Below, piece by piece: positions 1-64,000 of a stretch of DNA of 64,000 nt; the stretch's first letter is position 1, and the number at the start of each line of letters is the position of its first letter. This stretch comes from a virus. The position numbers and the translations under genes are program-made. Under the pieces are notes generated by a model. That model was not told where the DNA came from. It searched no databases and was given only the letters and a program-made list of their open reading frames with translations. The DNA lies in IMG/VR virus record IMGVR_UViG_3300032753_001573, positions 1 to 64,000 of that record; one strand, given 5' to 3'.

Positions 1-170
1 TACTTCAAATGGAACAGCAGGTGCCAATGCCGGTGGTTCTACTACTGCCGGAAGTGAAGCTGCTGCAACTACTTCAGATGGAACAGCAGGTGACAATGCC
101 GGTGGTTCTACTACTGCCGGAAGTGATGCTGCTGCAACTACTTCAGATGGAAGAGCAGGTGCCAATGCCG
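1..170 (+). repeat. 69-bp tandem repeat (23-aa unit), about 2.5 copies visible
   Basis: tacttca(a/g)atgg recurs at 1, 70 and 139. Confidence 0.9.
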
Positions 171-289
171 AAAATAGCGATTCTGTTACAAAATATAATG
201 CTGATTTTAACAACACATCTAGCAGTGGATCTGATCAAGATTTAGCAGAATATTATGATGAAGCACCGTCTGAAGGCACAGATGTGTGA
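2..289 (+). CDS. 3' end of a low-complexity Ser/Thr/Gly/Ala repeat protein (partial, starts before window)
   Basis: Frame +2 reads TSNGTAGANAGGSTTAGSEAAA-TTSDGTAGDNAGG...EGTDV, ending at TGA 287-289; more plausible than the listed 9..245 ORF. Confidence 0.7.
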   Translation, partial: TSNGTAGANAGGSTTAGSEAAATTSDGTAGDNAGGSTTAGSDAAATTSDGRAGANAENSDSVTKYNADFNNTSSSGSDQDLAEYYDEAPSEGTDV

Positions 290-374
290 TCATTTTATTG
301 TATATACATTGTATGATATCTTTCCTTTATACTAGACAGGTAAATATTAGGCGCTTTAATTAAAAGGTTTCATT

Positions 375-1655
375 GTGCCATATAATATTACAAAATCAAA
401 CGGGACCCCTCTTGTTACAGTGCAAGACAATACTGTTAACACATCTGCATCCAGTTTAGCTTTAATAGGTAGAAATGCATTAAATTTTGGTCAGGGATTG
501 AATGATAATTTTGTTTCATTGATGCAAAATTTTTCAAGTGTTAGATCACCTAATAATCCTTTGCAAGGACAGCTATGGTATAATCCAGCTCAACAGACAC
601 TAAGCGTGTATGACGGAATAAGTTGGAAAACATGGACACCGGCGTTTAATGGTATAACAGGTGTAGCATCTGTAAATTTAAATGCTATTGCAACAATATT
701 ATTTGCAACAGTTTATCAAAATCAAATTATTACGGTTACAAGCCATAAAGCAATACCAAGCAATTTATTACCTCATTATGTTGTTATCAACGGGTTTCAG
801 TACAATTTTGCAACATTATTTCCAAACGGAATATTACCGGGAGTAAACATACCATTCCAATATTCAAATAATTTTACATATGGAACATCTACAACTGATA
901 ATGCTACTGTATTTGATAATGATATAGGTATAAACGGTACAGCCCTAGCAGCAAACACATTTGTAAATTCCCCAACAATAACTTTAACTGGGTCATTATA
1001 TGGTAATGCTATTATAACTGGTAGCAGCAATGTTAACATACCTGCAAACATGTCAAATGTTTATATAAATGATTCAAATAAAACAGTTGGCGGAGTTTGG
1101 TCTAACGTTACAGTTAGTGATACTGGTATTGTAACTGGTGTTAGCAATGTTTCAATTAATGATATATTTTTAGCTCTAGGATATCCTACTATTGATACAG
1201 ATTTAATGTCAGTTACTAATATACCAAATACAATGGTTGCTAGAGATGTAAATGCTAATTTTGAAGCAAACATAATGTTTGGTACTGCAACATCTGCATT
1301 TTCTTTTTCAAAGCCAGTTATGCTTGGTATAAATGGCGATGCAGTAGGAGCAGTTAGTTTTGATGGAACTACAGATGTTACGATACAAACTAATTTAGCA
1401 CCAGTTGAAAATTTAGAACAAGGATCTTATAACGTACTCAAAGTAAACAACACCGGTAGAGTAGTATCTGCTATGGTAGTTGACAATATGCCTATAGGCA
1501 GTTTGGTATTAATAGAAAATGAAAATTTGGTACCAACTGGTTGGGTATTATGTTATGGACAAACAATTATTTTACCAGATGGTGGCGAAATTACTGCACC
1601 CGATCTAAGTAATGTTACTGTTTTAGGTAACCAATATATCATGCGAATTTCATAA
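375..1655 (+). CDS. Baseplate/tail-fibre-associated structural protein
   Basis: N-terminal NF..L.QNF...P..P..GQLWY motif seen in jumbo-phage baseplate/fibre proteins; C-terminal collar-like PIGS...PTGW.LC.GQ...PDL; late promoter TAAATA at 341-346. Confidence 0.6.
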   Translation: MPYNITKSNGTPLVTVQDNTVNTSASSLALIGRNALNFGQGLNDNFVSLMQNFSSVRSPNNPLQGQLWYNPAQQTLSVYDGISWKTWTPAFNGITGVASVNLNAIATILFATVYQNQIITVTSHKAIPSNLLPHYVVINGFQYNFATLFPNGILPGVNIPFQYSNNFTYGTSTTDNATVFDNDIGINGTALAANTFVNSPTITLTGSLYGNAIITGSSNVNIPANMSNVYINDSNKTVGGVWSNVTVSDTGIVTGVSNVSINDIFLALGYPTIDTDLMSVTNIPNTMVARDVNANFEANIMFGTATSAFSFSKPVMLGINGDAVGAVSFDGTTDVTIQTNLAPVENLEQGSYNVLKVNNTGRVVSAMVVDNMPIGSLVLIENENLVPTGWVLCYGQTIILPDGGEITAPDLSNVTVLGNQYIMRIS

Positions 1656-1759
1656 ATATAAGAAAATATACCATTTTTTAACCTAAAATCTAAAGATTTC
1701 AAATATCAGCATTAAATAATCTTGAGTCTGTTGATATTTCACAAAAGGAGAGCTATCAC

Positions 1760-2737
1760 ATGAGTAAGAAACTTGAGCAAGTGCTAGAGTATCTGATCGC
1801 AGGCAAGCAGGACCAGGCAAAGGAACTGTTGCATCAGGTATTCATTGAGAAGGCCCGTAAGATCCATGAGGACATCATGAGTCATGATGACATGGAAGAA
1901 GATCACGACCTTGGTGGTGATGAGGGTGACGACTGGAAGCATGACATTATGGGCGACCATGATGAGCATCTAGAAGAGCTCAGCGACGAGATTGACGCTG
2001 AAGAAACTATGGCAGAAGATGAGGACGTCAGCGTTGGTGACGACGACATGATGGACATGCACGACGACATGGGCGGAGACGACATGGGCGGAGACGACAT
2101 GGCTGCAGACGATATGGGCGGCGATGATGCTGAAGGAATGGAAGGCATTGAAGACACCATTGGTGATCTAGAAGATGCACTTGCCGAACTTAAGGCTGAG
2201 TTTGAACGTCTAGAGTCAGGCGAGGAAGATGCTGGCGAAGAAGCTGGTGAAGAAGACGCAGGCGAAGAAGATGCTGGTGAAGAAGCTGGTGAAGAAGACG
2301 CAAGCGAAGAAGATGCTGGTGAAGAGTCATCCGAAGAAGATATGGATGAGAGCTGGCTTGAAGAAGATTGGGACGACCTAGCAGAGGCTATTGACCTCGA
2401 GAAGGTAAAGGTTCCTGCTTCAGGCGAAGTTGGAAGCGGTACATTTAGCTCAGCTGATGCTAATGCAAAGGCAAAGAGCCCAATCGCAACCAGCCAGACA
2501 CAGCGCATGGGTGCTAAGCCAATCAAGACTGATGACAAGCATCACAGCGGTTACAACCGTGAAACTGCTCCAAGCAGCAAGGACATGGGAATCACCAATC
2601 GTCGCAAGACAGCTGAAACAGGAATGAGCAAGGTCAGCAAGGAAGGTAATAGCTCCGCTGCTCTTAACAAGACAGTTTCAGAGTTTGGCATTGATAAGGA
2701 TTCAATGAGTCCTCTAAGCAAGAGCCCAAGGAAGTAA
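1760..2737 (+). CDS. Highly acidic prohead core/scaffold-associated protein
   Basis: D/E-rich with GGDDM and GEE(D)A repeats; AAGGAG RBS; late promoter at 1713-1718; directly upstream of the prohead protease. Confidence 0.6.
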   Translation: MSKKLEQVLEYLIAGKQDQAKELLHQVFIEKARKIHEDIMSHDDMEEDHDLGGDEGDDWKHDIMGDHDEHLEELSDEIDAEETMAEDEDVSVGDDDMMDMHDDMGGDDMGGDDMAADDMGGDDAEGMEGIEDTIGDLEDALAELKAEFERLESGEEDAGEEAGEEDAGEEDAGEEAGEEDASEEDAGEESSEEDMDESWLEEDWDDLAEAIDLEKVKVPASGEVGSGTFSSADANAKAKSPIATSQTQRMGAKPIKTDDKHHSGYNRETAPSSKDMGITNRRKTAETGMSKVSKEGNSSAALNKTVSEFGIDKDSMSPLSKSPRK

Positions 2738-2755
2738 TACTCCTTAAATTAGCTA

Positions 2756-2791
2756 AATCACCGCAGTAATCAACACTGCGGTGATTTTTTG
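2756..2791 (+). terminator. Rho-independent terminator
   Basis: aatcaccgcagt-aatcaac-actgcggtgatt followed by a T-run. Confidence 0.8.
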
Positions 2792-2870
2792 CAAAAAAAC
2801 ACGACATTTGTAGTGTAATTTCAATGATATTACTAAATATTTTTTGGCACTCGAAGGGTACCTAGAAAAA

Positions 2871-3500
2871 ATGAGCATATTAGTAGAACACCTAACTTAT
2901 GATACGGCAAAGGCCGAGGTGATCACCGAGTCAACTGACAATGGTAGCAAGAACTTCTATATGAAGGGGATTTTTGTACAAGGTGGCATCAGAAACCATA
3001 ATGGCCGAGTCTATCCTGTAAATGAGATACGCAAGGCAGTTGAAGCTATCAATGAGAGCATCAAGAGAGAAGCCGGTGTGCTAGGCGAATGTGATCATCC
3101 TCAAGAGCTACAGATACATCTAGATAGAGTGAGCCACAAGATCACTGAGATGTGGATGGACGGTGCTAATGGGTATGGTAAGCTACAGATATTACCCACA
3201 CCTTGTGGGAACATAGTCAGAACATTATTAGAATGCGGTGTGAAGCTAGGTGTTAGCTCACGCGGTTCTGGAAATGTTAACGATAACGGTGAAGTCAGCG
3301 ATTTCGATATGCTGACTGTAGATATAGTTGCTAAGCCAAGTGCGCCTAGTGCATACCCCGTACCAATGTACGAGGCTATCATGAATCGCAGGCATGGCCA
3401 CAAAGTACACGAGCTAGCTGAGGCTGTGAAATTTGATGTTTCCGCACAGAAACATCTAAAGACCATACTCACTGGTTGGATTAATGAATTGAAGTTTTAA
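2871..3500 (+). CDS. gp21: Prohead core protease (T4 gp21-like)
   Basis: GIF.Q....N.NGRVYP, GE.DHP, LGVSSRGSG, D.VA.PSAP.A motifs; ATG 2871 preferred over TTG 2844. Confidence 0.95.
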   Translation: MSILVEHLTYDTAKAEVITESTDNGSKNFYMKGIFVQGGIRNHNGRVYPVNEIRKAVEAINESIKREAGVLGECDHPQELQIHLDRVSHKITEMWMDGANGYGKLQILPTPCGNIVRTLLECGVKLGVSSRGSGNVNDNGEVSDFDMLTVDIVAKPSAPSAYPVPMYEAIMNRRHGHKVHELAEAVKFDVSAQKHLKTILTGWINELKF

Positions 3501-3515
3501 CAGGAGTTGAGTCTT

Positions 3516-4736
3516 ATGGAAAATCAACTAAAGGAGCTTCTAGAAAACGAGGTGCTTGGCCCAGAAGTCAAGCAGGCGTTGCAGGAAGCATTCAACAACA
3601 AGATAAAAGAAACTGAAACCAAGCTGCAGGAAGCTTATGCTTCTCGCTATGAGCATGACAAATCAGTGCTTGTTGAAGCCATGGACAATATGCTTACCGA
3701 TGCAATCAAGGCAGAACTTTCTGAATTCTCAGAAGATCGTACTGCTCTAATTGCACAGAAGGCCAAGCTAACAAAGGCAACGCTAGCCGCTAAGCGCGTC
3801 TACGAAGCCAAGCTGGCTGAGCATACCAAACTGCTAAACGCTTTCCTAAGCAAGCAGCTTAAGGAAGAAGTAGCAGAGTTTACGGCAGATCGCAAGCGTC
3901 TAGTTACTCAGCGCAAGCAGATGGCAAAAGAAGTACAGTCCATAAAGGAAAGCAGCAAGAAGCAGCTTGCCTCTAGGATTAACAAGTTGGAAGAGTTTGT
4001 GCTCAAGAACCTCTCTGAGGAGATCACAGAATTCCAACAGGACAAAAAGGCTCTAGTTGAACAGCGTGTCAAGCTGGCAGCAGAGAGCAAGAAGAGACTA
4101 CAGGAAACACAGACCAAGTTTGTTGGCAAGGCCGTTAAGCTGATCGATAAGACACTTAACGAAACTATCCGTAACGAACTTGTACAGTGGAGAGACGATA
4201 TCAAGGTTGCTCGTGAGAATAACTTTGGTCGCAGAATCTTTGAAGCTGTAGCAGCAGAATATATGGGCAGTTATCTAAGCGAAGGCAGCGAGATCAAGAA
4301 GTTGCAAAAGCTACTGTCCGAAACCGAGCACAGGCTCATGGAAGCCCAGTCCGAAACCCAGCAGAAGGCCAAACTCATTGAGCAGGCAGAAGCAAAGGTT
4401 AAGGTAGCTAGCGATAAGGCCACCAGGCTAGAAACGCTAAGCGAACTACTGGCACCTTTGAGTCGTGACAAGAAGGCAGTGATGGAAGAAATGCTCAAGG
4501 ACATCAAAACGTCCAACCTAAGAGAAGCTTTCAATCGCTATCTTCCCGCCGTGATCAACGGCAGCGCACAGAGTAGCCCAAGCAAGACAACACTTGCAGA
4601 AACTGCTCAATCAAAGTCCGTGGGGATCACGGGTGATAGGAAGAACAAGCTGAGTGAAGCAGTGGTTGAGGAATCAAACGCAGGCAGCAGCGACATTGCT
4701 TCCATACTATATCTTGCAGGAATAAACAAGGTTTAA
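3516..4736 (+). CDS. gp22: Prohead scaffolding protein (T4 gp22-like)
   Basis: Coiled-coil E/K-rich protein between protease and capsid genes; FGRRIFEA motif; CAGGAG RBS before ATG 3516. Confidence 0.85.
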   Translation: MENQLKELLENEVLGPEVKQALQEAFNNKIKETETKLQEAYASRYEHDKSVLVEAMDNMLTDAIKAELSEFSEDRTALIAQKAKLTKATLAAKRVYEAKLAEHTKLLNAFLSKQLKEEVAEFTADRKRLVTQRKQMAKEVQSIKESSKKQLASRINKLEEFVLKNLSEEITEFQQDKKALVEQRVKLAAESKKRLQETQTKFVGKAVKLIDKTLNETIRNELVQWRDDIKVARENNFGRRIFEAVAAEYMGSYLSEGSEIKKLQKLLSETEHRLMEAQSETQQKAKLIEQAEAKVKVASDKATRLETLSELLAPLSRDKKAVMEEMLKDIKTSNLREAFNRYLPAVINGSAQSSPSKTTLAETAQSKSVGITGDRKNKLSEAVVEESNAGSSDIASILYLAGINKV

Positions 4737-4750
4737 GGAGAACTGAACAA

Positions 4751-5950
4751 ATGAGCAAGAATCTATTTGAAACTCATTGGACGGCTACCAAGACCGCTCT
4801 TTGCGAAGGCCTAAGCGGCAACCGCAAGAAGGTTATGGAGGTCATCCTCGAGAACACTAAGAAGGATTTGCAGGGCAAGTCCGGTATATTGTTTGAGAGT
4901 GCAACACCAGGTGCTACAAGCGCAGGTAACGTTGCTACCCTAAACAAGGTAATACTCCCAGTGATTCGTCGTGTAATGCCAACTGTCATTGCTAACGAAA
5001 TCATCGGTGTGCAGCCAATGACTGGTCCAGTTGGCCAGATCCATACACTGCGCGTTCGCTACGCTGATACGTTTGGTTCACCAAACCCAGTTACAGCTAG
5101 CACAGAAGCTCTAAGCCCATTCGATATCGCTAAGTTCTACAGCGGTAATGGCAACAGCAACTATCCAAAGGCTGCTCCAGTTGGAGTGCTTGAAGGTACT
5201 GCTGGTAAGCGTTTGAACATCCAGATCCTCAAGGAGACCGTTGAGGCTAAGACTCGTAAGCTTAGCGCACGTTGGACCTTTGAGTCAGCTCAGGATTCTC
5301 AGGCTCAGCAGGGCATTGACATCGAGGCTGAAATTATGGCAGCTCTCGCACAGGAAATCACCGCAGAAATCGACCAGGAGATTCTAACCTCTCTCGGCGT
5401 TCTTGCTGGTACCACACTAACATACGATCAGGGCGCAGTAAGCGGTACCGCTACCTACGTTGGCGACGAGCACGCTGCTCTTGCTATCTTGATCAATCGT
5501 GCAGCTAACTTGATTGCTGCTCGTACACGTCGTGGCGCTGGTAACTGGGTAGTTGTGAGCCCAACCGCTCTCACCATCCTCCAGTCAGCAACGACTTCTG
5601 CATTTGCACGTACTACCGAAGGCACGTTCGAGGCTCCAACCAACACCAAGTTCGTTGGTACCCTCAACAACAGCATGCGCGTTTACGTAAACCAGTATGC
5701 AGCTGATGACACCAACGTTCTCGTTGGTTACAAGGGCCCGGGCGAAATAGATGCCGCAGCGTACTATTGCCCCTACGTCCCACTAACAAGCTCAGGCGTC
5801 ATCATTGATCCAAATACCTTCGAACCAGTAGTAAGCTTTATGACTAGGTATGGTTACCTAGAGCTATCCAACACTGCAAGCAGCTTGGGTAACGCAGCTG
5901 ACTACCTCGCAGGAATTGGAGTTAATACTGCACACTTGAAGTTCCTATAA
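4751..5950 (+). CDS. gp23: Major capsid protein (T4 gp23-like)
   Basis: GVQPMTGP.GQI, V.AKTRKL.A.WT.E.AQD, YCPYVPL, F.TRYG motifs. Confidence 0.97.
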   Translation: MSKNLFETHWTATKTALCEGLSGNRKKVMEVILENTKKDLQGKSGILFESATPGATSAGNVATLNKVILPVIRRVMPTVIANEIIGVQPMTGPVGQIHTLRVRYADTFGSPNPVTASTEALSPFDIAKFYSGNGNSNYPKAAPVGVLEGTAGKRLNIQILKETVEAKTRKLSARWTFESAQDSQAQQGIDIEAEIMAALAQEITAEIDQEILTSLGVLAGTTLTYDQGAVSGTATYVGDEHAALAILINRAANLIAARTRRGAGNWVVVSPTALTILQSATTSAFARTTEGTFEAPTNTKFVGTLNNSMRVYVNQYAADDTNVLVGYKGPGEIDAAAYYCPYVPLTSSGVIIDPNTFEPVVSFMTRYGYLELSNTASSLGNAADYLAGIGVNTAHLKFL

Positions 5951-5982
5951 AACATAGTAACTTCAATAAGTTATATAAAAAT

Positions 5983-6012
5983 AAAACCCAGGAGAAATCC
6001 TGGGTTTTTATT
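5983..6012 (+). terminator. Rho-independent terminator after capsid gene
   Basis: aaaacccagga-gaaa-tcctgggttttt. Confidence 0.85.
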
Positions 6013-6077
6013 AGACTTGTTTTTAATCGAATATACCAATCATTGACAATTACACCTTAACCTTGCATAAATATATC

Positions 6078-7643
6078 ATGCAAGACGCTATTTTAAACAA
6101 AGTACACGAGATCATAAAAACATCTAAACCAGATGGTATTGTTACACGACTAAGACATAATGAAGAATTGTGGCCTGTAATTTTAAAATTTACAGAAAAT
6201 TTTAGTTTTAAAAATAAGGCTGAACAAGTTTATTTTTATTCTCAACAATTAAAATCTACGCCTATTTGTAAATGCAGTAAACCTTTAACATTTGTATCTA
6301 TCACGTCAGGCTACAGAGAATTCTGTAGTAGATCCTGTAAATATGCTAAAGAAGCTGCTTTAGATAGACGTGTAGCAGCAATGAAGGCGAATGGCGGTGT
6401 GGGTTTAGCAAATCCTAAAACATATCTGAAAGCGAAAGGTAAACTACAAGAAAAACATGGTCTAGATGTAACCAATCCTGGACAGATTAAAAGTCATATA
6501 CATAACATGACTGTAAATAATCCAATGTTTATAGAAAAAAATAGAAAGAAATTAAAAACTATATTTGAAGAAAAATATGGAAAAGATAGATTTAATCCGG
6601 GATTACGCAATTGTACTGATACCCAATTAGATTTACTTTCTGACATAGATAAATTTTCAGAAATTATTAAAGGAAAGAGTGCAGTTTCAGTTGCAAAAGA
6701 AACAGGGTTAAACCATTCTACTATAATGAGAAGAGCACATAAATTTGATTTATTAAATACTATGATTTATAAGCCACAAAGTGCAATGGAACATGATTTA
6801 AAAATTTGGTTAGATAGTAACCGTATATCCTATCAACAACATAATAGATCTATTTTACAAAATAATTATGAGTTAGATTTTTATTTCCCTCAATGGAATT
6901 TTGCAATTGAGTTACATGGGTTATTTCATCATGCTGAAATAGCAAGCAATAAAGATAAAACTTATCATGTACAAAAATATAAAGGTTGTCAAATAAAAGG
7001 TGTTCAATTATTACAAATTTGGCAAGACGAATATTGGCAGTACAAAGAAGTAGTTCAAAGTAAGATATTATATCTAGCAAATTTAATTACTAATAAAATA
7101 CCTGCTAGAAAATGTAAATTGGCACCATTGACTAATACAGAACTTGAACGTGATTTTATGAATAAAAATCATATACAGGGATTTGCAGACTATAGGCAAT
7201 GGAGTTTAGGTGCATGGTATAATGATAAACTAGTTGGAGTAATGGCATTTTCTAATCAAATGAACAGATTAGAATTGGTAAGATATGCTACTACAATTGA
7301 TAGTGTTATATCAGGATTGTTTTCAAAAATGCTTAAAAAATCAATAGAAGAATTTAAATTTATAGGCACAATCATTAGTTTAAGTGATAACAGAGTCAGT
7401 AATGGTAGACTTTACCTGAATAGCGGATTTTCTTATTTAGAAGAGTTAAAGCCAGGACATTGTTATACTACTGATTATAATAGTCGTATTAATAGACAGC
7501 ACTGCATGAAAACAAAGCTAATTAAGAGACATAATTTAGACCCTGATATTGCTAATGTAATGACAGAATGGGAGTTAGCACAAGAGTTAGGGTATGACAG
7601 GTTGTGGGATGCGGGTAAAATTAAATGGAGTTATAATATATGA
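6078..7643 (+). CDS. Hef-like homing endonuclease (Vsr/DUF559-like nuclease plus C-terminal GNAT/Mom-like domain)
   Basis: ELDFY.P...FAIE..G.FHH nuclease motif; ARKC, NHIQG, EL.RYA, SD.R.S.G..Y...GF, RLWDAG; markedly AT-rich. Confidence 0.75.
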   Translation: MQDAILNKVHEIIKTSKPDGIVTRLRHNEELWPVILKFTENFSFKNKAEQVYFYSQQLKSTPICKCSKPLTFVSITSGYREFCSRSCKYAKEAALDRRVAAMKANGGVGLANPKTYLKAKGKLQEKHGLDVTNPGQIKSHIHNMTVNNPMFIEKNRKKLKTIFEEKYGKDRFNPGLRNCTDTQLDLLSDIDKFSEIIKGKSAVSVAKETGLNHSTIMRRAHKFDLLNTMIYKPQSAMEHDLKIWLDSNRISYQQHNRSILQNNYELDFYFPQWNFAIELHGLFHHAEIASNKDKTYHVQKYKGCQIKGVQLLQIWQDEYWQYKEVVQSKILYLANLITNKIPARKCKLAPLTNTELERDFMNKNHIQGFADYRQWSLGAWYNDKLVGVMAFSNQMNRLELVRYATTIDSVISGLFSKMLKKSIEEFKFIGTIISLSDNRVSNGRLYLNSGFSYLEELKPGHCYTTDYNSRINRQHCMKTKLIKRHNLDPDIANVMTEWELAQELGYDRLWDAGKIKWSYNI

Positions 7644-9359
7644 TTATTTTGTGTATACTTTGATAAATTTATATTGTCCGCAATCCCAGATCCTGTCCCA
7701 TCTAAGTGATTGCATTATCTGCCATTCTGTTAGTGACGGATCATTACCTTTTGCTACTAAACTTTTTTTGGTAAAATTAAACCTATGATGTCGTGTTGCA
7801 TAATCATTTGTATACCAATAACCTGGCTTAGATGGTATATGCTCTATTTTAAATCCTAACTTATCGTACATGTTACCTCGACTCCATCTTGCATCAGCAT
7901 AGCTGAATATTAGAGATGGGCTGTATTTGTTTTCAAACGCTCTTAATAACTTGCTAGCTCCCCCTTGTACGGTTTTTGAACTAGCATATCTAAGTAGTTC
8001 GTATTCTCCTGTATTGGTCTTATTATTTGTAAAAGCTCTTGCTAATCCAAAGCTCATACATGCTACTAGTTCGTTGTCAAATGATAAACCTATATGTATC
8101 TTTGACCCTGTATATCCTTGTAGGTGATTATCCTCATAGAATTTTCTTGCTGATATAGTATCAACTTCTATTATTTTGCATTTTCTAGCAGCTATGCGAT
8201 TGTTAGAAACGCCAAATATATTTTTTAGTTTGTTTTTAACAATTTCTTTTTTATGAGTCCATTCGTCGCTGAATATTGTTATCAATCGATAACCTTTTTG
8301 CTCACATAGTTTCATCTTTTTAATGTGATAATCTTGTTGTTTATTGTGACTTGATTCAGCATGCCAATATAAACCGCAATACTCTATTGCTATACGTTGA
8401 TCGTGACAAACTATATCAAGTTCATATGGATTTATCAAAGATCGATTTCTTTGTTCAGCTGATATACCTAATTGTTTAATATAATCAAAAACTTCATTTT
8501 CTTCGCCACTTTTGAAAGAATGTACGGTTGGGAAACAGGTCTTACAGATTGGAAGATGACCGCAAGAAATCCAAGTGGAGAATGTTGTTTTACATGTATT
8601 GCACTGGAAATCATAATGTATTTGACCAACTGTACCTAAGTATTCTTCGGGTTTAGTTAAAAATTCTACATTGCATAATTCCCTAAATTTGGTAGATAGC
8701 TTATTGTAATCAAATTTAGAACTCTTTCTTTTTTCCCAAGCTTTCTTGCTGTTCTCACTTAATCTAATTTTACTCTCTGGTAATTGATTTATATTATCAA
8801 CACCGTATCTTTCCCGTACAGTGCTTCTTGCTTTTTCTTTGATAGCAGTTAACTTCATAGCATTATCTACACCATAACGATCAATCATGGTGGATTTCTG
8901 TTTGTTAATCTGTTCTTGAACTGCTAGATCGTTATTATAGAATTCCTTGTGTTTGGCTATTGCTTGGCTGGTTTGACCAGCATTGGCTACACCATACTTG
9001 TTTTGATTGGTATTGGATCTCTTATCGTTAATTCGCTTCTTTTTGTCCAATGAATATTCATTCTTTGCTGTAGATACTTTCTGGCTGACAGATTCTTTAG
9101 CACACTGACACTCTGCTGCTCTGCCACAAAATCCATATCCGTGATTGAAGCTAATAAATCTCTTGTTATTACCTAACTTGCATATATTTGAATTAATACC
9201 ATTGAGCACCAAATATGCACGCTCGCTTAGTGTGATAGTGTTTTGTATATTGGCTGTAGCTTGCAATAACCAATTGGAAAGGTCTAGGTCTCTTTTCAAA
9301 GTCCCGCCAAGTTGTTTTGGATTAGTAGTTTTTATTAGTTCTTTTAACTTATCTAGCAT
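7644..9359 (-). CDS. Second Hef-like homing endonuclease (paralogue, convergent)
   Basis: PYELDI......IAIEYCGLYWH; ARKC, NHLQG, YELLRYA, SYADARWS.G..Y..LGF, RIWDCG; T..(K/R)YGV.N repeats; Cys pairs. Confidence 0.75.
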   Translation of the reverse strand: MLDKLKELIKTTNPKQLGGTLKRDLDLSNWLLQATANIQNTITLSERAYLVLNGINSNICKLGNNKRFISFNHGYGFCGRAAECQCAKESVSQKVSTAKNEYSLDKKKRINDKRSNTNQNKYGVANAGQTSQAIAKHKEFYNNDLAVQEQINKQKSTMIDRYGVDNAMKLTAIKEKARSTVRERYGVDNINQLPESKIRLSENSKKAWEKRKSSKFDYNKLSTKFRELCNVEFLTKPEEYLGTVGQIHYDFQCNTCKTTFSTWISCGHLPICKTCFPTVHSFKSGEENEVFDYIKQLGISAEQRNRSLINPYELDIVCHDQRIAIEYCGLYWHAESSHNKQQDYHIKKMKLCEQKGYRLITIFSDEWTHKKEIVKNKLKNIFGVSNNRIAARKCKIIEVDTISARKFYEDNHLQGYTGSKIHIGLSFDNELVACMSFGLARAFTNNKTNTGEYELLRYASSKTVQGGASKLLRAFENKYSPSLIFSYADARWSRGNMYDKLGFKIEHIPSKPGYWYTNDYATRHHRFNFTKKSLVAKGNDPSLTEWQIMQSLRWDRIWDCGQYKFIKVYTK

Positions 9360-9482
9360 TTTAAAATCCTATCACTATAAGATATACTTACATTTGAACT
9401 TGCTGTCAATACTATTAATCAGATATATTTTGTATGTGTAAGATTCGGATAAATATAATATAGCGTATTTGGAGATTTTACC

Positions 9483-9782
9483 ATGGAGTATGATTGGGTA
9501 TTTGGACCTGCTGTGATTTCTGTAGATCCCACTTTAGGAAACATAGTTACTGGTATTAACTGGTATTGCGTTGGATATGACAGTGCAAGTGGCAACAATT
9601 TCAAAACTAGCGGATTAGTTGCTGCACCTGCTGCAGATTCTGATAATTTCGTCCCGTTTGACCAGTTAGATTCCACAACTGTTTCAAATTGGGTATTTGC
9701 ATCGGTTGATCAAAATGCTACAGAAGCTGCATTGTTAGCAGAGAGTCAAGTGGTACCTACCGTAGTGCCTTTTAACTTTTAA
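9483..9782 (+). CDS. Small conserved phage protein (probably virion/tail associated)
   Basis: GGAG RBS; late promoter GATAAATA 9448-9455; FVPFDQL....V..WV motif. Confidence 0.55.
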   Translation: MEYDWVFGPAVISVDPTLGNIVTGINWYCVGYDSASGNNFKTSGLVAAPAADSDNFVPFDQLDSTTVSNWVFASVDQNATEAALLAESQVVPTVVPFNF

Positions 9783-9792
9783 TAGGATTATT

Positions 9793-11370
9793 ATGCGATA
9801 TATAGATTTATTACCATTACATGAAAGCAGAGGATTTGCTGCAAGACGGCCGGGGGATGAGTTTGTTGATCCAAGTAATTCATCTGATATTGCAACATTT
9901 TTAGGTTTGACACTATTACCAAAAGACAACTTATCTTATGAAACTTTTGATGATTTAATGTCTGCGATAGACTCTTGGAAGAAAAAAACAAAAGGAACAT
10001 CATACGAATTAAACAAGCCTATAAAAAGCATGTTAGCTGCTATGATAGTTAATATGCAAACTGTGCGCGGTCTAGAGCATTATATTTTATACACTAAAGA
10101 TTTAAGTAATCTAATGGGTAAAATAACAAAAATTCCTGCAGGTGTGATACCCGGTCACGGTGGATATATTCTAAACAAAGACGTTAGTATAAGCGAACGT
10201 ATCGGATTAAAACCTTCTGATGTATTGACTTCAGAAAGACCAGTTGGTATAAACGCAGTAGCAAAACTACTAGGCAATGCTCGCAGTACAGCAGGCGATA
10301 AACCAGTTGATGAGATGCAAGGTTATCTAAAAGCATTAGCAGCCAACAAGGGATTGGGTTATATAATAAAAGGTGGTGCAGCCAATGCTAAATTACATCA
10401 AAAGTATTTGGGCGAATGGGCTAGTCCTATTGCGTTAATAACCGGACAATTTGAGCCAAAGTTACAATTGAAAGAAATTCAAGACAATATGACTGGCGGC
10501 GAAAGTCTAAAAAAAGGCATGATAATCTATAATACTGATATAAGCAACGCATTATTTGATAGCAGTGTAGTTGTTGGCGACTATACCATAATTATAAGTA
10601 CCAAAGCTAAAACAGGTGGTGCAGCCGCTAGCCTAAAAGGCTTGTATGATACAATATTAGAAAAAGCTGATAAATTTCCACCAAGCTATTGGCGCAAAAC
10701 TAAACCTAAAAAATTTAAAGAAATAGTATCAAACATTATGACAAAATCTGCTATAGATGGCGTTTTAGACACGGCAGAGATGGAAGGTATTATAACATCA
10801 GTTGACAAAGCTAGAATAACACAAGGATTAGCAAACGAATTTGCAAAGAATACATCGTTTAAACCCACTAGGACTTTGAATGACTATATGTCCCAATATG
10901 CAGCTAACTCTAACCATCCATCTTATAGTCTAGCAAAACATGCATTAGCAGCAGTGGTTCGTCAGTTGACCAATAAGTTAAATGACGAAGATTTTACCGA
11001 TGTAGTTAAACAAATTCTCAATCATGCTAATGTGGTACAAATGTATTTTAATGCTGTAGTAAAAGGTGAAGATTTACAGTGTAACGGATTTGATTTAGTT
11101 TGGCCTCCACAATTTGAAGGTAAAATAATGTTTTATGGCGGGAAGACATTTAGTGCTACCGAAATCAAAGGAAAACTTGGATTCAAAATTGGGAAGGTTA
11201 CACCAGCTGATGAGCCAGACGACAGCTTAGAATTTTCAGCAGCAGCTAAAAAAGCAGAAAAGAAAGCTGCAGATCTAGCTGTAGGTAGGATCACAAAGCC
11301 TGGTGAAAAAGACGTTCGCGATATAAAAGTATCTGACAAGATTGCACTGGGTAGAGCAAAGAAAAAGTAA
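9793..11370 (+). CDS. Hypothetical protein, probable internal head protein with possible PD-(D/E)xK-like core
   Basis: N-terminus MRYIDLLPLHES resembles a capsid-targeting/gp21 cleavage peptide; GE...PIAL and L.DS...ISTK...GA.AS motifs. Confidence 0.4.
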   Translation: MRYIDLLPLHESRGFAARRPGDEFVDPSNSSDIATFLGLTLLPKDNLSYETFDDLMSAIDSWKKKTKGTSYELNKPIKSMLAAMIVNMQTVRGLEHYILYTKDLSNLMGKITKIPAGVIPGHGGYILNKDVSISERIGLKPSDVLTSERPVGINAVAKLLGNARSTAGDKPVDEMQGYLKALAANKGLGYIIKGGAANAKLHQKYLGEWASPIALITGQFEPKLQLKEIQDNMTGGESLKKGMIIYNTDISNALFDSSVVVGDYTIIISTKAKTGGAAASLKGLYDTILEKADKFPPSYWRKTKPKKFKEIVSNIMTKSAIDGVLDTAEMEGIITSVDKARITQGLANEFAKNTSFKPTRTLNDYMSQYAANSNHPSYSLAKHALAAVVRQLTNKLNDEDFTDVVKQILNHANVVQMYFNAVVKGEDLQCNGFDLVWPPQFEGKIMFYGGKTFSATEIKGKLGFKIGKVTPADEPDDSLEFSAAAKKAEKKAADLAVGRITKPGEKDVRDIKVSDKIALGRAKKK

Positions 11371-11372
11371 TT

Positions 11373-12350
11373 TTATAATTTACGATTTAATGCATCTAGC
11401 ACTACTGCTTCAATGTCATCTACAGTGTTGCTTATTAAATGATTGTCTATAACGTATTGTCTAGCATTATCAAGCTTGTTCATATCGGGTGCTTGAAAGT
11501 TTCTAAGTAAATTGATTAGCTCGATGTCGTTTGTATAGGTTTGACCCCATGCGTTCAATAATGCTGCACCTGATCCGTGCCTTGCTATCCATGGTGTACG
11601 ATTTAGCATACTTTCCAGTACAACTGCGCCAAATCCTTCGACATAGCTGTGCATGAGATAGCAATCTGCTTCTAGTATAGCGCTGGTTACATCTGCTTTG
11701 TCCTCTATCATCAACGGAATGATGTTACTTGATGCTTTTGGCATGAGATTGCTGCGATTGTCGTAACCTGTAGTAACCAAAACTGCGTTATCTAAGTTAG
11801 CAGCTTTGAATACTTCTGTTAGCTCAATCATAGCCTTGTTTGGCCAATATCCTCCGCATGAAAGAAACATGCGTTTTGTTATACCATATTTTTCCTTAAA
11901 TCCGGGCTCGCCTGTGCTGCGATTTGCATCTATACCCACTCGCACATTAAATGCTTTTGATTTCACTCTGTGTTTGGCTATATAAACTTTATCTTCATGT
12001 GTACACCATCCTATATAGCTGCAATCTTGCAAAGCTTGAACACTTGTAGGACTTCCACTTGGCAATATGATCATGTATAGTATTGGATTTGGTATGTTTT
12101 TAGCATTGCTGAGCACAAAGTTTTGTACGTTAACATCTGCGCCATGTACTATGATTAAATCCCACTGCCTTAGCAGCCAATTGCCGTCGTTTGTGACATC
12201 TATCCCATCTTGATTACCTTGATGTTCTCCTGCTAATATAGCTACCTCATGACCTCGCTTTTTAGCTTCTTTAGCCATGTCATGTACAAATATTTCGCTA
12301 CCACCAGGATAGGGCCATGCTCTATGTACTACAAACAATAATCTTGCCAT
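11373..12350 (-). CDS. GT-B (GT4-like) glycosyltransferase
   Basis: PGGSE...A.....GHEV N-terminus; S..EGFG.V.LESM....P motif; AGGAG RBS before ATG 12350. Confidence 0.85.
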   Translation of the reverse strand: MARLLFVVHRAWPYPGGSEIFVHDMAKEAKKRGHEVAILAGEHQGNQDGIDVTNDGNWLLRQWDLIIVHGADVNVQNFVLSNAKNIPNPILYMIILPSGSPTSVQALQDCSYIGWCTHEDKVYIAKHRVKSKAFNVRVGIDANRSTGEPGFKEKYGITKRMFLSCGGYWPNKAMIELTEVFKAANLDNAVLVTTGYDNRSNLMPKASSNIIPLMIEDKADVTSAILEADCYLMHSYVEGFGAVVLESMLNRTPWIARHGSGAALLNAWGQTYTNDIELINLLRNFQAPDMNKLDNARQYVIDNHLISNTVDDIEAVVLDALNRKL

Positions 12351-12354
12351 ACGT

Positions 12355-12960
12355 TTAACTCCTAATATCGTGTTTATCAAACATAGCTCTTTCTACCAAA
12401 GAACAAATGATATGACCAACAGTTATGTGTATTTGCTGTATAAATGGTGTACGACTATCTGGTGCTTGAATTAATATATCGCACAAGTTGCTCATATTGC
12501 TTTGATTTGAACCAGTAAATCCTATGACTTTGATATTCATCTTTTTAGCAGCTTCTATTGCTTGTAGTATGCTAGGTGATTTACCAGAAGTTGATATTGC
12601 GATCAGTACATCACCTTGGCGACCCAATGCTCGAACTTGTCGTGCAAACACTTGATCATATCCGTAATCATTACCTACGGCTGTTAGTATGCTAGTGTCT
12701 GTAGTTAGAGCTATTGCTGGTAACGGGTCTCTATCAAACAAGAACCTAGAAACAAATTCTCCTGCTAGGTGTTGTGCATCTGCAGCACTACCGCCATTTC
12801 CTGCTAGCAGTAATTTGTTACCAACTTTGAATGCATCTATTATTGCGTTGGCAGACAAGCTAATAGAATCTATCAACTCTTTGTTAGCTAATGTTCTATC
12901 AAAGCTGTCTCGAGTGTCTGATAGATCTTTGATTATTTGATCTATATCTGAGACAACCAT
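12355..12960 (-). CDS. gmhA: Sedoheptulose-7-phosphate isomerase
   Basis: [34 protein letters not shown]...GH..C motifs. Confidence 0.95.
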
Positions 12961-13967
12961 GCTTCTGCTCCTTGATGCGATATAGTTATGTTATCTGGTT
13001 CGCCGCCTGCTGCTCGTAGCGCAGACCACAACCTAACCCTATCATTTGGTTTCACTAGGAATATGATATATCCGCCGCCACCTGCACCAGAAATCTTGCC
13101 TGCAATAGCACCGTTATCAAACCCAGTTTGCAGCAGAGAATCTATAAGTTCATTGCTGACATTTTTACTGGTTGATTTCTTAGCTTGCCAACTTTTGTTT
13201 AAAATATCTGCAGCTTGTGATATGTTGCCTCTTAGCAATGACATCTTCATAGAAAATGCGTCAAGTTTTAGCTGATGCATATTGGATATGTTTGACTTCA
13301 TATTTTTCAATTGATCGTTGATCACTGTGTCGCTAGCCCTAGATCTACCACTGTAACATATCATAATTGAGCTTTCAATATCTTTTTGTGTGCTATCAGA
13401 TAAGTTTAATGGGTTCACTATAACTTTGTCATTTGCATAGAATTCAATAAAATTAGCTCCGCCAAATGCTGCTGCATAATGATCTTGTTTACCACCTGCT
13501 AGTTTGAGGTCTATTCTCTCTATTTCGTATGCAGTGTGTGCTACATCATATCTGCCCAACGGTAGATCAAGTGCATATCTAAACAATTCAACTAATGCAA
13601 CAGTTAATGCAGAAGATGCACCTAATCCTGATCCAGGCTTAGCATCTATGTATGTGTTTATTTTGGCACCAAAAGGTTGACCCTCGCGCCACTGCTGTAT
13701 TATGTGATTGTAAACACCGCAATGTAATTTTAGGTCCCCATCTGTTGGTAGCAAGTCTAATGGATACCTGTCAAATATACCCAAGTCGTCCGCTTGTATT
13801 TCAACAAATGGCTCGTCAATTAATTTCATAGATGCATGTGCAAATCTATTGACAGCAATATTAACTATTGCGCCACCATGGATATCACAATAGCTAGATA
13901 AATCAGTGCCACCACCAGCTAATCCCAACCTCAACGGTGCCCTTGACCTAAATGTGCTTTCCATCAA
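12942..13967 (-). CDS. hddA: D-glycero-alpha-D-manno-heptose-7-phosphate kinase (GHMP family)
   Basis: [45 protein letters not shown]. Confidence 0.92.
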
Positions 13968-14929
13968 AGAATCTTTCTTAGCTCTGCTATATGATCATGA
14001 TAAAATGATTCGTTAGTTATGTCGCTGTAAAAGTTATTGTTATCTAACTTCATCTTCTGCATGTTGCGATGATTGAATAGTTCAGCACCTTCTCTATCTC
14101 GCTGTACCATAACTGTGCCGCCTCCCCATTTATGATATTGGTTGGGCAATCCTTTGCTGAATGGTCCAAACGGCATAAATCCATACGGTACATTTGGATC
14201 AGAGTGATAATTTACTCTGTAGAACGGCATACCTTTAGTATGTGCAATCCTTTGCCATGCGAATTTAAATGTTTCTTTATCTCCGCCAAAATGGTAATAG
14301 ATTTCGCAATTGTCTGCGTAATATTTCAGTAAGCCAAATTCAACAGGACATTGATTCTTGTTGATTACCAATTGGCCCGCTTCTATAGCTTCAGCATCAT
14401 TTATTGGTATATTGAATATAGGCCACATGGGACTATTATCTGCATATTGGTTAGCAGAATCGGTGCTTATCATTTCTCGCCATAACAATATACCTTTGTT
14501 TAAATATTCGTCATCGTTAAACAAGAATGATGGATCTCGCAGTGGGTAATTATCACTATCTATCCATAGGTTCTCAGCATAAGTGCTTTCTAACAATGCA
14601 TATATCTTGCAAGCCCAACCGTGCTTGTGCCCATAACGACTGATAAAATCTTTTGGATTTCCTTTAATTTCTTTGACATATATTTGATTTGTTATTACTG
14701 ATGCTAATAGATCTATTTGAGATTGATTTAATTCGCCAGTGCGATAAAATATTTCTATAGGTAGACTGCAGTTAAATCTCTTTAATTCTTTCAGCAATAC
14801 CCACACTGTTGGTAATGCAGAACTATAACATGTAGTAACTATACTACAACCTTCATTGTATTGTTTAGGCGTGTGTCTACTTAGGAAATCGTGTTCCTTG
14901 TTGTATAAATCATTTAAGTTGATCTGCAT
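13964..14929 (-). CDS. Mnn2/GT71-like alpha-mannosyltransferase-family glycosyltransferase
   Basis: LPIEIFY, K..ALL.S.....L..DSDN.P..DP..LF, E.GQLV.NK, GDKETF..AW. Confidence 0.8.
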   Translation of the reverse strand: MQINLNDLYNKEHDFLSRHTPKQYNEGCSIVTTCYSSALPTVWVLLKELKRFNCSLPIEIFYRTGELNQSQIDLLASVITNQIYVKEIKGNPKDFISRYGHKHGWACKIYALLESTYAENLWIDSDNYPLRDPSFLFNDDEYLNKGILLWREMISTDSANQYADNSPMWPIFNIPINDAEAIEAGQLVINKNQCPVEFGLLKYYADNCEIYYHFGGDKETFKFAWQRIAHTKGMPFYRVNYHSDPNVPYGFMPFGPFSKGLPNQYHKWGGGTVMVQRDREGAELFNHRNMQKMKLDNNNFYSDITNESFYHDHIAELRKIL

Positions 14930-16104
14930 CAGTCAACCATCCTGTTAAATTTGTCTAGCAAGTGCTGATTTACAACTAGATCTTCAACCTTGCCTTTGAA
15001 ATGATCTCTACTCCAACTCCAGTTGGTGTTCATTGACATATAGTGTGCATAAAACATTTGATCGCTTTCAATCATTGGTCCATTGATGTGATGCACCAAC
15101 CATTGCTGATTGATATTGTTTTGACTAGGCATGAGCAACCATTTGTAACCTATACCTATCTTGTTATTGTCGTCTGTGCAATAATAATCTTTGAATCGTC
15201 GATGTTCAAATGGTACAGTATTTGCTGATTCCTTGTTGACAATGTCATATGGTTCAATCCATATGCCGCGATATCGTATACATTGGCAACTGTTGTTATT
15301 CCTGAGAAATTCTGCTATATCTCTGAGATTAATGCCTTTGGTAACAACTAGCTCGTCAACATCATTATTAAGTACCAAAGACGAACCACTAAGATATCTC
15401 CACTTAGCGTGCTCTAACATAACATACTGACCGTAGTCACTATCCCAGGGTGCAAAATCGCTACCTTGTGGACCGTATGGATAAGGCCAAGATACAACTC
15501 TAACTTTGGCTTTTGTCTTCGATAATGCAGCTTCTAGCTCATTTAGAGAATATTTGGTGCTACCGTTGTCATATATCAAGAATCCGCCTACACCCATAAC
15601 TTCACTGTGATACCTAATCCATTGTGTTATCCAACTTATTGGATTGTCCTTCTGCAGTGTAACCATAACCGGTATACCGTTAAATTGCCCATCGTTGTGA
15701 TTGATTTTGATTTCAGTACGCTCAGTGTTGGTAACTAAGTAGATCTTTTCTAATTCTTCTGATACTGTTACTATGGTATAGCAAACTCTATCTAATTCAG
15801 CAAACCTAAACGACAATTTTGTTCCATTGTTGGTTTCAAATGTAGCGTTATTTTGCAACCAATCTTTAGTACCATATAGCGGTGCACCTATTAGTAGCAC
15901 AGTACTTGGATTAAGTTGTGTAGCATCATACCAAAGATTGTCCCAGTCAAAATTATCATCAAATTTCATACCACCGCAATAGTCTATTCTAAGGTGAGGA
16001 GGTCTAGCAGGTTCTCTCTTGAATCCCCATGCTAATGGATACTTAATTGTAGACGGAATATCTAGCATATTATATGGCCTTTGTTTAACTGTATCTTGTT
16101 TCAA
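14929..16104 (-). CDS. GT-A-type glycosyltransferase (GT2/GT92-like); start uncertain
   Basis: W..YH....G....LIYDNGS, W.YPYG, N.DVDELV motifs. Confidence 0.7.
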   Translation of the reverse strand: MKQDTVKQRPYNMLDIPSTIKYPLAWGFKREPARPPHLRIDYCGGMKFDDNFDWDNLWYDATQLNPSTVLLIGAPLYGTKDWLQNNATFETNNGTKLSFRFAELDRVCYTIVTVSEELEKIYLVTNTERTEIKINHNDGQFNGIPVMVTLQKDNPISWITQWIRYHSEVMGVGGFLIYDNGSTKYSLNELEAALSKTKAKVRVVSWPYPYGPQGSDFAPWDSDYGQYVMLEHAKWRYLSGSSLVLNNDVDELVVTKGINLRDIAEFLRNNNSCQCIRYRGIWIEPYDIVNKESANTVPFEHRRFKDYYCTDDNNKIGIGYKWLLMPSQNNINQQWLVHHINGPMIESDQMFYAHYMSMNTNWSWSRDHFKGKVEDLVVNQHLLDKFNRMVD

Positions 16105-16930
16105 TTACTGTTTTCCATTCGGGTATTCTATCATACTGATGCAGTACCGCATGTCTTACACCTTTTGAAGTACATGCATACCCGTCTACCCACGTTGGTT
16201 GAGGTTCCAAAAGGTTTGGTGCAAAATTAGCAATCTTGAGAGGATCAACCGTTGTTCCAGCTTGACAAGCCCAACCGTCTTCGCTCATAGTAAACTTTGT
16301 TATGCTCTTATAGGGTTCGTGATTTAATAGAACATTATATGCAGCTTGATCTGGATTTAGAACTTGATTACCAGTACACATATTGTAAATCACTAGCCAT
16401 AAATCTCGCATTATTTCTGGAACACCTGCTTGTACTCCGCAGTTCCATATGGGTTGATCTTTTAGTTTATCATATACCATGGGAAAGCTATTAGCTATAT
16501 TTTCGTTACCCCAAGGTTCGTCGCAGTATTTTAAACTTTCGCAACTGGCTAATATTTTAGCATCTCCCATGTTGGCAGTAAGCCAATCGCTTGGGTTAGT
16601 TTGAAACACTACATCTTTAACGTCTGTATGAATAAGATATCTATATTTGTCTAGATCCATAGTGGAAAAGAATCTATATAAGTCTGCAAATCTCTGTACA
16701 ACTATTACAAACCTATTTGGATAAAATAGCGTGCCGGTGTTAGGATCTTGATTGAACGCAAACAGTTGGAATTTTTTCTCAGCTAACTTCTTAACAGTTT
16801 CGATATCACTGTTATAGATAACCATAACCTTGTCGCCAGTAAATCCGCAATGATCTATGCTATTAACCCAATAGCGTATCTTGTCCCAATCATAATTACT
16901 GTAGCAACCTACTATCAGATCTTTTTTCAT
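16085..16930 (-). CDS. Putative GT-A glycosyltransferase
   Basis: RF, TDV.DV.FQ.NP (DxxD), N.G...G, DQA..N, HQYDR motifs. Confidence 0.65.
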   Translation of the reverse strand: MKKDLIVGCYSNYDWDKIRYWVNSIDHCGFTGDKVMVIYNSDIETVKKLAEKKFQLFAFNQDPNTGTLFYPNRFVIVVQRFADLYRFFSTMDLDKYRYLIHTDVKDVVFQTNPSDWLTANMGDAKILASCESLKYCDEPWGNENIANSFPMVYDKLKDQPIWNCGVQAGVPEIMRDLWLVIYNMCTGNQVLNPDQAAYNVLLNHEPYKSITKFTMSEDGWACQAGTTVDPLKIANFAPNLLEPQPTWVDGYACTSKGVRHAVLHQYDRIPEWKTVIETRYS

Positions 16931-16972
16931 GCAAGGTATCCAGAGTATATTTCTGATTGTACCTTATCACGG

Positions 16973-17725
16973 TTAAATGTTGCAATCTAAATCTAAATAA
17001 TAGCTAGCTCTTAATGAGCACATGAGTTTTAATACATTGTGTGCATTTTTACTTTGCATTATAGCAGTTATCTCTTTAGCCGTCTTGCTATCGTCTTTTA
17101 TTGTTTGTAGACTTTGTATGTGTTCTCTAATAGCTTGCCAATCTTTACGAGGCCATTTGGGATTAGAAAAATAACCCAATGCTTTGAACCAGCGCATGAT
17201 CAAATGTGGGTCGTTTGGTATATTTTCAGCAGTTGACGGATTAAACCTTATGATTTGGTTAGCTAAATCTTCTAGTCCTCCGACATAATCATATATTCTA
17301 CCGTTAAGATCCATGCTGAGACTGTTGATAGTTAAGTCTCTATGCAGTGCATCTTGCTCCCAGCTATTCCTGCGGGTTATCTTTATTTGATCGTCTACTA
17401 TTGATAGTTTGTAAGAGATGCTGGTTATGTCTATTTTATCGTCGCCAAATTTAGCTTTGATAGTACCGTGACTGATACCTTTTGAATCAAATTCAATACC
17501 TTCAAGTTGCAACATGTATATTAGTTCGCTGGGATCGGCATTGGTTGCAAAATCTACATCTCTAGGAGGATGTTGGAGCAAGAAATCTCTAACTGCTCCA
17601 CCAACTACCCTAATGTCAAATCCGTATCGTCTTATGATATTAATGATACGTTTGATATCAGGAGTGAAAACTTTTTCAAACTCTACACGATCGATATCTT
17701 TGATATGTTCTTCTTCTCTTAACAT
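16973..17725 (-). CDS. Class II nucleotidyltransferase (CCA-adding/poly(A) polymerase family), short and divergent
   Basis: VGGAVRD.LL...P.DVDFAT, HGT, D...RD.TIN, D..GG..DL motifs. Confidence 0.85.
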   Translation of the reverse strand: MLREEEHIKDIDRVEFEKVFTPDIKRIINIIRRYGFDIRVVGGAVRDFLLQHPPRDVDFATNADPSELIYMLQLEGIEFDSKGISHGTIKAKFGDDKIDITSISYKLSIVDDQIKITRRNSWEQDALHRDLTINSLSMDLNGRIYDYVGGLEDLANQIIRFNPSTAENIPNDPHLIMRWFKALGYFSNPKWPRKDWQAIREHIQSLQTIKDDSKTAKEITAIMQSKNAHNVLKLMCSLRASYYLDLDCNI

Positions 17726-17736
17726 CTAAATATTTA

Positions 17737-19380
17737 TTAGAGACTCAAACGCCATTCGCCTTGCTTGTAACTACTATCTATGTATTCGGCCCATTCTCCA
17801 TTTAGCCAAATTAATAATTTGCTGTTGAACCCGTTTATTAGATATTGAGTAGTGCTTATGTTAGACACAGAATCAAAGCTAACATTCCATCTCTGTCCAT
17901 CAAACTCTATTATATCATTGGCGTTTGCATTAATAGAACCCCAAGCTTGAGTAGACCCTCCGATTTTATCTAAAAGCAAGTAATACTGTCCTTGCGTAGC
18001 GGTTGGTAGTCCAAAACCTGGTCCTGACTTATTTGGATTAATTATTGCATTGATATTTGGTAATGTTGAAGACGGTAAACTTTGACTGTCGATAGTCCAT
18101 GTGATTAAATTTTGGTCAGTTGGATCTAAATCTATCCAACCAACTATGTCTAAATCTGGATTATCAATATCTATAACTATCCTAAGTTGACTAGCATTTG
18201 ATCCAAATTGCGAATATGGCTTCAATGTGCCATATAGGTCAAAAAGGTTCCTCCAACTTAATGTACCTCCAGGGTATGTTATAGGTAAAAGTCCCATATC
18301 TTCTACAGGTGTACCAACTATGTCAGAGAAAACATTATTGCCGCCTGCTTTGTTACTGAATTTAATATATTCATAATTGAATATCTCGCATTCGTTTAGC
18401 GTACTAGCTAAGGCAGACTTACATGCTGATACTACGCCTAGTAAACTTGTATCGGTAATGTTAACTACTGCTCCATTGAAACTGAAACTAGTTCCAGTAG
18501 TAAAAATTGGATTTGCTTTGGTTATGTTTTCAGTTGGTTCAACATATGGAGAAATAATACTACCAGAGTTGGTCCTTAAGCTAATACTATACGTATTGCC
18601 GTTCCATGTTAGAGCGATATGTCTATTACCTGGCGTAGTTATTTTCCTGCTATAAAATTCATATTCGCTCCAATCCCATTGCTCTGGAACTTCTTTAATA
18701 CCAGAAATGATGTTAGTTATAATCTCTTGTATGATAACTTGCTTTTTGACTTTAGCAGGAGGATTTATCCATATTGGCGTTTTGAATCTGAGAGTTGTAA
18801 CTTCGATTGGATTATCGGTGCCAATAGGTATGCTTCTACTAGACCAATTGATATCTTCCATTTCTATTAAACTTATAGTTGACCAATCTAGTGGATTCAC
18901 ACTTGTTTGTAGCTCTACGCTGGGATTAAACAGCATGAGTATCTGTTCTAATATTTGTTCTTTTATTTGTAAATTATTGCTCCATATATCTACTTGCATT
19001 GAGAGATCATATGGTACTGGCATATACCTTTCAACTAAGTATCTGTTACCAACAGTCTGTAGATATCTGTTGTTTTCCGCATCGTATTCGCGTTCGTCAA
19101 CTCTGATCTTACCCACAAATGTAGGATCTTGTCTCCTAGATGCATTCATTGCTAACCCACTTACGGTGCAAGTGATAAATGGTGCCGGTGGCACTTTGTT
19201 TTCTGAATTACCTGAAACAATAGATGCTGCCATCCTGCTTGCATCGCCATATATACACGGTACTTGACTTAGTGTTGTAGTACCCGTACTATCTGGACCT
19301 GTTTGTACAGAGAAATTTGAAAAAGCCCTTATGAATTGAAGCCTGTAGTTCCTTAATTGTCCTGTGTACCAAAATTGCAT
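17737..19380 (-). CDS. gp15: Tail terminator/sheath stabiliser (T4 gp15-like) with C-terminal extension
   Basis: F.Y..Q.R....QF.R.FS, VP..YG, PVPY.L...VDIW..N...K.QILEQI..LFNP. Confidence 0.85.
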   Translation of the reverse strand: MQFWYTGQLRNYRLQFIRAFSNFSVQTGPDSTGTTTLSQVPCIYGDASRMAASIVSGNSENKVPPAPFITCTVSGLAMNASRRQDPTFVGKIRVDEREYDAENNRYLQTVGNRYLVERYMPVPYDLSMQVDIWSNNLQIKEQILEQILMLFNPSVELQTSVNPLDWSTISLIEMEDINWSSRSIPIGTDNPIEVTTLRFKTPIWINPPAKVKKQVIIQEIITNIISGIKEVPEQWDWSEYEFYSRKITTPGNRHIALTWNGNTYSISLRTNSGSIISPYVEPTENITKANPIFTTGTSFSFNGAVVNITDTSLLGVVSACKSALASTLNECEIFNYEYIKFSNKAGGNNVFSDIVGTPVEDMGLLPITYPGGTLSWRNLFDLYGTLKPYSQFGSNASQLRIVIDIDNPDLDIVGWIDLDPTDQNLITWTIDSQSLPSSTLPNINAIINPNKSGPGFGLPTATQGQYYLLLDKIGGSTQAWGSINANANDIIEFDGQRWNVSFDSVSNISTTQYLINGFNSKLLIWLNGEWAEYIDSSYKQGEWRLSL

Positions 19381-19397
19381 TATTATTCCTTCTGCGA

Positions 19398-20033
19398 TTA
19401 GGATGCTAGAATACTTAACGCCCTATGATATCTTTGCATCCTATCGGCAAGTCCGTTATAGCCGCCGTTGATCCTGCGAGTAACTTCTCTAATGTTTTCT
19501 GTATCGCTCCATTCGTTTAGAGCTCTAGTGGTCCAATACCAACCGGCAGAGCCCATAGCACCGTCTGTAGTTGTTAGCAGATCCGGATTATCTAAAAGTC
19601 TAGTGTCACCGTATAGTGCTTGACTACATTCAGCATAATTATCCTTACCGGTAATCTGCAGTATGCCACGACCGCGATATCTCCATCCGTCTCCCGATTC
19701 TTCGTCGCCATTTCCCATTCTACCACCGTAGACTCTATTAGCGATCTTTTCTGGCTGATTGGCGTATTCATTTACACTAACATCTCTAAAATAGCGAGGA
19801 AACACTTCTTCTAGTGTAGTAGCGCGATAGTTTAGGTTTTCTTCAAGCTCTCTGTAATCGACACTCTCATGACTGGTTTGTGCAAGGAACATTGCAACTC
19901 TTTTAACAGAAGTTACACCAAATGCAGGTAATAAGTTGCCCATGCTTGCAAACCATAAATTTGCATCTTGCAAATTTGGTATACAGGATATTAACTTGTC
20001 TTCAGTGAAATCAAAATCAAAACTCATAGTCAT
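19398..20033 (-). CDS. GH19 (chitinase-like) endolysin
   Basis: FLAQ..HES, ENLNY, ANRVY..RMGN, DG..YRGRG..QITG..NY, T..INGG.NGL.DR. Confidence 0.9.
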   Translation of the reverse strand: MTMSFDFDFTEDKLISCIPNLQDANLWFASMGNLLPAFGVTSVKRVAMFLAQTSHESVDYRELEENLNYRATTLEEVFPRYFRDVSVNEYANQPEKIANRVYGGRMGNGDEESGDGWRYRGRGILQITGKDNYAECSQALYGDTRLLDNPDLLTTTDGAMGSAGWYWTTRALNEWSDTENIREVTRRINGGYNGLADRMQRYHRALSILAS

Positions 20034-20039
20034 TTCTCC

Positions 20040-21176
20040 TTAGACTATATCCGGGTCTAATTTAGCTTTCAACGCTTGCCTCAGATCTTGTTGCTCGGGT
20101 ATTGTAGTCCCGTCTTGTAGCGTTGTTGTGTTTGTGTTATTTATGAAGCTGGTTAGCAGTACAGTGGCAGGTGTCCAACTGGTTCTCCAATTTACTTGAG
20201 TTCTTACCCATATTCCTGTTCCAGTTACTGGTCCTAGCTCTCGTTTAAACAACATAGCTGGCATATAATCTGTACGTAAGAAATAATCACCTACTAACGG
20301 ATCGCTTGGAAACGTAGTACCGTTGTTTACAGGTTTGCTACCGTCTGGCGGAATACCGTCTGAAACAAATATACTGACGGGTTCGTCTTGATTTCTAGGT
20401 AGTATCCAAAATTGTGCATCTTGAAATACTCTAAAAGGTACTTCTGCTGTAGCTTGATCAACTATAGCATTGTTGATAGCTATTTGGTTATTGTAAGTGC
20501 TGATTAAATCTCCAAGTGTTATGGTGTTGCCATTGCCGCTTGCCACAGGATCACCGTTGACATCTGTAGCAGGTAGATTGAGAATTTGACTGAACTCTTG
20601 CGTAGCAGGCATTGGATTACATTTGACTCTCCATAGATGATTCCACCATGTTGGGCTCCAACCTTCTGCAGGGCGTGCACCTTCTTGTACTACATAATAT
20701 TTGGCTATACTAACATCGGCGCCAAGCACTAGGTCATCTCTCCTGTGACATACTTCTATAACATCGCCACTCATCAAGGTTCTGCCAATACAATTGACCA
20801 TATCATTGAGATGGAATGTCATGAAGATAGTATCATTGCTAAGGAACAACCCAAACTGTCTTAGATCAAACTCAGTATCGCTAAGTTGATAATGCCCTTT
20901 GAGGCTATAGACATTTGGATCGTAATTGCGATCTCTATTTTCCATGTTGAGCACATCTTGTATACCTAGCTCTGGTACACTTCCGTTGCCTAGCAGCGTT
21001 CCATCTCCGCCCGGTTGTGTTGCATCACCTGTAGCAGGCGCTTGTACAGGACCTAGGTACTTGTGAATCCACATTTCGCTTGCGCTGATTCTATAGTACT
21101 CGCTTATTGTGCGATCTATGAATTTGTAGTCATTGGTCTTGACATTTTGGCCCTTCCAAAGGGTAAACGGTGCCAT
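20040..21176 (-). CDS. gp14: Neck protein (T4 gp14-like)
   Basis: NDY.F.D..I.E, HKYLGP, IQD.L..ENRDR.YD, FDL.QFGLFL; upstream of gp15. Confidence 0.75.
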   Translation of the reverse strand: MAPFTLWKGQNVKTNDYKFIDRTISEYYRISASEMWIHKYLGPVQAPATGDATQPGGDGTLLGNGSVPELGIQDVLNMENRDRNYDPNVYSLKGHYQLSDTEFDLRQFGLFLSNDTIFMTFHLNDMVNCIGRTLMSGDVIEVCHRRDDLVLGADVSIAKYYVVQEGARPAEGWSPTWWNHLWRVKCNPMPATQEFSQILNLPATDVNGDPVASGNGNTITLGDLISTYNNQIAINNAIVDQATAEVPFRVFQDAQFWILPRNQDEPVSIFVSDGIPPDGSKPVNNGTTFPSDPLVGDYFLRTDYMPAMLFKRELGPVTGTGIWVRTQVNWRTSWTPATVLLTSFINNTNTTTLQDGTTIPEQQDLRQALKAKLDPDIV

Positions 21177-21234
21177 ATTACATTCCTTAACTGTTTTATT
21201 ATTTATCGGGCTCTAATTACATCTATATTATGTA

Positions 21235-21263
21235 GTTGACATCTACATTTTAGATGCTAGTAT
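21235..21263 (+). promoter_or_regulatory. Sigma70-type early promoter with embedded palindrome
   Basis: TTGACA 21236-41, TGcTAGTAT ending 21263; spacer contains CATCTA-N5-TAGATG. Confidence 0.55.
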
Positions 21264-21296
21264 GCGATTCTTAACACAAACTGAGAGGGCATATTA

Positions 21297-21443
21297 ATGA
21301 ATCTTTATGAAGCACAGATCAAGGTAGGTTTTGGACTTGTTCGCGTCACTGTCCGTAGTGATAATACATATCACGCACGTATTATGCTTGAGCGACAGTA
21401 CGGTTCTGGTAATGTTATCAATCTGCATCAGGTAAATGGCTGA
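21297..21443 (+). CDS. 48-aa small early protein (absent from ORF track)
   Basis: MNLYEAQIKVGFGLVRVTVRSDNTYHARIMLERQYGSGNVINLHQVNG; GAGGG RBS and promoter upstream. Confidence 0.65.
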   Translation: MNLYEAQIKVGFGLVRVTVRSDNTYHARIMLERQYGSGNVINLHQVNG

Positions 21444-21492
21444 GATCATTAGCTATTTTTTCTGATAATTTAGTGATTTTTGGTATCTTTTT

Positions 21493-21531
21493 GGTTGACT
21501 GTACGAGTCTTTATGCTATTATAGCACATAG
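21493..21531 (+). promoter_or_regulatory. Early promoter, motif GGTTGAC-N-ATGCTATT-N-ACATAG
   Basis: Same architecture recurs at 56371-56410; T-rich UP element. Confidence 0.7.
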
Positions 21532-21543
21532 ACGGAGGACATA

Positions 21544-22584
21544 ATGGCTAGAATTACTTGGATGCCAAACTTCACTGCTATCGGTTCCTTCTCCGAGACG
21601 CAAGCTACGGACTGGCAGGATGCTATGGATTGGGCTCGACTTGAAGTTGAGCTTGACGTCCTCAAGGCAGCGTTCCTCGAGTGGCACGATTACATGCAGC
21701 TTGAGCATGTGGATTATTTTGCCAAGCTGCCTACGTGGCAATTCCAGACGCTGGGCCGCGTGGCTCTGCTCCTTAACAAGGGCGCTACACCCACTGCTGA
21801 CACTATGAAGTGGTTCGCTGCTAGGGTGCAGGCTATGATTGCCCAGGTGCCTGCGGCTGTTAATGCTGATGAGCAGGTTGAAGATGACGCTGCTCAGACT
21901 GCTGCTCAGCGTCGTACCAAGGAGTACGTTGACCTTTACAGCTTCATTGACGCTGTTAGGGTTAAGTTTGCTGACAACGAGGACGAGCTGGAGACTCAGA
22001 TTGTTGAGCGTCTCAAGCAGCGCAATCCCAACCGTGCTCAGCTCAAGAAGCTCTACCTGCACTACAAGGAGAGCTTGGCAGATGCAATGGCTGAGAAGGC
22101 CAACCCCGAGGTTGCCAAGACCATTGATCCGCTGATTGTTGCAGTGAACGTGTTGGCTAGCTTCACCGGCAATGCCAAGGTTGCTAGCCAGTCCAAGAAG
22201 GCCACTGCCAAGAATCAAAAGGCAGTTGCTGGTGTTACTGTCAAGTCCGTTGATACAGACACCAACATCACCAGCGTCAGCCCTGCAATGATTCCTAGAT
22301 CCAGCGTTGTGGTGATGTATAACACCAAGACTCGCAAGGTTGTGATCTACAGTGCCAAGGCTGACACCAAGCTGAGCATCAAGGGGACCAAGGTTATTGG
22401 TTATGATGAGGCAACGAGCTTCAGCAAGACGCTGCGTAAGCCCAAAACGGTATTGCCGTCCCTGCGCGATGCTGCCAACAGCAAGCGTGTGAAGATGGTA
22501 CTGGACAAGTATGTCAAGGGCAAGGCGCATGTTGTGAATGGTCAAATCAACAAGGACACGGTGATTGTTAAGGTCTTCAAGTAA
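21544..22584 (+). CDS. Hypothetical early protein
   Basis: GGAGG RBS, strong promoter, high-GC codon usage; C-terminal YN.K.RK...Y, KGT...G.D...S..KTLRKP. Confidence 0.8.
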   Translation: MARITWMPNFTAIGSFSETQATDWQDAMDWARLEVELDVLKAAFLEWHDYMQLEHVDYFAKLPTWQFQTLGRVALLLNKGATPTADTMKWFAARVQAMIAQVPAAVNADEQVEDDAAQTAAQRRTKEYVDLYSFIDAVRVKFADNEDELETQIVERLKQRNPNRAQLKKLYLHYKESLADAMAEKANPEVAKTIDPLIVAVNVLASFTGNAKVASQSKKATAKNQKAVAGVTVKSVDTDTNITSVSPAMIPRSSVVVMYNTKTRKVVIYSAKADTKLSIKGTKVIGYDEATSFSKTLRKPKTVLPSLRDAANSKRVKMVLDKYVKGKAHVVNGQINKDTVIVKVFK

Positions 22585-22605
22585 GACCAAACAATAGAAG
22601 CATTG

Positions 22606-22639
22606 AGCCCGCTGGACTAATCCAGCGGGCTTTTCTTTT
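22606..22639 (+). terminator. Rho-independent terminator
   Basis: agcccgctgga-ctaa-tccagcgggct followed by T-run; late promoter TATAAATA follows at 22643-22650. Confidence 0.85.
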
Positions 22640-22669
22640 GGCTATAAATACTGCACGAGGTAACGTGCC

Positions 22670-23425
22670 ATGGCGATTGAATATAGACAGAAGATAATAA
22701 ATCAAGTCAAATCTATGTTGGGTGGTTCAATGATTGACATTGAACTCAATCCAGACGACTATCAAACGGCATTGGATTTGGCATTTGATCGTTACAGGCA
22801 GCGTAGTGGTAATGCAGATCTAGAATCTTATATGTTTTTGAGCCTGCAATATGAGGTGACTGAATATTATCTCCCAGAGAACGTTACCAGTGTTAGGCAG
22901 ATATTCAGAAGAGGTACTGGTGAGACTACAGGTGGCACTAACCTAGATCCATTCAGCCTTAGCTACACCAACATGTACCTATTGCAAGCTGGTGCAGGTG
23001 GTGGCTATACTGCAGGCTTGCTAACATATGAATTGTTCTATCAATATCTAGATCAGGCAGGGCGTATGTTTGGTCGCGACATCAACTTTACTTTTGATAC
23101 AGTTACCAAGAAGTTAAGCCTAGTGCGTAAGCCAACTGGCGGCGAAGCATTGCTGATATGGTGTTATATGTATCGACCAGATGAGACCATTCTAGAAGAT
23201 CCTTATGCTCGCCCATGGATAAGAGATTATACTCTAGCTTGGTGCAAACAGATGCTAGGCGAAGTCTACAGTAAGTTTACAAACGGTTTAGCTGGTCCAC
23301 AAGGTGGAGTTACGTTGAAGGGTGATGCATTAAAGCAGGAAGCAGTTGCTATGATGGAGAAGCTAGAGAAGGATATTGACCTTTATGTCGACAATGCGGT
23401 ACCTCTGGGGGTCATAATTGCCTAA
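22670..23425 (+). CDS. gp13: Neck protein (T4 gp13-like)
   Basis: LG....D.EL, Y.LP..V..VR, W..DY.LA..K..LG...SKF...AGP.GG..L.G..LK.EA. Confidence 0.85.
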   Translation: MAIEYRQKIINQVKSMLGGSMIDIELNPDDYQTALDLAFDRYRQRSGNADLESYMFLSLQYEVTEYYLPENVTSVRQIFRRGTGETTGGTNLDPFSLSYTNMYLLQAGAGGGYTAGLLTYELFYQYLDQAGRMFGRDINFTFDTVTKKLSLVRKPTGGEALLIWCYMYRPDETILEDPYARPWIRDYTLAWCKQMLGEVYSKFTNGLAGPQGGVTLKGDALKQEAVAMMEKLEKDIDLYVDNAVPLGVIIA

Positions 23426-23428
23426 TGG

Positions 23429-23995
23429 TTATTCCCAAAGGCTATCTATTGCTATCTTTGCAGCTCTGCTCAGTCGCTCGCTGCCTATAGCAGCATAAAT
23501 TCTGCTTGGTCTTGGTACATCATTTATGCGAGTCCATTTGGTACTCCACATAAACCAATTCTCGCTTTTTAAATCAAACATGTATAGCTCGCATAGCTTC
23601 ATTGGTTCTTGATCATAGAGAAATCTATCTACATATATTTGTGCAGGCCATGCAATATCACCTGCTATCTTTAACAAGCTAGCATCGCTAGTAAACACTC
23701 CAATTAAATATACCTTCTCGCACCATCTCACAATGAAACTATCTCTACGCAGCTGATCGTCTAACAGTTTGTCGCCAGTTGGCCAAGATCTGTGTATACT
23801 TTTATTAGCTCTTAGAAGATAGTTATCTGATTCCTTCATCCTCTCGCTGCTAAGATGGAATATGTTAGGTCCCACAGCAGGTGTATTTGGTGGAACCATA
23901 TATGCAACATCGTGATGATTGTTTACAGCTTCTGATGAGAATACAGAAGCTAACCCGTCTTGCAGGGTAGTAATTAGCATATTTTCAGATAGCAT
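23429..23995 (-). CDS. Hypothetical protein (possibly degenerate SLOG-like fold)
   Basis: ANK...R..P, LRRD...V, AG..AW.AQ...D, YA.IG.R pattern; overlaps gp1. Confidence 0.4.
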   Translation of the reverse strand: MLSENMLITTLQDGLASVFSSEAVNNHHDVAYMVPPNTPAVGPNIFHLSSERMKESDNYLLRANKSIHRSWPTGDKLLDDQLRRDSFIVRWCEKVYLIGVFTSDASLLKIAGDIAWPAQIYVDRFLYDQEPMKLCELYMFDLKSENWFMWSTKWTRINDVPRPSRIYAAIGSERLSRAAKIAIDSLWE

Positions 23996-24596
23996 CGGTT
24001 AATAAATTCCTTATGTTGGTATGTAAATTTTCAAGTGTGCTATCGTTATATATTATGCAATTGAAATTTGATTTGGCCCACATCCATTCGCTTGGATGCA
24101 CGTCATTGGGTATTACATCTTGCTCTGCATAGTTAGTGAACCAATCGGGATCGTGCCCACGGGATACTTTCCACACTTTGCCTCCCATGCTCTTGATCAT
24201 ATCTATTTCATTGGGAAATCTAGTATCAGGTATCACAAAGTTTTTGGTAGGATGAGATTGGCTCAGCGTTAGTAGTTTGCGTTCCATGCTGGCAATCCAA
24301 ATGTCTTGATGGAATCCTCCTCGGCAAACTTCAGTACCCCAATTTTGAAGTATCCATCGAGGAGTTAGGTTAGGTTTTTCCAATCTTTTGGACCACCACG
24401 GGTCTACTTGTTCTCTCCACTCGCGACTTTCTGCAGTATCACCTTCTAACATTTCTCTAGGCCAACAGAATATAGCAGCAATTGCATCTTTCAAACTATC
24501 AGCGAAGCTCAGCTTTATAAAGCCGTGTTCTCTTTCTAAGATGTCTGCAACGGTACCTTTACCACTGCCTATCAATCCACATATTCCTATTATCAT
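23985..24596 (-). CDS. gp1: Deoxynucleoside monophosphate kinase (T4 gp1-like)
   Basis: IIGICG.IGSGK.T, SFA..LK, TPR..LQ.WGTE, D.RFPNE, H.SE. Confidence 0.92.
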   Translation of the reverse strand: MIIGICGLIGSGKGTVADILEREHGFIKLSFADSLKDAIAAIFCWPREMLEGDTAESREWREQVDPWWSKRLEKPNLTPRWILQNWGTEVCRGGFHQDIWIASMERKLLTLSQSHPTKNFVIPDTRFPNEIDMIKSMGGKVWKVSRGHDPDWFTNYAEQDVIPNDVHPSEWMWAKSNFNCIIYNDSTLENLHTNIRNLLTDAI

Positions 24597-24724
24597 TCAA
24601 CACCTTTTTATATATGATAATATCTGAGCAAGTCTATCACAAGACCCTGTTTATAGTACACTGAATTTCATAGGTGTATATAAATAAATGAACAAAGAAA
24701 CAACTTCTAGGAGAGGTAAAACAC

Positions 24725-27700
24725 ATGGCTACATTAGTATCACCTGGAGTATCGGTATCAGTAACTGATGAGAGTTTTTATGCTCCATCTGGTCCTGGTA
24801 CAGTCCCACTCATTATATTTTCATCGGCAGCAAACAAGTTGCAATCAGGTAGCACAACTACAATTGCGCCTGGATCATTAACTAGCAATGCGGGTCAACT
24901 GTATTTGATGACCAGCCAAAGAGATGTTCTTACTACGTTTGGTGTACCAACATTCTATAACGTTGATAGCACGCCGCAGTATGATAATGAATTAAATGAG
25001 CTTGGCCTGTTTACACTTTATCAATACCTTGGTATTGCAAACACCGCTTATGCATTGAGAGCTGATATAGATCTCGGCCAACTATCCCCTTCTTCAACTG
25101 CACCGGTTGGTCCTGTTCAAAATGGATCTTACTGGTTAGACCTTACAAATTCTACATGGGGTATCTTCCAGTCAAATGGCAATATTAATGGCGCATATGC
25201 TTGGGAGGCTATTAAACCACATGTAATATCTAATTCTGAGAACTTAGAGCTTGTAGCTCAAGGTTATTGTGATCCAAAACTAACCAGTAGCAATGATGGT
25301 ATCATACCCTACGGGTTACCAAACTACAAGTTAGTAATCAACGGAATAACAGTATTCCTTGCTGCCAACGACAGCATCACTAATGTTGCAAGCAAGATTA
25401 ATAATAATCCCGGTGTTGCTAAGTTAGGTATAACAGCTACAATATTTGCTAGAACAGAGCTTTATGCACTAGGTGACACTGCATACGGAGACGTTTATAA
25501 TCTTCGTTTAGTAAGCACTGACATTAATGGATACTTTGACTTAACTGGCAGCGAACCCGCAATATTAACTGCATTAGGTTTAGTAGTTGAACCAACTGCA
25601 GTAGTTGCACCAGCTAGTTCATTTGGTATAGATGGTAACTATGCCGTTGATACAGTTAGCATTGGATATTACGACACTGCTCCTGCTAACAGAGTTTGGC
25701 AGAAGATAACGCTTACAACCAGCAGCACTACAACAGCATGGTGGTTATTTGTTGGCAGCACTGATGCTGATTTCCCAGGTTGGGGTTGGAGAGAATCTGT
25801 TCCAAAAGTAATTACTGGAACTGTTCCAAATCCAAGCTTTACTGCTGGACAAACTTGTTTAATTGGTACAGGCGACAGCGAACCTTTAACTATAACAGTT
25901 CTGGGAATTTCTCCTGCTACGGTTACATTGGCTCCTTTTGTAGACGCTATCAACAGTGTTATAACTGGTAACAATTTGAATGCAGTTGCAAGCATCTATA
26001 CAGTTGGCAGAACAAGCTACCTACAGATAACCAATTTTGATGGTACTGATACGTTCTTCAAAGATAATAGCGATGAGACAGGTGCACAACATCCATGGAA
26101 GAATGCTGGTATTTCTACCAGTCAAACATATTATGGTTCAGCAACAGGTACGGTAGCTAACCCAACATTTATTGCTCCTACTTATGATACAGCAAGTGCA
26201 GCAGTACAGAATCCAGGTACAGGTTATCTAGTAGGTGATTCACTTACGGTATCTGGAGGTACAGCAACTACTATGACTAGCCTATCAGTTAGTAGCTTAC
26301 AGGTAGTTGGTGCAGTTACATCATTAGGTGGCACTAACTATGCTCAAGGCGACACCCTTACTTTCTCTGGTTCAGGTTACACAACACCTGTTATCTTAAC
26401 TGTTACCAGTGTGTCAAGTGGTGTAATAACTGGCTTGAAGATAACACAAGCAGGTCAATTTACTGGACCAACACCTCCAACTAGTAGTGTTTCATATAGC
26501 AGCCATCAGTCATCACTTGGTTCTGGTGCTACCATTAACTTGACATGGGGTGTTGCTACAGTGAATGTTAGCGTAGCAGGCAACTATACAGTGTATCCAA
26601 CAAGTCCTGTTGTAATAACAGGCGGTAACGGAAACAATGCAACGTTTAACTTGACTTTTGGATATCTAACAAGTAACACGTTTACTATTGATCCAGGCAC
26701 AGGTCCGGTTTCAATTACTGTTACTGGAACAACACTAACTGATGTTATAAATGATATCAATGCAGCGTTCCCATCTGGACCAATAGTTGCTTCTGGAATA
26801 GTGAGCGGACCAAACAATTACCTGCAGATTACTAACAATAACAGCACTCAGTTTACTCTAACAGATGTTAGCGGATTGCCATTGAATGGTGCAGGTATAC
26901 AGGTAGGTTATACATACGGAAGGCAGTTGGTATTCCAAGGATATACTCCTTCGCTAACTGTACCATCTGGGCTTGCACAACTTGCTGCTACTAACGTTTG
27001 GATAAACACAAGCAGTTCAGACAGAGGTGTCAACTTAGTACTCAACCGTTATGTTGATGGTGCGTATATCCAGCAGAACTCAACTCCTAACCTAGGCTAT
27101 ATACCTGTATATTCTAGCGATAGCTATGCAGATGCAGGTTTTGGTTCAACCAAAACTATTGGCAGCATATATGCAAGATATAACAACTACGGAAGTTCAC
27201 CTCTAGAAGCAAGCATGATGCTTTATCAATGGAATGGTACTGTATGGGCACAGCTCACATACACACCTAGCTTAACCGCACCAGGCGGCGAGCCAATTGA
27301 TGGTACGTTGTGGTTTAATACAGCATTCCAGTATGATTTTATGGTTAGTGACGGTCAAGTTTGGAGAGGATATCGTAATGTGTTTCCGGCTACAGATCCA
27401 AACGGTCCTATACTAAGCGCATCGCAGCCAGTTTCTCAAAGCACCGGTGCTAATTTAGTAGATAGCGACATATGGGTTGATACATCACAGCAGACAGTTT
27501 TTACAGCTTATCGTTATGATGCAACAAACACAACATGGAGACTGATAGATAATACTGATCACAGTACACCAGCAGGAATAATTTTCCAAGATGCTCGTGC
27601 AACTGCTGATGGTACCCTGACCGGTAGTACTCTACCAGCTGCAATGGTATTGAGCGATATAGTTGATCCGGATGCTCCTGATGCTCATCTTTATCCTGCA

Positions 27701-28789
27701 CGTTTGTTGCTATGCAATACACGCTATAGCACCGACAATGTGAAGCAGTGGTATTCAAACTGGTTCCCAACTAAGATTGGTGATACTGCAAGATGGGTAA
27801 CTGCTAGCGGAAATGCACCAGATGGTTCGCCTTATATAGGAAGAGCTGCACAGAGAGTTATGATTGTTAGATCACTGAAATCAGTAATAGCAAGCAGCCA
27901 AGATGCTCGTGCAGAACAAAACTTCTTCAATCTCATGGCAACTCCTGGGTATGTTGAATGCTTGGAAGATATGGTTACGTTGAATACTGATAAGGGTAAC
28001 GTAGCATTCATAGTAGGTGACACACCTTCTACACTTGATCCATCTGGAACAAGCATACAACAATGGGCAACTAATGCTAATGACGTAGCAGATAATGGTC
28101 CAAACGGATTAACTACAGCTGACCCATATGCTGGTTTGTATTATCCGTGGGGACTTGGTACAGCACTAGACGGTAGTTCGGTACTAATACCTCCAAGCAC
28201 GATAGCATTGACTGTTATGGCATACAACGATCAAGTTGCATATCCATGGTTCCCACCAGCTGGATTCAATCGCGGACTTGTTACTAATGCTACAAGTGTT
28301 GGTTATGTGAAGTCAGATGGTACATATCAGCCATTGATATTGAACCAAGGTCAGCGCGACGTTCTTTACACAAACAACATTAATCCTATTGCATACATTC
28401 CAAATCGTGGATTGGTAGTGTATGGACAGAAGACTTTGAATCCAGTTGCTTCTGCACTTGACAGAGTCAATGTTGCAAGGTTGATTAATTATCTATCTTA
28501 TTACCTAGATAATTTAGCTAAGCCGTTCTTGTTTGAGCTCAATGATGCTCAGACTAGATCACAGGTTGTTACAGTGTTCAACAGCTTCATGGGTAGCTTG
28601 TTGAGTTTGAGAGCACTCTATGACTTCTCAGTAGTTTGCGACTCAAGCAACAACACACCAACAACAATCGATGCCAATGAGCTATGGATAGATGTTGCTA
28701 TACAACCTGAGAAGGCAATTGAGTTCATCTATATTCCAATAAGGATATTGAACACAGGCGCTACTCTACCATCAAGCACTGGTTATTGA
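24725..28789 (+). CDS. gp18: Tail sheath protein (T4 gp18-like), 1354 aa with large insertions
   Basis: LVSPGVSV...DES N-terminus; PWF.PAG..RG, RD.LY...INPI, GQKTL, SALDR.NV.RL, P.KA.EFI C-terminus; TATAAATA 24679-86. Confidence 0.95.
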   Translation: MATLVSPGVSVSVTDESFYAPSGPGTVPLIIFSSAANKLQSGSTTTIAPGSLTSNAGQLYLMTSQRDVLTTFGVPTFYNVDSTPQYDNELNELGLFTLYQYLGIANTAYALRADIDLGQLSPSSTAPVGPVQNGSYWLDLTNSTWGIFQSNGNINGAYAWEAIKPHVISNSENLELVAQGYCDPKLTSSNDGIIPYGLPNYKLVINGITVFLAANDSITNVASKINNNPGVAKLGITATIFARTELYALGDTAYGDVYNLRLVSTDINGYFDLTGSEPAILTALGLVVEPTAVVAPASSFGIDGNYAVDTVSIGYYDTAPANRVWQKITLTTSSTTTAWWLFVGSTDADFPGWGWRESVPKVITGTVPNPSFTAGQTCLIGTGDSEPLTITVLGISPATVTLAPFVDAINSVITGNNLNAVASIYTVGRTSYLQITNFDGTDTFFKDNSDETGAQHPWKNAGISTSQTYYGSATGTVANPTFIAPTYDTASAAVQNPGTGYLVGDSLTVSGGTATTMTSLSVSSLQVVGAVTSLGGTNYAQGDTLTFSGSGYTTPVILTVTSVSSGVITGLKITQAGQFTGPTPPTSSVSYSSHQSSLGSGATINLTWGVATVNVSVAGNYTVYPTSPVVITGGNGNNATFNLTFGYLTSNTFTIDPGTGPVSITVTGTTLTDVINDINAAFPSGPIVASGIVSGPNNYLQITNNNSTQFTLTDVSGLPLNGAGIQVGYTYGRQLVFQGYTPSLTVPSGLAQLAATNVWINTSSSDRGVNLVLNRYVDGAYIQQNSTPNLGYIPVYSSDSYADAGFGSTKTIGSIYARYNNYGSSPLEASMMLYQWNGTVWAQLTYTPSLTAPGGEPIDGTLWFNTAFQYDFMVSDGQVWRGYRNVFPATDPNGPILSASQPVSQSTGANLVDSDIWVDTSQQTVFTAYRYDATNTTWRLIDNTDHSTPAGIIFQDARATADGTLTGSTLPAAMVLSDIVDPDAPDAHLYPARLLLCNTRYSTDNVKQWYSNWFPTKIGDTARWVTASGNAPDGSPYIGRAAQRVMIVRSLKSVIASSQDARAEQNFFNLMATPGYVECLEDMVTLNTDKGNVAFIVGDTPSTLDPSGTSIQQWATNANDVADNGPNGLTTADPYAGLYYPWGLGTALDGSSVLIPPSTIALTVMAYNDQVAYPWFPPAGFNRGLVTNATSVGYVKSDGTYQPLILNQGQRDVLYTNNINPIAYIPNRGLVVYGQKTLNPVASALDRVNVARLINYLSYYLDNLAKPFLFELNDAQTRSQVVTVFNSFMGSLLSLRALYDFSVVCDSSNNTPTTIDANELWIDVAIQPEKAIEFIYIPIRILNTGATLPSSTGY

Positions 28790-28796
28790 TGAATCA

Positions 28797-28830
28797 AATA
28801 GCGGGAGGTTTAAAATCTCCCGCTATTTTC
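28797..28830 (+). terminator. Rho-independent terminator
   Basis: aatagcgggag...ctcccgctatt followed by T-run. Confidence 0.8.
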
Positions 28831-28887
28831 TTGACTTGTAATCTTCATAAAATAGCAAGTTTGTACACTTATATCGTATAATGAATT

Positions 28888-30198
28888 ATGTCTAATACAT
28901 TCTGCCCAATTCCTTGGATATTTCATGCCGCTAGATCAAATGGAGATATGCGAGTATGCTGTCAAGCTAATATAACAGCTAACAAAGGTATCATACGTAA
29001 ACTAGATGGTACTGCATATAATGTTGGTATCGATACAGTAGATTCTTCTAGAAATGCTAAACTTATGAGAGCAATGCGCGTTAATATGTTGAACGGCGTA
29101 TGGAGTGATGAGTGCGGCAGATGTAAACAAGAAGAAAATAATGGCTTAATAAGTCGCCGTAGTTATGAGAATCAAACGTGGAATTATACTATAGAAGATG
29201 CTAAGAAAGATACTGCATTAGATGGTAGTATTGATATATTAACTGTTCCAATTACCTATTACGATCTCAGATTTGGTAATTTCTGTAACTTTAAATGCAG
29301 AATGTGCGGACCAGCTGATAGTGATTCTTGGTATGATGATCACATAAAGCTTACTGGTAAAGATACATTTGAAGATACATCTGGAGACGTTCAGATAATA
29401 GAAGTTGATGGCAAATTTGAGGCAAACGGTTTCGACTGGTACAAGAATGAAAAATTCTGGGAACATTTAGAATCAAATGTACACAGTATTAGACAGGTTT
29501 ATCTTGCCGGTGGTGAACCTATGCTGATACAGCGCCACTATAAATTTTTAGAATTATGTGTGAGCAAAGACGTAGCCAAAGACATAGTTATAGAATATAA
29601 CACCAATATGAGTACATTACCTTCTAGGGTTATTGAATTATGGAAAAATTTCAAACAGGTCAAGATAGGTGCAAGCGTTGATGGATTTGGTCCTATACAG
29701 GAATATCAAAGACACGGTGCAAAGTGGGATAAGACATTACGCAACTTGCAGATAGTTGATGATCTTCCGGTTAATATATCTGCGTGGTTGACATATACTG
29801 TAACAGCATACAACATATGGCATATGCCTGATTTTATGAAATGGAAATTAGAATTGAGCAGTTTTAAGAAGATCAATAGCTCAATTCATAGACCAATAGT
29901 AACACATCATGTAGCACATAATCCAAAAAATTTAAACATAAGAGTTTTACCTGATAGGTTTAAATTGGATATAGTTGAGAAATTTAATTCATTTGTGTCT
30001 TGGGTTAGAGATTCTAATTATGACTCGCATATTATAGAACAGGCTAAAACCATATCAAATGGCATATGCTCTTATATGAATAGTGAAAGCTATTATCAAT
30101 CACACTGGGATGATTTTTTAGATTATACATCAAAGTTAGATGCTATAAGATCAGAATCACTTGTAGCAGTTGAACCTAAATTTAAAGAGTATCTTTAA
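28888..30198 (+). CDS. Radical SAM protein with N-terminal twitch/SPASM-like Cys domain
   Basis: FCPIPW...CC...C.RC; CNFKCRMC; AGGEP; YNTN; SVDG. Confidence 0.9.
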   Translation: MSNTFCPIPWIFHAARSNGDMRVCCQANITANKGIIRKLDGTAYNVGIDTVDSSRNAKLMRAMRVNMLNGVWSDECGRCKQEENNGLISRRSYENQTWNYTIEDAKKDTALDGSIDILTVPITYYDLRFGNFCNFKCRMCGPADSDSWYDDHIKLTGKDTFEDTSGDVQIIEVDGKFEANGFDWYKNEKFWEHLESNVHSIRQVYLAGGEPMLIQRHYKFLELCVSKDVAKDIVIEYNTNMSTLPSRVIELWKNFKQVKIGASVDGFGPIQEYQRHGAKWDKTLRNLQIVDDLPVNISAWLTYTVTAYNIWHMPDFMKWKLELSSFKKINSSIHRPIVTHHVAHNPKNLNIRVLPDRFKLDIVEKFNSFVSWVRDSNYDSHIIEQAKTISNGICSYMNSESYYQSHWDDFLDYTSKLDAIRSESLVAVEPKFKEYL

Positions 30199-31049
30199 GA
30201 CCCGCTTAGATACCTCAACAAAGGCCTAATACCTACTGGTTGCCCGCCCTGTGTACGAGCTAGATGTATAGCTTTAGTTGGTAGGAGATCAAAGTCTCTA
30301 CAAATCTTATCATAATGTTCACCATACTGTTTCCAAAAATATTCTGGACCAAAGTGCTTCATAAATTTGATTCCCATGCTAACCAATGCTTGGGAATTCA
30401 TAGCAAAATCGTTCATGATCGTTACGGCGCCGTTGGGAACTTCTCTGGCAAATCGTAAACCTATTCGGTTACCTCCCATTCCACCTTTACTTAGACTAAT
30501 ACAAAATGTAGAAACAGCAGGATGGTCAAAATTGAATTCAATACCATTTGAACAACTCAACCAAGCTCCGTCAATGTGAACTGGTATTTTTAATTCATAA
30601 CATCTGTCTAGTATATTATCCATCAATGGGTGTATATCACCACAAAATGGGAACGGCATAGATATTAACAGTTCTTTGTTTGGCCACAGGTTGTTAAGAG
30701 TTGTATATTTGATGTTTGGATTCAACCTCCAATGATACTTGTAATCGTTTTCGAACGTCATAATACCATCGCGTCCGCAACGTTGATATAAATCATCTAT
30801 AAACTGTGTACATCCGTGTGTTATATCTAACCGAGGAAATGCACGATATCCGCTGAGCGTGTTCAATGTATGCTGATCTAACCATTCTAAAAATGTTTGT
30901 TTAAATTGATCCTCTAAGTCTTTGGTATGTATTGGATTTTCTTTGTAAAATGAATCATAAAACCTATTAATAGTATTGTCGTACATTGGTTGAGGTCGAT
31001 CTTGTTGCAACCATTCTTTGGTATATTGTCTATTTGGATTATCTCGCAT
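30195..31049 (-). CDS. PLP-dependent enzyme (fold type I-like)
   Basis: G.TQ, Y.YH, ISMPF, VHIDGAW (Asp), SLSKG (candidate Schiff-base Lys), RIG.R; ATG 31049 preferred. Confidence 0.65.
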   Translation of the reverse strand: MRDNPNRQYTKEWLQQDRPQPMYDNTINRFYDSFYKENPIHTKDLEDQFKQTFLEWLDQHTLNTLSGYRAFPRLDITHGCTQFIDDLYQRCGRDGIMTFENDYKYHWRLNPNIKYTTLNNLWPNKELLISMPFPFCGDIHPLMDNILDRCYELKIPVHIDGAWLSCSNGIEFNFDHPAVSTFCISLSKGGMGGNRIGLRFAREVPNGAVTIMNDFAMNSQALVSMGIKFMKHFGPEYFWKQYGEHYDKICRDFDLLPTKAIHLARTQGGQPVGIRPLLRYLSGS

Positions 31050-31098
31050 GATGCATTTTAATATGTTAAATTGAAATTTCAAACATTAAACTTATATT

Positions 31099-32283
31099 AT
31101 GGAACCTTGTATATTACCTTGGATCAATTTTGGTACAAATACATTTGGCAGGCCTAGAACTTGCGGATACAGCGAGATGAAATCATCTCGCAAATTAAAA
31201 GACGGAACTCTTTTGGATCATTGGAATGACGAGTATTTCAAAGAAGTACGTAGAGAGTTTATTAAAGGTCAATGGCCTAAAAATTGCAGACGTTGCGAAT
31301 ATGTTGAAAGTTTAAACGGTACCAGTAAGAGAATGGGAGAGAATACTTGGTACTTAAATGATAATAAACATCTTATAGCTCAAACAGCAATTGACGGATC
31401 AGTTCCTTATCCACCTTCTCACTTAGATATAAGAGTTGGTACTATATGCAATCTGAAATGCATACACTGTGGTACTGGTGCTAGCAGCAAATGGCATGAA
31501 GATAAAACCATGTTAGGGAAATATCCAAATACAGAAGATTACAAGATAGATAACAAATGGATAGAGCAAGATAGCACCATATGGGATAACATAAAGGATA
31601 GTATTGGGTTTGTCAAAAGACTTAATTTCTTAGGTGGAGAACCGTTTGCTAATAAACAGCATAATAAATTCATAAAAGATATATGTTCAACAGAACATGC
31701 GCAAAATATAACATTATCTTATGTAACAAATGGTCTATTGATTGATCAAGAAATATTAGACTGTCTGTCTAAATTTAAAACTGTTATTATTAGAGTAAGT
31801 GTTGATGCACCAAGTAAAGCTGGAGAATATTTTAGATTTCCATTGAAATGGAATAAGTTTATGGATCAATTGAATTTGTTAGACACTCATGCAAGTAAGA
31901 ACAATAATATTGATCTTGGACTTCAATGGACATGTAGTAACATAAGTATGTTCTATCTAACTAACACTTATACTCTTATGAAAAATTCTTTCCCTGATAT
32001 CAAGTTTATATTTTGCAATCACGTTGAATGGCCATTGCATATGAGTGCTCAAGTATTACCCAACGATGTTAAAAACGCTATTGCGTTAGAGATAGACAAA
32101 TACAACTGGGGAATAGATCGCGATGTAGTAATGTTTTACCTTAATCATATGTTTGAAAGAAATCTGTGGGAAGAATACGGTCATACTTTTCTCAATTATC
32201 TAGATGATTTAGACACATCTAGGAAGATCGATTGGAAGTATAGCCTTTCTGAAATGAATCTCAGTGCATATGATACAAGATAA
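31099..32283 (+). CDS. Radical SAM protein with N-terminal twitch-like domain
   Basis: PCILPW...C...CRRC; CNLKCIHC; GGEPF; TNG; SVD. Confidence 0.9.
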   Translation: MEPCILPWINFGTNTFGRPRTCGYSEMKSSRKLKDGTLLDHWNDEYFKEVRREFIKGQWPKNCRRCEYVESLNGTSKRMGENTWYLNDNKHLIAQTAIDGSVPYPPSHLDIRVGTICNLKCIHCGTGASSKWHEDKTMLGKYPNTEDYKIDNKWIEQDSTIWDNIKDSIGFVKRLNFLGGEPFANKQHNKFIKDICSTEHAQNITLSYVTNGLLIDQEILDCLSKFKTVIIRVSVDAPSKAGEYFRFPLKWNKFMDQLNLLDTHASKNNNIDLGLQWTCSNISMFYLTNTYTLMKNSFPDIKFIFCNHVEWPLHMSAQVLPNDVKNAIALEIDKYNWGIDRDVVMFYLNHMFERNLWEEYGHTFLNYLDDLDTSRKIDWKYSLSEMNLSAYDTR

Positions 32284-32301
32284 TATAGAAGGGACTGTAA
32301 T

Positions 32302-33060
32302 ATGGGCGAGCTTTTTAAAACTGACATAGATATACCAACTGATGCATTTGGTATAGGATTCAAATTATCAGGTGGTGCCGATAGTAGCATAGTATACTAT
32401 GCAGTATGCAAGGAATTGGCAAGAAGAGATCTAAAAATTCCTGTATACGTAACTACTCTAGACACTGATATAAAACTATGGTACAGTCACTACGCTAAGA
32501 AAGTTATTAATTTCACTGCAAACGAAACAGGTGTAAGTCCGGTTAATCATATTACTAATTATATATCAGGCCCATATGACGACGACAGGTATACGGATGG
32601 GCAAGACATTATGGTATATAATCTTGTTGATGATAGAAAGATAAATGTTTTGTATAGCGGACTTACACAAAATGCAAAAGTACAAGATCTATATGATGCA
32701 GCTATCGGACATCCTGATATCAAATTAAGTTCGGCGCCATTGATGGAATGGTGTATCAATGGTACTGATCCGACTAGGAATGATCATTCTAAACAAGGAT
32801 ATCGCGGTATTGACCGCAAGCATGCATCATTACCGTTTTGGGCAATATATCCGTTTTTGCATCATGATAAAAAATATGTAGCAGAACAGTATAAAGATTA
32901 TGACGTTATGGAAAAGTTGTTTCCATTAACATATAGTTGCGAGCATGAAAATTCTGAGATAAAGACCAAATTAGATATAGTTGATGGATTCCAAGAACAC
33001 GCACACTGCGGACAGTGTTGGTTTTGTATAGAACGAGTTTACGGTTTTGGAAAGCTGTAA
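32302..33060 (+). CDS. QueC-like PP-loop ATP pyrophosphatase
   Basis: LSGGADS PP-loop; PF...DK..VA..Y; T.SC...HCG.CW.C.ER Zn site. Confidence 0.75.
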   Translation: MGELFKTDIDIPTDAFGIGFKLSGGADSSIVYYAVCKELARRDLKIPVYVTTLDTDIKLWYSHYAKKVINFTANETGVSPVNHITNYISGPYDDDRYTDGQDIMVYNLVDDRKINVLYSGLTQNAKVQDLYDAAIGHPDIKLSSAPLMEWCINGTDPTRNDHSKQGYRGIDRKHASLPFWAIYPFLHHDKKYVAEQYKDYDVMEKLFPLTYSCEHENSEIKTKLDIVDGFQEHAHCGQCWFCIERVYGFGKL

Positions 33061-33061
33061 C

Positions 33062-33622
33062 ATGAAGATATGTATAACAGGCAACAACAATAGTGGCTTA
33101 GCAGGCGCATTAGCTACAATATATCCATCGGCTACATTTATTAGCAGACATACTGGATATGATCTAACAACTATTGCCGATCAAAATAGATGTGCAAGTA
33201 TAGCACTTGAACACGATGTGTTTGTTAATTGCGCTGCACTTTGGAAATTTAATCAGACTATTCTGTTAGATACAGTATATAAACTTTGTCTAGACAATAA
33301 ACATCCAATACATATTATATGTATAGGTAGTACCACTGATAGAGTTAAAAATGGCAAAGCATGGTTATACAATGCTGAGAAGAAAGCATTAAGGGATTAC
33401 TGTAATACATTAGCATTGGGAGGTGTTTGGGGTTCATCGCCTAAGATAAGCTATCTAAGCTTAGGTACGTTATCTAATAATCAGGAAAAACATCCGGATC
33501 GAAAATGTATTGATATGTCTTTAGCTGCTAACTATGTAAAATGGTTGATAGATCAGCCAAGAAATATAAACATAAATGAAATTAGTATAGATCCAATGCA
33601 GGATGGTAGATGGTATGAATGA
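33062..33622 (+). CDS. Short-chain dehydrogenase/reductase-like protein
   Basis: ITG...GLA, SR..GYD, D.FVN.A, IGS, YxxxK (YNAEK). Confidence 0.75.
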   Translation: MKICITGNNNSGLAGALATIYPSATFISRHTGYDLTTIADQNRCASIALEHDVFVNCAALWKFNQTILLDTVYKLCLDNKHPIHIICIGSTTDRVKNGKAWLYNAEKKALRDYCNTLALGGVWGSSPKISYLSLGTLSNNQEKHPDRKCIDMSLAANYVKWLIDQPRNININEISIDPMQDGRWYE

Positions 33623-33689
33623 TCAACTTAAATGGAGTCAATACGATTTCACTAAGATACCGTTTGATGATATTGTTAAATTTGGCTGA
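33615..33689 (+). pseudogene. Orphan 5' fragment duplicating the start of the radical SAM gene at 34504
   Basis: Encodes MNDQLKWSQYDFTKIPFDDIVKFG*, versus MNSNLKWSEYDFTKIPFNDIVKFGQ at 34504. Confidence 0.85.
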
Positions 33690-33718
33690 TTTTGTAATAA
33701 TATTTGTATAAATAAGGT

Positions 33719-34507
33719 ATGACATACTACATTGTTTACAAAACGACAAATTTAATTAATGGCAAACGATATATAGGTTATCATAAAACAGATAATTTAG
33801 ATGATGGATATTTAGGATCTGGATTGGTTTTATTAAATGCTATTAAAAAATACGGTAAAGAAAATTTTATTAGAGAAACACTAGGAATGTTTAGTGATAG
33901 TAAATCTGCATTAGATTACGAACGAATGTTAATTACAGAATATGTAATATATAGCGATGATTTTTACAATTTAATGCCAGGTGGTATTGGCGGAGATGCA
34001 AAAGGCGAATCATCTCGTAATTATGGTATAAAAAAATCTACAAGTCACAAAGAAAAATTGAGTTCTTTACGAAAAGGTAGATTTACTGGAGAAAATAATC
34101 CATTTTATGGAAAAAAACACACAGATGAATTAAAGAAATGGTTCAGTGAAAGACAGATAGGCGATAAAAGTCCTGTATATGACAATACATTGTATAAATT
34201 TATAAATCATAAAACGGGCGAATGTTTCGAAGGTACACAATATCAGTTTGTACACAAATTTAACCTTGATTCAGGTAATGTTAATAAATTGGTAAGAAAA
34301 GTTGTTACGTCTTATAATATGTGGACGTTAGATGGTAATAAACCTTTGAAAAAAGGTCCAAAGATTGATGAAACTATCTATACAATATATAAGGATGATG
34401 AGATATTTGCAGGAACACGACAAGAAATAGAACACATGTTAAAAACATGTATATCTAGATTTTTGTCAGGTAAAATCAAAACATGTAAAAAATGGAAACT
34501 TAAATGA
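33719..34507 (+). mobile_element. Free-standing GIY-YIG homing endonuclease with NUMOD3-like repeats
   Basis: IVY.TTN.IN.K.YIG.H......D.YLGSG...AI.KYG..NF; NPFYGKKHT; own late promoter TATAAATA 33707-14. Confidence 0.9.
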
Positions 34508-35643
34508 ATAGTAATCTTAAATGGTCTGAATATGATTTTACTAAAATACCGTTTAATGACATTGTTAAATTTGGACAAAGAAGTTTATTATATAAGGATA
34601 TTTTTTGTGTAAGTTGGATCGTCGGAAGGTATTGCAACTACAATTGCAGTTATTGTTGGCCTTATGCTAGGAGTAATACTAAAGATTATAGACCGTTTGA
34701 ACTCAATCGTATGACTATGGATGAGATTAAGCGACAGAGCAGAGAACGAGGATATAACAGTTTCCATTTCAGCTTTAGCGGCGGAGAACCAACGGTATAT
34801 CCTGATTATCTTAAACTGCTAGCACACTATTCTAACGATACTGAAAATTGCAACTACCAAAGTGTGCATATGACTAGTAACATATCACAAGGAATTCGAT
34901 GGTTTGAAAAATATGTTGATACGACAAAAGATCTTCACAGAGTATCTGTTACTGCTAGTTGGCATCGCGAACAGGGTATCAAGCAAGGTGATTTAAAAGG
35001 ACATACAGAAAAATTTGCAGACAAGTTGGTATTTCTGCAAGAGAACGATGTGCAAGTAACTATAAACACAGTAATGGTACCTGAGTGGTTTGATACTCTT
35101 TATGCAGAAGCAGAATACTTTCTCAGCAGAGGCATTAATGTTACTCTCAAACCTCAAAGCGATCCCACAGCTAGCAGAGTAGTTGAGGGATATACTGCGC
35201 AGCAACTGGCTACATTACACAACGGCATGCCGCAACGAGATTTCACTGCAGTAAAGAGCAAAGTTGTTCGTCCAAAACCTCCGGTTAGCATGCATGCTAT
35301 GAGCATTAACAATGGTGATGATGCAGCAGTGCCGCAGATTATGCAGGTAGAGTTTGAAGACGATACTGGTAAGAAATGGTACATGGATCAGGCCGAGAGA
35401 TTCAATGCGTTTGATTTCAATAATTTCAAAGGTTGGGACTGCGAAAGCGGGTATCGCAGTATTATTATCAGAGAACCAGATGGTGCTATCAAACGTAGCT
35501 ATAGCTGTCAAGATAAACCTCTTGGTTACATTGAGACTGGATTCAAATTGTTTGATAAACCGATGACATGCATAAGCGATGCATGCGTTAGTAGTGCTGA
35601 TAGTAAGATACCAAAACAGCGATCTATTTCAAGAATTTTCTAG
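34504..35643 (+). CDS. Radical SAM protein with C-terminal Cys cluster
   Basis: W..GR.CNYNCSYC; FSGGEPT; TSN; F.GW.C..G...C...C...C. Confidence 0.9.
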   Translation: MNSNLKWSEYDFTKIPFNDIVKFGQRSLLYKDIFCVSWIVGRYCNYNCSYCWPYARSNTKDYRPFELNRMTMDEIKRQSRERGYNSFHFSFSGGEPTVYPDYLKLLAHYSNDTENCNYQSVHMTSNISQGIRWFEKYVDTTKDLHRVSVTASWHREQGIKQGDLKGHTEKFADKLVFLQENDVQVTINTVMVPEWFDTLYAEAEYFLSRGINVTLKPQSDPTASRVVEGYTAQQLATLHNGMPQRDFTAVKSKVVRPKPPVSMHAMSINNGDDAAVPQIMQVEFEDDTGKKWYMDQAERFNAFDFNNFKGWDCESGYRSIIIREPDGAIKRSYSCQDKPLGYIETGFKLFDKPMTCISDACVSSADSKIPKQRSISRIF

Positions 35644-36375
35644 GAGTTGTTCAACTTCTTGCCAATTGCGAATTATTTGTTTCTTTTCATCAAGAGTTAA
35701 CATTTTTCTAGTTAGTAGCTCATTTTGCTCTAGTTCATCTACATTAAGCGCAGTGTACGATGTATCATCTAGTCCATAGGTCTTTAACACACTGGGAATC
35801 AAGTTTACACAATCAGCAACCATTGATTCGTAGTTGATAATGCCGATGCAATCGCATTCATTTATCAATCTGTATCTATATTCGTTGTAAACATTTGTGT
35901 AACCTATTTCGGTTTTCAATTCGTCTAACGATACATCAAATGGACGTAACTCTTGTTTAAGTTTGTCTACAACATCCTGTTTGGTGGTAACCCAAACATT
36001 AGTATGTCGTGCTATATACCAACTGAGATATCGTTCTAATTGGTTGCGCTTTACTTCTATCCATTTTGCACTATGGTCAGACATCCATCGATCTAAATAT
36101 GGTATTGCAGAGGGATGAAAGGAATGTTTAATCAACCTATGTCGATGAGAAAAACTATCGTACATCTGTAAACGTTGGTCAAATTTGTTGCGGTCTGTGG
36201 TAACGATACCAGTAACCTCAAACCCAACATCGTGTTGCACTAAATTTATTGCATTGTTAGATGGTTCCCACATATCGGTGAACTCTAATCCTGCTTGTCT
36301 CAGCAATCTAGTAAAGTAATAGAATGAAAAACTTGTGCCTGTTCTAGGTAATCCTACTAAATGTAGATCGGTCAT
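35629..36375 (-). CDS. Sulfotransferase-like protein (Stf0-like)
   Basis: GLPRTGTS (5'-PSB loop), EP, R.....YLSW.IA..T..W (3'-PB-like), YE. Confidence 0.65.
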   Translation of the reverse strand: MTDLHLVGLPRTGTSFSFYYFTRLLRQAGLEFTDMWEPSNNAINLVQHDVGFEVTGIVTTDRNKFDQRLQMYDSFSHRHRLIKHSFHPSAIPYLDRWMSDHSAKWIEVKRNQLERYLSWYIARHTNVWVTTKQDVVDKLKQELRPFDVSLDELKTEIGYTNVYNEYRYRLINECDCIGIINYESMVADCVNLIPSVLKTYGLDDTSYTALNVDELEQNELLTRKMLTLDEKKQIIRNWQEVEQLLENS

Positions 36376-36875
36376 GGCTGTTCTATAATGTTAGCAAATG
36401 GTATGAAATCATCAATAGGTTCGGCATATTGGACTTGAAACACATACCTATCGTGCTCGTTGTTGTACATGGCGTGCACCTTTGTGGTATTCAGTATTAC
36501 AGGCTGCACCGTATAATGGTAAGTTTCACTCACTGATGAGTTATCATCTAAGCTGTCATAATACGTGACTGGTGCAAATTTATTCAATGAAGGTAACAGT
36601 GCAATACTGAGACAACTGGTACGATTTGACGAATCGTCTATGTGACGAGCAATGTGTGTACCTGCTCTAAACAGCGTGAAGATCTAGCCAGTTGATTTGA
36701 ATGGTATGTAACTGGTCATTTCAGATGCATCGATATCACCTGCATCTGCCCATTCTAAACCGACGCGAGTACCCTTCAAGCTAACATAGGCATTGTAATT
36801 ACCTACCAATGCCTTTGATACTAGTATTTCTCTAAAGGTAGATGATATGGTTTTTTTGAATTCTAGAACATTCAT
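36372..36875 (-). pseudogene. 2OG-Fe(II) oxygenase-like gene interrupted by one in-frame TAG (36684-36686)
   Basis: The two listed ORFs are in the same frame; the intervening codons read IFTLFRAGTHIARHIDDSSNRTSCLSIALLPS, giving HID...H...R. Confidence 0.7.
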
Positions 36876-37010
36876 GTTTTTTCATCCTTTATATAGGATT
36901 TATGCAATGTAGCCGCCTATATTTGAAAGATACCGCCGCATGGCATTTCCTGCAATATTTTGCCTAACAAACATCTGATAAATTATAGTATAGTCGAGGG
37001 GAAACCATAC

Positions 37011-37577
37011 ATGAGATACGTAGAAAAGTTAGATCTAACCTTTGATATAAACGATCTGCTTCGTGGTTTAGAAACCGTGCTTGCTATATGTGACTGGCAT
37101 CCTCATCACAATCAAATTGGTCTTACACAGTCAATTGGCTCGGATGCAATCGAATCATGGTACAATGCAGCCGGAAGCTTGATTTATAAATGGAGCAACG
37201 ATCCGTTTGACAAAGACGGTGTATTAAAGAAGATTGATATAGTTAGAGCCGAATCTGATTTTTGTTATTTTGTGCGCGAGTTTTCGGATACTGTTTTTAA
37301 AGATGTTTTTGATAAGTTATCTGCGAGGTATAAGCTTGGTAGAGTTAGATTGATGAAGAGCCGACCTAAGACCTGCTTAAGCTGGCACACTGACAGTGAA
37401 AAAAGATTACATATTCCAATAATTACCAATCTCGGTGCAAGACTGGTGATAGAAGATACTGCTAATCATCTCATTGCCGACGGTAGCGTTTACATAGCAG
37501 ATACTACCAAATATCACACTGCATTTAATTCTGGCATGGAAGACAGGATACATCTAGTAGCCTGTTTATTAGATTAA
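37011..37577 (+). CDS. Asp/Asn beta-hydroxylase-like 2OG-Fe(II) oxygenase
   Basis: RVRLM...P..CLSWH.D...RLHIPI.TN, HTA.N....RIHLV; GAGGGG RBS. Confidence 0.8.
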   Translation: MRYVEKLDLTFDINDLLRGLETVLAICDWHPHHNQIGLTQSIGSDAIESWYNAAGSLIYKWSNDPFDKDGVLKKIDIVRAESDFCYFVREFSDTVFKDVFDKLSARYKLGRVRLMKSRPKTCLSWHTDSEKRLHIPIITNLGARLVIEDTANHLIADGSVYIADTTKYHTAFNSGMEDRIHLVACLLD

Positions 37578-38624
37578 TCTTTTTGGTTTACTGCACCATT
37601 TGATGCATGCCTTGTTAGCAGTAGTGCATTTTTGTATGGATGTTTCTAATCCATCTTTGAACCATGGGGTAGATAAGATGGTTCCTAGCGGATGTTTGAA
37701 TACATTTATATCGCCCGACGATCTAAGATTTTGTATGCGTCTTACATTTTCGTCTAGGTCTGGATTGCCGTGATCGGCTTCAGTTTGAATCCAACAGCAC
37801 GGCCAAACATTGCCCTTGTAATCCATCTGTAGTCTTGCCTGATCGGCTGCTGCGCAGGATATTTGATGCGTGTCGTCTGAATAGATCAGATCTTCAAGTT
37901 TGAAATTTCGAATCTTTCGAGTTTCTGGTAGATATGATCTCAGCTGCAAATCGGTCTGGTGTAATTCGTGTTTGATACCTTTGCGATCTGTGTACCTGTA
38001 CACATCATTGCGTTCTTGAAAGAATCTCGCAGATTCTATAACATCCCAATGATCGGCACCGTGAGCTTTTGTGAGCTCCTTGATCTCATCTAAATACGGT
38101 TGATTATGTTCAAAAACAACAGTTAGTACTCCAACGGTATTAGCACATGCGTCTGATAGAGCTTTCATGTTAGCAAGTATCTTCTTGAGACTGGTGTTCC
38201 TCCGATACCTAGCATGCATTTCTTGGTTAATACCGTCTACGTCAAATTGAGTGTGCGTGTTTTTCCCGCCTATCAATCCAAGCTGTCTCCACCATTCTGT
38301 GGTCCGTGTAGATCCGTTGGTTGTTATCTTTATGATTGTTGACGGAGAACTTTCTCTGACATATCTAACTATTTCTAACAGATCTTTGCAGGTCGTTGGT
38401 TCACCATATAATCCTGAGAATATTATCTGATTCATGTGCTGCAAGTCTTCGGGTGAGAATGCTTGCTTGAAATCATTCAGCGACCACTTCTTGCGCTCTA
38501 GAAAATCGTAGGTATCTAATGTGCCTGGCTTAAATCTGTCGCATTGTGGGCAAGCAGCATTGCACACAGAGCTAAGCTCTACTAAGACTTTCAGTTTGTT
38601 AGAATTGTATAAGTCTAACCACAT
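37569..38624 (-). CDS. Radical SAM protein with C-terminal SPASM/twitch domain
   Basis: CNAACPQC; G..GEP; TNG; DG; C...G.VWPCC...C...C. Confidence 0.9.
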   Translation of the reverse strand: MWLDLYNSNKLKVLVELSSVCNAACPQCDRFKPGTLDTYDFLERKKWSLNDFKQAFSPEDLQHMNQIIFSGLYGEPTTCKDLLEIVRYVRESSPSTIIKITTNGSTRTTEWWRQLGLIGGKNTHTQFDVDGINQEMHARYRRNTSLKKILANMKALSDACANTVGVLTVVFEHNQPYLDEIKELTKAHGADHWDVIESARFFQERNDVYRYTDRKGIKHELHQTDLQLRSYLPETRKIRNFKLEDLIYSDDTHQISCAAADQARLQMDYKGNVWPCCWIQTEADHGNPDLDENVRRIQNLRSSGDINVFKHPLGTILSTPWFKDGLETSIQKCTTANKACIKWCSKPKRLI

Positions 38625-39622
38625 TATAACACTATGGTTCCTTTGAGTATATCAACATCTCTGGCCATTTGAGCCAATAGATTAGCCCTATGAGATAAAC
38701 CCTCCGGTATGATGCCCTTGTGTAATAAGCTATTGTTTACAAAATAGTATTTGCCCGGCGTAAGAACGTATCTACCTTTTTCAAAATCCATTACCACTGG
38801 GTCGATGGGAACCATGAGTCTGAATCCGTGCATTACTGGTGTTGCATGATCCTTGTGCCAGATTGTTTCCCACCCGTTCCGGCTAATCACATAGTTGTGC
38901 CTGAATACTTTAGATTCAAGCTGTCCATATACAAACTTTGCATATTCTGGGACGCTTGGGTCAATATCTGCAGTTCCTTGTATGTTAAGCGGATGGCTGG
39001 CATATTTCTCAGTAGTAAACCCTACATGCTTTAGATAGTTGATGACTTCTGCTGCGGGTACCAAAAATTTCTGAAACCTGTCAGACACATAGTGAGGTCG
39101 CTCGCTGCCTACCCAATCGTCTAGTTCTTTCCTTAAACGTTCTGGATCTATTGGATCTATAGCTAGCTCTACTACGCAACCATACATTTCTGGAGTTTCG
39201 CCGTAATGATGTTCTACTGGTAGTGTTTCGTAGGTATCCATGGGTAGTATGTTGTGTGTCATTGCTATCTGATCAATTTCTTGATAGCGTTTGGCTATGT
39301 CGTACATATACATGCCATTTGATAATTCAATTAGATGCTGTTTGTAAACAACATCGTCATTGGATAGTGGCATGCTCATAACAACTTTGCTGATCTTTAG
39401 ATCAATAGCTTTGCCTATCATCCGATACAGTGCACCAAATTCTGCATAGAAATCATTGTTTGTGAAATCATGCACGATGTAATCTGCGATATACGTGTCG
39501 CCGTTGGCTTTGCCAGCAACTAAATGTTTGCCTGTGGTATCTACAACAACCGCATCAGATGACGACAGATCAATATCAATTGATATCGTTGGATCGGTTG
39601 GCAGTGTTAGCATGGTTTTCAT
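38624..39622 (-). CDS. 2OG-Fe(II) oxygenase-like protein with N-terminal extension
   Basis: WHKDH....HGFR..VP, Y.VN...LH, R.NL; ATG 39622 overlaps the upstream stop (ATGA). Confidence 0.6.
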   Translation of the reverse strand: MKTMLTLPTDPTISIDIDLSSSDAVVVDTTGKHLVAGKANGDTYIADYIVHDFTNNDFYAEFGALYRMIGKAIDLKISKVVMSMPLSNDDVVYKQHLIELSNGMYMYDIAKRYQEIDQIAMTHNILPMDTYETLPVEHHYGETPEMYGCVVELAIDPIDPERLRKELDDWVGSERPHYVSDRFQKFLVPAAEVINYLKHVGFTTEKYASHPLNIQGTADIDPSVPEYAKFVYGQLESKVFRHNYVISRNGWETIWHKDHATPVMHGFRLMVPIDPVVMDFEKGRYVLTPGKYYFVNNSLLHKGIIPEGLSHRANLLAQMARDVDILKGTIVL

Positions 39623-39828
39623 TGTTTTGTGATTCCCCATTTGATTCTTAACCATATGCGTTCGTGTATGTAATAATCAAGGCTTAGAAACACATGCAGC
39701 AGTGTTGCAAATCCGGTAGCACTGCCGATGTCCCCTGTGAAAAGGTAAGTCAACGGCAGCGTTAATAACCACGCAGTTAGCCTGTAACTTATCATTCTCG
39801 TTATAGTGCGAGTATGTGTTTCTTTCAT
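39619..39828 (-). CDS. DUF2061-like small membrane protein
   Basis: ET..RT.....SYR, YYIHERIW..I.WG. Confidence 0.75.
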   Translation of the reverse strand: MKETHTRTITRMISYRLTAWLLTLPLTYLFTGDIGSATGFATLLHVFLSLDYYIHERIWLRIKWGITKQ

Positions 39829-40445
39829 AGGATTAACTGCGATGGTTCGAATTTGGTAGCAGAAAATGGATAATAGAAGAAATCTTGCGGTACATCATTG
39901 AATTGATGTTGTCCCATATGCTGTAAATCGTCCCAGTGTTTAAGCTTTGATCTAACATGGCTTATTCTTCGAGTAGTATGATTTAATACCATTGCCTTGA
40001 GTTTAGACGAGTGAGCATATATTGTAAAGAATAAACCTTTGCATCTCGTAGCTTTGGCAAACATGATATGTCGGTCAAAGAATCCTTGGTCGACGTATAC
40101 TATTCCGTTATATTTGCTGCGATATGCTTTGAGTATGTAATAGAACATATTTACTCTGAGAAACTTATTTCCTGCAGTGTCGTCGTACACCTTTGCCCCG
40201 CCCATGCTTACTACTTTACCATCCTCGAGCGCAACTTCTATGGCATCAAATCCTACATCAAACCATTTACGGTTTGAATACTTGTATGCATCCTCACTGT
40301 AATTGGTTATCCACCAATTGTGATTTTCTGTAACTGACAGTAATTCTGTGTCAATGCTTAGATCATCTCTGTAGATAGATTTTCTAAATTCAGCAAGGCG
40401 CTGGTCTGTTGGATCGTATATGGTGGTTAGCTCAAAATCTTGCAT
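39825..40445 (-). CDS. Putative GNAT-fold acyltransferase
   Basis: V.M.G, LR...FYYIL..YR, F.T pattern; weak. Confidence 0.4.
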   Translation of the reverse strand: MQDFELTTIYDPTDQRLAEFRKSIYRDDLSIDTELLSVTENHNWWITNYSEDAYKYSNRKWFDVGFDAIEVALEDGKVVSMGGAKVYDDTAGNKFLRVNMFYYILKAYRSKYNGIVYVDQGFFDRHIMFAKATRCKGLFFTIYAHSSKLKAMVLNHTTRRISHVRSKLKHWDDLQHMGQHQFNDVPQDFFYYPFSATKFEPSQLIL

Positions 40446-41068
40446 TATGATAATGATGCTACCATATCATCAAATCTCAGCATCGAATCCCAGGATACCG
40501 ACACTCGACGATAATTGTCTGGATGGCCAATTTCAGCTTCCCAGGCATTGTGCAGTGATGAAACTCTAAATATTATTGGACGATTGCCGCTAATTATTTC
40601 TGCTGGTGTGGTATCTAACGGACAGCTGTAACGTTTCTTATCTACCGGGTCGCCTAGAGCAACTCCTAGCTTTAGAGGTTTGATCTCTATTATCTGGTCG
40701 GGTGTTGGTTCAAAGAATGCGGTACCGGCATAGTCGCTATAATAGATCGGGAAGAACAGATTGCTGTCTACGCTTTCGTGATCGTGTGGCAGATTTAGGT
40801 ATGTGTGCCTGCCCTTGTATTCGAGAAATGTCATGCGCTTGTCTAGATTATATTTCGCTCTGAATTCTTCCATCTCTGGAAACAACGCACTGACCTCGTC
40901 AAACGTGCTGTCTCTTAAGAACAGTGCTTCTTTGACAGGCCTATATTTTGGTATCAATTTGATATGATCATAAACATTGCGCAGATAGTCTGACATCATT
41001 ACGATGTCTGGCACATGCTCTGTTGAATAGAAATATTTGCCGCTCTTGCCAGTTTTGTCCATGATCAT
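40445..41068 (-). CDS. Cupin/2OG-Fe(II) oxygenase-like protein
   Basis: PHDH...SNL.FPI; P.IFR....H.A; RR.S.S. Confidence 0.55.
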   Translation of the reverse strand: MIMDKTGKSGKYFYSTEHVPDIVMMSDYLRNVYDHIKLIPKYRPVKEALFLRDSTFDEVSALFPEMEEFRAKYNLDKRMTFLEYKGRHTYLNLPHDHESVDSNLFFPIYYSDYAGTAFFEPTPDQIIEIKPLKLGVALGDPVDKKRYSCPLDTTPAEIISGNRPIIFRVSSLHNAWEAEIGHPDNYRRVSVSWDSMLRFDDMVASLS

Positions 41069-41078
41069 TATATTCCTG

Positions 41079-41672
41079 TCAATCTACGTCTATGTAACCC
41101 ATATTATGTAAGATAACACAGGATTCTTCCCAGCTGGCCTCAGACATCTCCCACTTGATGATGGTACGAGTCTCACCTTTGGGCATGTTATTGAACCCCT
41201 TATGTATGATATCACTGCGGAACAAGCAAGGCATACCAGTGCTGGTGAGCATGGCTTCGGTATGGATCGGCTCTAGATCCTCGACGTTTTCTACTAGATA
41301 GCTGTCCTTGTAGAGATCATTCTTGAATCTAACTTCTGTCTTGCAAGTATACCAGGTGCTAGGACTGTGTGCTTCGCAGTTGAGGATGGGCCAGTTGATG
41401 CTGGCTGCTCCACCGCTACCAGGTGTACCTTGTATATGCGGGGGAAATTCTCTGGCAAGGCGGTTGGTATTGAGGACAAAGAAGTGTTCACGCAATGACG
41501 GTATCTGCTTGCGCAGTTCTACGGCAAAATCATAATGCGATACTTGGCATCTATAGTTAAGACCAAACTTGTAGGTATCGTCTCTGCGTCTTGCTTCTTT
41601 TTGTATATCATCCCACTGCTGGAAGCTTAGCAACGGCTTCTTAAAGTTTATGATGTATTTGTTTTCGAACAT
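41079..41672 (-). CDS. Cupin/2OG-Fe(II) oxygenase-like protein
   Basis: PPHIQG...SINWPI.N; P.LFR.D..H...N....R. Confidence 0.55.
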   Translation of the reverse strand: MFENKYIINFKKPLLSFQQWDDIQKEARRRDDTYKFGLNYRCQVSHYDFAVELRKQIPSLREHFFVLNTNRLAREFPPHIQGTPGSGGAASINWPILNCEAHSPSTWYTCKTEVRFKNDLYKDSYLVENVEDLEPIHTEAMLTSTGMPCLFRSDIIHKGFNNMPKGETRTIIKWEMSEASWEESCVILHNMGYIDVD

Positions 41673-41727
41673 TGCGATAGAACTTTCTGCTATGAATGTT
41701 ATATGATAACGGTTCGTCCAAAAACTA

Positions 41728-42450
41728 TCAATAAAGATGTTCTATGGGCGCTTGGCTATCTATGCTTATGATGAGATGATTTCGTGGAGTGCTGCCACCG
41801 TTTATCGCATAGTGTTTGACACCCGGATTTACAAACCACACTGACCCATCGGCGGGAATGTGATGCTTGACTTCATTACCATCCTTGTCCCAGCCACCGT
41901 TGAAGCATTCTTCGTTGGTATCAAAGGCGATATGAAGCCTAACTCCGTAAAGAGTGTCATAATCGATGTGTGGTTTGACTTCCGAATGAGGAGCAAGGTT
42001 AGCAAATCTAGCACGATGAGATCCAGGAAATGCTGCTAAAACCTCTCTTAGATATGGCGGAACATCTTGTTTAACTTTGCGAAACCAACGTTCGTCTGCT
42101 TCCGTTTTGCCTTTGGCTATCCTGTTGTCCCAGGCACTGCCCGATTTTTCAGTTCTTTTATCTAGGCTGAACGAGTTGTCGTACTCTGTTAGACTTAGCT
42201 GTTGATAACTGGTATGTTCCCAGTCGAGCTCGCAAACATGATTGATACCAGCAAGCTCCTCATCCTTGAAGAACATTGCAGGCAACTTGGTATGAGCTTC
42301 GCACATATCGGCATAATCGGAACCTAATCCGTCCCAGACTTTCCCTCTTTCAAACTGTGATAATTCTTCTCTAAGTCTATCGATGTTAAATCTGATATTA
42401 AGTGGAGCAATGACGGGTAACTCGTATCGTCTTTTCCATGTTGTAGACAT
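41728..42450 (-). CDS. Asp/Asn beta-hydroxylase-like 2OG-Fe(II) oxygenase
   Basis: R.RFA.L.P.....PHIDYD....R.HI, HIPADG.VWF.N.G..H...N.G...R.HL; GGAGG RBS. Confidence 0.85.
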   Translation of the reverse strand: MSTTWKRRYELPVIAPLNIRFNIDRLREELSQFERGKVWDGLGSDYADMCEAHTKLPAMFFKDEELAGINHVCELDWEHTSYQQLSLTEYDNSFSLDKRTEKSGSAWDNRIAKGKTEADERWFRKVKQDVPPYLREVLAAFPGSHRARFANLAPHSEVKPHIDYDTLYGVRLHIAFDTNEECFNGGWDKDGNEVKHHIPADGSVWFVNPGVKHYAINGGSTPRNHLIISIDSQAPIEHLY

Positions 42451-42543
42451 TTTAACCTCCAGTAAACTTCTTGTACACTATTTAAAGATCTGCTCCATAG
42501 ATGAGGTTTCAAATAAGATTTTTCCATAAGCTCAAATATGATA

Positions 42544-43293
42544 TTACTTGCTTAATATTCTAATAAAAAAATAAGAAATGTCAAATTGCCACCAGCGATC
42601 TCCACCAAAATTTGGACTTAGAGGTTTGTGATGGTGATTGTCGTGCCATCCTTCTCCCCACACCAAATATGCTAATGGTGCATTATTGCGGGCATCATAC
42701 TCGTGGCCATTGTCATTATTGCCATACATATGTGCAAATGTAACTATACTAGATCCTGCATTCCATAAAACGGCAGCCGGTACTAACCATGCATATATAA
42801 CTGCCATTGGATCTATCATATATAGAATTGCAGCATATACAAAGTTAATTAAGAAATAGTATTTATGCTGCCATTTCATAAATGGATCTCGTAGAAGATC
42901 TCCAACGTAACGTATGTTAACTTTTGAAAACATACTCAAATAGTGGGCATAAAACCAACCCTTATGCTTAGGACTATGTGGGTCTCTATCAGAATCTACG
43001 TATCTGTGATGTTCTCGATGAATAGCAACCCAAGGTATAGCTGCTCCCGTTAATCCTATGGTAGCACAAAGCGTACCTATGTATCTAAACCATTTTGGTG
43101 CTGGCCATGAATCATGACTAAGAAGTTTATGATATGTCATAGTCATTCCAATACATCCATTTAGGAAATATACAAATAATACTATGCACCATTGCCACCA
43201 ATGACCTACAACTATCAATACTAACACGCTGATATGTGCAATGATTTGTAGTGCTAATAGCAACCATTTGTCTGGTATATACTTAGAAAACAT
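42544..43293 (-). CDS. Membrane fatty-acid (delta-9-type) desaturase
   Basis: Three His boxes (HKLLSH, HREHH..D...DPHSP, GEGWH.NHH); transmembrane segments. Confidence 0.92.
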   Translation of the reverse strand: MFSKYIPDKWLLLALQIIAHISVLVLIVVGHWWQWCIVLFVYFLNGCIGMTMTYHKLLSHDSWPAPKWFRYIGTLCATIGLTGAAIPWVAIHREHHRYVDSDRDPHSPKHKGWFYAHYLSMFSKVNIRYVGDLLRDPFMKWQHKYYFLINFVYAAILYMIDPMAVIYAWLVPAAVLWNAGSSIVTFAHMYGNNDNGHEYDARNNAPLAYLVWGEGWHDNHHHKPLSPNFGGDRWWQFDISYFFIRILSK

Positions 43294-43409
43294 AATCTTA
43301 TCCTCGATATTAAATTATACAAAATGTTTTATCCAGATTCAACCTACCTAAGGTTTTAAAATTACCGGTTGTCATAAATATATTTGCACGTACAAAAGGA
43401 GATTTTACC

Positions 43410-44090
43410 ATGGCAACAAATTTACCAACCAATGGTTCAAGCAGCGCTGGTACACTAAGTAAATTTGGTGTTCCAATAACGTCTGGCGCTTCTCAAGGTT
43501 CTGGCATATTGATGCCAAAGTTGAAGTATCGTTATGCTGTTTACCTACAGAATTTTGGAGATGGGCAGGGTGTTACGCAACAGAACATAACACAACAGGT
43601 TGTGAGCTGCGGACGTCCTCAAGTCCAGTATAACAGGACTGAACTACACAGCTATAATAACGTGATGTTTATCCCACAGAAACCAGTATGGCAGACGCTT
43701 GAATTGGTTGTGCGCGATGATATTACTAGCGTTTCAACTCAGTCAGTTGGTGAGCAACTACAGAAGCAGATGAATTATTTCAATATGACTACTGGTATGG
43801 CTGGTATCAATTACAAGTTTACCATGCAGATACTCATGCTAGATGGTAATTATGGTGCAACTGATTCAACTAATGCAGCATTAGAAACATGGCATATAGA
43901 GGGTTGCTATCTAGAAACTGTAGCTTATGATAATAATGATTATAGTTCAAGCGACCCTGTACAGATAACACTAACTATAAGCTTTGATAACGCTACACAG
44001 GTTATTAATCCACCTTCTCAGAGCAGTACTGGTACTGACGATCCAGGTAATCTTGCTGGTGTGCTTGCTGGTGGTGATGGTTCTTATTAA
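43410..44090 (+). CDS. gp19: Tail tube protein (T4 gp19-like)
   Basis: LMPKL.YR..V, RP, W......RDD, YKF, E.W...GC, I.L.I..DNA; late promoter 43373-80. Confidence 0.85.
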   Translation: MATNLPTNGSSSAGTLSKFGVPITSGASQGSGILMPKLKYRYAVYLQNFGDGQGVTQQNITQQVVSCGRPQVQYNRTELHSYNNVMFIPQKPVWQTLELVVRDDITSVSTQSVGEQLQKQMNYFNMTTGMAGINYKFTMQILMLDGNYGATDSTNAALETWHIEGCYLETVAYDNNDYSSSDPVQITLTISFDNATQVINPPSQSSTGTDDPGNLAGVLAGGDGSY

Positions 44091-44138
44091 AATACCCAAG
44101 TTGGTAAGGCTCAATAATTTAATACCTAATGCATTGAC

Positions 44139-44170
44139 AAAAAGGCTGTTGGAAACAACAGCCTTTTTTT
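44139..44170 (+). terminator. Rho-independent terminator
   Basis: aaaaggctgtt-ggaa-acaacagcc followed by T-run. Confidence 0.75.
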
Positions 44171-44186
44171 ATGGATAAATATTATC

Positions 44187-45197
44187 ATGGCAACTACTAT
44201 TTTACGTAATGATCAATTAGCTAGTATATTCTACGGAGCCAATAATCCCGGCCAGCCAATGACTATGGTACCTAAGATTAGGTACATGTTCTATGTCAAC
44301 TTTGTATTAAATTCTGCAGCACCTAGCATGGATAGTGGTTTTCTTAGTAAATTGGGCAAAGCAGGTACAGTTGGTAACATAAGCTTTAAAGTTAAGACCA
44401 TAGATAAACCAAAAGTTGATCCTACTGTTGTTGAACTAAATCAGTATAATCGTAAACGTTTAGTATATTCAAAGGTTGAATATATGCCATTTACTGTCAA
44501 ATTGCATGAAACTGTTGATAGTGCTGTAGTTAAGCTTTGGAAAGATTACTTTACATATTATTTTGGAGATTCTAGACCTAAAACAGCAAATGACCTTAGT
44601 TCTATTGGATCTAGTCCAGCTGGATCATCTTTTAATGACTCGTCGGGGTGGGGACTTAGACCAATAGCAGAAGATACAAATTTCTTTACTAGGATAGAAT
44701 TGTATTCGCTGTTTGGTACTCAATATCAGAAAACTGCATATTTAAATCCTCGTATTACTAATATTGATTTTGAACAATATGATTCAAGTTCATCTGATCC
44801 AGAAGAAGTAAGCATTACATTTAAATACGAGGCTATAGAATATAATGCTGTAGCTCAAGTATCTAATTCGTCAGCAGATGGAGTAGACTTTGGATTTGAC
44901 CAAGACGGTAACACATTAAATGTTCCTGCTACTCTTGCAGGTGCACAAACCGCACAGAGTCCAGGCGATCCTCCTGCTTTATATCCTTCTCCATTAGTTG
45001 GATTAAGTACAGGTTCAACTAGCCAATCTGCAGTTATAGCTCCTAGTACTAAATCATTAGTTGTGAATGCACCGCCCGGTTATGCATTGGGATTTACAAG
45101 TTCAGGTGTAGTCAACAGTACTATGTCTAATCCTACAAACAATAATTCAACTTCAGTAACGACTGCCGCAGGACTTTTAAATTTTGGAACTCAATGA
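44187..45197 (+). CDS. Tail tube-like/baseplate tube initiator (gp54/gp48-like)
   Basis: P...Y...V.F, VK..D.P, NQYNRKR......Y.P, NP.I, YE. Confidence 0.65.
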   Translation: MATTILRNDQLASIFYGANNPGQPMTMVPKIRYMFYVNFVLNSAAPSMDSGFLSKLGKAGTVGNISFKVKTIDKPKVDPTVVELNQYNRKRLVYSKVEYMPFTVKLHETVDSAVVKLWKDYFTYYFGDSRPKTANDLSSIGSSPAGSSFNDSSGWGLRPIAEDTNFFTRIELYSLFGTQYQKTAYLNPRITNIDFEQYDSSSSDPEEVSITFKYEAIEYNAVAQVSNSSADGVDFGFDQDGNTLNVPATLAGAQTAQSPGDPPALYPSPLVGLSTGSTSQSAVIAPSTKSLVVNAPPGYALGFTSSGVVNSTMSNPTNNNSTSVTTAAGLLNFGTQ

Positions 45198-45206
45198 GAT
45201 ATAGCA

Positions 45207-45833
45207 ATGGCAACTGATTTAACATTACTAAACATTCAACAACAGATTGCATTAAACAACGGCTCTATTAGCATTGTGAATTCTGGTGGCAGTTATCAGT
45301 TTGTTGACACTGCTACTGGCAAATCCTTAACAAACGCACCTTCAGTAGGTAATTACCTTTTAAGTAATCCAACTGCGGTTTATCAAACCGGATTGCGTGC
45401 AGACGTTTATAATTATGCGTTGGGTGTGTTTGGTGGTAAAACTGTACCAAATGAAGTTGTTGATACTCTTGCAGCTATGGCATCTTATTATAATGCACAG
45501 ACAGGTCAGTCAGTTACATCTTTGTTTAATAATGGTATATTGCTTGACCAGTTTCTTGCTACGATAAACAACATAAGAGGTAATACTAGCCAAATTGGAT
45601 ATGCAGGATTAAATCTATCGCCAAAATGGACAAATAATCCGGTTCTTAGGGCTAGTATAGCTAAAGCTATAGAACCCTGGGATGCAACAGGAACTTATGC
45701 TCAGCGCAGTCAATACAATACAGAATCTTCTGGATTTACCTACTATGCTAGCGACACTGATGTTGTGTATGTGATGACAGAAACTGGTACGTGGGAAGTT
45801 TATCCAATAACAGAACCTATATGGCCTGCATAA
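45207..45833 (+). CDS. Hypothetical virion protein
   Basis: In tail operon; N..R..TSQIGY motif. Confidence 0.5.
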   Translation: MATDLTLLNIQQQIALNNGSISIVNSGGSYQFVDTATGKSLTNAPSVGNYLLSNPTAVYQTGLRADVYNYALGVFGGKTVPNEVVDTLAAMASYYNAQTGQSVTSLFNNGILLDQFLATINNIRGNTSQIGYAGLNLSPKWTNNPVLRASIAKAIEPWDATGTYAQRSQYNTESSGFTYYASDTDVVYVMTETGTWEVYPITEPIWPA

Positions 45834-45889
45834 GGCGATCGATATGACTGGACCATTTCCGCCACCTGTTTAAAATATGAGATTGATAT

Positions 45890-46330
45890 ATGCCAAAATA
45901 TAGTCAGGAATACTTTGTACCAAAGAATCCGCATAAGCTGATAGGTAATGCTAAACCTTTTTATCGCAGTGGGTGGGAACTTGCATTTATGACATTCTTA
46001 GACAATCATCCCAGCGTAATACAATGGGCCAGTGAAAGTATCAAGATACCTTATACAAATCCTCTCACAGGCAAGCGTAGTCAATATGTGCCAGACTTCC
46101 TTGTGTTATATCAAGACAAGAACGGCAGACAGAAAGCAGAATTAGTTGAAGTTAAACCAAAAAAAGAAGCTATGATTGAGAATGCTAAGAGCAAGCGAGA
46201 CAAAGCTGCCTTGATACTCAACACGGCTAAATGGGCGGCTGCAATGGAATTTTGCAAGAAGAACGGATTAGAGTTTAGAATTATCAATGAGGATCATTTG
46301 TTTCAACAATCAGGTAAGAAGAAAAGATGA
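45890..46330 (+). CDS. gp4: Head completion protein (T4 gp4-like, TnsA-like nuclease fold)
   Basis: YRS.WE..FM..LD......WASE...IPY, Y.PDF, E.KP, N.AKW.AA. Confidence 0.9.
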   Translation: MPKYSQEYFVPKNPHKLIGNAKPFYRSGWELAFMTFLDNHPSVIQWASESIKIPYTNPLTGKRSQYVPDFLVLYQDKNGRQKAELVEVKPKKEAMIENAKSKRDKAALILNTAKWAAAMEFCKKNGLEFRIINEDHLFQQSGKKKR

Positions 46331-46818
46331 GTAATAGCAAAAGATTTAAGAACCTAGAAGAAACCTTTGACTTACCTAGCATAGACGAAGACGATGACGA
46401 TTCTATGTCAGAAGAAGTACCTAGCATAGAAGACGTTGGTACAGCTCTAGAGCAAGCTAAGAATCTAGAAAAACAATTCCGCAAGATGGATCACTATGAT
46501 ACTCATGATAAGGAAATGGATGAGTTAGCTACGCTTGCCATACAGGCACATAAAGATCTGCAGGATCTTGGTATGAATGTTGAAATAAGGCATGCCGGTG
46601 AAATTTTTAGTAGCAGTAGCCAAATGTTGAAGATAGCTGTAGATGCAAAGAACAACAAAGTAGAAAAGAAATTAAAACTTCTCAAGTTGCAGCTAGATAA
46701 GATGAAAATAGATCTAGCACACAAGAAGGAAGATGACAGCGTAGATGGTACTGCTGTTAAATTAGACCGCAATGAATTGTTAAAACAGCTGAAACAAATC
46801 AATGAAGATGATAAATAA
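46327..46818 (+). CDS. Putative terminase small subunit
   Basis: Helical 163-aa protein (L..LGMNVE.R.AG..F, DRN.LL) near gp17; inferred from size and position. Confidence 0.45.
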   Translation: MSNSKRFKNLEETFDLPSIDEDDDDSMSEEVPSIEDVGTALEQAKNLEKQFRKMDHYDTHDKEMDELATLAIQAHKDLQDLGMNVEIRHAGEIFSSSSQMLKIAVDAKNNKVEKKLKLLKLQLDKMKIDLAHKKEDDSVDGTAVKLDRNELLKQLKQINEDDK

Positions 46819-46844
46819 CTCTGCATTGGAGTTGAAATCATACC

Positions 46845-47642
46845 ATGAAATCACTTAAAAACTACATAGCTGAATCAACCAAGGTACATGTCTATCACAT
46901 CAAGTTAGCCATAGAACCAAGTAGTGCGCAGGTCAATGCGGTAGAGTCGTTGCTGCGTGCATACCAACTGGTTGATTTTGGCAAATCAACACGCATACAA
47001 GATGACAAATTTGACTTCTTTGATATAACCAGCAAAGACGTTCATTGCATTAGAATAGTAACTGGTACTCCTCTTAGTAGCTATATGATACAGCAACAGT
47101 TGAGAGATGTTCTCAATATACCTGAGAAGTATATCGTTGTTCGTGCGGTAAACGAGCCAATCGAGTTGGAAGCAGAGGAACAGCGGTTCAAACAGCTAGC
47201 AGCAGATGAAGCTAAGGAAAAAGGCTTCACATTTGCTAGTATGTTGGATACTGATAGAATACATCAGCCAGATGAGAATCCAACACTTACTAATGTATTT
47301 GGCAACGAGTATAACAAGAATCTATTAGCAAACTTAGCCAATATAAAGGCTGATCGCAAGAGCATGGAAGTTGAACCTCACATGTCGCTATTCAGTTGGA
47401 TAGACATGAAGAAAGTTAAGCCTCATGAGCCTATACAGGATGCGTCAGATTTTAACGCACATATAGATACACCTAAGCCAACTTCCGGCAAGAATAATAC
47501 CGCTGCTGCTATAGATAATCAGTTCCTTGGAACAGAAGGAAACTTTGATGATGGTGCAGCAAAGAATATTGTAAGATACAATGACAAAGGCACAAGAAGG
47601 ACAACAATAGCTCCGCGTGCAAACAAAAAATTAAAGGGGTAA
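46845..47642 (+). CDS. Hypothetical head protein with capsid-targeting-like N-terminus
   Basis: MKSLKNYIAES resembles the T4 internal-protein targeting sequence; late promoter 46810-17. Confidence 0.55.
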   Translation: MKSLKNYIAESTKVHVYHIKLAIEPSSAQVNAVESLLRAYQLVDFGKSTRIQDDKFDFFDITSKDVHCIRIVTGTPLSSYMIQQQLRDVLNIPEKYIVVRAVNEPIELEAEEQRFKQLAADEAKEKGFTFASMLDTDRIHQPDENPTLTNVFGNEYNKNLLANLANIKADRKSMEVEPHMSLFSWIDMKKVKPHEPIQDASDFNAHIDTPKPTSGKNNTAAAIDNQFLGTEGNFDDGAAKNIVRYNDKGTRRTTIAPRANKKLKG

Positions 47643-47646
47643 GATT

Positions 47647-48675
47647 ATGGACATCGAAGAAATCCTAAAGAAGTTTCGCGCGCTAGCTGAATCAGAAGAT
47701 GAGTGCAATATGACAGCTGAAGGCACATATTGCCCTGTTCATGGTATGGAAGAGTGCTCTATGATGCGCGAAGCTGATGGTGATGAAGGCGACACTGATG
47801 CGGTAGATGCAACATCGACTGCTGATGATGATAGCGAAACGCCTGCTTCCGAACCATTTGATAGCGGCGACGACGCAAGATTTGATAAGACTGATCAGGC
47901 TGAAAATGAAGACGAAGCCGACATTAAAGCTAAGGATGATGAATATTACGATGCTATCAAAGCTGGTAATGTTCCTGAGGACGTAGTAGAACCAGATCGT
48001 TTTATGCGTTATTATGAGAAGAAGTATGGCGTTAGAGAAACCGTAGAAGTAAGTGAAGATGTACACATTACATTAAATGGTCCAGAAGCAGACGCATTTA
48101 TTCATAGATTGAGTGTTCTAGCTGGACAAGCTGAAGATAACGGCCAATGGTCTCAGGCTACAGAAGTATGCCCAGACTGCGGAATGCCAGAAGACCAGTG
48201 TGCATGTGATCACGACGATCACGGCGAATCCTGCCCACATTGCGGAACTCCAATGGATCAGTGCAATTGTGACGGTTCACACGAGGCAACTTTTGGACCA
48301 GATGGCGTTACTATGGAAAATGCCGATCATGATTTTGGAAGTCAAGAACACTCTGACAGTGGAGAGCCAGTTGATCTCGACACTTACATGTATAAGGCAC
48401 CTGATGGTCCGCAGCGTTTAGTCAAGAGTGTTATGGGCGATAATCCGCTAATCAAAGAAGATTCAGAAAAACTCTTTGCCAAGTTAAAGGGCGATTATAG
48501 GACTTATGTAGCAGAAGCTGAGTTAGCTGCTAGCAATGCTCCTGGTGCCAATAGTCCTTTGACTGCTACAGACAGGGACGACTTTGAGAAAGACCCATTT
48601 GCAGACGAAGAGCCAGTTACGGACGGAAGCCGTAGTCCGCTCAGCATTATAAAGAGGCAGAGCGTAGCAAAATAA
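47647..48675 (+). CDS. Acidic hypothetical head protein with Cys/His motifs
   Basis: CN.T..G..CPVHG..EC; two CP.CG.P.DQC.CD repeats; many (L/M/V/I)xE sites. Confidence 0.55.
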   Translation: MDIEEILKKFRALAESEDECNMTAEGTYCPVHGMEECSMMREADGDEGDTDAVDATSTADDDSETPASEPFDSGDDARFDKTDQAENEDEADIKAKDDEYYDAIKAGNVPEDVVEPDRFMRYYEKKYGVRETVEVSEDVHITLNGPEADAFIHRLSVLAGQAEDNGQWSQATEVCPDCGMPEDQCACDHDDHGESCPHCGTPMDQCNCDGSHEATFGPDGVTMENADHDFGSQEHSDSGEPVDLDTYMYKAPDGPQRLVKSVMGDNPLIKEDSEKLFAKLKGDYRTYVAEAELAASNAPGANSPLTATDRDDFEKDPFADEEPVTDGSRSPLSIIKRQSVAK

Positions 48676-48683
48676 ACGATGGA

Positions 48684-48938
48684 GTGAAAACTTTGTTGCT
48701 GAACAAATTGCAGTTAGTTACGATTGATATATTTTATTATCGACCCGATTACACAAACATTGTTCAAGAATTTCTCTGGCAAGTAGAAGACACAATACCA
48801 GAGTTTAGACGCACTCATAAATTTCTGAATCACTGGCATAAGAATATTGATGCAGTGATTCAGGAAGTGCAGATATGTGTAAATGAACGCAAATACGGCA
48901 CATATCGATCAGTTGATCAGTTTTTGCAGATAAATTAA
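48684..48938 (+). CDS. Usg-like protein
   Basis: T..I.Y..PD.....Q.F.WQ..D..P.F.....FL..W...ID..I..V. Confidence 0.75.
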   Translation: MKTLLLNKLQLVTIDIFYYRPDYTNIVQEFLWQVEDTIPEFRRTHKFLNHWHKNIDAVIQEVQICVNERKYGTYRSVDQFLQIN

Positions 48939-49856
<918 letters not shown>

Positions 49857-49906
49857 ATATATTCAAAATAAATAGGTATTGATAAATTTAATAGAGAGTA
49901 TGTTGT

Positions 49907-50920
49907 ATGCGCGCAGTTCGATATATCACATCAAAAATTGATAATATCAATTATTGTTTAACAAATGGACAATTTGCACGGCATTTGCGCGCATACAACT
50001 ACACATATCAGCAATATTATGAACAATATATCACCGGTATTGTTGAAACCTGTAAGTATTGTGGTAACTCAAAAAAGTTTTATCAAACATCTCATACTTA
50101 CGCTGCTACTTGCGGAAAACCTGAATGTCGAGGGTATGTGATAAAGGACACAAAAAATAGCTGGACAGATGAGCAGCGAGCAGCTGATTCTGCTAGCAAG
50201 AATCGTGTTAATGCTCTTCGCACAGCAGAACAAAAACAAAAGATCTTAGAAAAAGTTAAAGCAACCAATCTAGAAAAATTTGGTACTGAGTTTTCTTTTC
50301 AATCTGATGAAATAAAGGCTAAAGCCGTTCAAACTAAATTGCAACGTTACGGAAATGAAAATTACAACAACAGTAGGAAAGCTAGTGAAAGTAGAATTAA
50401 CCGATCAAGCGACGACAAACGTGAATCGGCATCAAAACGCCGATTAACAAATTTAACACGGTATGGTGTAGAAAATTCTCTATTACTTAACAACGGTGCA
50501 TCTAAATCAAATAAAAGTAACTCATTAGTAAAAACTTATACATTGCCATCGGGAAAACAGATAGGTATACGAGGGTATGAACCGTTTGTTTTGGATAAAT
50601 TATTAAAAATTTATAATGAAGATGATATAATAGTTCATGATAATTTTTCCAAAACAGTTGTTGAAACAATAGATTATATTGCTGTTAATAGACATCATCT
50701 AAAATATTATCCTGATATCTATATTAAACCAATAAACACAATTATTGAGGTAAAAAGTGAATGGTGGTGGAATGGCAACGGTGATAGCAAATATAACTCA
50801 CGTTTTGAGAACAACTTAAGAAAACGATCAGCAGCATTAGCTAAAGGCTACATATATGAAGTATGGCTATTTAAAAATAAATATGATTATAGGATAATTC
50901 GTAATGACTCGGATATTTAA
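49907..50920 (+). mobile_element. Free-standing homing endonuclease between the split gp17 halves
   Basis: Y.PDIYI......IEVKS PD-(D/E)xK motif; T....(F/Y)G.E repeats; Cys pairs; TATAAATA 49852-59. Confidence 0.8.
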
Positions 50921-52010
50921 ACCAAATACCATAGGGTTAAAAGTACAAACTCCGTTGGGATTTAAATCGTTTGCCGGCGTTGCGTACATGGGTGACAAAG
51001 AAACTATATTAATAACATTGAGCAATGGTATGTCAGTTAGTTGCTCACCCATGCATAAAATCTTTGTTTCAGATAATGATTATGTACTTGCTAATAATCT
51101 TTCAATTGGTCAATATATAATGACCATTAACGGGTTATGTGATATTAGCTCGATAGCACCTACTGGTAAAACCGAACCAGTGTATGATTTAATAGATGTT
51201 GGTGGTGGTCATAGATATTATACAGATGGTATACTATCATCAAATTGTCAGTTTTTAACCGCAGATGAGACTTTGATAAATGCTGTTACTTTGTTAAAGT
51301 TGCAGGGAATTGATCCAATGTATAAAACTAATGAAATACGTTGGTATGATAAAATACAACCCAACAAGACTTACCTAGTTGCATTAGATCCCAGCGCAGG
51401 AGTAGGTAAAGATGCCGCTGCTATCGAAGTGTTCAGCTTACCAGATATGAAGCAGGTAGCAGAGTGGACATATAACAGGACCAGCATACCCAATCAAGTT
51501 AGAATCATGCAGAATATTGTTAATTTTATACACAGTGAGATGCGTAAGTTTCCTGATCAAAGAGGCGAACCAGATATCTATTTTACTCTAGAAAACAATA
51601 GCTGGGGAGAAGCAGCGCTGCTGACAATAGATGAAATTGGAGAAGATCGGTTCAACGGTATTATGATGCATGAGCCTAAAGCACGCGGTGTTGCTAGATA
51701 TCGTAAAGGTCTCAATACCAATGGTAGATCCAAAGCATTAGCCTGCACTAAATTTAAGAGTCTATTAGAAGCAGACAAGCTCAAAATATTCAGCAAATCT
51801 CTAGTGAGACAGATAAAATTCTTTGTCAGCAAAGGTGATAGTTTTGCAGGCAAATCTGGTGAGAATGACGATTGTGTTATGGCAACATTGCTGTGCGTGC
51901 GAATGATGCAGATGGTTACTAGGTGGGATGAGAGCGTTGGTAATCTCATGCGTGAAGATTTTATAGATGAAACCCACGAAGATCCAATGCCAATCTCTAT
52001 AGGCTTCTGA
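50904..52010 (+). CDS. gp17: Split-intein C fragment (114 aa) fused to terminase nuclease half
   Basis: ...VYD.......Y.TDGILSSN|CQF (junction 51245/51246); DPS.G.G.D, E.N, DD.V.A RNase H-like motifs. Confidence 0.92.
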   Translation: MTRIFKPNTIGLKVQTPLGFKSFAGVAYMGDKETILITLSNGMSVSCSPMHKIFVSDNDYVLANNLSIGQYIMTINGLCDISSIAPTGKTEPVYDLIDVGGGHRYYTDGILSSNCQFLTADETLINAVTLLKLQGIDPMYKTNEIRWYDKIQPNKTYLVALDPSAGVGKDAAAIEVFSLPDMKQVAEWTYNRTSIPNQVRIMQNIVNFIHSEMRKFPDQRGEPDIYFTLENNSWGEAALLTIDEIGEDRFNGIMMHEPKARGVARYRKGLNTNGRSKALACTKFKSLLEADKLKIFSKSLVRQIKFFVSKGDSFAGKSGENDDCVMATLLCVRMMQMVTRWDESVGNLMREDFIDETHEDPMPISIGF

Positions 52011-52041
52011 TAAATATATCAACATATAGTAGGATCTTATT

Positions 52042-53223
52042 ATGAGTTTTAACTGGGAAACGATTGGCGATAAAGTATATGGTATACTTGCCGCAGCAGG
52101 ATATGGCATACAGATGCGAGACGATAAGGGTCAAGCAACTATGGATCCTCACAAAGCCATAAGATTCCTTGCTACTGTAAAGAGTCAAGATCCAAAGCTT
52201 GACACGTATAATGTTTTAATTGGTTTGCATGACGAGGACGCATACAGCCATTTAGATTTTAGAACACCTAAAACAGTTTCAGATGCAGACTTTGATACTA
52301 TCACTAATCTCAAGAACAGCATACAGAAGAATCTTGGTGATATTGAAGGATTGAAGATCAATTGGACACCATTTGGTAGCAGTATTACATTGAAGGATGA
52401 TCCTGTAAAGAAAATCTCAGAGAGCAAAGACATCAGCAAAGTCTACGGCACAATGAAAAGTAGTTATCAGAAGGTTGGTGAGAGCAAGCTGATCATAAGA
52501 CATAGCGATCCAATAGATGAAAGCAAGCAAGGTAGTCGTTGGCGCAAGATACGTGCTGTGTTTATAGAGACTAAAGAAGGTGAACGCTTCAAATATCAGC
52601 ATCCTCATGTATCAGGTGCAAGAGCACTTGCTAGGCATATTAGCGAGGGCGGTAATACCCACGATTTTATAGGTCAAGGTATTGCCAATATGAGCGACGA
52701 TTATATGAATCTAAAGCGTGCAAACATGCTATTAAGGCATGCAGGCAAACATGATGATTCTGTGCATGTAAGAAATGCCATGAAGGATATAAATCACAAT
52801 CTTCGCAGGATGAGCGGACCTAGAGGATACAGATCTGCACAGGATTTGATGAAATCTCAAAGCAATCGTTATGACACAGGTGCAGCAGGCAATTTGTCTA
52901 AGCAACTGTTAGTTGATTGTGGATGTAGCGATGATACAGATAAAGCTGCACTCGATACTGCAGCCAAATACATAGTTAAAATTGGTTCAAATGTTCATAC
53001 TACAGAAGTCCCCGGCTGGCTAAAAACAATGTTGCAAAATCTAGCAACCAAGCTTAGCGACAGAGAACACCTTGACCAAATAATGGGTATGACACAGGAC
53101 GTTGAAGCTGGCAAGATACCGGATGCTACTCAGATAAGATGGGCAGCTGGCCTAGCCAAAGACATCAATGCTCCTGCACAAGATCCCGAAGTTGATCGCA
53201 TACGTCAACTGAGCGGCATTTAA
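52042..53223 (+). CDS. Hypothetical head-associated protein
   Basis: G..KSSYQ, I.H...IDE, F.E...GERF, GARA.A.H...GG...D; C-terminal RIRQLSGI; late promoter 52009-16. Confidence 0.55.
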   Translation: MSFNWETIGDKVYGILAAAGYGIQMRDDKGQATMDPHKAIRFLATVKSQDPKLDTYNVLIGLHDEDAYSHLDFRTPKTVSDADFDTITNLKNSIQKNLGDIEGLKINWTPFGSSITLKDDPVKKISESKDISKVYGTMKSSYQKVGESKLIIRHSDPIDESKQGSRWRKIRAVFIETKEGERFKYQHPHVSGARALARHISEGGNTHDFIGQGIANMSDDYMNLKRANMLLRHAGKHDDSVHVRNAMKDINHNLRRMSGPRGYRSAQDLMKSQSNRYDTGAAGNLSKQLLVDCGCSDDTDKAALDTAAKYIVKIGSNVHTTEVPGWLKTMLQNLATKLSDREHLDQIMGMTQDVEAGKIPDATQIRWAAGLAKDINAPAQDPEVDRIRQLSGI

Positions 53224-53347
53224 TTTTTCTTATACAATTGACAGATAAGGTACTCCTGCAGCATAAATATAGTTGTTAATAGTAATGCGCGATGTAGCGT
53301 TACTGTTATCTTAACACATTATGAGGCACAATAGGAGGCACTTAATT

Positions 53348-54382
53348 ATGGCACTTAGTTTAAAAGAAATCCAGGCAAAACTTCAGGCACAGCAAGACCG
53401 CAAGGACCGTACAAAGAACGGATCATTCTCAGGTGAGAGCGGCATTTACCCATTTTGGAACAATCCTGAGGGCAGCACAGCAACAATGCGATTTTTACCA
53501 GATGGAGATGATTCCAATGACTTCTTCTGGGTAGAACGCCTAATCATCAAGCTACCGTTCCCAGGTATTAAGGGACAGAACGATGCTAAGCCAGTTGAAG
53601 TGCAGGTTCCCTGCATGGATATGTGGAAGCCAAATAGCTGTCCAATTGCAGCAGAGACTCGTCCTTGGTGGAAGGATCCGAGCCTAGAAGACCTAGCTCG
53701 CAAGTATTGGAGGAAGAAGAGTTATTTGTTCCAGGGATTTGTGACACAGAATCCAAATCCGCAGGATGTATCTCCTGAAAATCCAATTCGTCGATTTGTG
53801 ATTAACCCCAGCGTGTTCGATGTTATCAAGAACATTCTTATGCGTCAGGATCTAGAATATAGTCCAACTGATTATGATCATGGTCGAGACTTTTATCTCA
53901 GCAAGACCAGCAAGGGTGGTTATGCCAACTATGCAAGCTCAAGCTGGGCAATAAAGGAGCGTTCACTTAGCGATGCAGAACGAGAGGCTATAGACAAGCA
54001 TGGGCTGTATAAACTCAGCCAGTTCTTGCCCAAGAAGCCAGACGATGCGGGTGTACAGGCTATCATTGAGATGTTCCATGCTAGCGTGAACGAGGAACTA
54101 TATGATACCGATCGTTGGGGTCAGTATTTCCGTCCAAACGGTATGCGTTTTGATAATGCAGGCAGCGAGTCCAACAGCGCACCTTCTGCACATTCTGAAC
54201 CATCTGCTAGCAGTGCAACAGCGGCTAGCATCATGAACAGGGTTGCTAAGGCACCAGTTGAAGATACTCCTCCCTGGGATGATGCTCCAGAAGAGAAGGT
54301 TGCATCAGCTGAAAGCAAGCCAAAGATGCAGACTCCGGATGATATCCTAGCTGCTATCAGACGCCGCACTCAGAGCAAGTAA
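53348..54382 (+). CDS. gp32: Single-stranded DNA-binding protein (T4 gp32-like)
   Basis: YP.WN...G.....RFLPD, VPC.......CP, YW.K.SY, G.DF...K..KG.YA.Y..S; GGAGG RBS before ATG 53348. Confidence 0.9.
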   Translation: MALSLKEIQAKLQAQQDRKDRTKNGSFSGESGIYPFWNNPEGSTATMRFLPDGDDSNDFFWVERLIIKLPFPGIKGQNDAKPVEVQVPCMDMWKPNSCPIAAETRPWWKDPSLEDLARKYWRKKSYLFQGFVTQNPNPQDVSPENPIRRFVINPSVFDVIKNILMRQDLEYSPTDYDHGRDFYLSKTSKGGYANYASSSWAIKERSLSDAEREAIDKHGLYKLSQFLPKKPDDAGVQAIIEMFHASVNEELYDTDRWGQYFRPNGMRFDNAGSESNSAPSAHSEPSASSATAASIMNRVAKAPVEDTPPWDDAPEEKVASAESKPKMQTPDDILAAIRRRTQSK

Positions 54383-54400
54383 TCTATAAAACAACACAAT

Positions 54401-54428
54401 GAGGTGGGAGAAATCCCGCCTCTTTTAT
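54401..54428 (+). terminator. Rho-independent terminator
   Basis: gaggtggga-gaaa-tcccgcctc followed by T-run. Confidence 0.75.
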
Positions 54429-54458
54429 ATAATTGATTAGCTTATACAAGGAGAGCAC

Positions 54459-55532
54459 ATGCGCCCGTTTGACATTTCAAAATTTAGAAAAGACCTAACC
54501 AAGAGTATACCTGGGGTCAGCGTAGGTTTCCATGATCCAAAGACTTGGATACATAGTGGTAACTTTGCCCTAAACTATGCTATCAGTGGTGATTTTACCA
54601 AGGGTATTCCGCTAGGCAAGGTTACAATGTTTGCAGGACAGAGTGGTTCGGGAAAGAGCTTCATCTGTTCAGGCAACGTAGTTCGAAATGCACAGAAGGC
54701 TGGGATATTCCCAATTGTAATTGACACTGAAAACGCTCTAGATGAAAAGTGGCTAGGTCCGTTGGGTGTTGATACTAGCGATGACAAGTTGCTGAAAGTT
54801 AATATGGCTATGATTGATGACGTAGCCAAACTGATCAGCGATTTTATGAAAGACTATAAGTCTAGATTTGATAAGGTAGATCCCGAGGAACGACCAAAGA
54901 TTCTATTTGTGTTGGATAGCTTGGGCATGCTACTTACTCCAACTGATGTTAACCAGTTTGAGGCAGGTGAGATGAAGGGCGATATGGGTCGCAAACCCAA
55001 GGCGTTGGCATCTCTAGTTCGCAATTGTGTTAATATGTTTGGAGAGTATGATGTTGGGCTAGTTGTAACCAATCACAGCTATGCGTCGCAGGACATGTTT
55101 GATCCAGATGACAAGATATCCGGCGGACAGGGATTCATCTACGCAAGCTCTATTGTGGTTGCCATGCGCAAGCTCAAGCTCAAAGAAGACGACGAAGGCA
55201 AGAAGACTACTGACGTTCGCGGCATCAGGGCTGCTTGCAAGATCATGAAGACTCGTTATAACAAGCCATTTGAATCTGTTGAGATCAAGATACCTTGGGA
55301 TAAGGGTATGGACGAATATAGCGGTCTTATTGATCTATTTGAGAAGAAGGGCATTCTTGTCAAAGACGGCAATAAACTAAAATATACAGACAAGACCGGA
55401 AATGAACATAAGTACTTCCGTTCAGGTATCACAAATGAGTTATTAGATTTGATCATGCAGGAATGGGATGAGAACAAACTACCTGCTGCTCCATCTGATA
55501 ATGTCGATGATGCTAATCAAATTGAGGAGTAA
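54459..55532 (+). CDS. uvsX: RecA-like recombinase
   Basis: AGQSGSGKS, DTENA, DSLG, NH.Y, SGG.G..YA.S, K.R. Confidence 0.92.
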   Translation: MRPFDISKFRKDLTKSIPGVSVGFHDPKTWIHSGNFALNYAISGDFTKGIPLGKVTMFAGQSGSGKSFICSGNVVRNAQKAGIFPIVIDTENALDEKWLGPLGVDTSDDKLLKVNMAMIDDVAKLISDFMKDYKSRFDKVDPEERPKILFVLDSLGMLLTPTDVNQFEAGEMKGDMGRKPKALASLVRNCVNMFGEYDVGLVVTNHSYASQDMFDPDDKISGGQGFIYASSIVVAMRKLKLKEDDEGKKTTDVRGIRAACKIMKTRYNKPFESVEIKIPWDKGMDEYSGLIDLFEKKGILVKDGNKLKYTDKTGNEHKYFRSGITNELLDLIMQEWDENKLPAAPSDNVDDANQIEE

Positions 55533-55537
55533 AATTT

Positions 55538-55786
55538 ATGGAATTGACCGCCGGACTTATGCTTGATGTATGGGAGTTGGTTAGTGAATACTTGCCCACC
55601 AACCGCAAGGAAGATGTAGCTAACAAGATGATCAAGATATTTGCAGACAAAGGGGTGGATCAAGACGACTTTGAAAGCATTAGGGGAGAAGATGGTCATC
55701 TAGATACTGCTATAGATAACTTTAGTGAATCAGATCGAGATGAGGACGAGTATGATTACGAGTCTGATGATTACGATAACGATTGA
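55538..55786 (+). CDS. Small acidic hypothetical protein
   Basis: GAGG RBS; between uvsX and uvsY. Confidence 0.7.
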   Translation: MELTAGLMLDVWELVSEYLPTNRKEDVANKMIKIFADKGVDQDDFESIRGEDGHLDTAIDNFSESDRDEDEYDYESDDYDND

Positions 55787-55857
55787 CACTAGGCATATAT
55801 GAGTGTGTAATGATAGCGGCCTCAGCCGCTATCATTTTATTAAAAGGCGTTTTCTAT

Positions 55858-56328
55858 ATGTGGTATAGCAAGATAGTCGATAATTTAGCTGAAGTAGTAT
55901 CGGCTGTTGAATTCTACAACAAAGAACTGTCTGATGCACAAGATGAATCGCGGATAAAGGGCAGCATTGAAAAAAATGCACAAGAACTTAGTGGAATTAT
56001 GAGCCACAGGTATAACCAATTACAGGAAATTGAAGCGATTTTAAAATACTTAAATATTAAGTATGATAAAATGCGTAGCGACCATTATCGCAAATATAAC
56101 GAGCGTTATAACAGAGAATTAAGCGACCGCAGCATAGAAAAATACATTGACGGCGAGGACGACATAGTAACTATGTCAATGTTGATAAATGAGGTAAGCT
56201 TAATACGCAATAAGTATCTGGGATTAATAAAAGGCTTAGATGTTAAGCAATTCCAAATATCTAACATAATTAAACTGCGAGTAGTGGGCCTAGAGAACGC
56301 AACTGTAGAGAATAACACTAGATTATAG
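55858..56328 (+). CDS. uvsY: Recombination mediator
   Basis: Y.E.Y.R.L..R..EKY.DG, K......I.KLR..G; ATG 55858; follows uvsX. Confidence 0.75.
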   Translation: MWYSKIVDNLAEVVSAVEFYNKELSDAQDESRIKGSIEKNAQELSGIMSHRYNQLQEIEAILKYLNIKYDKMRSDHYRKYNERYNRELSDRSIEKYIDGEDDIVTMSMLINEVSLIRNKYLGLIKGLDVKQFQISNIIKLRVVGLENATVENNTRL

Positions 56329-56370
56329 TGAATTAAATTCTAAAAAAAGATGCCAAAAAAGTGAAATTTT

Positions 56371-56410
56371 GGTTGACGGATCCGCTGTAGATGCTATTGT
56401 ACCTACATAG
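56371..56410 (+). promoter_or_regulatory. Early promoter, motif GGTTGAC-N-ATGCTATT-N-ACATAG
   Basis: Matches 21493-21531; A-tract UP element. Confidence 0.7.
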
Positions 56411-56430
56411 CAACAACGGAGCGATACTAA

Positions 56431-57462
56431 ATGTCCAATACGCTTGTGCATGTTACTGCTGGTCGTACCCGCGGTGGGGTTGTCGTTACTAATGCTACTG
56501 TCAAGCTCATCGAGGGCGAGAAGAAGGACAAGGACGGGCTGTATATTACCGTTGAGGGCGGCAACGTTCCGGGCCTGCGCAACGGTCGCAACCGCATTTA
56601 CATGGAGAACGTTAGCTGCTACCATGCAGTGAGCGAAGACGGCGCTGCCGTTGTTAACAAGACCAATTTGGTTGTGGAGCGCACGGACGAGGAGATTTCC
56701 AAGGACCTTACCGAGACGTTCAACATCCTGAGCGAGATGACCGACGCTGTTGCGAGCGGTATTGTGCGCGGGCTGGTTGTCAGCGGTCCCGCTGGCATTG
56801 GTAAGAGCCATACGGTGACCAGCTCGCTGGTGCGTAGCTTGGACCTGCTGGGCAAGCTGAACGGTATGGGCAGCATGTACCAGATCGTCAGCGGCACTGT
56901 TAGCGCTGCTAGCCTCTATGAGATGCTGTGGAATTATAAGGAAGAGGGCATGGTGTTGGTGTTTGACGACTGCGACGCTGTTCTCTACGATGAAGATTCG
57001 TTGAATATCCTCAAGGCTGCGCTTGACAGCAAGAAGACCCGGCGCATTCACTGGAACACTCGCAGCCAGTACCTCGAGAAGAACGACATTCCCAATAGCT
57101 TTGAGTACCAGGGTGGGATCATCTTTATCACCAACGTGAAGTTTGATCAGGTGCGTAGCCACCGAATCTCCAATCACCTCGAGGCCATTGTTAGCCGCTG
57201 CCATTACATGGACATTGGCATTGACAGCAAGCGTGAGAAGCTCATCCACATCCGTAACACTGTTGAGCGCAATGACATGATGCGCGAGTATGGGTTTACT
57301 GCTACGGAGAAGAAGGAAGTGGTTGATTACATTGTCACTAACCATAACAAGCTCAGAGAACTTTCACTTCGTATGGTTCTTAAGATCTGCGATTGCCGCA
57401 AGGCGATGCCGACCAATTGGACCCGGTACGTTGAAAAGACCTGCCACCTCAAGGCTGCGTAA
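56431..57462 (+). CDS. AAA+-type ATPase (early gene)
   Basis: GPAGIGKS Walker A, VFDDCD Walker B, LKAALD, IFITN, SR; high-GC codon usage. Confidence 0.85.
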   Translation: MSNTLVHVTAGRTRGGVVVTNATVKLIEGEKKDKDGLYITVEGGNVPGLRNGRNRIYMENVSCYHAVSEDGAAVVNKTNLVVERTDEEISKDLTETFNILSEMTDAVASGIVRGLVVSGPAGIGKSHTVTSSLVRSLDLLGKLNGMGSMYQIVSGTVSAASLYEMLWNYKEEGMVLVFDDCDAVLYDEDSLNILKAALDSKKTRRIHWNTRSQYLEKNDIPNSFEYQGGIIFITNVKFDQVRSHRISNHLEAIVSRCHYMDIGIDSKREKLIHIRNTVERNDMMREYGFTATEKKEVVDYIVTNHNKLRELSLRMVLKICDCRKAMPTNWTRYVEKTCHLKAA

Positions 57463-57603
57463 CACAACCGGTTAAACAATCTTTCAAGATCTCAATATGA
57501 GATCTTGAAATTTACATTGTAATTGATTATATTATGGGTTGACTAGCTAGTGGCTCTAAGAGCACTATGTTTAGTCAACCCATTTTCACATAAGGAGAAC
57601 ACG

Positions 57604-57894
57604 ATGGAACTAAAACCGCTTAATGATAGGGTTGTAGTAAGACGAGTGGACGCAGAAACAGTCACTAAGTCTGGTATCGTAATACCCGATACTGCTACAG
57701 AGAAGTCAGACCAGGGTCTTGTATTGGCTGTTGGTCGAGGCCGCCGAGACGAATCCGGCAACCGCATACCGCTTGAAGTTAAGATCAACGATCGAGTGAT
57801 CTTCAGCAAGTACAGTGGTAGCGTTATCAAGCACAAGGGCGATGAACTCTTGGTGCTCAAGGAAGAAGATATCTTTGCAGTTCTAAACGATTAA
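57604..57894 (+). CDS. groES: Co-chaperonin GroES
   Basis: LKPL.DRV.V, T.SGI.IPD.A.EK...G.V.AVG.G, KY.G; AAGGAG RBS. Confidence 0.97.
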
Positions 57895-57905
57895 TGGGAG
57901 AATAA

Positions 57906-59531
<1,626 letters not shown>

Positions 59532-59553
59532 TACTACACTCATATACTCAATG

Positions 59554-59584
59554 AGGAAAGGGACACTGTGTCCCTTTCCTTTTA
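59554..59584 (+). terminator. Rho-independent terminator after groEL
   Basis: aggaaagggaca-c-tgtgtccctttcct followed by T-run. Confidence 0.75.
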
Positions 59585-59634
59585 ATTTTACACAACCGCT
59601 TGGCAAAGTAGCATTTATTGCGCATAATGCATAT

Positions 59635-62199
59635 ATGAAAACCTGCACAGTAATACTTGAAGACGAATGCAACATTAAACTTGAAGGTCTCGACCTAAAC
59701 ACTAGGCGCGATTGCGTAAAGACGGTTAAGTACTTCTTGCCCCACGCAAGATATAGTGCAGCTTACAAACTTGGTAGATGGGACGGGACAACTAGCTTTT
59801 GTACAATTGGCGGTAGAACCTACCTCAATCTTCTTGACAAGATGCTACCTGTATTGGCAGAAAATGGATATACGGTAGAGCTAGATGACAAGCGACACAC
59901 GTATGATTTTAAATTTGATAAGATAGATGAGAATTACCTAAGCAACATAACTTGGCCTACAGGACACAGAGCAGAAGGTCAACCCATAATACTTCGAGAC
60001 TATCAAGTTCAGGCTATCAACGAGTGCATTGATAATTTGCAGGGACTCAGTATTGCTCCTACTAGTGCGGGCAAATGTCAACCTCTAAGCAGCAAGGTTA
60101 AAGTACCGGGCGGCTGGATAGAAATGGGAGATATATCGGTAGGTGATGTGATAACTATACCAGACGGTAGTACAGCTAGCGTGATTGGAGTGTATGATCC
60201 CGGTATCAAAGATGTATACGAGATAACCTTTGAAGACGGACGTAAGGTCAGATCATGCAGCGATCATATATGGAAGGTTCATAATCATAACCGGACTAAC
60301 AAGTGGAAGCTTTTAAGCTTATCAGAGATAATAGCATATCAAAAAACTAATAATAGACACATATCTGTGCCATTAGCATCGCTAGTTAACGATACTTGTG
60401 TTGCAGATCTACCGATGCATCCGTACCTACTTGGTGTACTACTTGGCGATGGATCATTCGGGCATTGTTTTGGTATCACATCGGCAGATGAATTCATACT
60501 TAATAAAGTATCTTCTCTTCTTGATTCTGATTATAAACTGTCACATATATCAAGATATGATTATAGTATAAAATTTGTATCTGAAGATGTTCACATGAAA
60601 AAGCGATCAGAATGGATGAAACATTACCCGCGTCGTGCAAATGGTACTACACTGCCAAATACAACTTATCAAACCTATCATATGTATAAATCGATAATTA
60701 AAGATCTTGGATTGTCAGGAACTCGCAGCCATACAAAGTTCATACCTCAGATATATCTCAATGCAGGATATGAACAAAGGTTGCAGATGATACAAGGCTT
60801 GTTGGACACAGACGGGTATGTTGATCGTCGAGGTTGTATAAGTTTTACGACTACAAGCCAAAAGTTAGCTGACGATTTTGCATATCTTATCAGAAGCGTT
60901 GGAGGTATTGCTAAACATACTAGAGGCACGAATAGGAAATATCGATATAATAGTGAAATAGTGCCTTGCAAAGATTGTTTCAATGTATCTGTATATCATC
61001 CTACTCCTGCAATATTAGTTACCTTGCCGCGTAAGCTAGAAAGAATAAATTCTCGTAATGTTAAACGACAGCCAGTGTTACATATTGTTGACATACAGAA
61101 AGTATCAACGGAACCGGTGCGTTGCATAATGATTGACCATCCCGACCATCTGTATTTGACAGACAATTTTGTAGTAACACATAACACACTTATTACTGCC
61201 AGCCTTAGCAAGATAGCAGAGAAGTATGGCCGTACTATTGTCATAGTCCCAAATAAAAACCTAGTACAACAGACAGAAGAAGATTATCGAAACATAGGAT
61301 TAGAAGTTGGAGTGCTGTTTGGCGACCGTAAAGAGTATGATAAAAAACATACTATTTGTACATGGCAGAGTCTAAACGTACTAGACAAGAAGAACAAAGA
61401 TGCGCTTGACGATGATCAATTATCAGTGTTCCTTGACGGGCTCATTGCAGTTATTTGCGATGAAGTCCATATGGTAAAGAATGCTAATGTGTTACATACC
61501 TTATTAACTACGACATTTTCTAGCATTCCAATACGTTGGGGATTAACTGGTACCATACCAGAAGAAGAATACAATCAAGTTAGTTTATATAGTGCTATAG
61601 GACCTCTTATTGGTTCTCTCACTGCCAAAGAATTACAAGAAGCTGGGCACCTAGCACAGTGCAATATTAACATACTACAAACTCAAGAAACCGCCGTATA
61701 TAACGATTATCAATCAGAGCTAAAATATCTAGTGACAAACAAAGATCGATTACAGTGGCTAGCCAATAAGGTTACTGAAATATCCAAGACAGGTAATACA
61801 CTGGTTCTGATAGATCGTATCGAAACTGGTGAGATACTAAATGAGATGTTACCCGATGCTACATTTATCAGTGGTAAGATGAAGGCTACTAAACGCAAAG
61901 AACATTACAAGGAAATTAATCTAGAGAACAATTCAGTAATGATTGCTACATATGGTACAACTAGTACCGGTATTAGTATCAATCGAATCTTCAATCTAGT
62001 GTTAGTTGAACCTGGTAAGAGCTTCGTGCGTGTTATACAGAGCATTGGTCGTGGCTTACGCAAAGCGGATGATAAGGATGCAGTTGAAGTTTACGACATA
62101 GCTAGCAAGTGTAAGTTTAGCAATAGACATCTGCTCAAGCGTAAGAAGTTTTATAAAGAAGTATCATATCCGTTTGATCAAGAAAAGATTATGTACTAA
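59635..62199 (+). CDS. uvsW: SF2 helicase (T4 UvsW-like) with intein
   Basis: LRDYQ, PTSAGK|T, DEVH, GLTGT, QSIGRGLR; ATG 59635. Confidence 0.92.
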   Translation: MKTCTVILEDECNIKLEGLDLNTRRDCVKTVKYFLPHARYSAAYKLGRWDGTTSFCTIGGRTYLNLLDKMLPVLAENGYTVELDDKRHTYDFKFDKIDENYLSNITWPTGHRAEGQPIILRDYQVQAINECIDNLQGLSIAPTSAGKCQPLSSKVKVPGGWIEMGDISVGDVITIPDGSTASVIGVYDPGIKDVYEITFEDGRKVRSCSDHIWKVHNHNRTNKWKLLSLSEIIAYQKTNNRHISVPLASLVNDTCVADLPMHPYLLGVLLGDGSFGHCFGITSADEFILNKVSSLLDSDYKLSHISRYDYSIKFVSEDVHMKKRSEWMKHYPRRANGTTLPNTTYQTYHMYKSIIKDLGLSGTRSHTKFIPQIYLNAGYEQRLQMIQGLLDTDGYVDRRGCISFTTTSQKLADDFAYLIRSVGGIAKHTRGTNRKYRYNSEIVPCKDCFNVSVYHPTPAILVTLPRKLERINSRNVKRQPVLHIVDIQKVSTEPVRCIMIDHPDHLYLTDNFVVTHNTLITASLSKIAEKYGRTIVIVPNKNLVQQTEEDYRNIGLEVGVLFGDRKEYDKKHTICTWQSLNVLDKKNKDALDDDQLSVFLDGLIAVICDEVHMVKNANVLHTLLTTTFSSIPIRWGLTGTIPEEEYNQVSLYSAIGPLIGSLTAKELQEAGHLAQCNINILQTQETAVYNDYQSELKYLVTNKDRLQWLANKVTEISKTGNTLVLIDRIETGEILNEMLPDATFISGKMKATKRKEHYKEINLENNSVMIATYGTTSTGISINRIFNLVLVEPGKSFVRVIQSIGRGLRKADDKDAVEVYDIASKCKFSNRHLLKRKKFYKEVSYPFDQEKIMY
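60076..61185 (+). mobile_element. 370-aa intein with LAGLIDADG endonuclease, inserted in the Walker A motif
   Basis: GK|CQP...VVTHN|T; LLGVLLGDG and IQGLLDTDG motifs. Confidence 0.93.
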
Positions 62200-62253
62200 A
62201 CCATTGATTATTTGTTAGATATGGCATTGTTGACGGTTAAATAACTGTCAACA

Positions 62254-62754
62254 ATGAAAATACTCACCAACGAAAATCAAGCTTACTCTATCAATCAAAT
62301 ACCAGATGTAATCCAAGACATTAGATATTGTGTTTTGGATTACAGTGATCAATCCAACGTAGATTATTATTTCATGCCTCTTATATTCTTAGAGAGTTTT
62401 AATAGTCCATGTGTTGATCTAAAGATAGGACCATATAACATACAGATGCCTCTTGATTGGAGTGTTGTGATAGGTGACATTAATCTAGGCGATCTAGAAA
62501 TAATGCAACTGATTTACCTCAATGACAAAGACTTTGATGTTTTTGCATTTAATCCTATAAGCGGATATATGCCTAAGTATTTGAAACTTGAAGTTCTCAA
62601 TATATGGCCAGATGTAAAATGGTACTTTCCAAAATTAAAAAATGGGCATTTGCTAGCAGTACCGTTACAAGATGGTGATTCTCCATTATGTGCTCTTTTT
62701 ATTAAAGACATTGGTAAGATTACGGAGAGTTTAGATATAAGAAAGATGTTTTGA
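62254..62754 (+). CDS. Hypothetical protein
   Basis: Clean ORF after uvsW; late promoter TAAATA 62238-43. Confidence 0.7.
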   Translation: MKILTNENQAYSINQIPDVIQDIRYCVLDYSDQSNVDYYFMPLIFLESFNSPCVDLKIGPYNIQMPLDWSVVIGDINLGDLEIMQLIYLNDKDFDVFAFNPISGYMPKYLKLEVLNIWPDVKWYFPKLKNGHLLAVPLQDGDSPLCALFIKDIGKITESLDIRKMF

Positions 62755-62757
62755 TAA

Positions 62758-62797
62758 ACGAATCCCCTGGATTACTATGGTTCTCCAGGGGATTCGC
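62758..62797. terminator. Probable bidirectional terminator hairpin between convergent genes
   Basis: cgaatcccctgga...tccaggggattcg. Confidence 0.65.
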
Positions 62798-62830
62798 TCG
62801 AGTCTGCTTGATTTCACATCAAGCTAGCTT

Positions 62831-63928
62831 TTACTGGCTACTTATATGAGCCCAGCCATATCCTGGTAGTGTTGTACCAGTGAATGCCCATTCATACTGA
62901 TTTCCGCTCCATGTGTAAACGATTCTATCAGTTATCTTTTGAGCATATGCAGATTGTAGTGCTTCTGCAATTTTAACAGTTGGTACAGATGTATATGATC
63001 CGCCCGAATCTACCACAACACTTCTAACACTATTGCCTGACAATACAGTGTGTGCTGTAGCGCCTGCAGGTGTAAATGTTACCGCTGGAGCTACTTCATA
63101 ACCGCTACCGCCAGCTGTTAGGGTAACATTGCTTACATTCCAATTTAGGTTAGCCTGTGCACCTGTTCCTAGTGCGCTGCCAGTGAAAGATACTGGATTA
63201 GTAGGTAGGGCAGTATAATCGCCGCTGTTAACTACAGTGTTCATGCTGTATACACCAAAGCGCACATCGAACGTTGCTCCTACACCGCTGTTAGTGTTTG
63301 AAGAAGTTGGTGCAAATGGACCAGCTGGCAATGAGTTATTGGTAAACACACCGCTGTTAAGTATGCTGATGCTGGTAATAGCACCGCTTACATTGACGCT
63401 GTTGACTTTTATGGACACATTGGTAGCATATCCTGCACCAGCAAAGTTCAACACGTTGTCTTGTGCATAACCAGAACCCAAGTTGTGTGCAGCGGCATCT
63501 GACCAAGTAACAGCGGTAACGCTAACATTTGCCTGCTTCTTACTGACATATGTGCCGCCTACTACGTGTAGAGTTTCGCCTGGAACATAATTGGCACCAA
63601 GAGCACCTGTTCCGTTAGCAGTAACACCGGCTGATGTTACACTGAGGTTTGCAGTAGCAGTAGCACCTGTTCCTTGTGCACCATATGGAGTAACAGTGAT
63701 GTTACCCTGTCCTGGACCTGTTACTGGTCCATTTACTAGCTGTACTAATCCGCCGCCGGGAACACCAGTACCGTTTACACTAGCCATCTTGTAAAGGTGT
63801 GTGCCTTTCTGAGACACTATATAGCTCTGACGTGCCTGACTATCGCCTGCAGTCCATGCATATCCAACAAGCTGCTGCCCAGCTACGGCAGAATTGCCTA
63901 TGAATAATTTATTAATTGGTCGTCCCAT
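62831..63928 (-). CDS. Virion structural protein (MGRP N-terminus) with Gly/Thr-rich beta repeats
   Basis: AAGGAG RBS; MGRPINK..., YI..QKG...Y; G.GY/GA.A repeats. Confidence 0.65.
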   Translation of the reverse strand: MGRPINKLFIGNSAVAGQQLVGYAWTAGDSQARQSYIVSQKGTHLYKMASVNGTGVPGGGLVQLVNGPVTGPGQGNITVTPYGAQGTGATATANLSVTSAGVTANGTGALGANYVPGETLHVVGGTYVSKKQANVSVTAVTWSDAAAHNLGSGYAQDNVLNFAGAGYATNVSIKVNSVNVSGAITSISILNSGVFTNNSLPAGPFAPTSSNTNSGVGATFDVRFGVYSMNTVVNSGDYTALPTNPVSFTGSALGTGAQANLNWNVSNVTLTAGGSGYEVAPAVTFTPAGATAHTVLSGNSVRSVVVDSGGSYTSVPTVKIAEALQSAYAQKITDRIVYTWSGNQYEWAFTGTTLPGYGWAHISSQ

Positions 63929-64000
63929 TTGTTTTTCTCCTTATGGTTGCCGTTCTAGGGCTACGAGGTTGGGATCCCCATAACTAATGAACTGCTCTAT

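Follow-up and report, generated by a model that had tools for sequence, protein, structure and literature searches.

The stretch of DNA analysed here (the window, 64,000 nucleotides) comes from an uncultured jumbo phage of the Rak2/PA5oct type, and between its tail sheath and tail tube genes lies an island of about 14 kb that is best explained as one horizontally mobile cassette of tailoring enzymes. Its two halves are best explained as Module A (28888-38624), a copy of a widespread radical SAM (rSAM) system with two N-terminal-twitch enzymes, the highly conserved rSAM3 and a SPASM-type enzyme, and Module B (38624-43293), a conserved block in which 2OG/Fe(II) oxygenases are combined with a small membrane protein and a membrane desaturase. 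The molecule edited by these enzymes is most likely a sugar-containing surface molecule, and we propose, with moderate confidence, that the island carries out the stepwise tailoring of a sugar or glycoconjugate. The genome is available as a 155-kb contig that is 36% complete by CheckV, with 64% missing.

The island in the sheath-tube slot

The island, its ORF layout and its gene overlaps had been recognised in the initial annotation, and both the ORF list and the flanking matches to PF17482 and phrog_4542 agree with that description. There are 19 ORFs between the sheath gene, whose orthologues in two other phage contigs (L158 and L057) are 63-66% identical, and the tube gene, whose product is 45-47% identical to the tubes of the PA5oct group.

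24725-28789, plus strand: tail sheath gene, 1354 aa, left border of the slot (PF17482 at 45 bits)
28888-30198, plus strand: rSAM1, N-terminal-twitch radical SAM enzyme (NF033640 at 365 bits; PF04055)
30195-31082, minus strand: fold-type-I PLP aminotransferase-like protein, 295 aa (A3 profile)
31099-32283, plus strand: rSAM2, second N-terminal-twitch radical SAM enzyme (NF033640 at 285 bits; PF04055)
32302-33060, plus strand: PP-loop ATPase, an adenylating enzyme (SGGADS motif)
33047-33622, plus strand: short-chain dehydrogenase/reductase (SDR), 191 aa (motifs, PDB profile match)
33615-33686, plus strand: relic 24-codon copy of the rSAM3 5' end (near-identical translation)
33719-34507, plus strand: GIY-YIG/NUMOD3 homing endonuclease (PF07460, PF01541)
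34504-35643, plus strand: rSAM3, the most conserved radical SAM enzyme of the system (PF04055)
35629-36375, minus strand: sulfotransferase-fold protein, Stf0/NodH-like (Atlas)
36372-36587, minus strand: small conserved protein, 71 aa (70% identical in L158)
36684-36875, minus strand: small conserved protein, 63 aa (81% identical in L158)
36960-37577, plus strand: AspH1, Asp/Asn beta-hydroxylase-family 2OG/Fe(II) oxygenase (PF05118 at 33 bits)
37569-38624, minus strand: rSAM4, radical SAM enzyme with a C-terminal SPASM-like Cys domain (PF04055)
38624-39655, minus strand: o343, two-domain protein, C-terminal half a predicted 2OG/Fe(II) oxygenase (predicted structure, Foldseek)
39619-39828, minus strand: DUF2061 small membrane protein (PF09834 at 33 bits)
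39825-40445, minus strand: o206, protein without family assignment (orthologues 59-99% identical)
40445-41068, minus strand: o207, possibly oxygenase-like (Atlas lead)
41079-41672, minus strand: o197, probable oxygenase-fold protein with a variant HxQ...H metal site (hhalign, paralogue)
41728-42450, minus strand: AspH2, second Asp/Asn beta-hydroxylase-family oxygenase (PF05118 at 35 bits)
42544-43293, minus strand: membrane fatty-acid desaturase (three His boxes)
43410-44090, plus strand: tail tube gene, right border of the slot (phrog_4542, E 6e-46)

The island thus encodes four rSAM enzymes, a PLP enzyme, a PP-loop ATPase, a short SDR, a sulfotransferase-fold protein, a GIY-YIG endonuclease, three solid and two possible 2OG/Fe(II) oxygenases, a DUF2061 protein, a desaturase and two small proteins. 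Neither a transferase nor a nucleotidyltransferase is found inside it, and the lack of a scaffold synthase, stated in the initial annotation, is confirmed. Convergent genes overlap at 30195-30198, 35629-35643 and 37569-37577, and ATGA-type or 1-nt overlaps occur at 34504, 36372, 38624, 39825 and 40445. The slot itself is variable among relatives: in PA5oct it is occupied by a homing endonuclease only, and in Atu_ph07 by four unrelated genes, of which three are small hypothetical ORFs and one, of 1.7 kb, is an 'RNA-binding protein'.

Conservation as a unit

The genes of the island form a conserved unit. In the related jumbo phage L158 (sheath 63% and tube 55% identical) it occupies the same sheath-tube slot, and the orthologues from rSAM3 through AspH2 are 70-92% identical, above the flanking structural genes. 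The same gene set, in almost the same order, lies in L155/L156 beside MoxR-AAA/DUF2201 and Mtd_N genes, and in two further contigs the o343 block is again accompanied by rSAM, AspH and desaturase genes. Altogether, at least four other contigs and two genomic contexts share the same 13-15 gene families in conserved order. The six-gene block from o343 to AspH2 has 93% DNA identity to contig L154, whose tube protein is 56% identical; it is under strong purifying selection (pN/pS 0.05-0.17), and the synonymous divergence across it climbs from 0.02 to 0.70, a gradient that indicates recombination.

A variable slot could also harbour a heap of unrelated accessory genes with no shared pathway, and the different GC content of the two halves (0.347 and 0.42), the insertion of a homing endonuclease and the varying gene content (L158 lacks the PP-loop and sulfotransferase genes) would fit such a heap. 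However, we regard it as scarcely credible, since it is largely refuted by the synteny described above, and the frequent stop/start overlaps, a fusion of o206 to an o343-like domain and the purifying selection also speak against it. One concerted pathway had been proposed in the initial annotation, with gene co-occurrence and intactness named beforehand as the test that could refute it; the genes are intact and co-occur in conserved order, and the proposal stands.

Radical SAM enzymes and their partners in Module A

All four rSAM genes, identified as such from the outset, pass PF04055, and rSAM1 and rSAM2 also pass NF033640, whose cut-off is 170 bits. In rSAM1, Cys6, Cys24, Cys76 and Cys79 are invariant, together with a CX3CX2C motif at 133-140; its orthologues are 46-66% identical in most of 62 viral loci (33-35% for the most distant), 73% identical in L057 over the portion present there, and up to 57% identical in bacterial loci. 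rSAM3, with no NCBIfam model above cut-off, has relatives 56-65% identical in 45 viral loci and 54-65% identical in 49 bacterial loci, and is 86% identical in L158. rSAM4, which gives weak matches to TIGR04317 and other SPASM-family models of NCBIfam, is 89% identical in L158, and its gene always directly follows that of o343.

The assignment of the PLP enzyme holds: its A3 profile matches class I aminotransferases (3if2, E 4e-4) over the PLP Asp/Lys region, with D171, K199 and R206 invariant. It is 48% identical to a chromosomal homologue of Bdellovibrionales that adjoins an N-twitch rSAM gene, an arrangement found in 10 of 21 cases. The SDR (A1 profile), also correctly named, keeps the catalytic Ser, Tyr and Lys (TGNxxxG, Ser95, Tyr108-xxx-Lys112), matches SDRs of the PDB (E 2e-3) and is found in more than 1480 metagenomic clusters; both SDR and PP-loop genes mostly have rSAM flanks. 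The sulfotransferase has no sequence match in Pfam or PDB, and its fold is supported by Atlas (feature score 0.96, structure TM 0.65-0.79 to sulfotransferase clusters), with resemblance to the carbohydrate sulfotransferases Stf0 and NodH.

The PP-loop ATPase had been called QueC-like. Its SGGADS motif is present, but the match to PF06508 (QueC) reaches 18.7 bits, under the cut-off of 22, and the likeness is confined to the C-terminal Cys motif. This motif, a QueD/PTPS-like gene at 115106-115489 of the contig and the weak likeness of rSAM3 to viperin and MoaA, which act on nucleotides, would be expected if the ATPase and the rSAM enzymes produced a deazaguanine-type or other modified base destined for phage DNA or tRNA. 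We consider such a nucleic-acid hypermodification very improbable: besides the QueC match below cut-off, TGT/DpdA, FolE and QueE are all missing from the 155-kb contig (36% of the genome by CheckV), and a fifth rSAM gene at 123.5 kb is of the SPASM type, not QueE. The PP-loop paralogues, moreover, occur in 34 viral and nine bacterial loci, usually between rSAM genes, with several per array interleaved with them, and the bacterial homologues are located in glycan clusters.

The gene at 33719-34507 had not been recognised as a homing endonuclease in the initial annotation. With a GC content of 0.28 and missing from L158 and L155, it is a selfish insert outside the pathway. The 24-codon relic upstream, whose translation is nearly that of rSAM3 residues 1-24 (79% identity by tblastn), was left behind by its insertion.

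Oxygenases and desaturase of Module B

Of the 'about six' oxygenases initially counted, AspH1 (of Module A), AspH2 and o343 are solid, o197 is probable and o207 is only a lead. HxD...H and Arg are invariant in AspH1 (A5 profile), whose relatives are present in viral and bacterial rSAM loci; the triad is also conserved in AspH2, which gives a faint match to LpxO (E 0.006). The true start of o343 is probably near 39622. Its model (pLDDT 91) matches 7v4m/7v4f, AspH and proline hydroxylases in Foldseek (E down to 5e-7), and H267, D269, H312 and R323 are invariant, so its C-terminal half is predicted to have the 2OG-oxygenase fold. The orthologues of o197 are 87-95% identical, and HxD is present in a paralogue from L155; hhalign matches o197 weakly to AspH, with the motifs aligned. 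For o207, Atlas returns viral hypothetical-protein clusters, 2OG-FeII_Oxy_3 and AspH being the nearest named ones (0.89), and hhalign against AspH was negative.

The DUF2061 assignment is confirmed by PF09834, and this gene is kept beside that of o343 in four other contigs. Family searches with o206 gave no match, and nothing supports the GNAT-like protein proposed for it; its fusion to an o343-like domain in L030 suggests that it is functionally tied to o343. The desaturase was rightly named: it has three His boxes (HxxxxH, HxxHH, HxxHH), scores 51 bits against the DesA family, under the cut-off, and its equivalents in L155 and L158 match PF00487.

These membrane components could point to the remodelling of envelope lipids or of lipid A/LPS, where the desaturase and an LpxO-like AspH would alter acyl chains, while the rSAM enzymes and their partners would act on a host glycolipid, changing its head group or its core sugars, either to prevent superinfection or to stop progeny from adhering to debris. 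Both the desaturase and the DUF2061 protein are conserved members of the cassette, LpxO is an AspH-family lipid A hydroxylase, a PMT_2/ArnT-like GT-C transferase is encoded in a bacterial locus (L105), and GmhA suggests LPS-core heptose. Nevertheless, this reading, which overlaps with our preferred one if the target is a glycolipid, seems unlikely to us: the LpxO match, at 15.6 bits, stays below its cut-off of 500, the AspH proteins, judged by eye from their sequences, lack an LpxO-type membrane anchor, conservation within the cassette is lowest for the desaturase (45-46% identical), which also shifts position among relatives, and neither acyltransferase nor lipid A genes are found among the annotated genes of the bacterial core loci.

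Distribution and glycan-gene context

The cassette recurs in other phages and in predatory Bdellovibrio-type bacteria. Most of the 62 viral loci carry rSAM1, rSAM3 and the SDR, within arrays of rSAM paralogues, and N-twitch rSAM genes were found in 73 genome loci, nearly all of Bdellovibrionota and several on Mb-size chromosomes, accompanied by rSAM3 in 49 of them. The rSAM half is part of an uncharacterised system common to viruses and Bdellovibrionota.

Neighbouring genes were annotated for four bacterial loci only. GT2 genes flank the rSAM core in three of them (L130, L136 and L105), L105 having additionally a PMT_2 GT-C transferase and a flavin amine-oxidase-family gene, and the fourth (L120) has the GT-A-like core protein; the scanned representatives of further recurrent clusters were mostly without family. 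This protein of about 230 aa with GT-A-like motifs, a member of the four-gene bacterial core, and its accompanying GT2 are missing from the island and from the 155-kb contig (36% by CheckV). GmhA homologues, 39% identical to the GmhA of the window, lie in three further bacterial rSAM loci. The GmhA of the window belongs to a heptose/glycosyltransferase operon at 11373-16930, with GT4, GmhA, GHMP kinase, mannosyltransferase and GT2 genes at 11373-16104; its link to the island consists of 12-kb proximity and the co-occurrence of GmhA in these three loci only.

Proposed pathway and target

The target had initially been left open among protein, glycan, nucleic acid and lipid. A sugar or glycoconjugate is favoured here because GT2 genes surround the rSAM core in the annotated bacterial loci described above (with GT-C in one), because three further loci have GmhA homologues close to it, and because a heptose/glycosyltransferase operon is encoded by the phage itself. 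What the substrate is, and which reaction each enzyme catalyses, are what we infer. Each rSAM enzyme would be paired with a finishing enzyme: the former would take hydrogen from unactivated C-H bonds of a sugar residue, in a nucleotide sugar or an already assembled glycan or glycolipid, giving keto, epimerised or deoxy intermediates that may be fixed by transamination (PLP enzyme) or reduction (SDR). The PP-loop ATPase may catalyse carboxylate adenylation and amidation, the sulfotransferase sulfation, and the oxygenases the addition of hydroxyls. As there is no transferase in the island, the acceptor is probably made elsewhere, for example by the operon at 11373-16930. Precedents for these pairings are the twitch rSAM enzymes BtrN, with the aminotransferase BtrS, and AprD4, with the reductase AprD3, which, like HygY, act on sugars or cyclitols.

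Against a sugar target we counted the missing GT-A-like protein, GT2 and nucleotidyltransferase noted above, and also that AspH-family enzymes are known mainly for acting on proteins and, in the case of LpxO, lipid A, that desaturases act on acyl chains, not sugars, that SPASM/twitch enzymes are most often peptide maturases, and that the NF033640 and rSAM3 families have no experimentally established function. Some of these points suit a modification of proteins or peptides, in which rSAM and AspH enzymes would introduce cross-links, epimerised residues or hydroxylations into a structural protein of the virion (sheath, tube or fibre) or into a small ribosomal, RiPP-like peptide. rSAM2, rSAM3 and rSAM4 weakly match many peptide-maturase models of NCBIfam, Asp/Asn residues of proteins are substrates of AspH enzymes, which o343 resembles, as it does proline hydroxylases, and the cassette, with small conserved ORFs of 63 and 71 aa, sits between structural genes. 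We nonetheless judge it quite unlikely: no peptide-maturase match comes near its cut-off, no PqqD/RRE domain is found on the whole contig, and no protease or exporter gene adjoins in the island or the annotated core loci. Furthermore, neither of the two small proteins is rich in Cys, Ser or Thr or looks like a leader/core peptide, the bacterial context is one of glycosyltransferases, and the same cassette occurs in phages with unrelated neighbouring genes.

Comparison with known systems

rSAM1 and rSAM2 score well above the cut-off of NF033640, 'twitch domain-containing radical SAM protein' (N_Twi_rSAM), a family defined by computation only and without known reaction. Among the closest known systems are the arrays of the 62 IMG/VR contigs (one with a T4-type Gp23), which share with the island rSAM1, rSAM3, SDR and PP-loop orthologues, up to 68% identical. 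Even though the system had been called undescribed, rSAM cassettes of large marine phages have been noted in passing, with no function given (Nishimura 2017, PMC5332604; Zaragoza-Solas 2020, PMC7029224). Those cassettes lie in the tail-fibre/host-recognition region, in pelagimyophages together with glycosyltransferases (PMC7029224), whereas the island lies between sheath and tube, has only four rSAM genes and no accompanying GT-like genes, and has the oxygenase/desaturase block attached. New here are the sheath-tube slot, the joining of this block to the rSAM system, and an island with no transferase inside.

The clusters of Bdellovibrionota, for which no description was found in the literature searched as chromosomal clusters of rSAM and glycosyltransferase genes, have a four-gene core (GT-A-like protein, N-twitch rSAM, SPASM rSAM and rSAM3, the last at the identity to the phage protein given above) and also PLP, SDR, PP-loop and AspH partners. 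Unlike the island, the annotated ones have this core within GT2 genes, with GT-C in L105, and lack o343, DUF2061, o206, o207 and o197.

In butirosin (BtrN and BtrS) and apramycin (AprD4 and AprD3) biosynthesis, and with HygY, an auxiliary-cluster rSAM enzyme likewise stands beside an aminotransferase or SDR; such pairs put amino groups on sugars or remove or epimerise their hydroxyls. To our knowledge, these enzymes have no detectable sequence kinship with those of the island beyond the rSAM core; their twitch domain is C-terminal instead of N-terminal, and the aminoglycoside scaffold genes are absent from the island. Within the Asp/Asn beta-hydroxylase family, which includes human AspH and the lipid A hydroxylase LpxO, AspH1 and AspH2 pass PF05118 and keep HxD...H and Arg, and the C-terminal domain of o343 is predicted to share fold and triad; contrary to AspH and LpxO, the island proteins have no TPR domain and, judged by eye, no membrane anchor, and o197 has Gln replacing the metal-binding Asp.

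Finally, phages are known to modify surface glycans, as in O-antigen seroconversion or with the LPS/glycosyltransferase genes of cyanomyophages and pelagimyophages. The systems of this kind that we know of use transferases and acetylases, none of them with radical SAM arrays and 2OG oxygenases, but they are likewise accessory cassettes in a structural-gene region of a large phage, tied to glycosyltransferase and sugar-activation genes.

The sheath-tube slot and its occupant

The interval between the tail sheath and tail tube genes of this phage (28888-43293) holds 19 ORFs and is predicted, from its sequence, to be one conserved, mobile tailoring cassette whose genes are probably functional. 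Nearly all gene calls of the initial annotation were upheld, namely the four radical SAM genes (rSAM1 to rSAM4), the two Asp/Asn beta-hydroxylase genes (AspH1 and AspH2), the PLP, SDR, PP-loop and desaturase genes, and, more tentatively, the sulfotransferase fold; the exceptions are described with the genes concerned.

Features of the sheath-tube interval and its flanks
24725-28789, tail sheath gene (PF17482), left flank of the island
28888-30198 (+), rSAM1
30195-31082 (-), PLP enzyme gene
31099-32283 (+), rSAM2
32302-33060 (+), PP-loop gene
33047-33622 (+), SDR gene
33719-34507, homing endonuclease gene
34504-35643 (+), rSAM3
35629-36375 (-), sulfotransferase-like gene
36960-37577 (+), AspH1
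37569-38624 (-), rSAM4
38624-41672 (-), stretch containing the ORFs o343, o206, o207 and o197
41728-42450 (-), AspH2
42544-43293 (-), desaturase gene
43410-44090, tail tube gene (phrog_4542), right flank of the island

The window is the initial 64 kb of a 155,688-base IMG/VR contig, whose CheckV completeness of 36% implies a genome of roughly 430 kb, 36% of which is in hand. By its tail tube protein, which shares 45-47% identity with the Pseudomonas PA5oct group and 40-44% with Agrobacterium Atu_ph07 and Sinorhizobium Phosso, the phage can be assigned to the Rak2/PA5oct-type jumbo phages and is no T4 relative in the strict sense. In PA5oct, a homing endonuclease alone lies between the sheath and tube genes, and the same interval in Atu_ph07 contains four unrelated genes, of which three are small hypothetical ORFs and one, of 1.7 kb, is annotated as encoding an RNA-binding protein; the junction is a variable slot in this lineage. 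At 1354 aa (1363 aa in the relative from contig L158), the tail sheath is about double the size of that of T4, and may carry decoration domains over most of its length, since the sheath-family match is confined to its final ~250 residues. A megablast search of 50,697 phage records with the island as query gave no match, and a protein search returned just distant radical SAM matches, in three cultured phages. Promoter and terminator scans gave no more than chance matches and so did not delimit transcription units.

Radical SAM enzymes and their partners

All four radical SAM proteins score 43-50 bits against PF04055 (cut-off 29.5) and carry the CX3CX2C cluster motif. The N_Twi_rSAM family (NF033640) is matched over its full length by rSAM1 (365 bits) and rSAM2 (285 bits; cut-off 170), and four cysteines located N-terminal to the radical SAM core and its CX3CX2C motif (Cys6, Cys24, Cys76 and Cys79) are invariant in 15 aligned sequences; rSAM3 (35 bits) and rSAM4 fall outside this family. 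Viral and bacterial sequences are intermixed in the rSAM3 tree, in which the window and L158 sequences form a separate branch; the tree points to no donor. A fifth radical SAM gene, of the SPASM type and split into ORFs of 209 and 119 aa, lies outside the window at G000:C1 123520-124490 (G000:C1 being the window's whole contig).

The ORF at 33719-34507, which the initial annotation did not recognise, encodes a GIY-YIG/NUMOD3 homing endonuclease inserted at the start of rSAM3. Upstream of it, at 33615-33686, the insertion left a 24-codon duplicate of the rSAM3 start that differs from it at several amino acids, and intact rSAM3 restarts at the endonuclease stop codon (ATGA). The endonuclease site (33615-34575) is the exact place of the former overlap between the SDR stop and the rSAM3 start.

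The PP-loop protein (252 aa) carries, at residues 23-28, the sequence SGGADS, which agrees with the SGGxDS motif of PP-loop ATP pyrophosphatases, and a local profile built from 61 PP-loop paralogues matches it with an E value of 7e-40. It had been described as a QueC-like PP-loop ATPase, and whereas the PP-loop part of this description holds, the match to QueC (PF06508) reaches 18.7 bits, below the cut-off of 22, and spans just the C-terminal 53 positions of the model. This weighs against nucleic-acid modification, which we regard as very improbable: TGT/DpdA, FolE and QueE were not found in the 155 kb that represent 36% of the genome, and the sole pathway gene is a QueD-like one 80 kb away. 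A deazaguanine pathway was rejected on the same QueC score and the same three missing functions.

The SDR is short (191 aa); its TGNxxxG motif, S95 and Y108-xxx-K112 are invariant across 20 sequences, and SDR structures in the PDB match it at E 2e-3, while no Pfam model does so at E 0.01. The 295-aa protein is, by profile and by its conserved Asp, Lys and Arg (D171, K199 and R206, invariant and in register with 3if2, 3ftb and 3g7q), a predicted fold-type-I PLP aminotransferase-like enzyme, whose activity is not assured because it is ~100 residues shorter than typical members. For the sulfotransferase-like protein (248 aa), the tentative assignment comes from Atlas features (0.96) and from TM scores of 0.65-0.79 to sulfotransferase clusters of the Stf0/NodH kind, together with an N-terminal PRTGTS loop similar to the 5'-phosphosulfate loop; HMM searches and a PDB sequence/profile search returned no match. 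In L155, a locus on another contig, the gene that takes this position (231 aa) was considered as a counterpart and rejected, as no correspondence was found.

The oxygenase-desaturase block

AspH1 and AspH2 score 33.3 and 35.4 bits against PF05118 (cut-off 22.6), and the HxD...H triad and the 2OG-binding Arg are invariant in the AspH alignment, which marks both as members of the Asp/Asn beta-hydroxylase family. About six oxygenases had been proposed; these two and o343 stand, and o197 is a probable and o207 a possible one. The o343 model rises from a pLDDT of 34 with a single sequence to 91 with 21 homologues, and its C-terminal half, which matches 7v4m, AspH, proline hydroxylases and AlkB with a Foldseek probability of 1.0 and in which H267, D269, H312 and R323 are invariant among homologues, is predicted from this model to be a 2OG/Fe(II) oxygenase. 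A local AspH profile search recovered none of o343, o197 and o207. The hhalign comparison of o197 with AspH gives a probability of 8%, with an alignment that coincides with the metal motif (HxQ...H, and HxD in a paralogue), and its PDB sequence/profile search was empty; for o207 the hhalign comparison was negative, and Atlas gives just a lead at 0.89.

The GNAT-like call for o206 found no backing in Pfam, PHROG, NCBIfam or PDB profiles. At L030 19895-21091, a single 398-aa ORF begins with an o206-like part and continues into an o343-like oxygenase domain, a fusion which suggests that o206 and o343 act together. At L157 10001-13262, on a bacterial-looking contig with EF-G/LepA and SufBCD as neighbours, a 423-aa protein distantly homologous to o343 (39% identical) is encoded next to a classical SDR; the oxygenase block may have come from a cellular locus of this type. 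The 249-aa protein at the end of the island is a predicted membrane fatty-acid desaturase (PF00487) with three His boxes (HKLLSH, HREHH and HDNHH), scoring 51 bits against the DesA family, under the equivalog cut-off; the genes at its position in L155 and L158 carry PF00487.

Conservation and mobility of the cassette

The initial annotation had proposed a concerted set of genes, and co-occurrence across relatives bears this out, the set recurring with nearly conserved order in L158, L155/L156 and two further contigs. L158 is a 69.6-kb contig from a related jumbo phage (sheath 63%, tube 55% and second tube gene 44% identical) that holds the island in the same slot, with an orthologue of nearly every gene. 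Identities are highest for o197 (92%), rSAM4 (89%), rSAM3 (86%), AspH2 and the DUF2061 protein (85% each), and o206, o207 and o343 (82% each), followed by two small ORFs (81% and 70%), AspH1 (77%), PLP (62%), SDR (56%), rSAM1 (55%) and desaturase (46%); the endonuclease, PP-loop and sulfotransferase genes are missing from L158. In L155/L156, which come from a 131-kb contig, the same families stand in almost the same order in another genomic context, between MoxR-AAA/DUF2201 genes on one side and an Mtd_N tail-fibre-like gene on the other. The two further contigs repeat the block of AspH, three ~200-aa genes, DUF2061, o343 and rSAM, and also contain an opposite-strand AspH gene, a desaturase gene and rSAM arrays. 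This synteny contradicts a pile of unrelated genes, an explanation that we find scarcely credible.

A third relative comes from L154 and L057, which belong to one metagenome (tube 56% and desaturase 45% identical to the window). Its block from o343 to AspH2 is 93% identical to the window's in DNA, with a synonymous divergence that climbs from 0.02 to 0.70 along it and a pN/pS of 0.05-0.17, which shows recent recombination and strong purifying selection. The left half of the island has the lowest GC content (0.347) among the contig's 7.5-kb stretches, against 0.406, and this is consistent with a separate, later origin.

A wider system in phages and Bdellovibrionota

Relatives of rSAM1 occur at 62 IMG/VR loci, most of which also have the SDR (50-68% identical) and rSAM3 (56-65%), in tandem arrays that combine PP-loop paralogues with as many as about ten paralogues of rSAM; one such contig encodes a T4-type Gp23. 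The viral arrays contain a fixed triplet of GT-like, methyltransferase-like and conserved 74-aa protein genes, and additionally B12-rSAM, nitroreductase, GNAT and AspH genes. The triplet was seen at L005 1452-4297 and about 30 other viral loci, its 74-aa protein being helical and highly conserved. Neither the GT-like gene nor the 74-aa gene was found on the window's contig; a methyltransferase-like homologue lies outside the window at 131709-132305 (E 1e-24), and a QueD/PTPS-like gene at G000:C1 115106-115489. Together with the split rSAM gene, these two may form a second, partial rSAM locus.

Among cultured phages, Ralstonia phage RsoM2USA (L162, MG752970.1 215949-224212) encodes a tube homologue (32% identical) that is followed, after ~4 kb, by a group of GT-like, N-twitch rSAM, GT-like and methyltransferase-like genes, each of them annotated as hypothetical; the GT-like/N-twitch genes occupy L162 4818-8557. 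In Vibrio phage K566, three rSAM genes (L161 6890-11292) share a single operon.

When prokaryotes were scanned with one genome for each species, 73 loci emerged, nearly all in Bdellovibrionota; some lie on chromosomes of Mb size, and the isolate Bdellovibrio sp. HCB2-146 is among the carriers (loci L129/L136). In 49 of the 73 loci, rSAM3 is present at 54-65% identity. The minimal bacterial core has four genes, for a ~230-aa protein with GT-A-like motifs (no match in a PDB sequence/profile search), an N-twitch rSAM, a SPASM rSAM and rSAM3, and occurs in at least five distinct chromosomal neighbourhoods. Its annotated neighbours are glycan genes: L136 has six GT2 genes, L130 has a GT2 with a Glyco_transf_7C domain, and L105 combines four GT2 genes with a PMT_2 GT-C transferase and a flavin amine-oxidase-family gene. 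The three rSAM members of the core are present in the window, and the GT-A-like member and the GT2 were not found in the available 155 kb.

Pairs of MoxR-type AAA ATPase and DUF2201/DUF58 (VWA-like) genes stand beside phage and bacterial rSAM arrays (L155 1-2234, L120 5762-8070 and a 174-kb contig), and may represent a cofactor-insertion chaperone or a chance pairing.

The window has a heptose/glycosyltransferase operon of its own at 11373-16104, encoding a GT4, GmhA (SIS domain), a GHMP (HddA-like) kinase, a mannosyltransferase (Mannosyl_trans3) and a GT2 (GT2_4); its GmhA (12355-12960) has 39% identical homologues in three Bdellovibrionota rSAM loci. Over 11373-16930, the operon also includes a 281-aa protein of no assigned family and adjoins genes for a CCA-type nucleotidyltransferase, gp15 and a lysin.

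Proposed function

The best-supported reading, to which we give an even chance, is that the cassette tailors a sugar or glycoconjugate stepwise, on account of the glycan-gene context, chemical precedent and gene pairings. Radical SAM enzymes with auxiliary clusters act on sugars and cyclitols by oxidation, epimerisation or dehydration; examples are BtrN, HygY and AprD4, and their partner is an aminotransferase (BtrS) or a reductase (AprD3). These pairings are mirrored here among rSAM gene neighbours: in 10 of 21 cases a PLP gene adjoins an N-twitch rSAM gene, and most SDR and PP-loop genes have rSAM genes on both sides. The sulfotransferase-like protein, in turn, resembles carbohydrate sulfotransferases. 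The oxygenase-desaturase block could modify the same product if this were a glycolipid, or could run a parallel branch.

Lipid or LPS remodelling, to which the desaturase, DUF2061, an LpxO-like family and the GT-C gene would point, seems rather unlikely as a separate function, and would merge with sugar tailoring if the target were LPS. SPASM and AspH enzymes usually modify proteins or peptides, and yet we judge such a function improbable here, as the island lacks the precursor, PqqD/RRE, protease and exporter of a RiPP cluster: PqqD/RRE was not found on the contig, the small island ORFs are not precursor-like, no protease or exporter/transporter gene lies in the island or next to the genes of those core loci that were annotated, and glycosyltransferases make up the bacterial context.

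A more specific form of the sugar-tailoring reading, offered tentatively, is that of a self-contained kit for serial radical and oxygenase editing of an already assembled glycan, glycolipid or glycoprotein on the virion tail or the infected-cell surface. If this were true, the product would be an undescribed kind of sugar, heavily oxidised, aminated, amidated and sulfated, whole-cassette exchange between phages would change surface identity, and N-twitch rSAM enzymes would be a new class of post-assembly glycan editors common to phages and predatory bacteria.

Significance and comparison with known systems

The enzyme system is abundant and common to large aquatic phages and predatory Bdellovibrionota, with more than 1480 protein clusters for the SDR alone. 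Surface glycans govern adsorption, host range and superinfection immunity; if sugars are what the system modifies, radical chemistry would join the means by which viruses and predators shape these glycans. The island suggests that the rSAM module can work without its own transferase, ties this module genetically to a conserved oxygenase-desaturase block, and indicates that the entire cassette moves between phages and between genomic slots. Culturable entry points are RsoM2USA, with its GT-like/N-twitch core near the tube gene, K566, and the isolated Bdellovibrio strain with the core.

Published work describes a T4-like marine genome with many rSAM genes (PMC5332604) and pelagimyophages whose host-recognition cluster contains rSAM cassettes (PMC7029224), in both cases with no function assigned; a literature search on Bdellovibrio with radical SAM and glycosyltransferase, or on the N-terminal twitch, found nothing relevant. 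The island appears as a variant of an uncharacterised phage/Bdellovibrionota rSAM system, and what is distinct in the window is the sheath-tube position, the few rSAM genes, the absence of a transferase, the tight linkage of o343, DUF2061, AspH and desaturase, the recombination and the invasion by a homing endonuclease.
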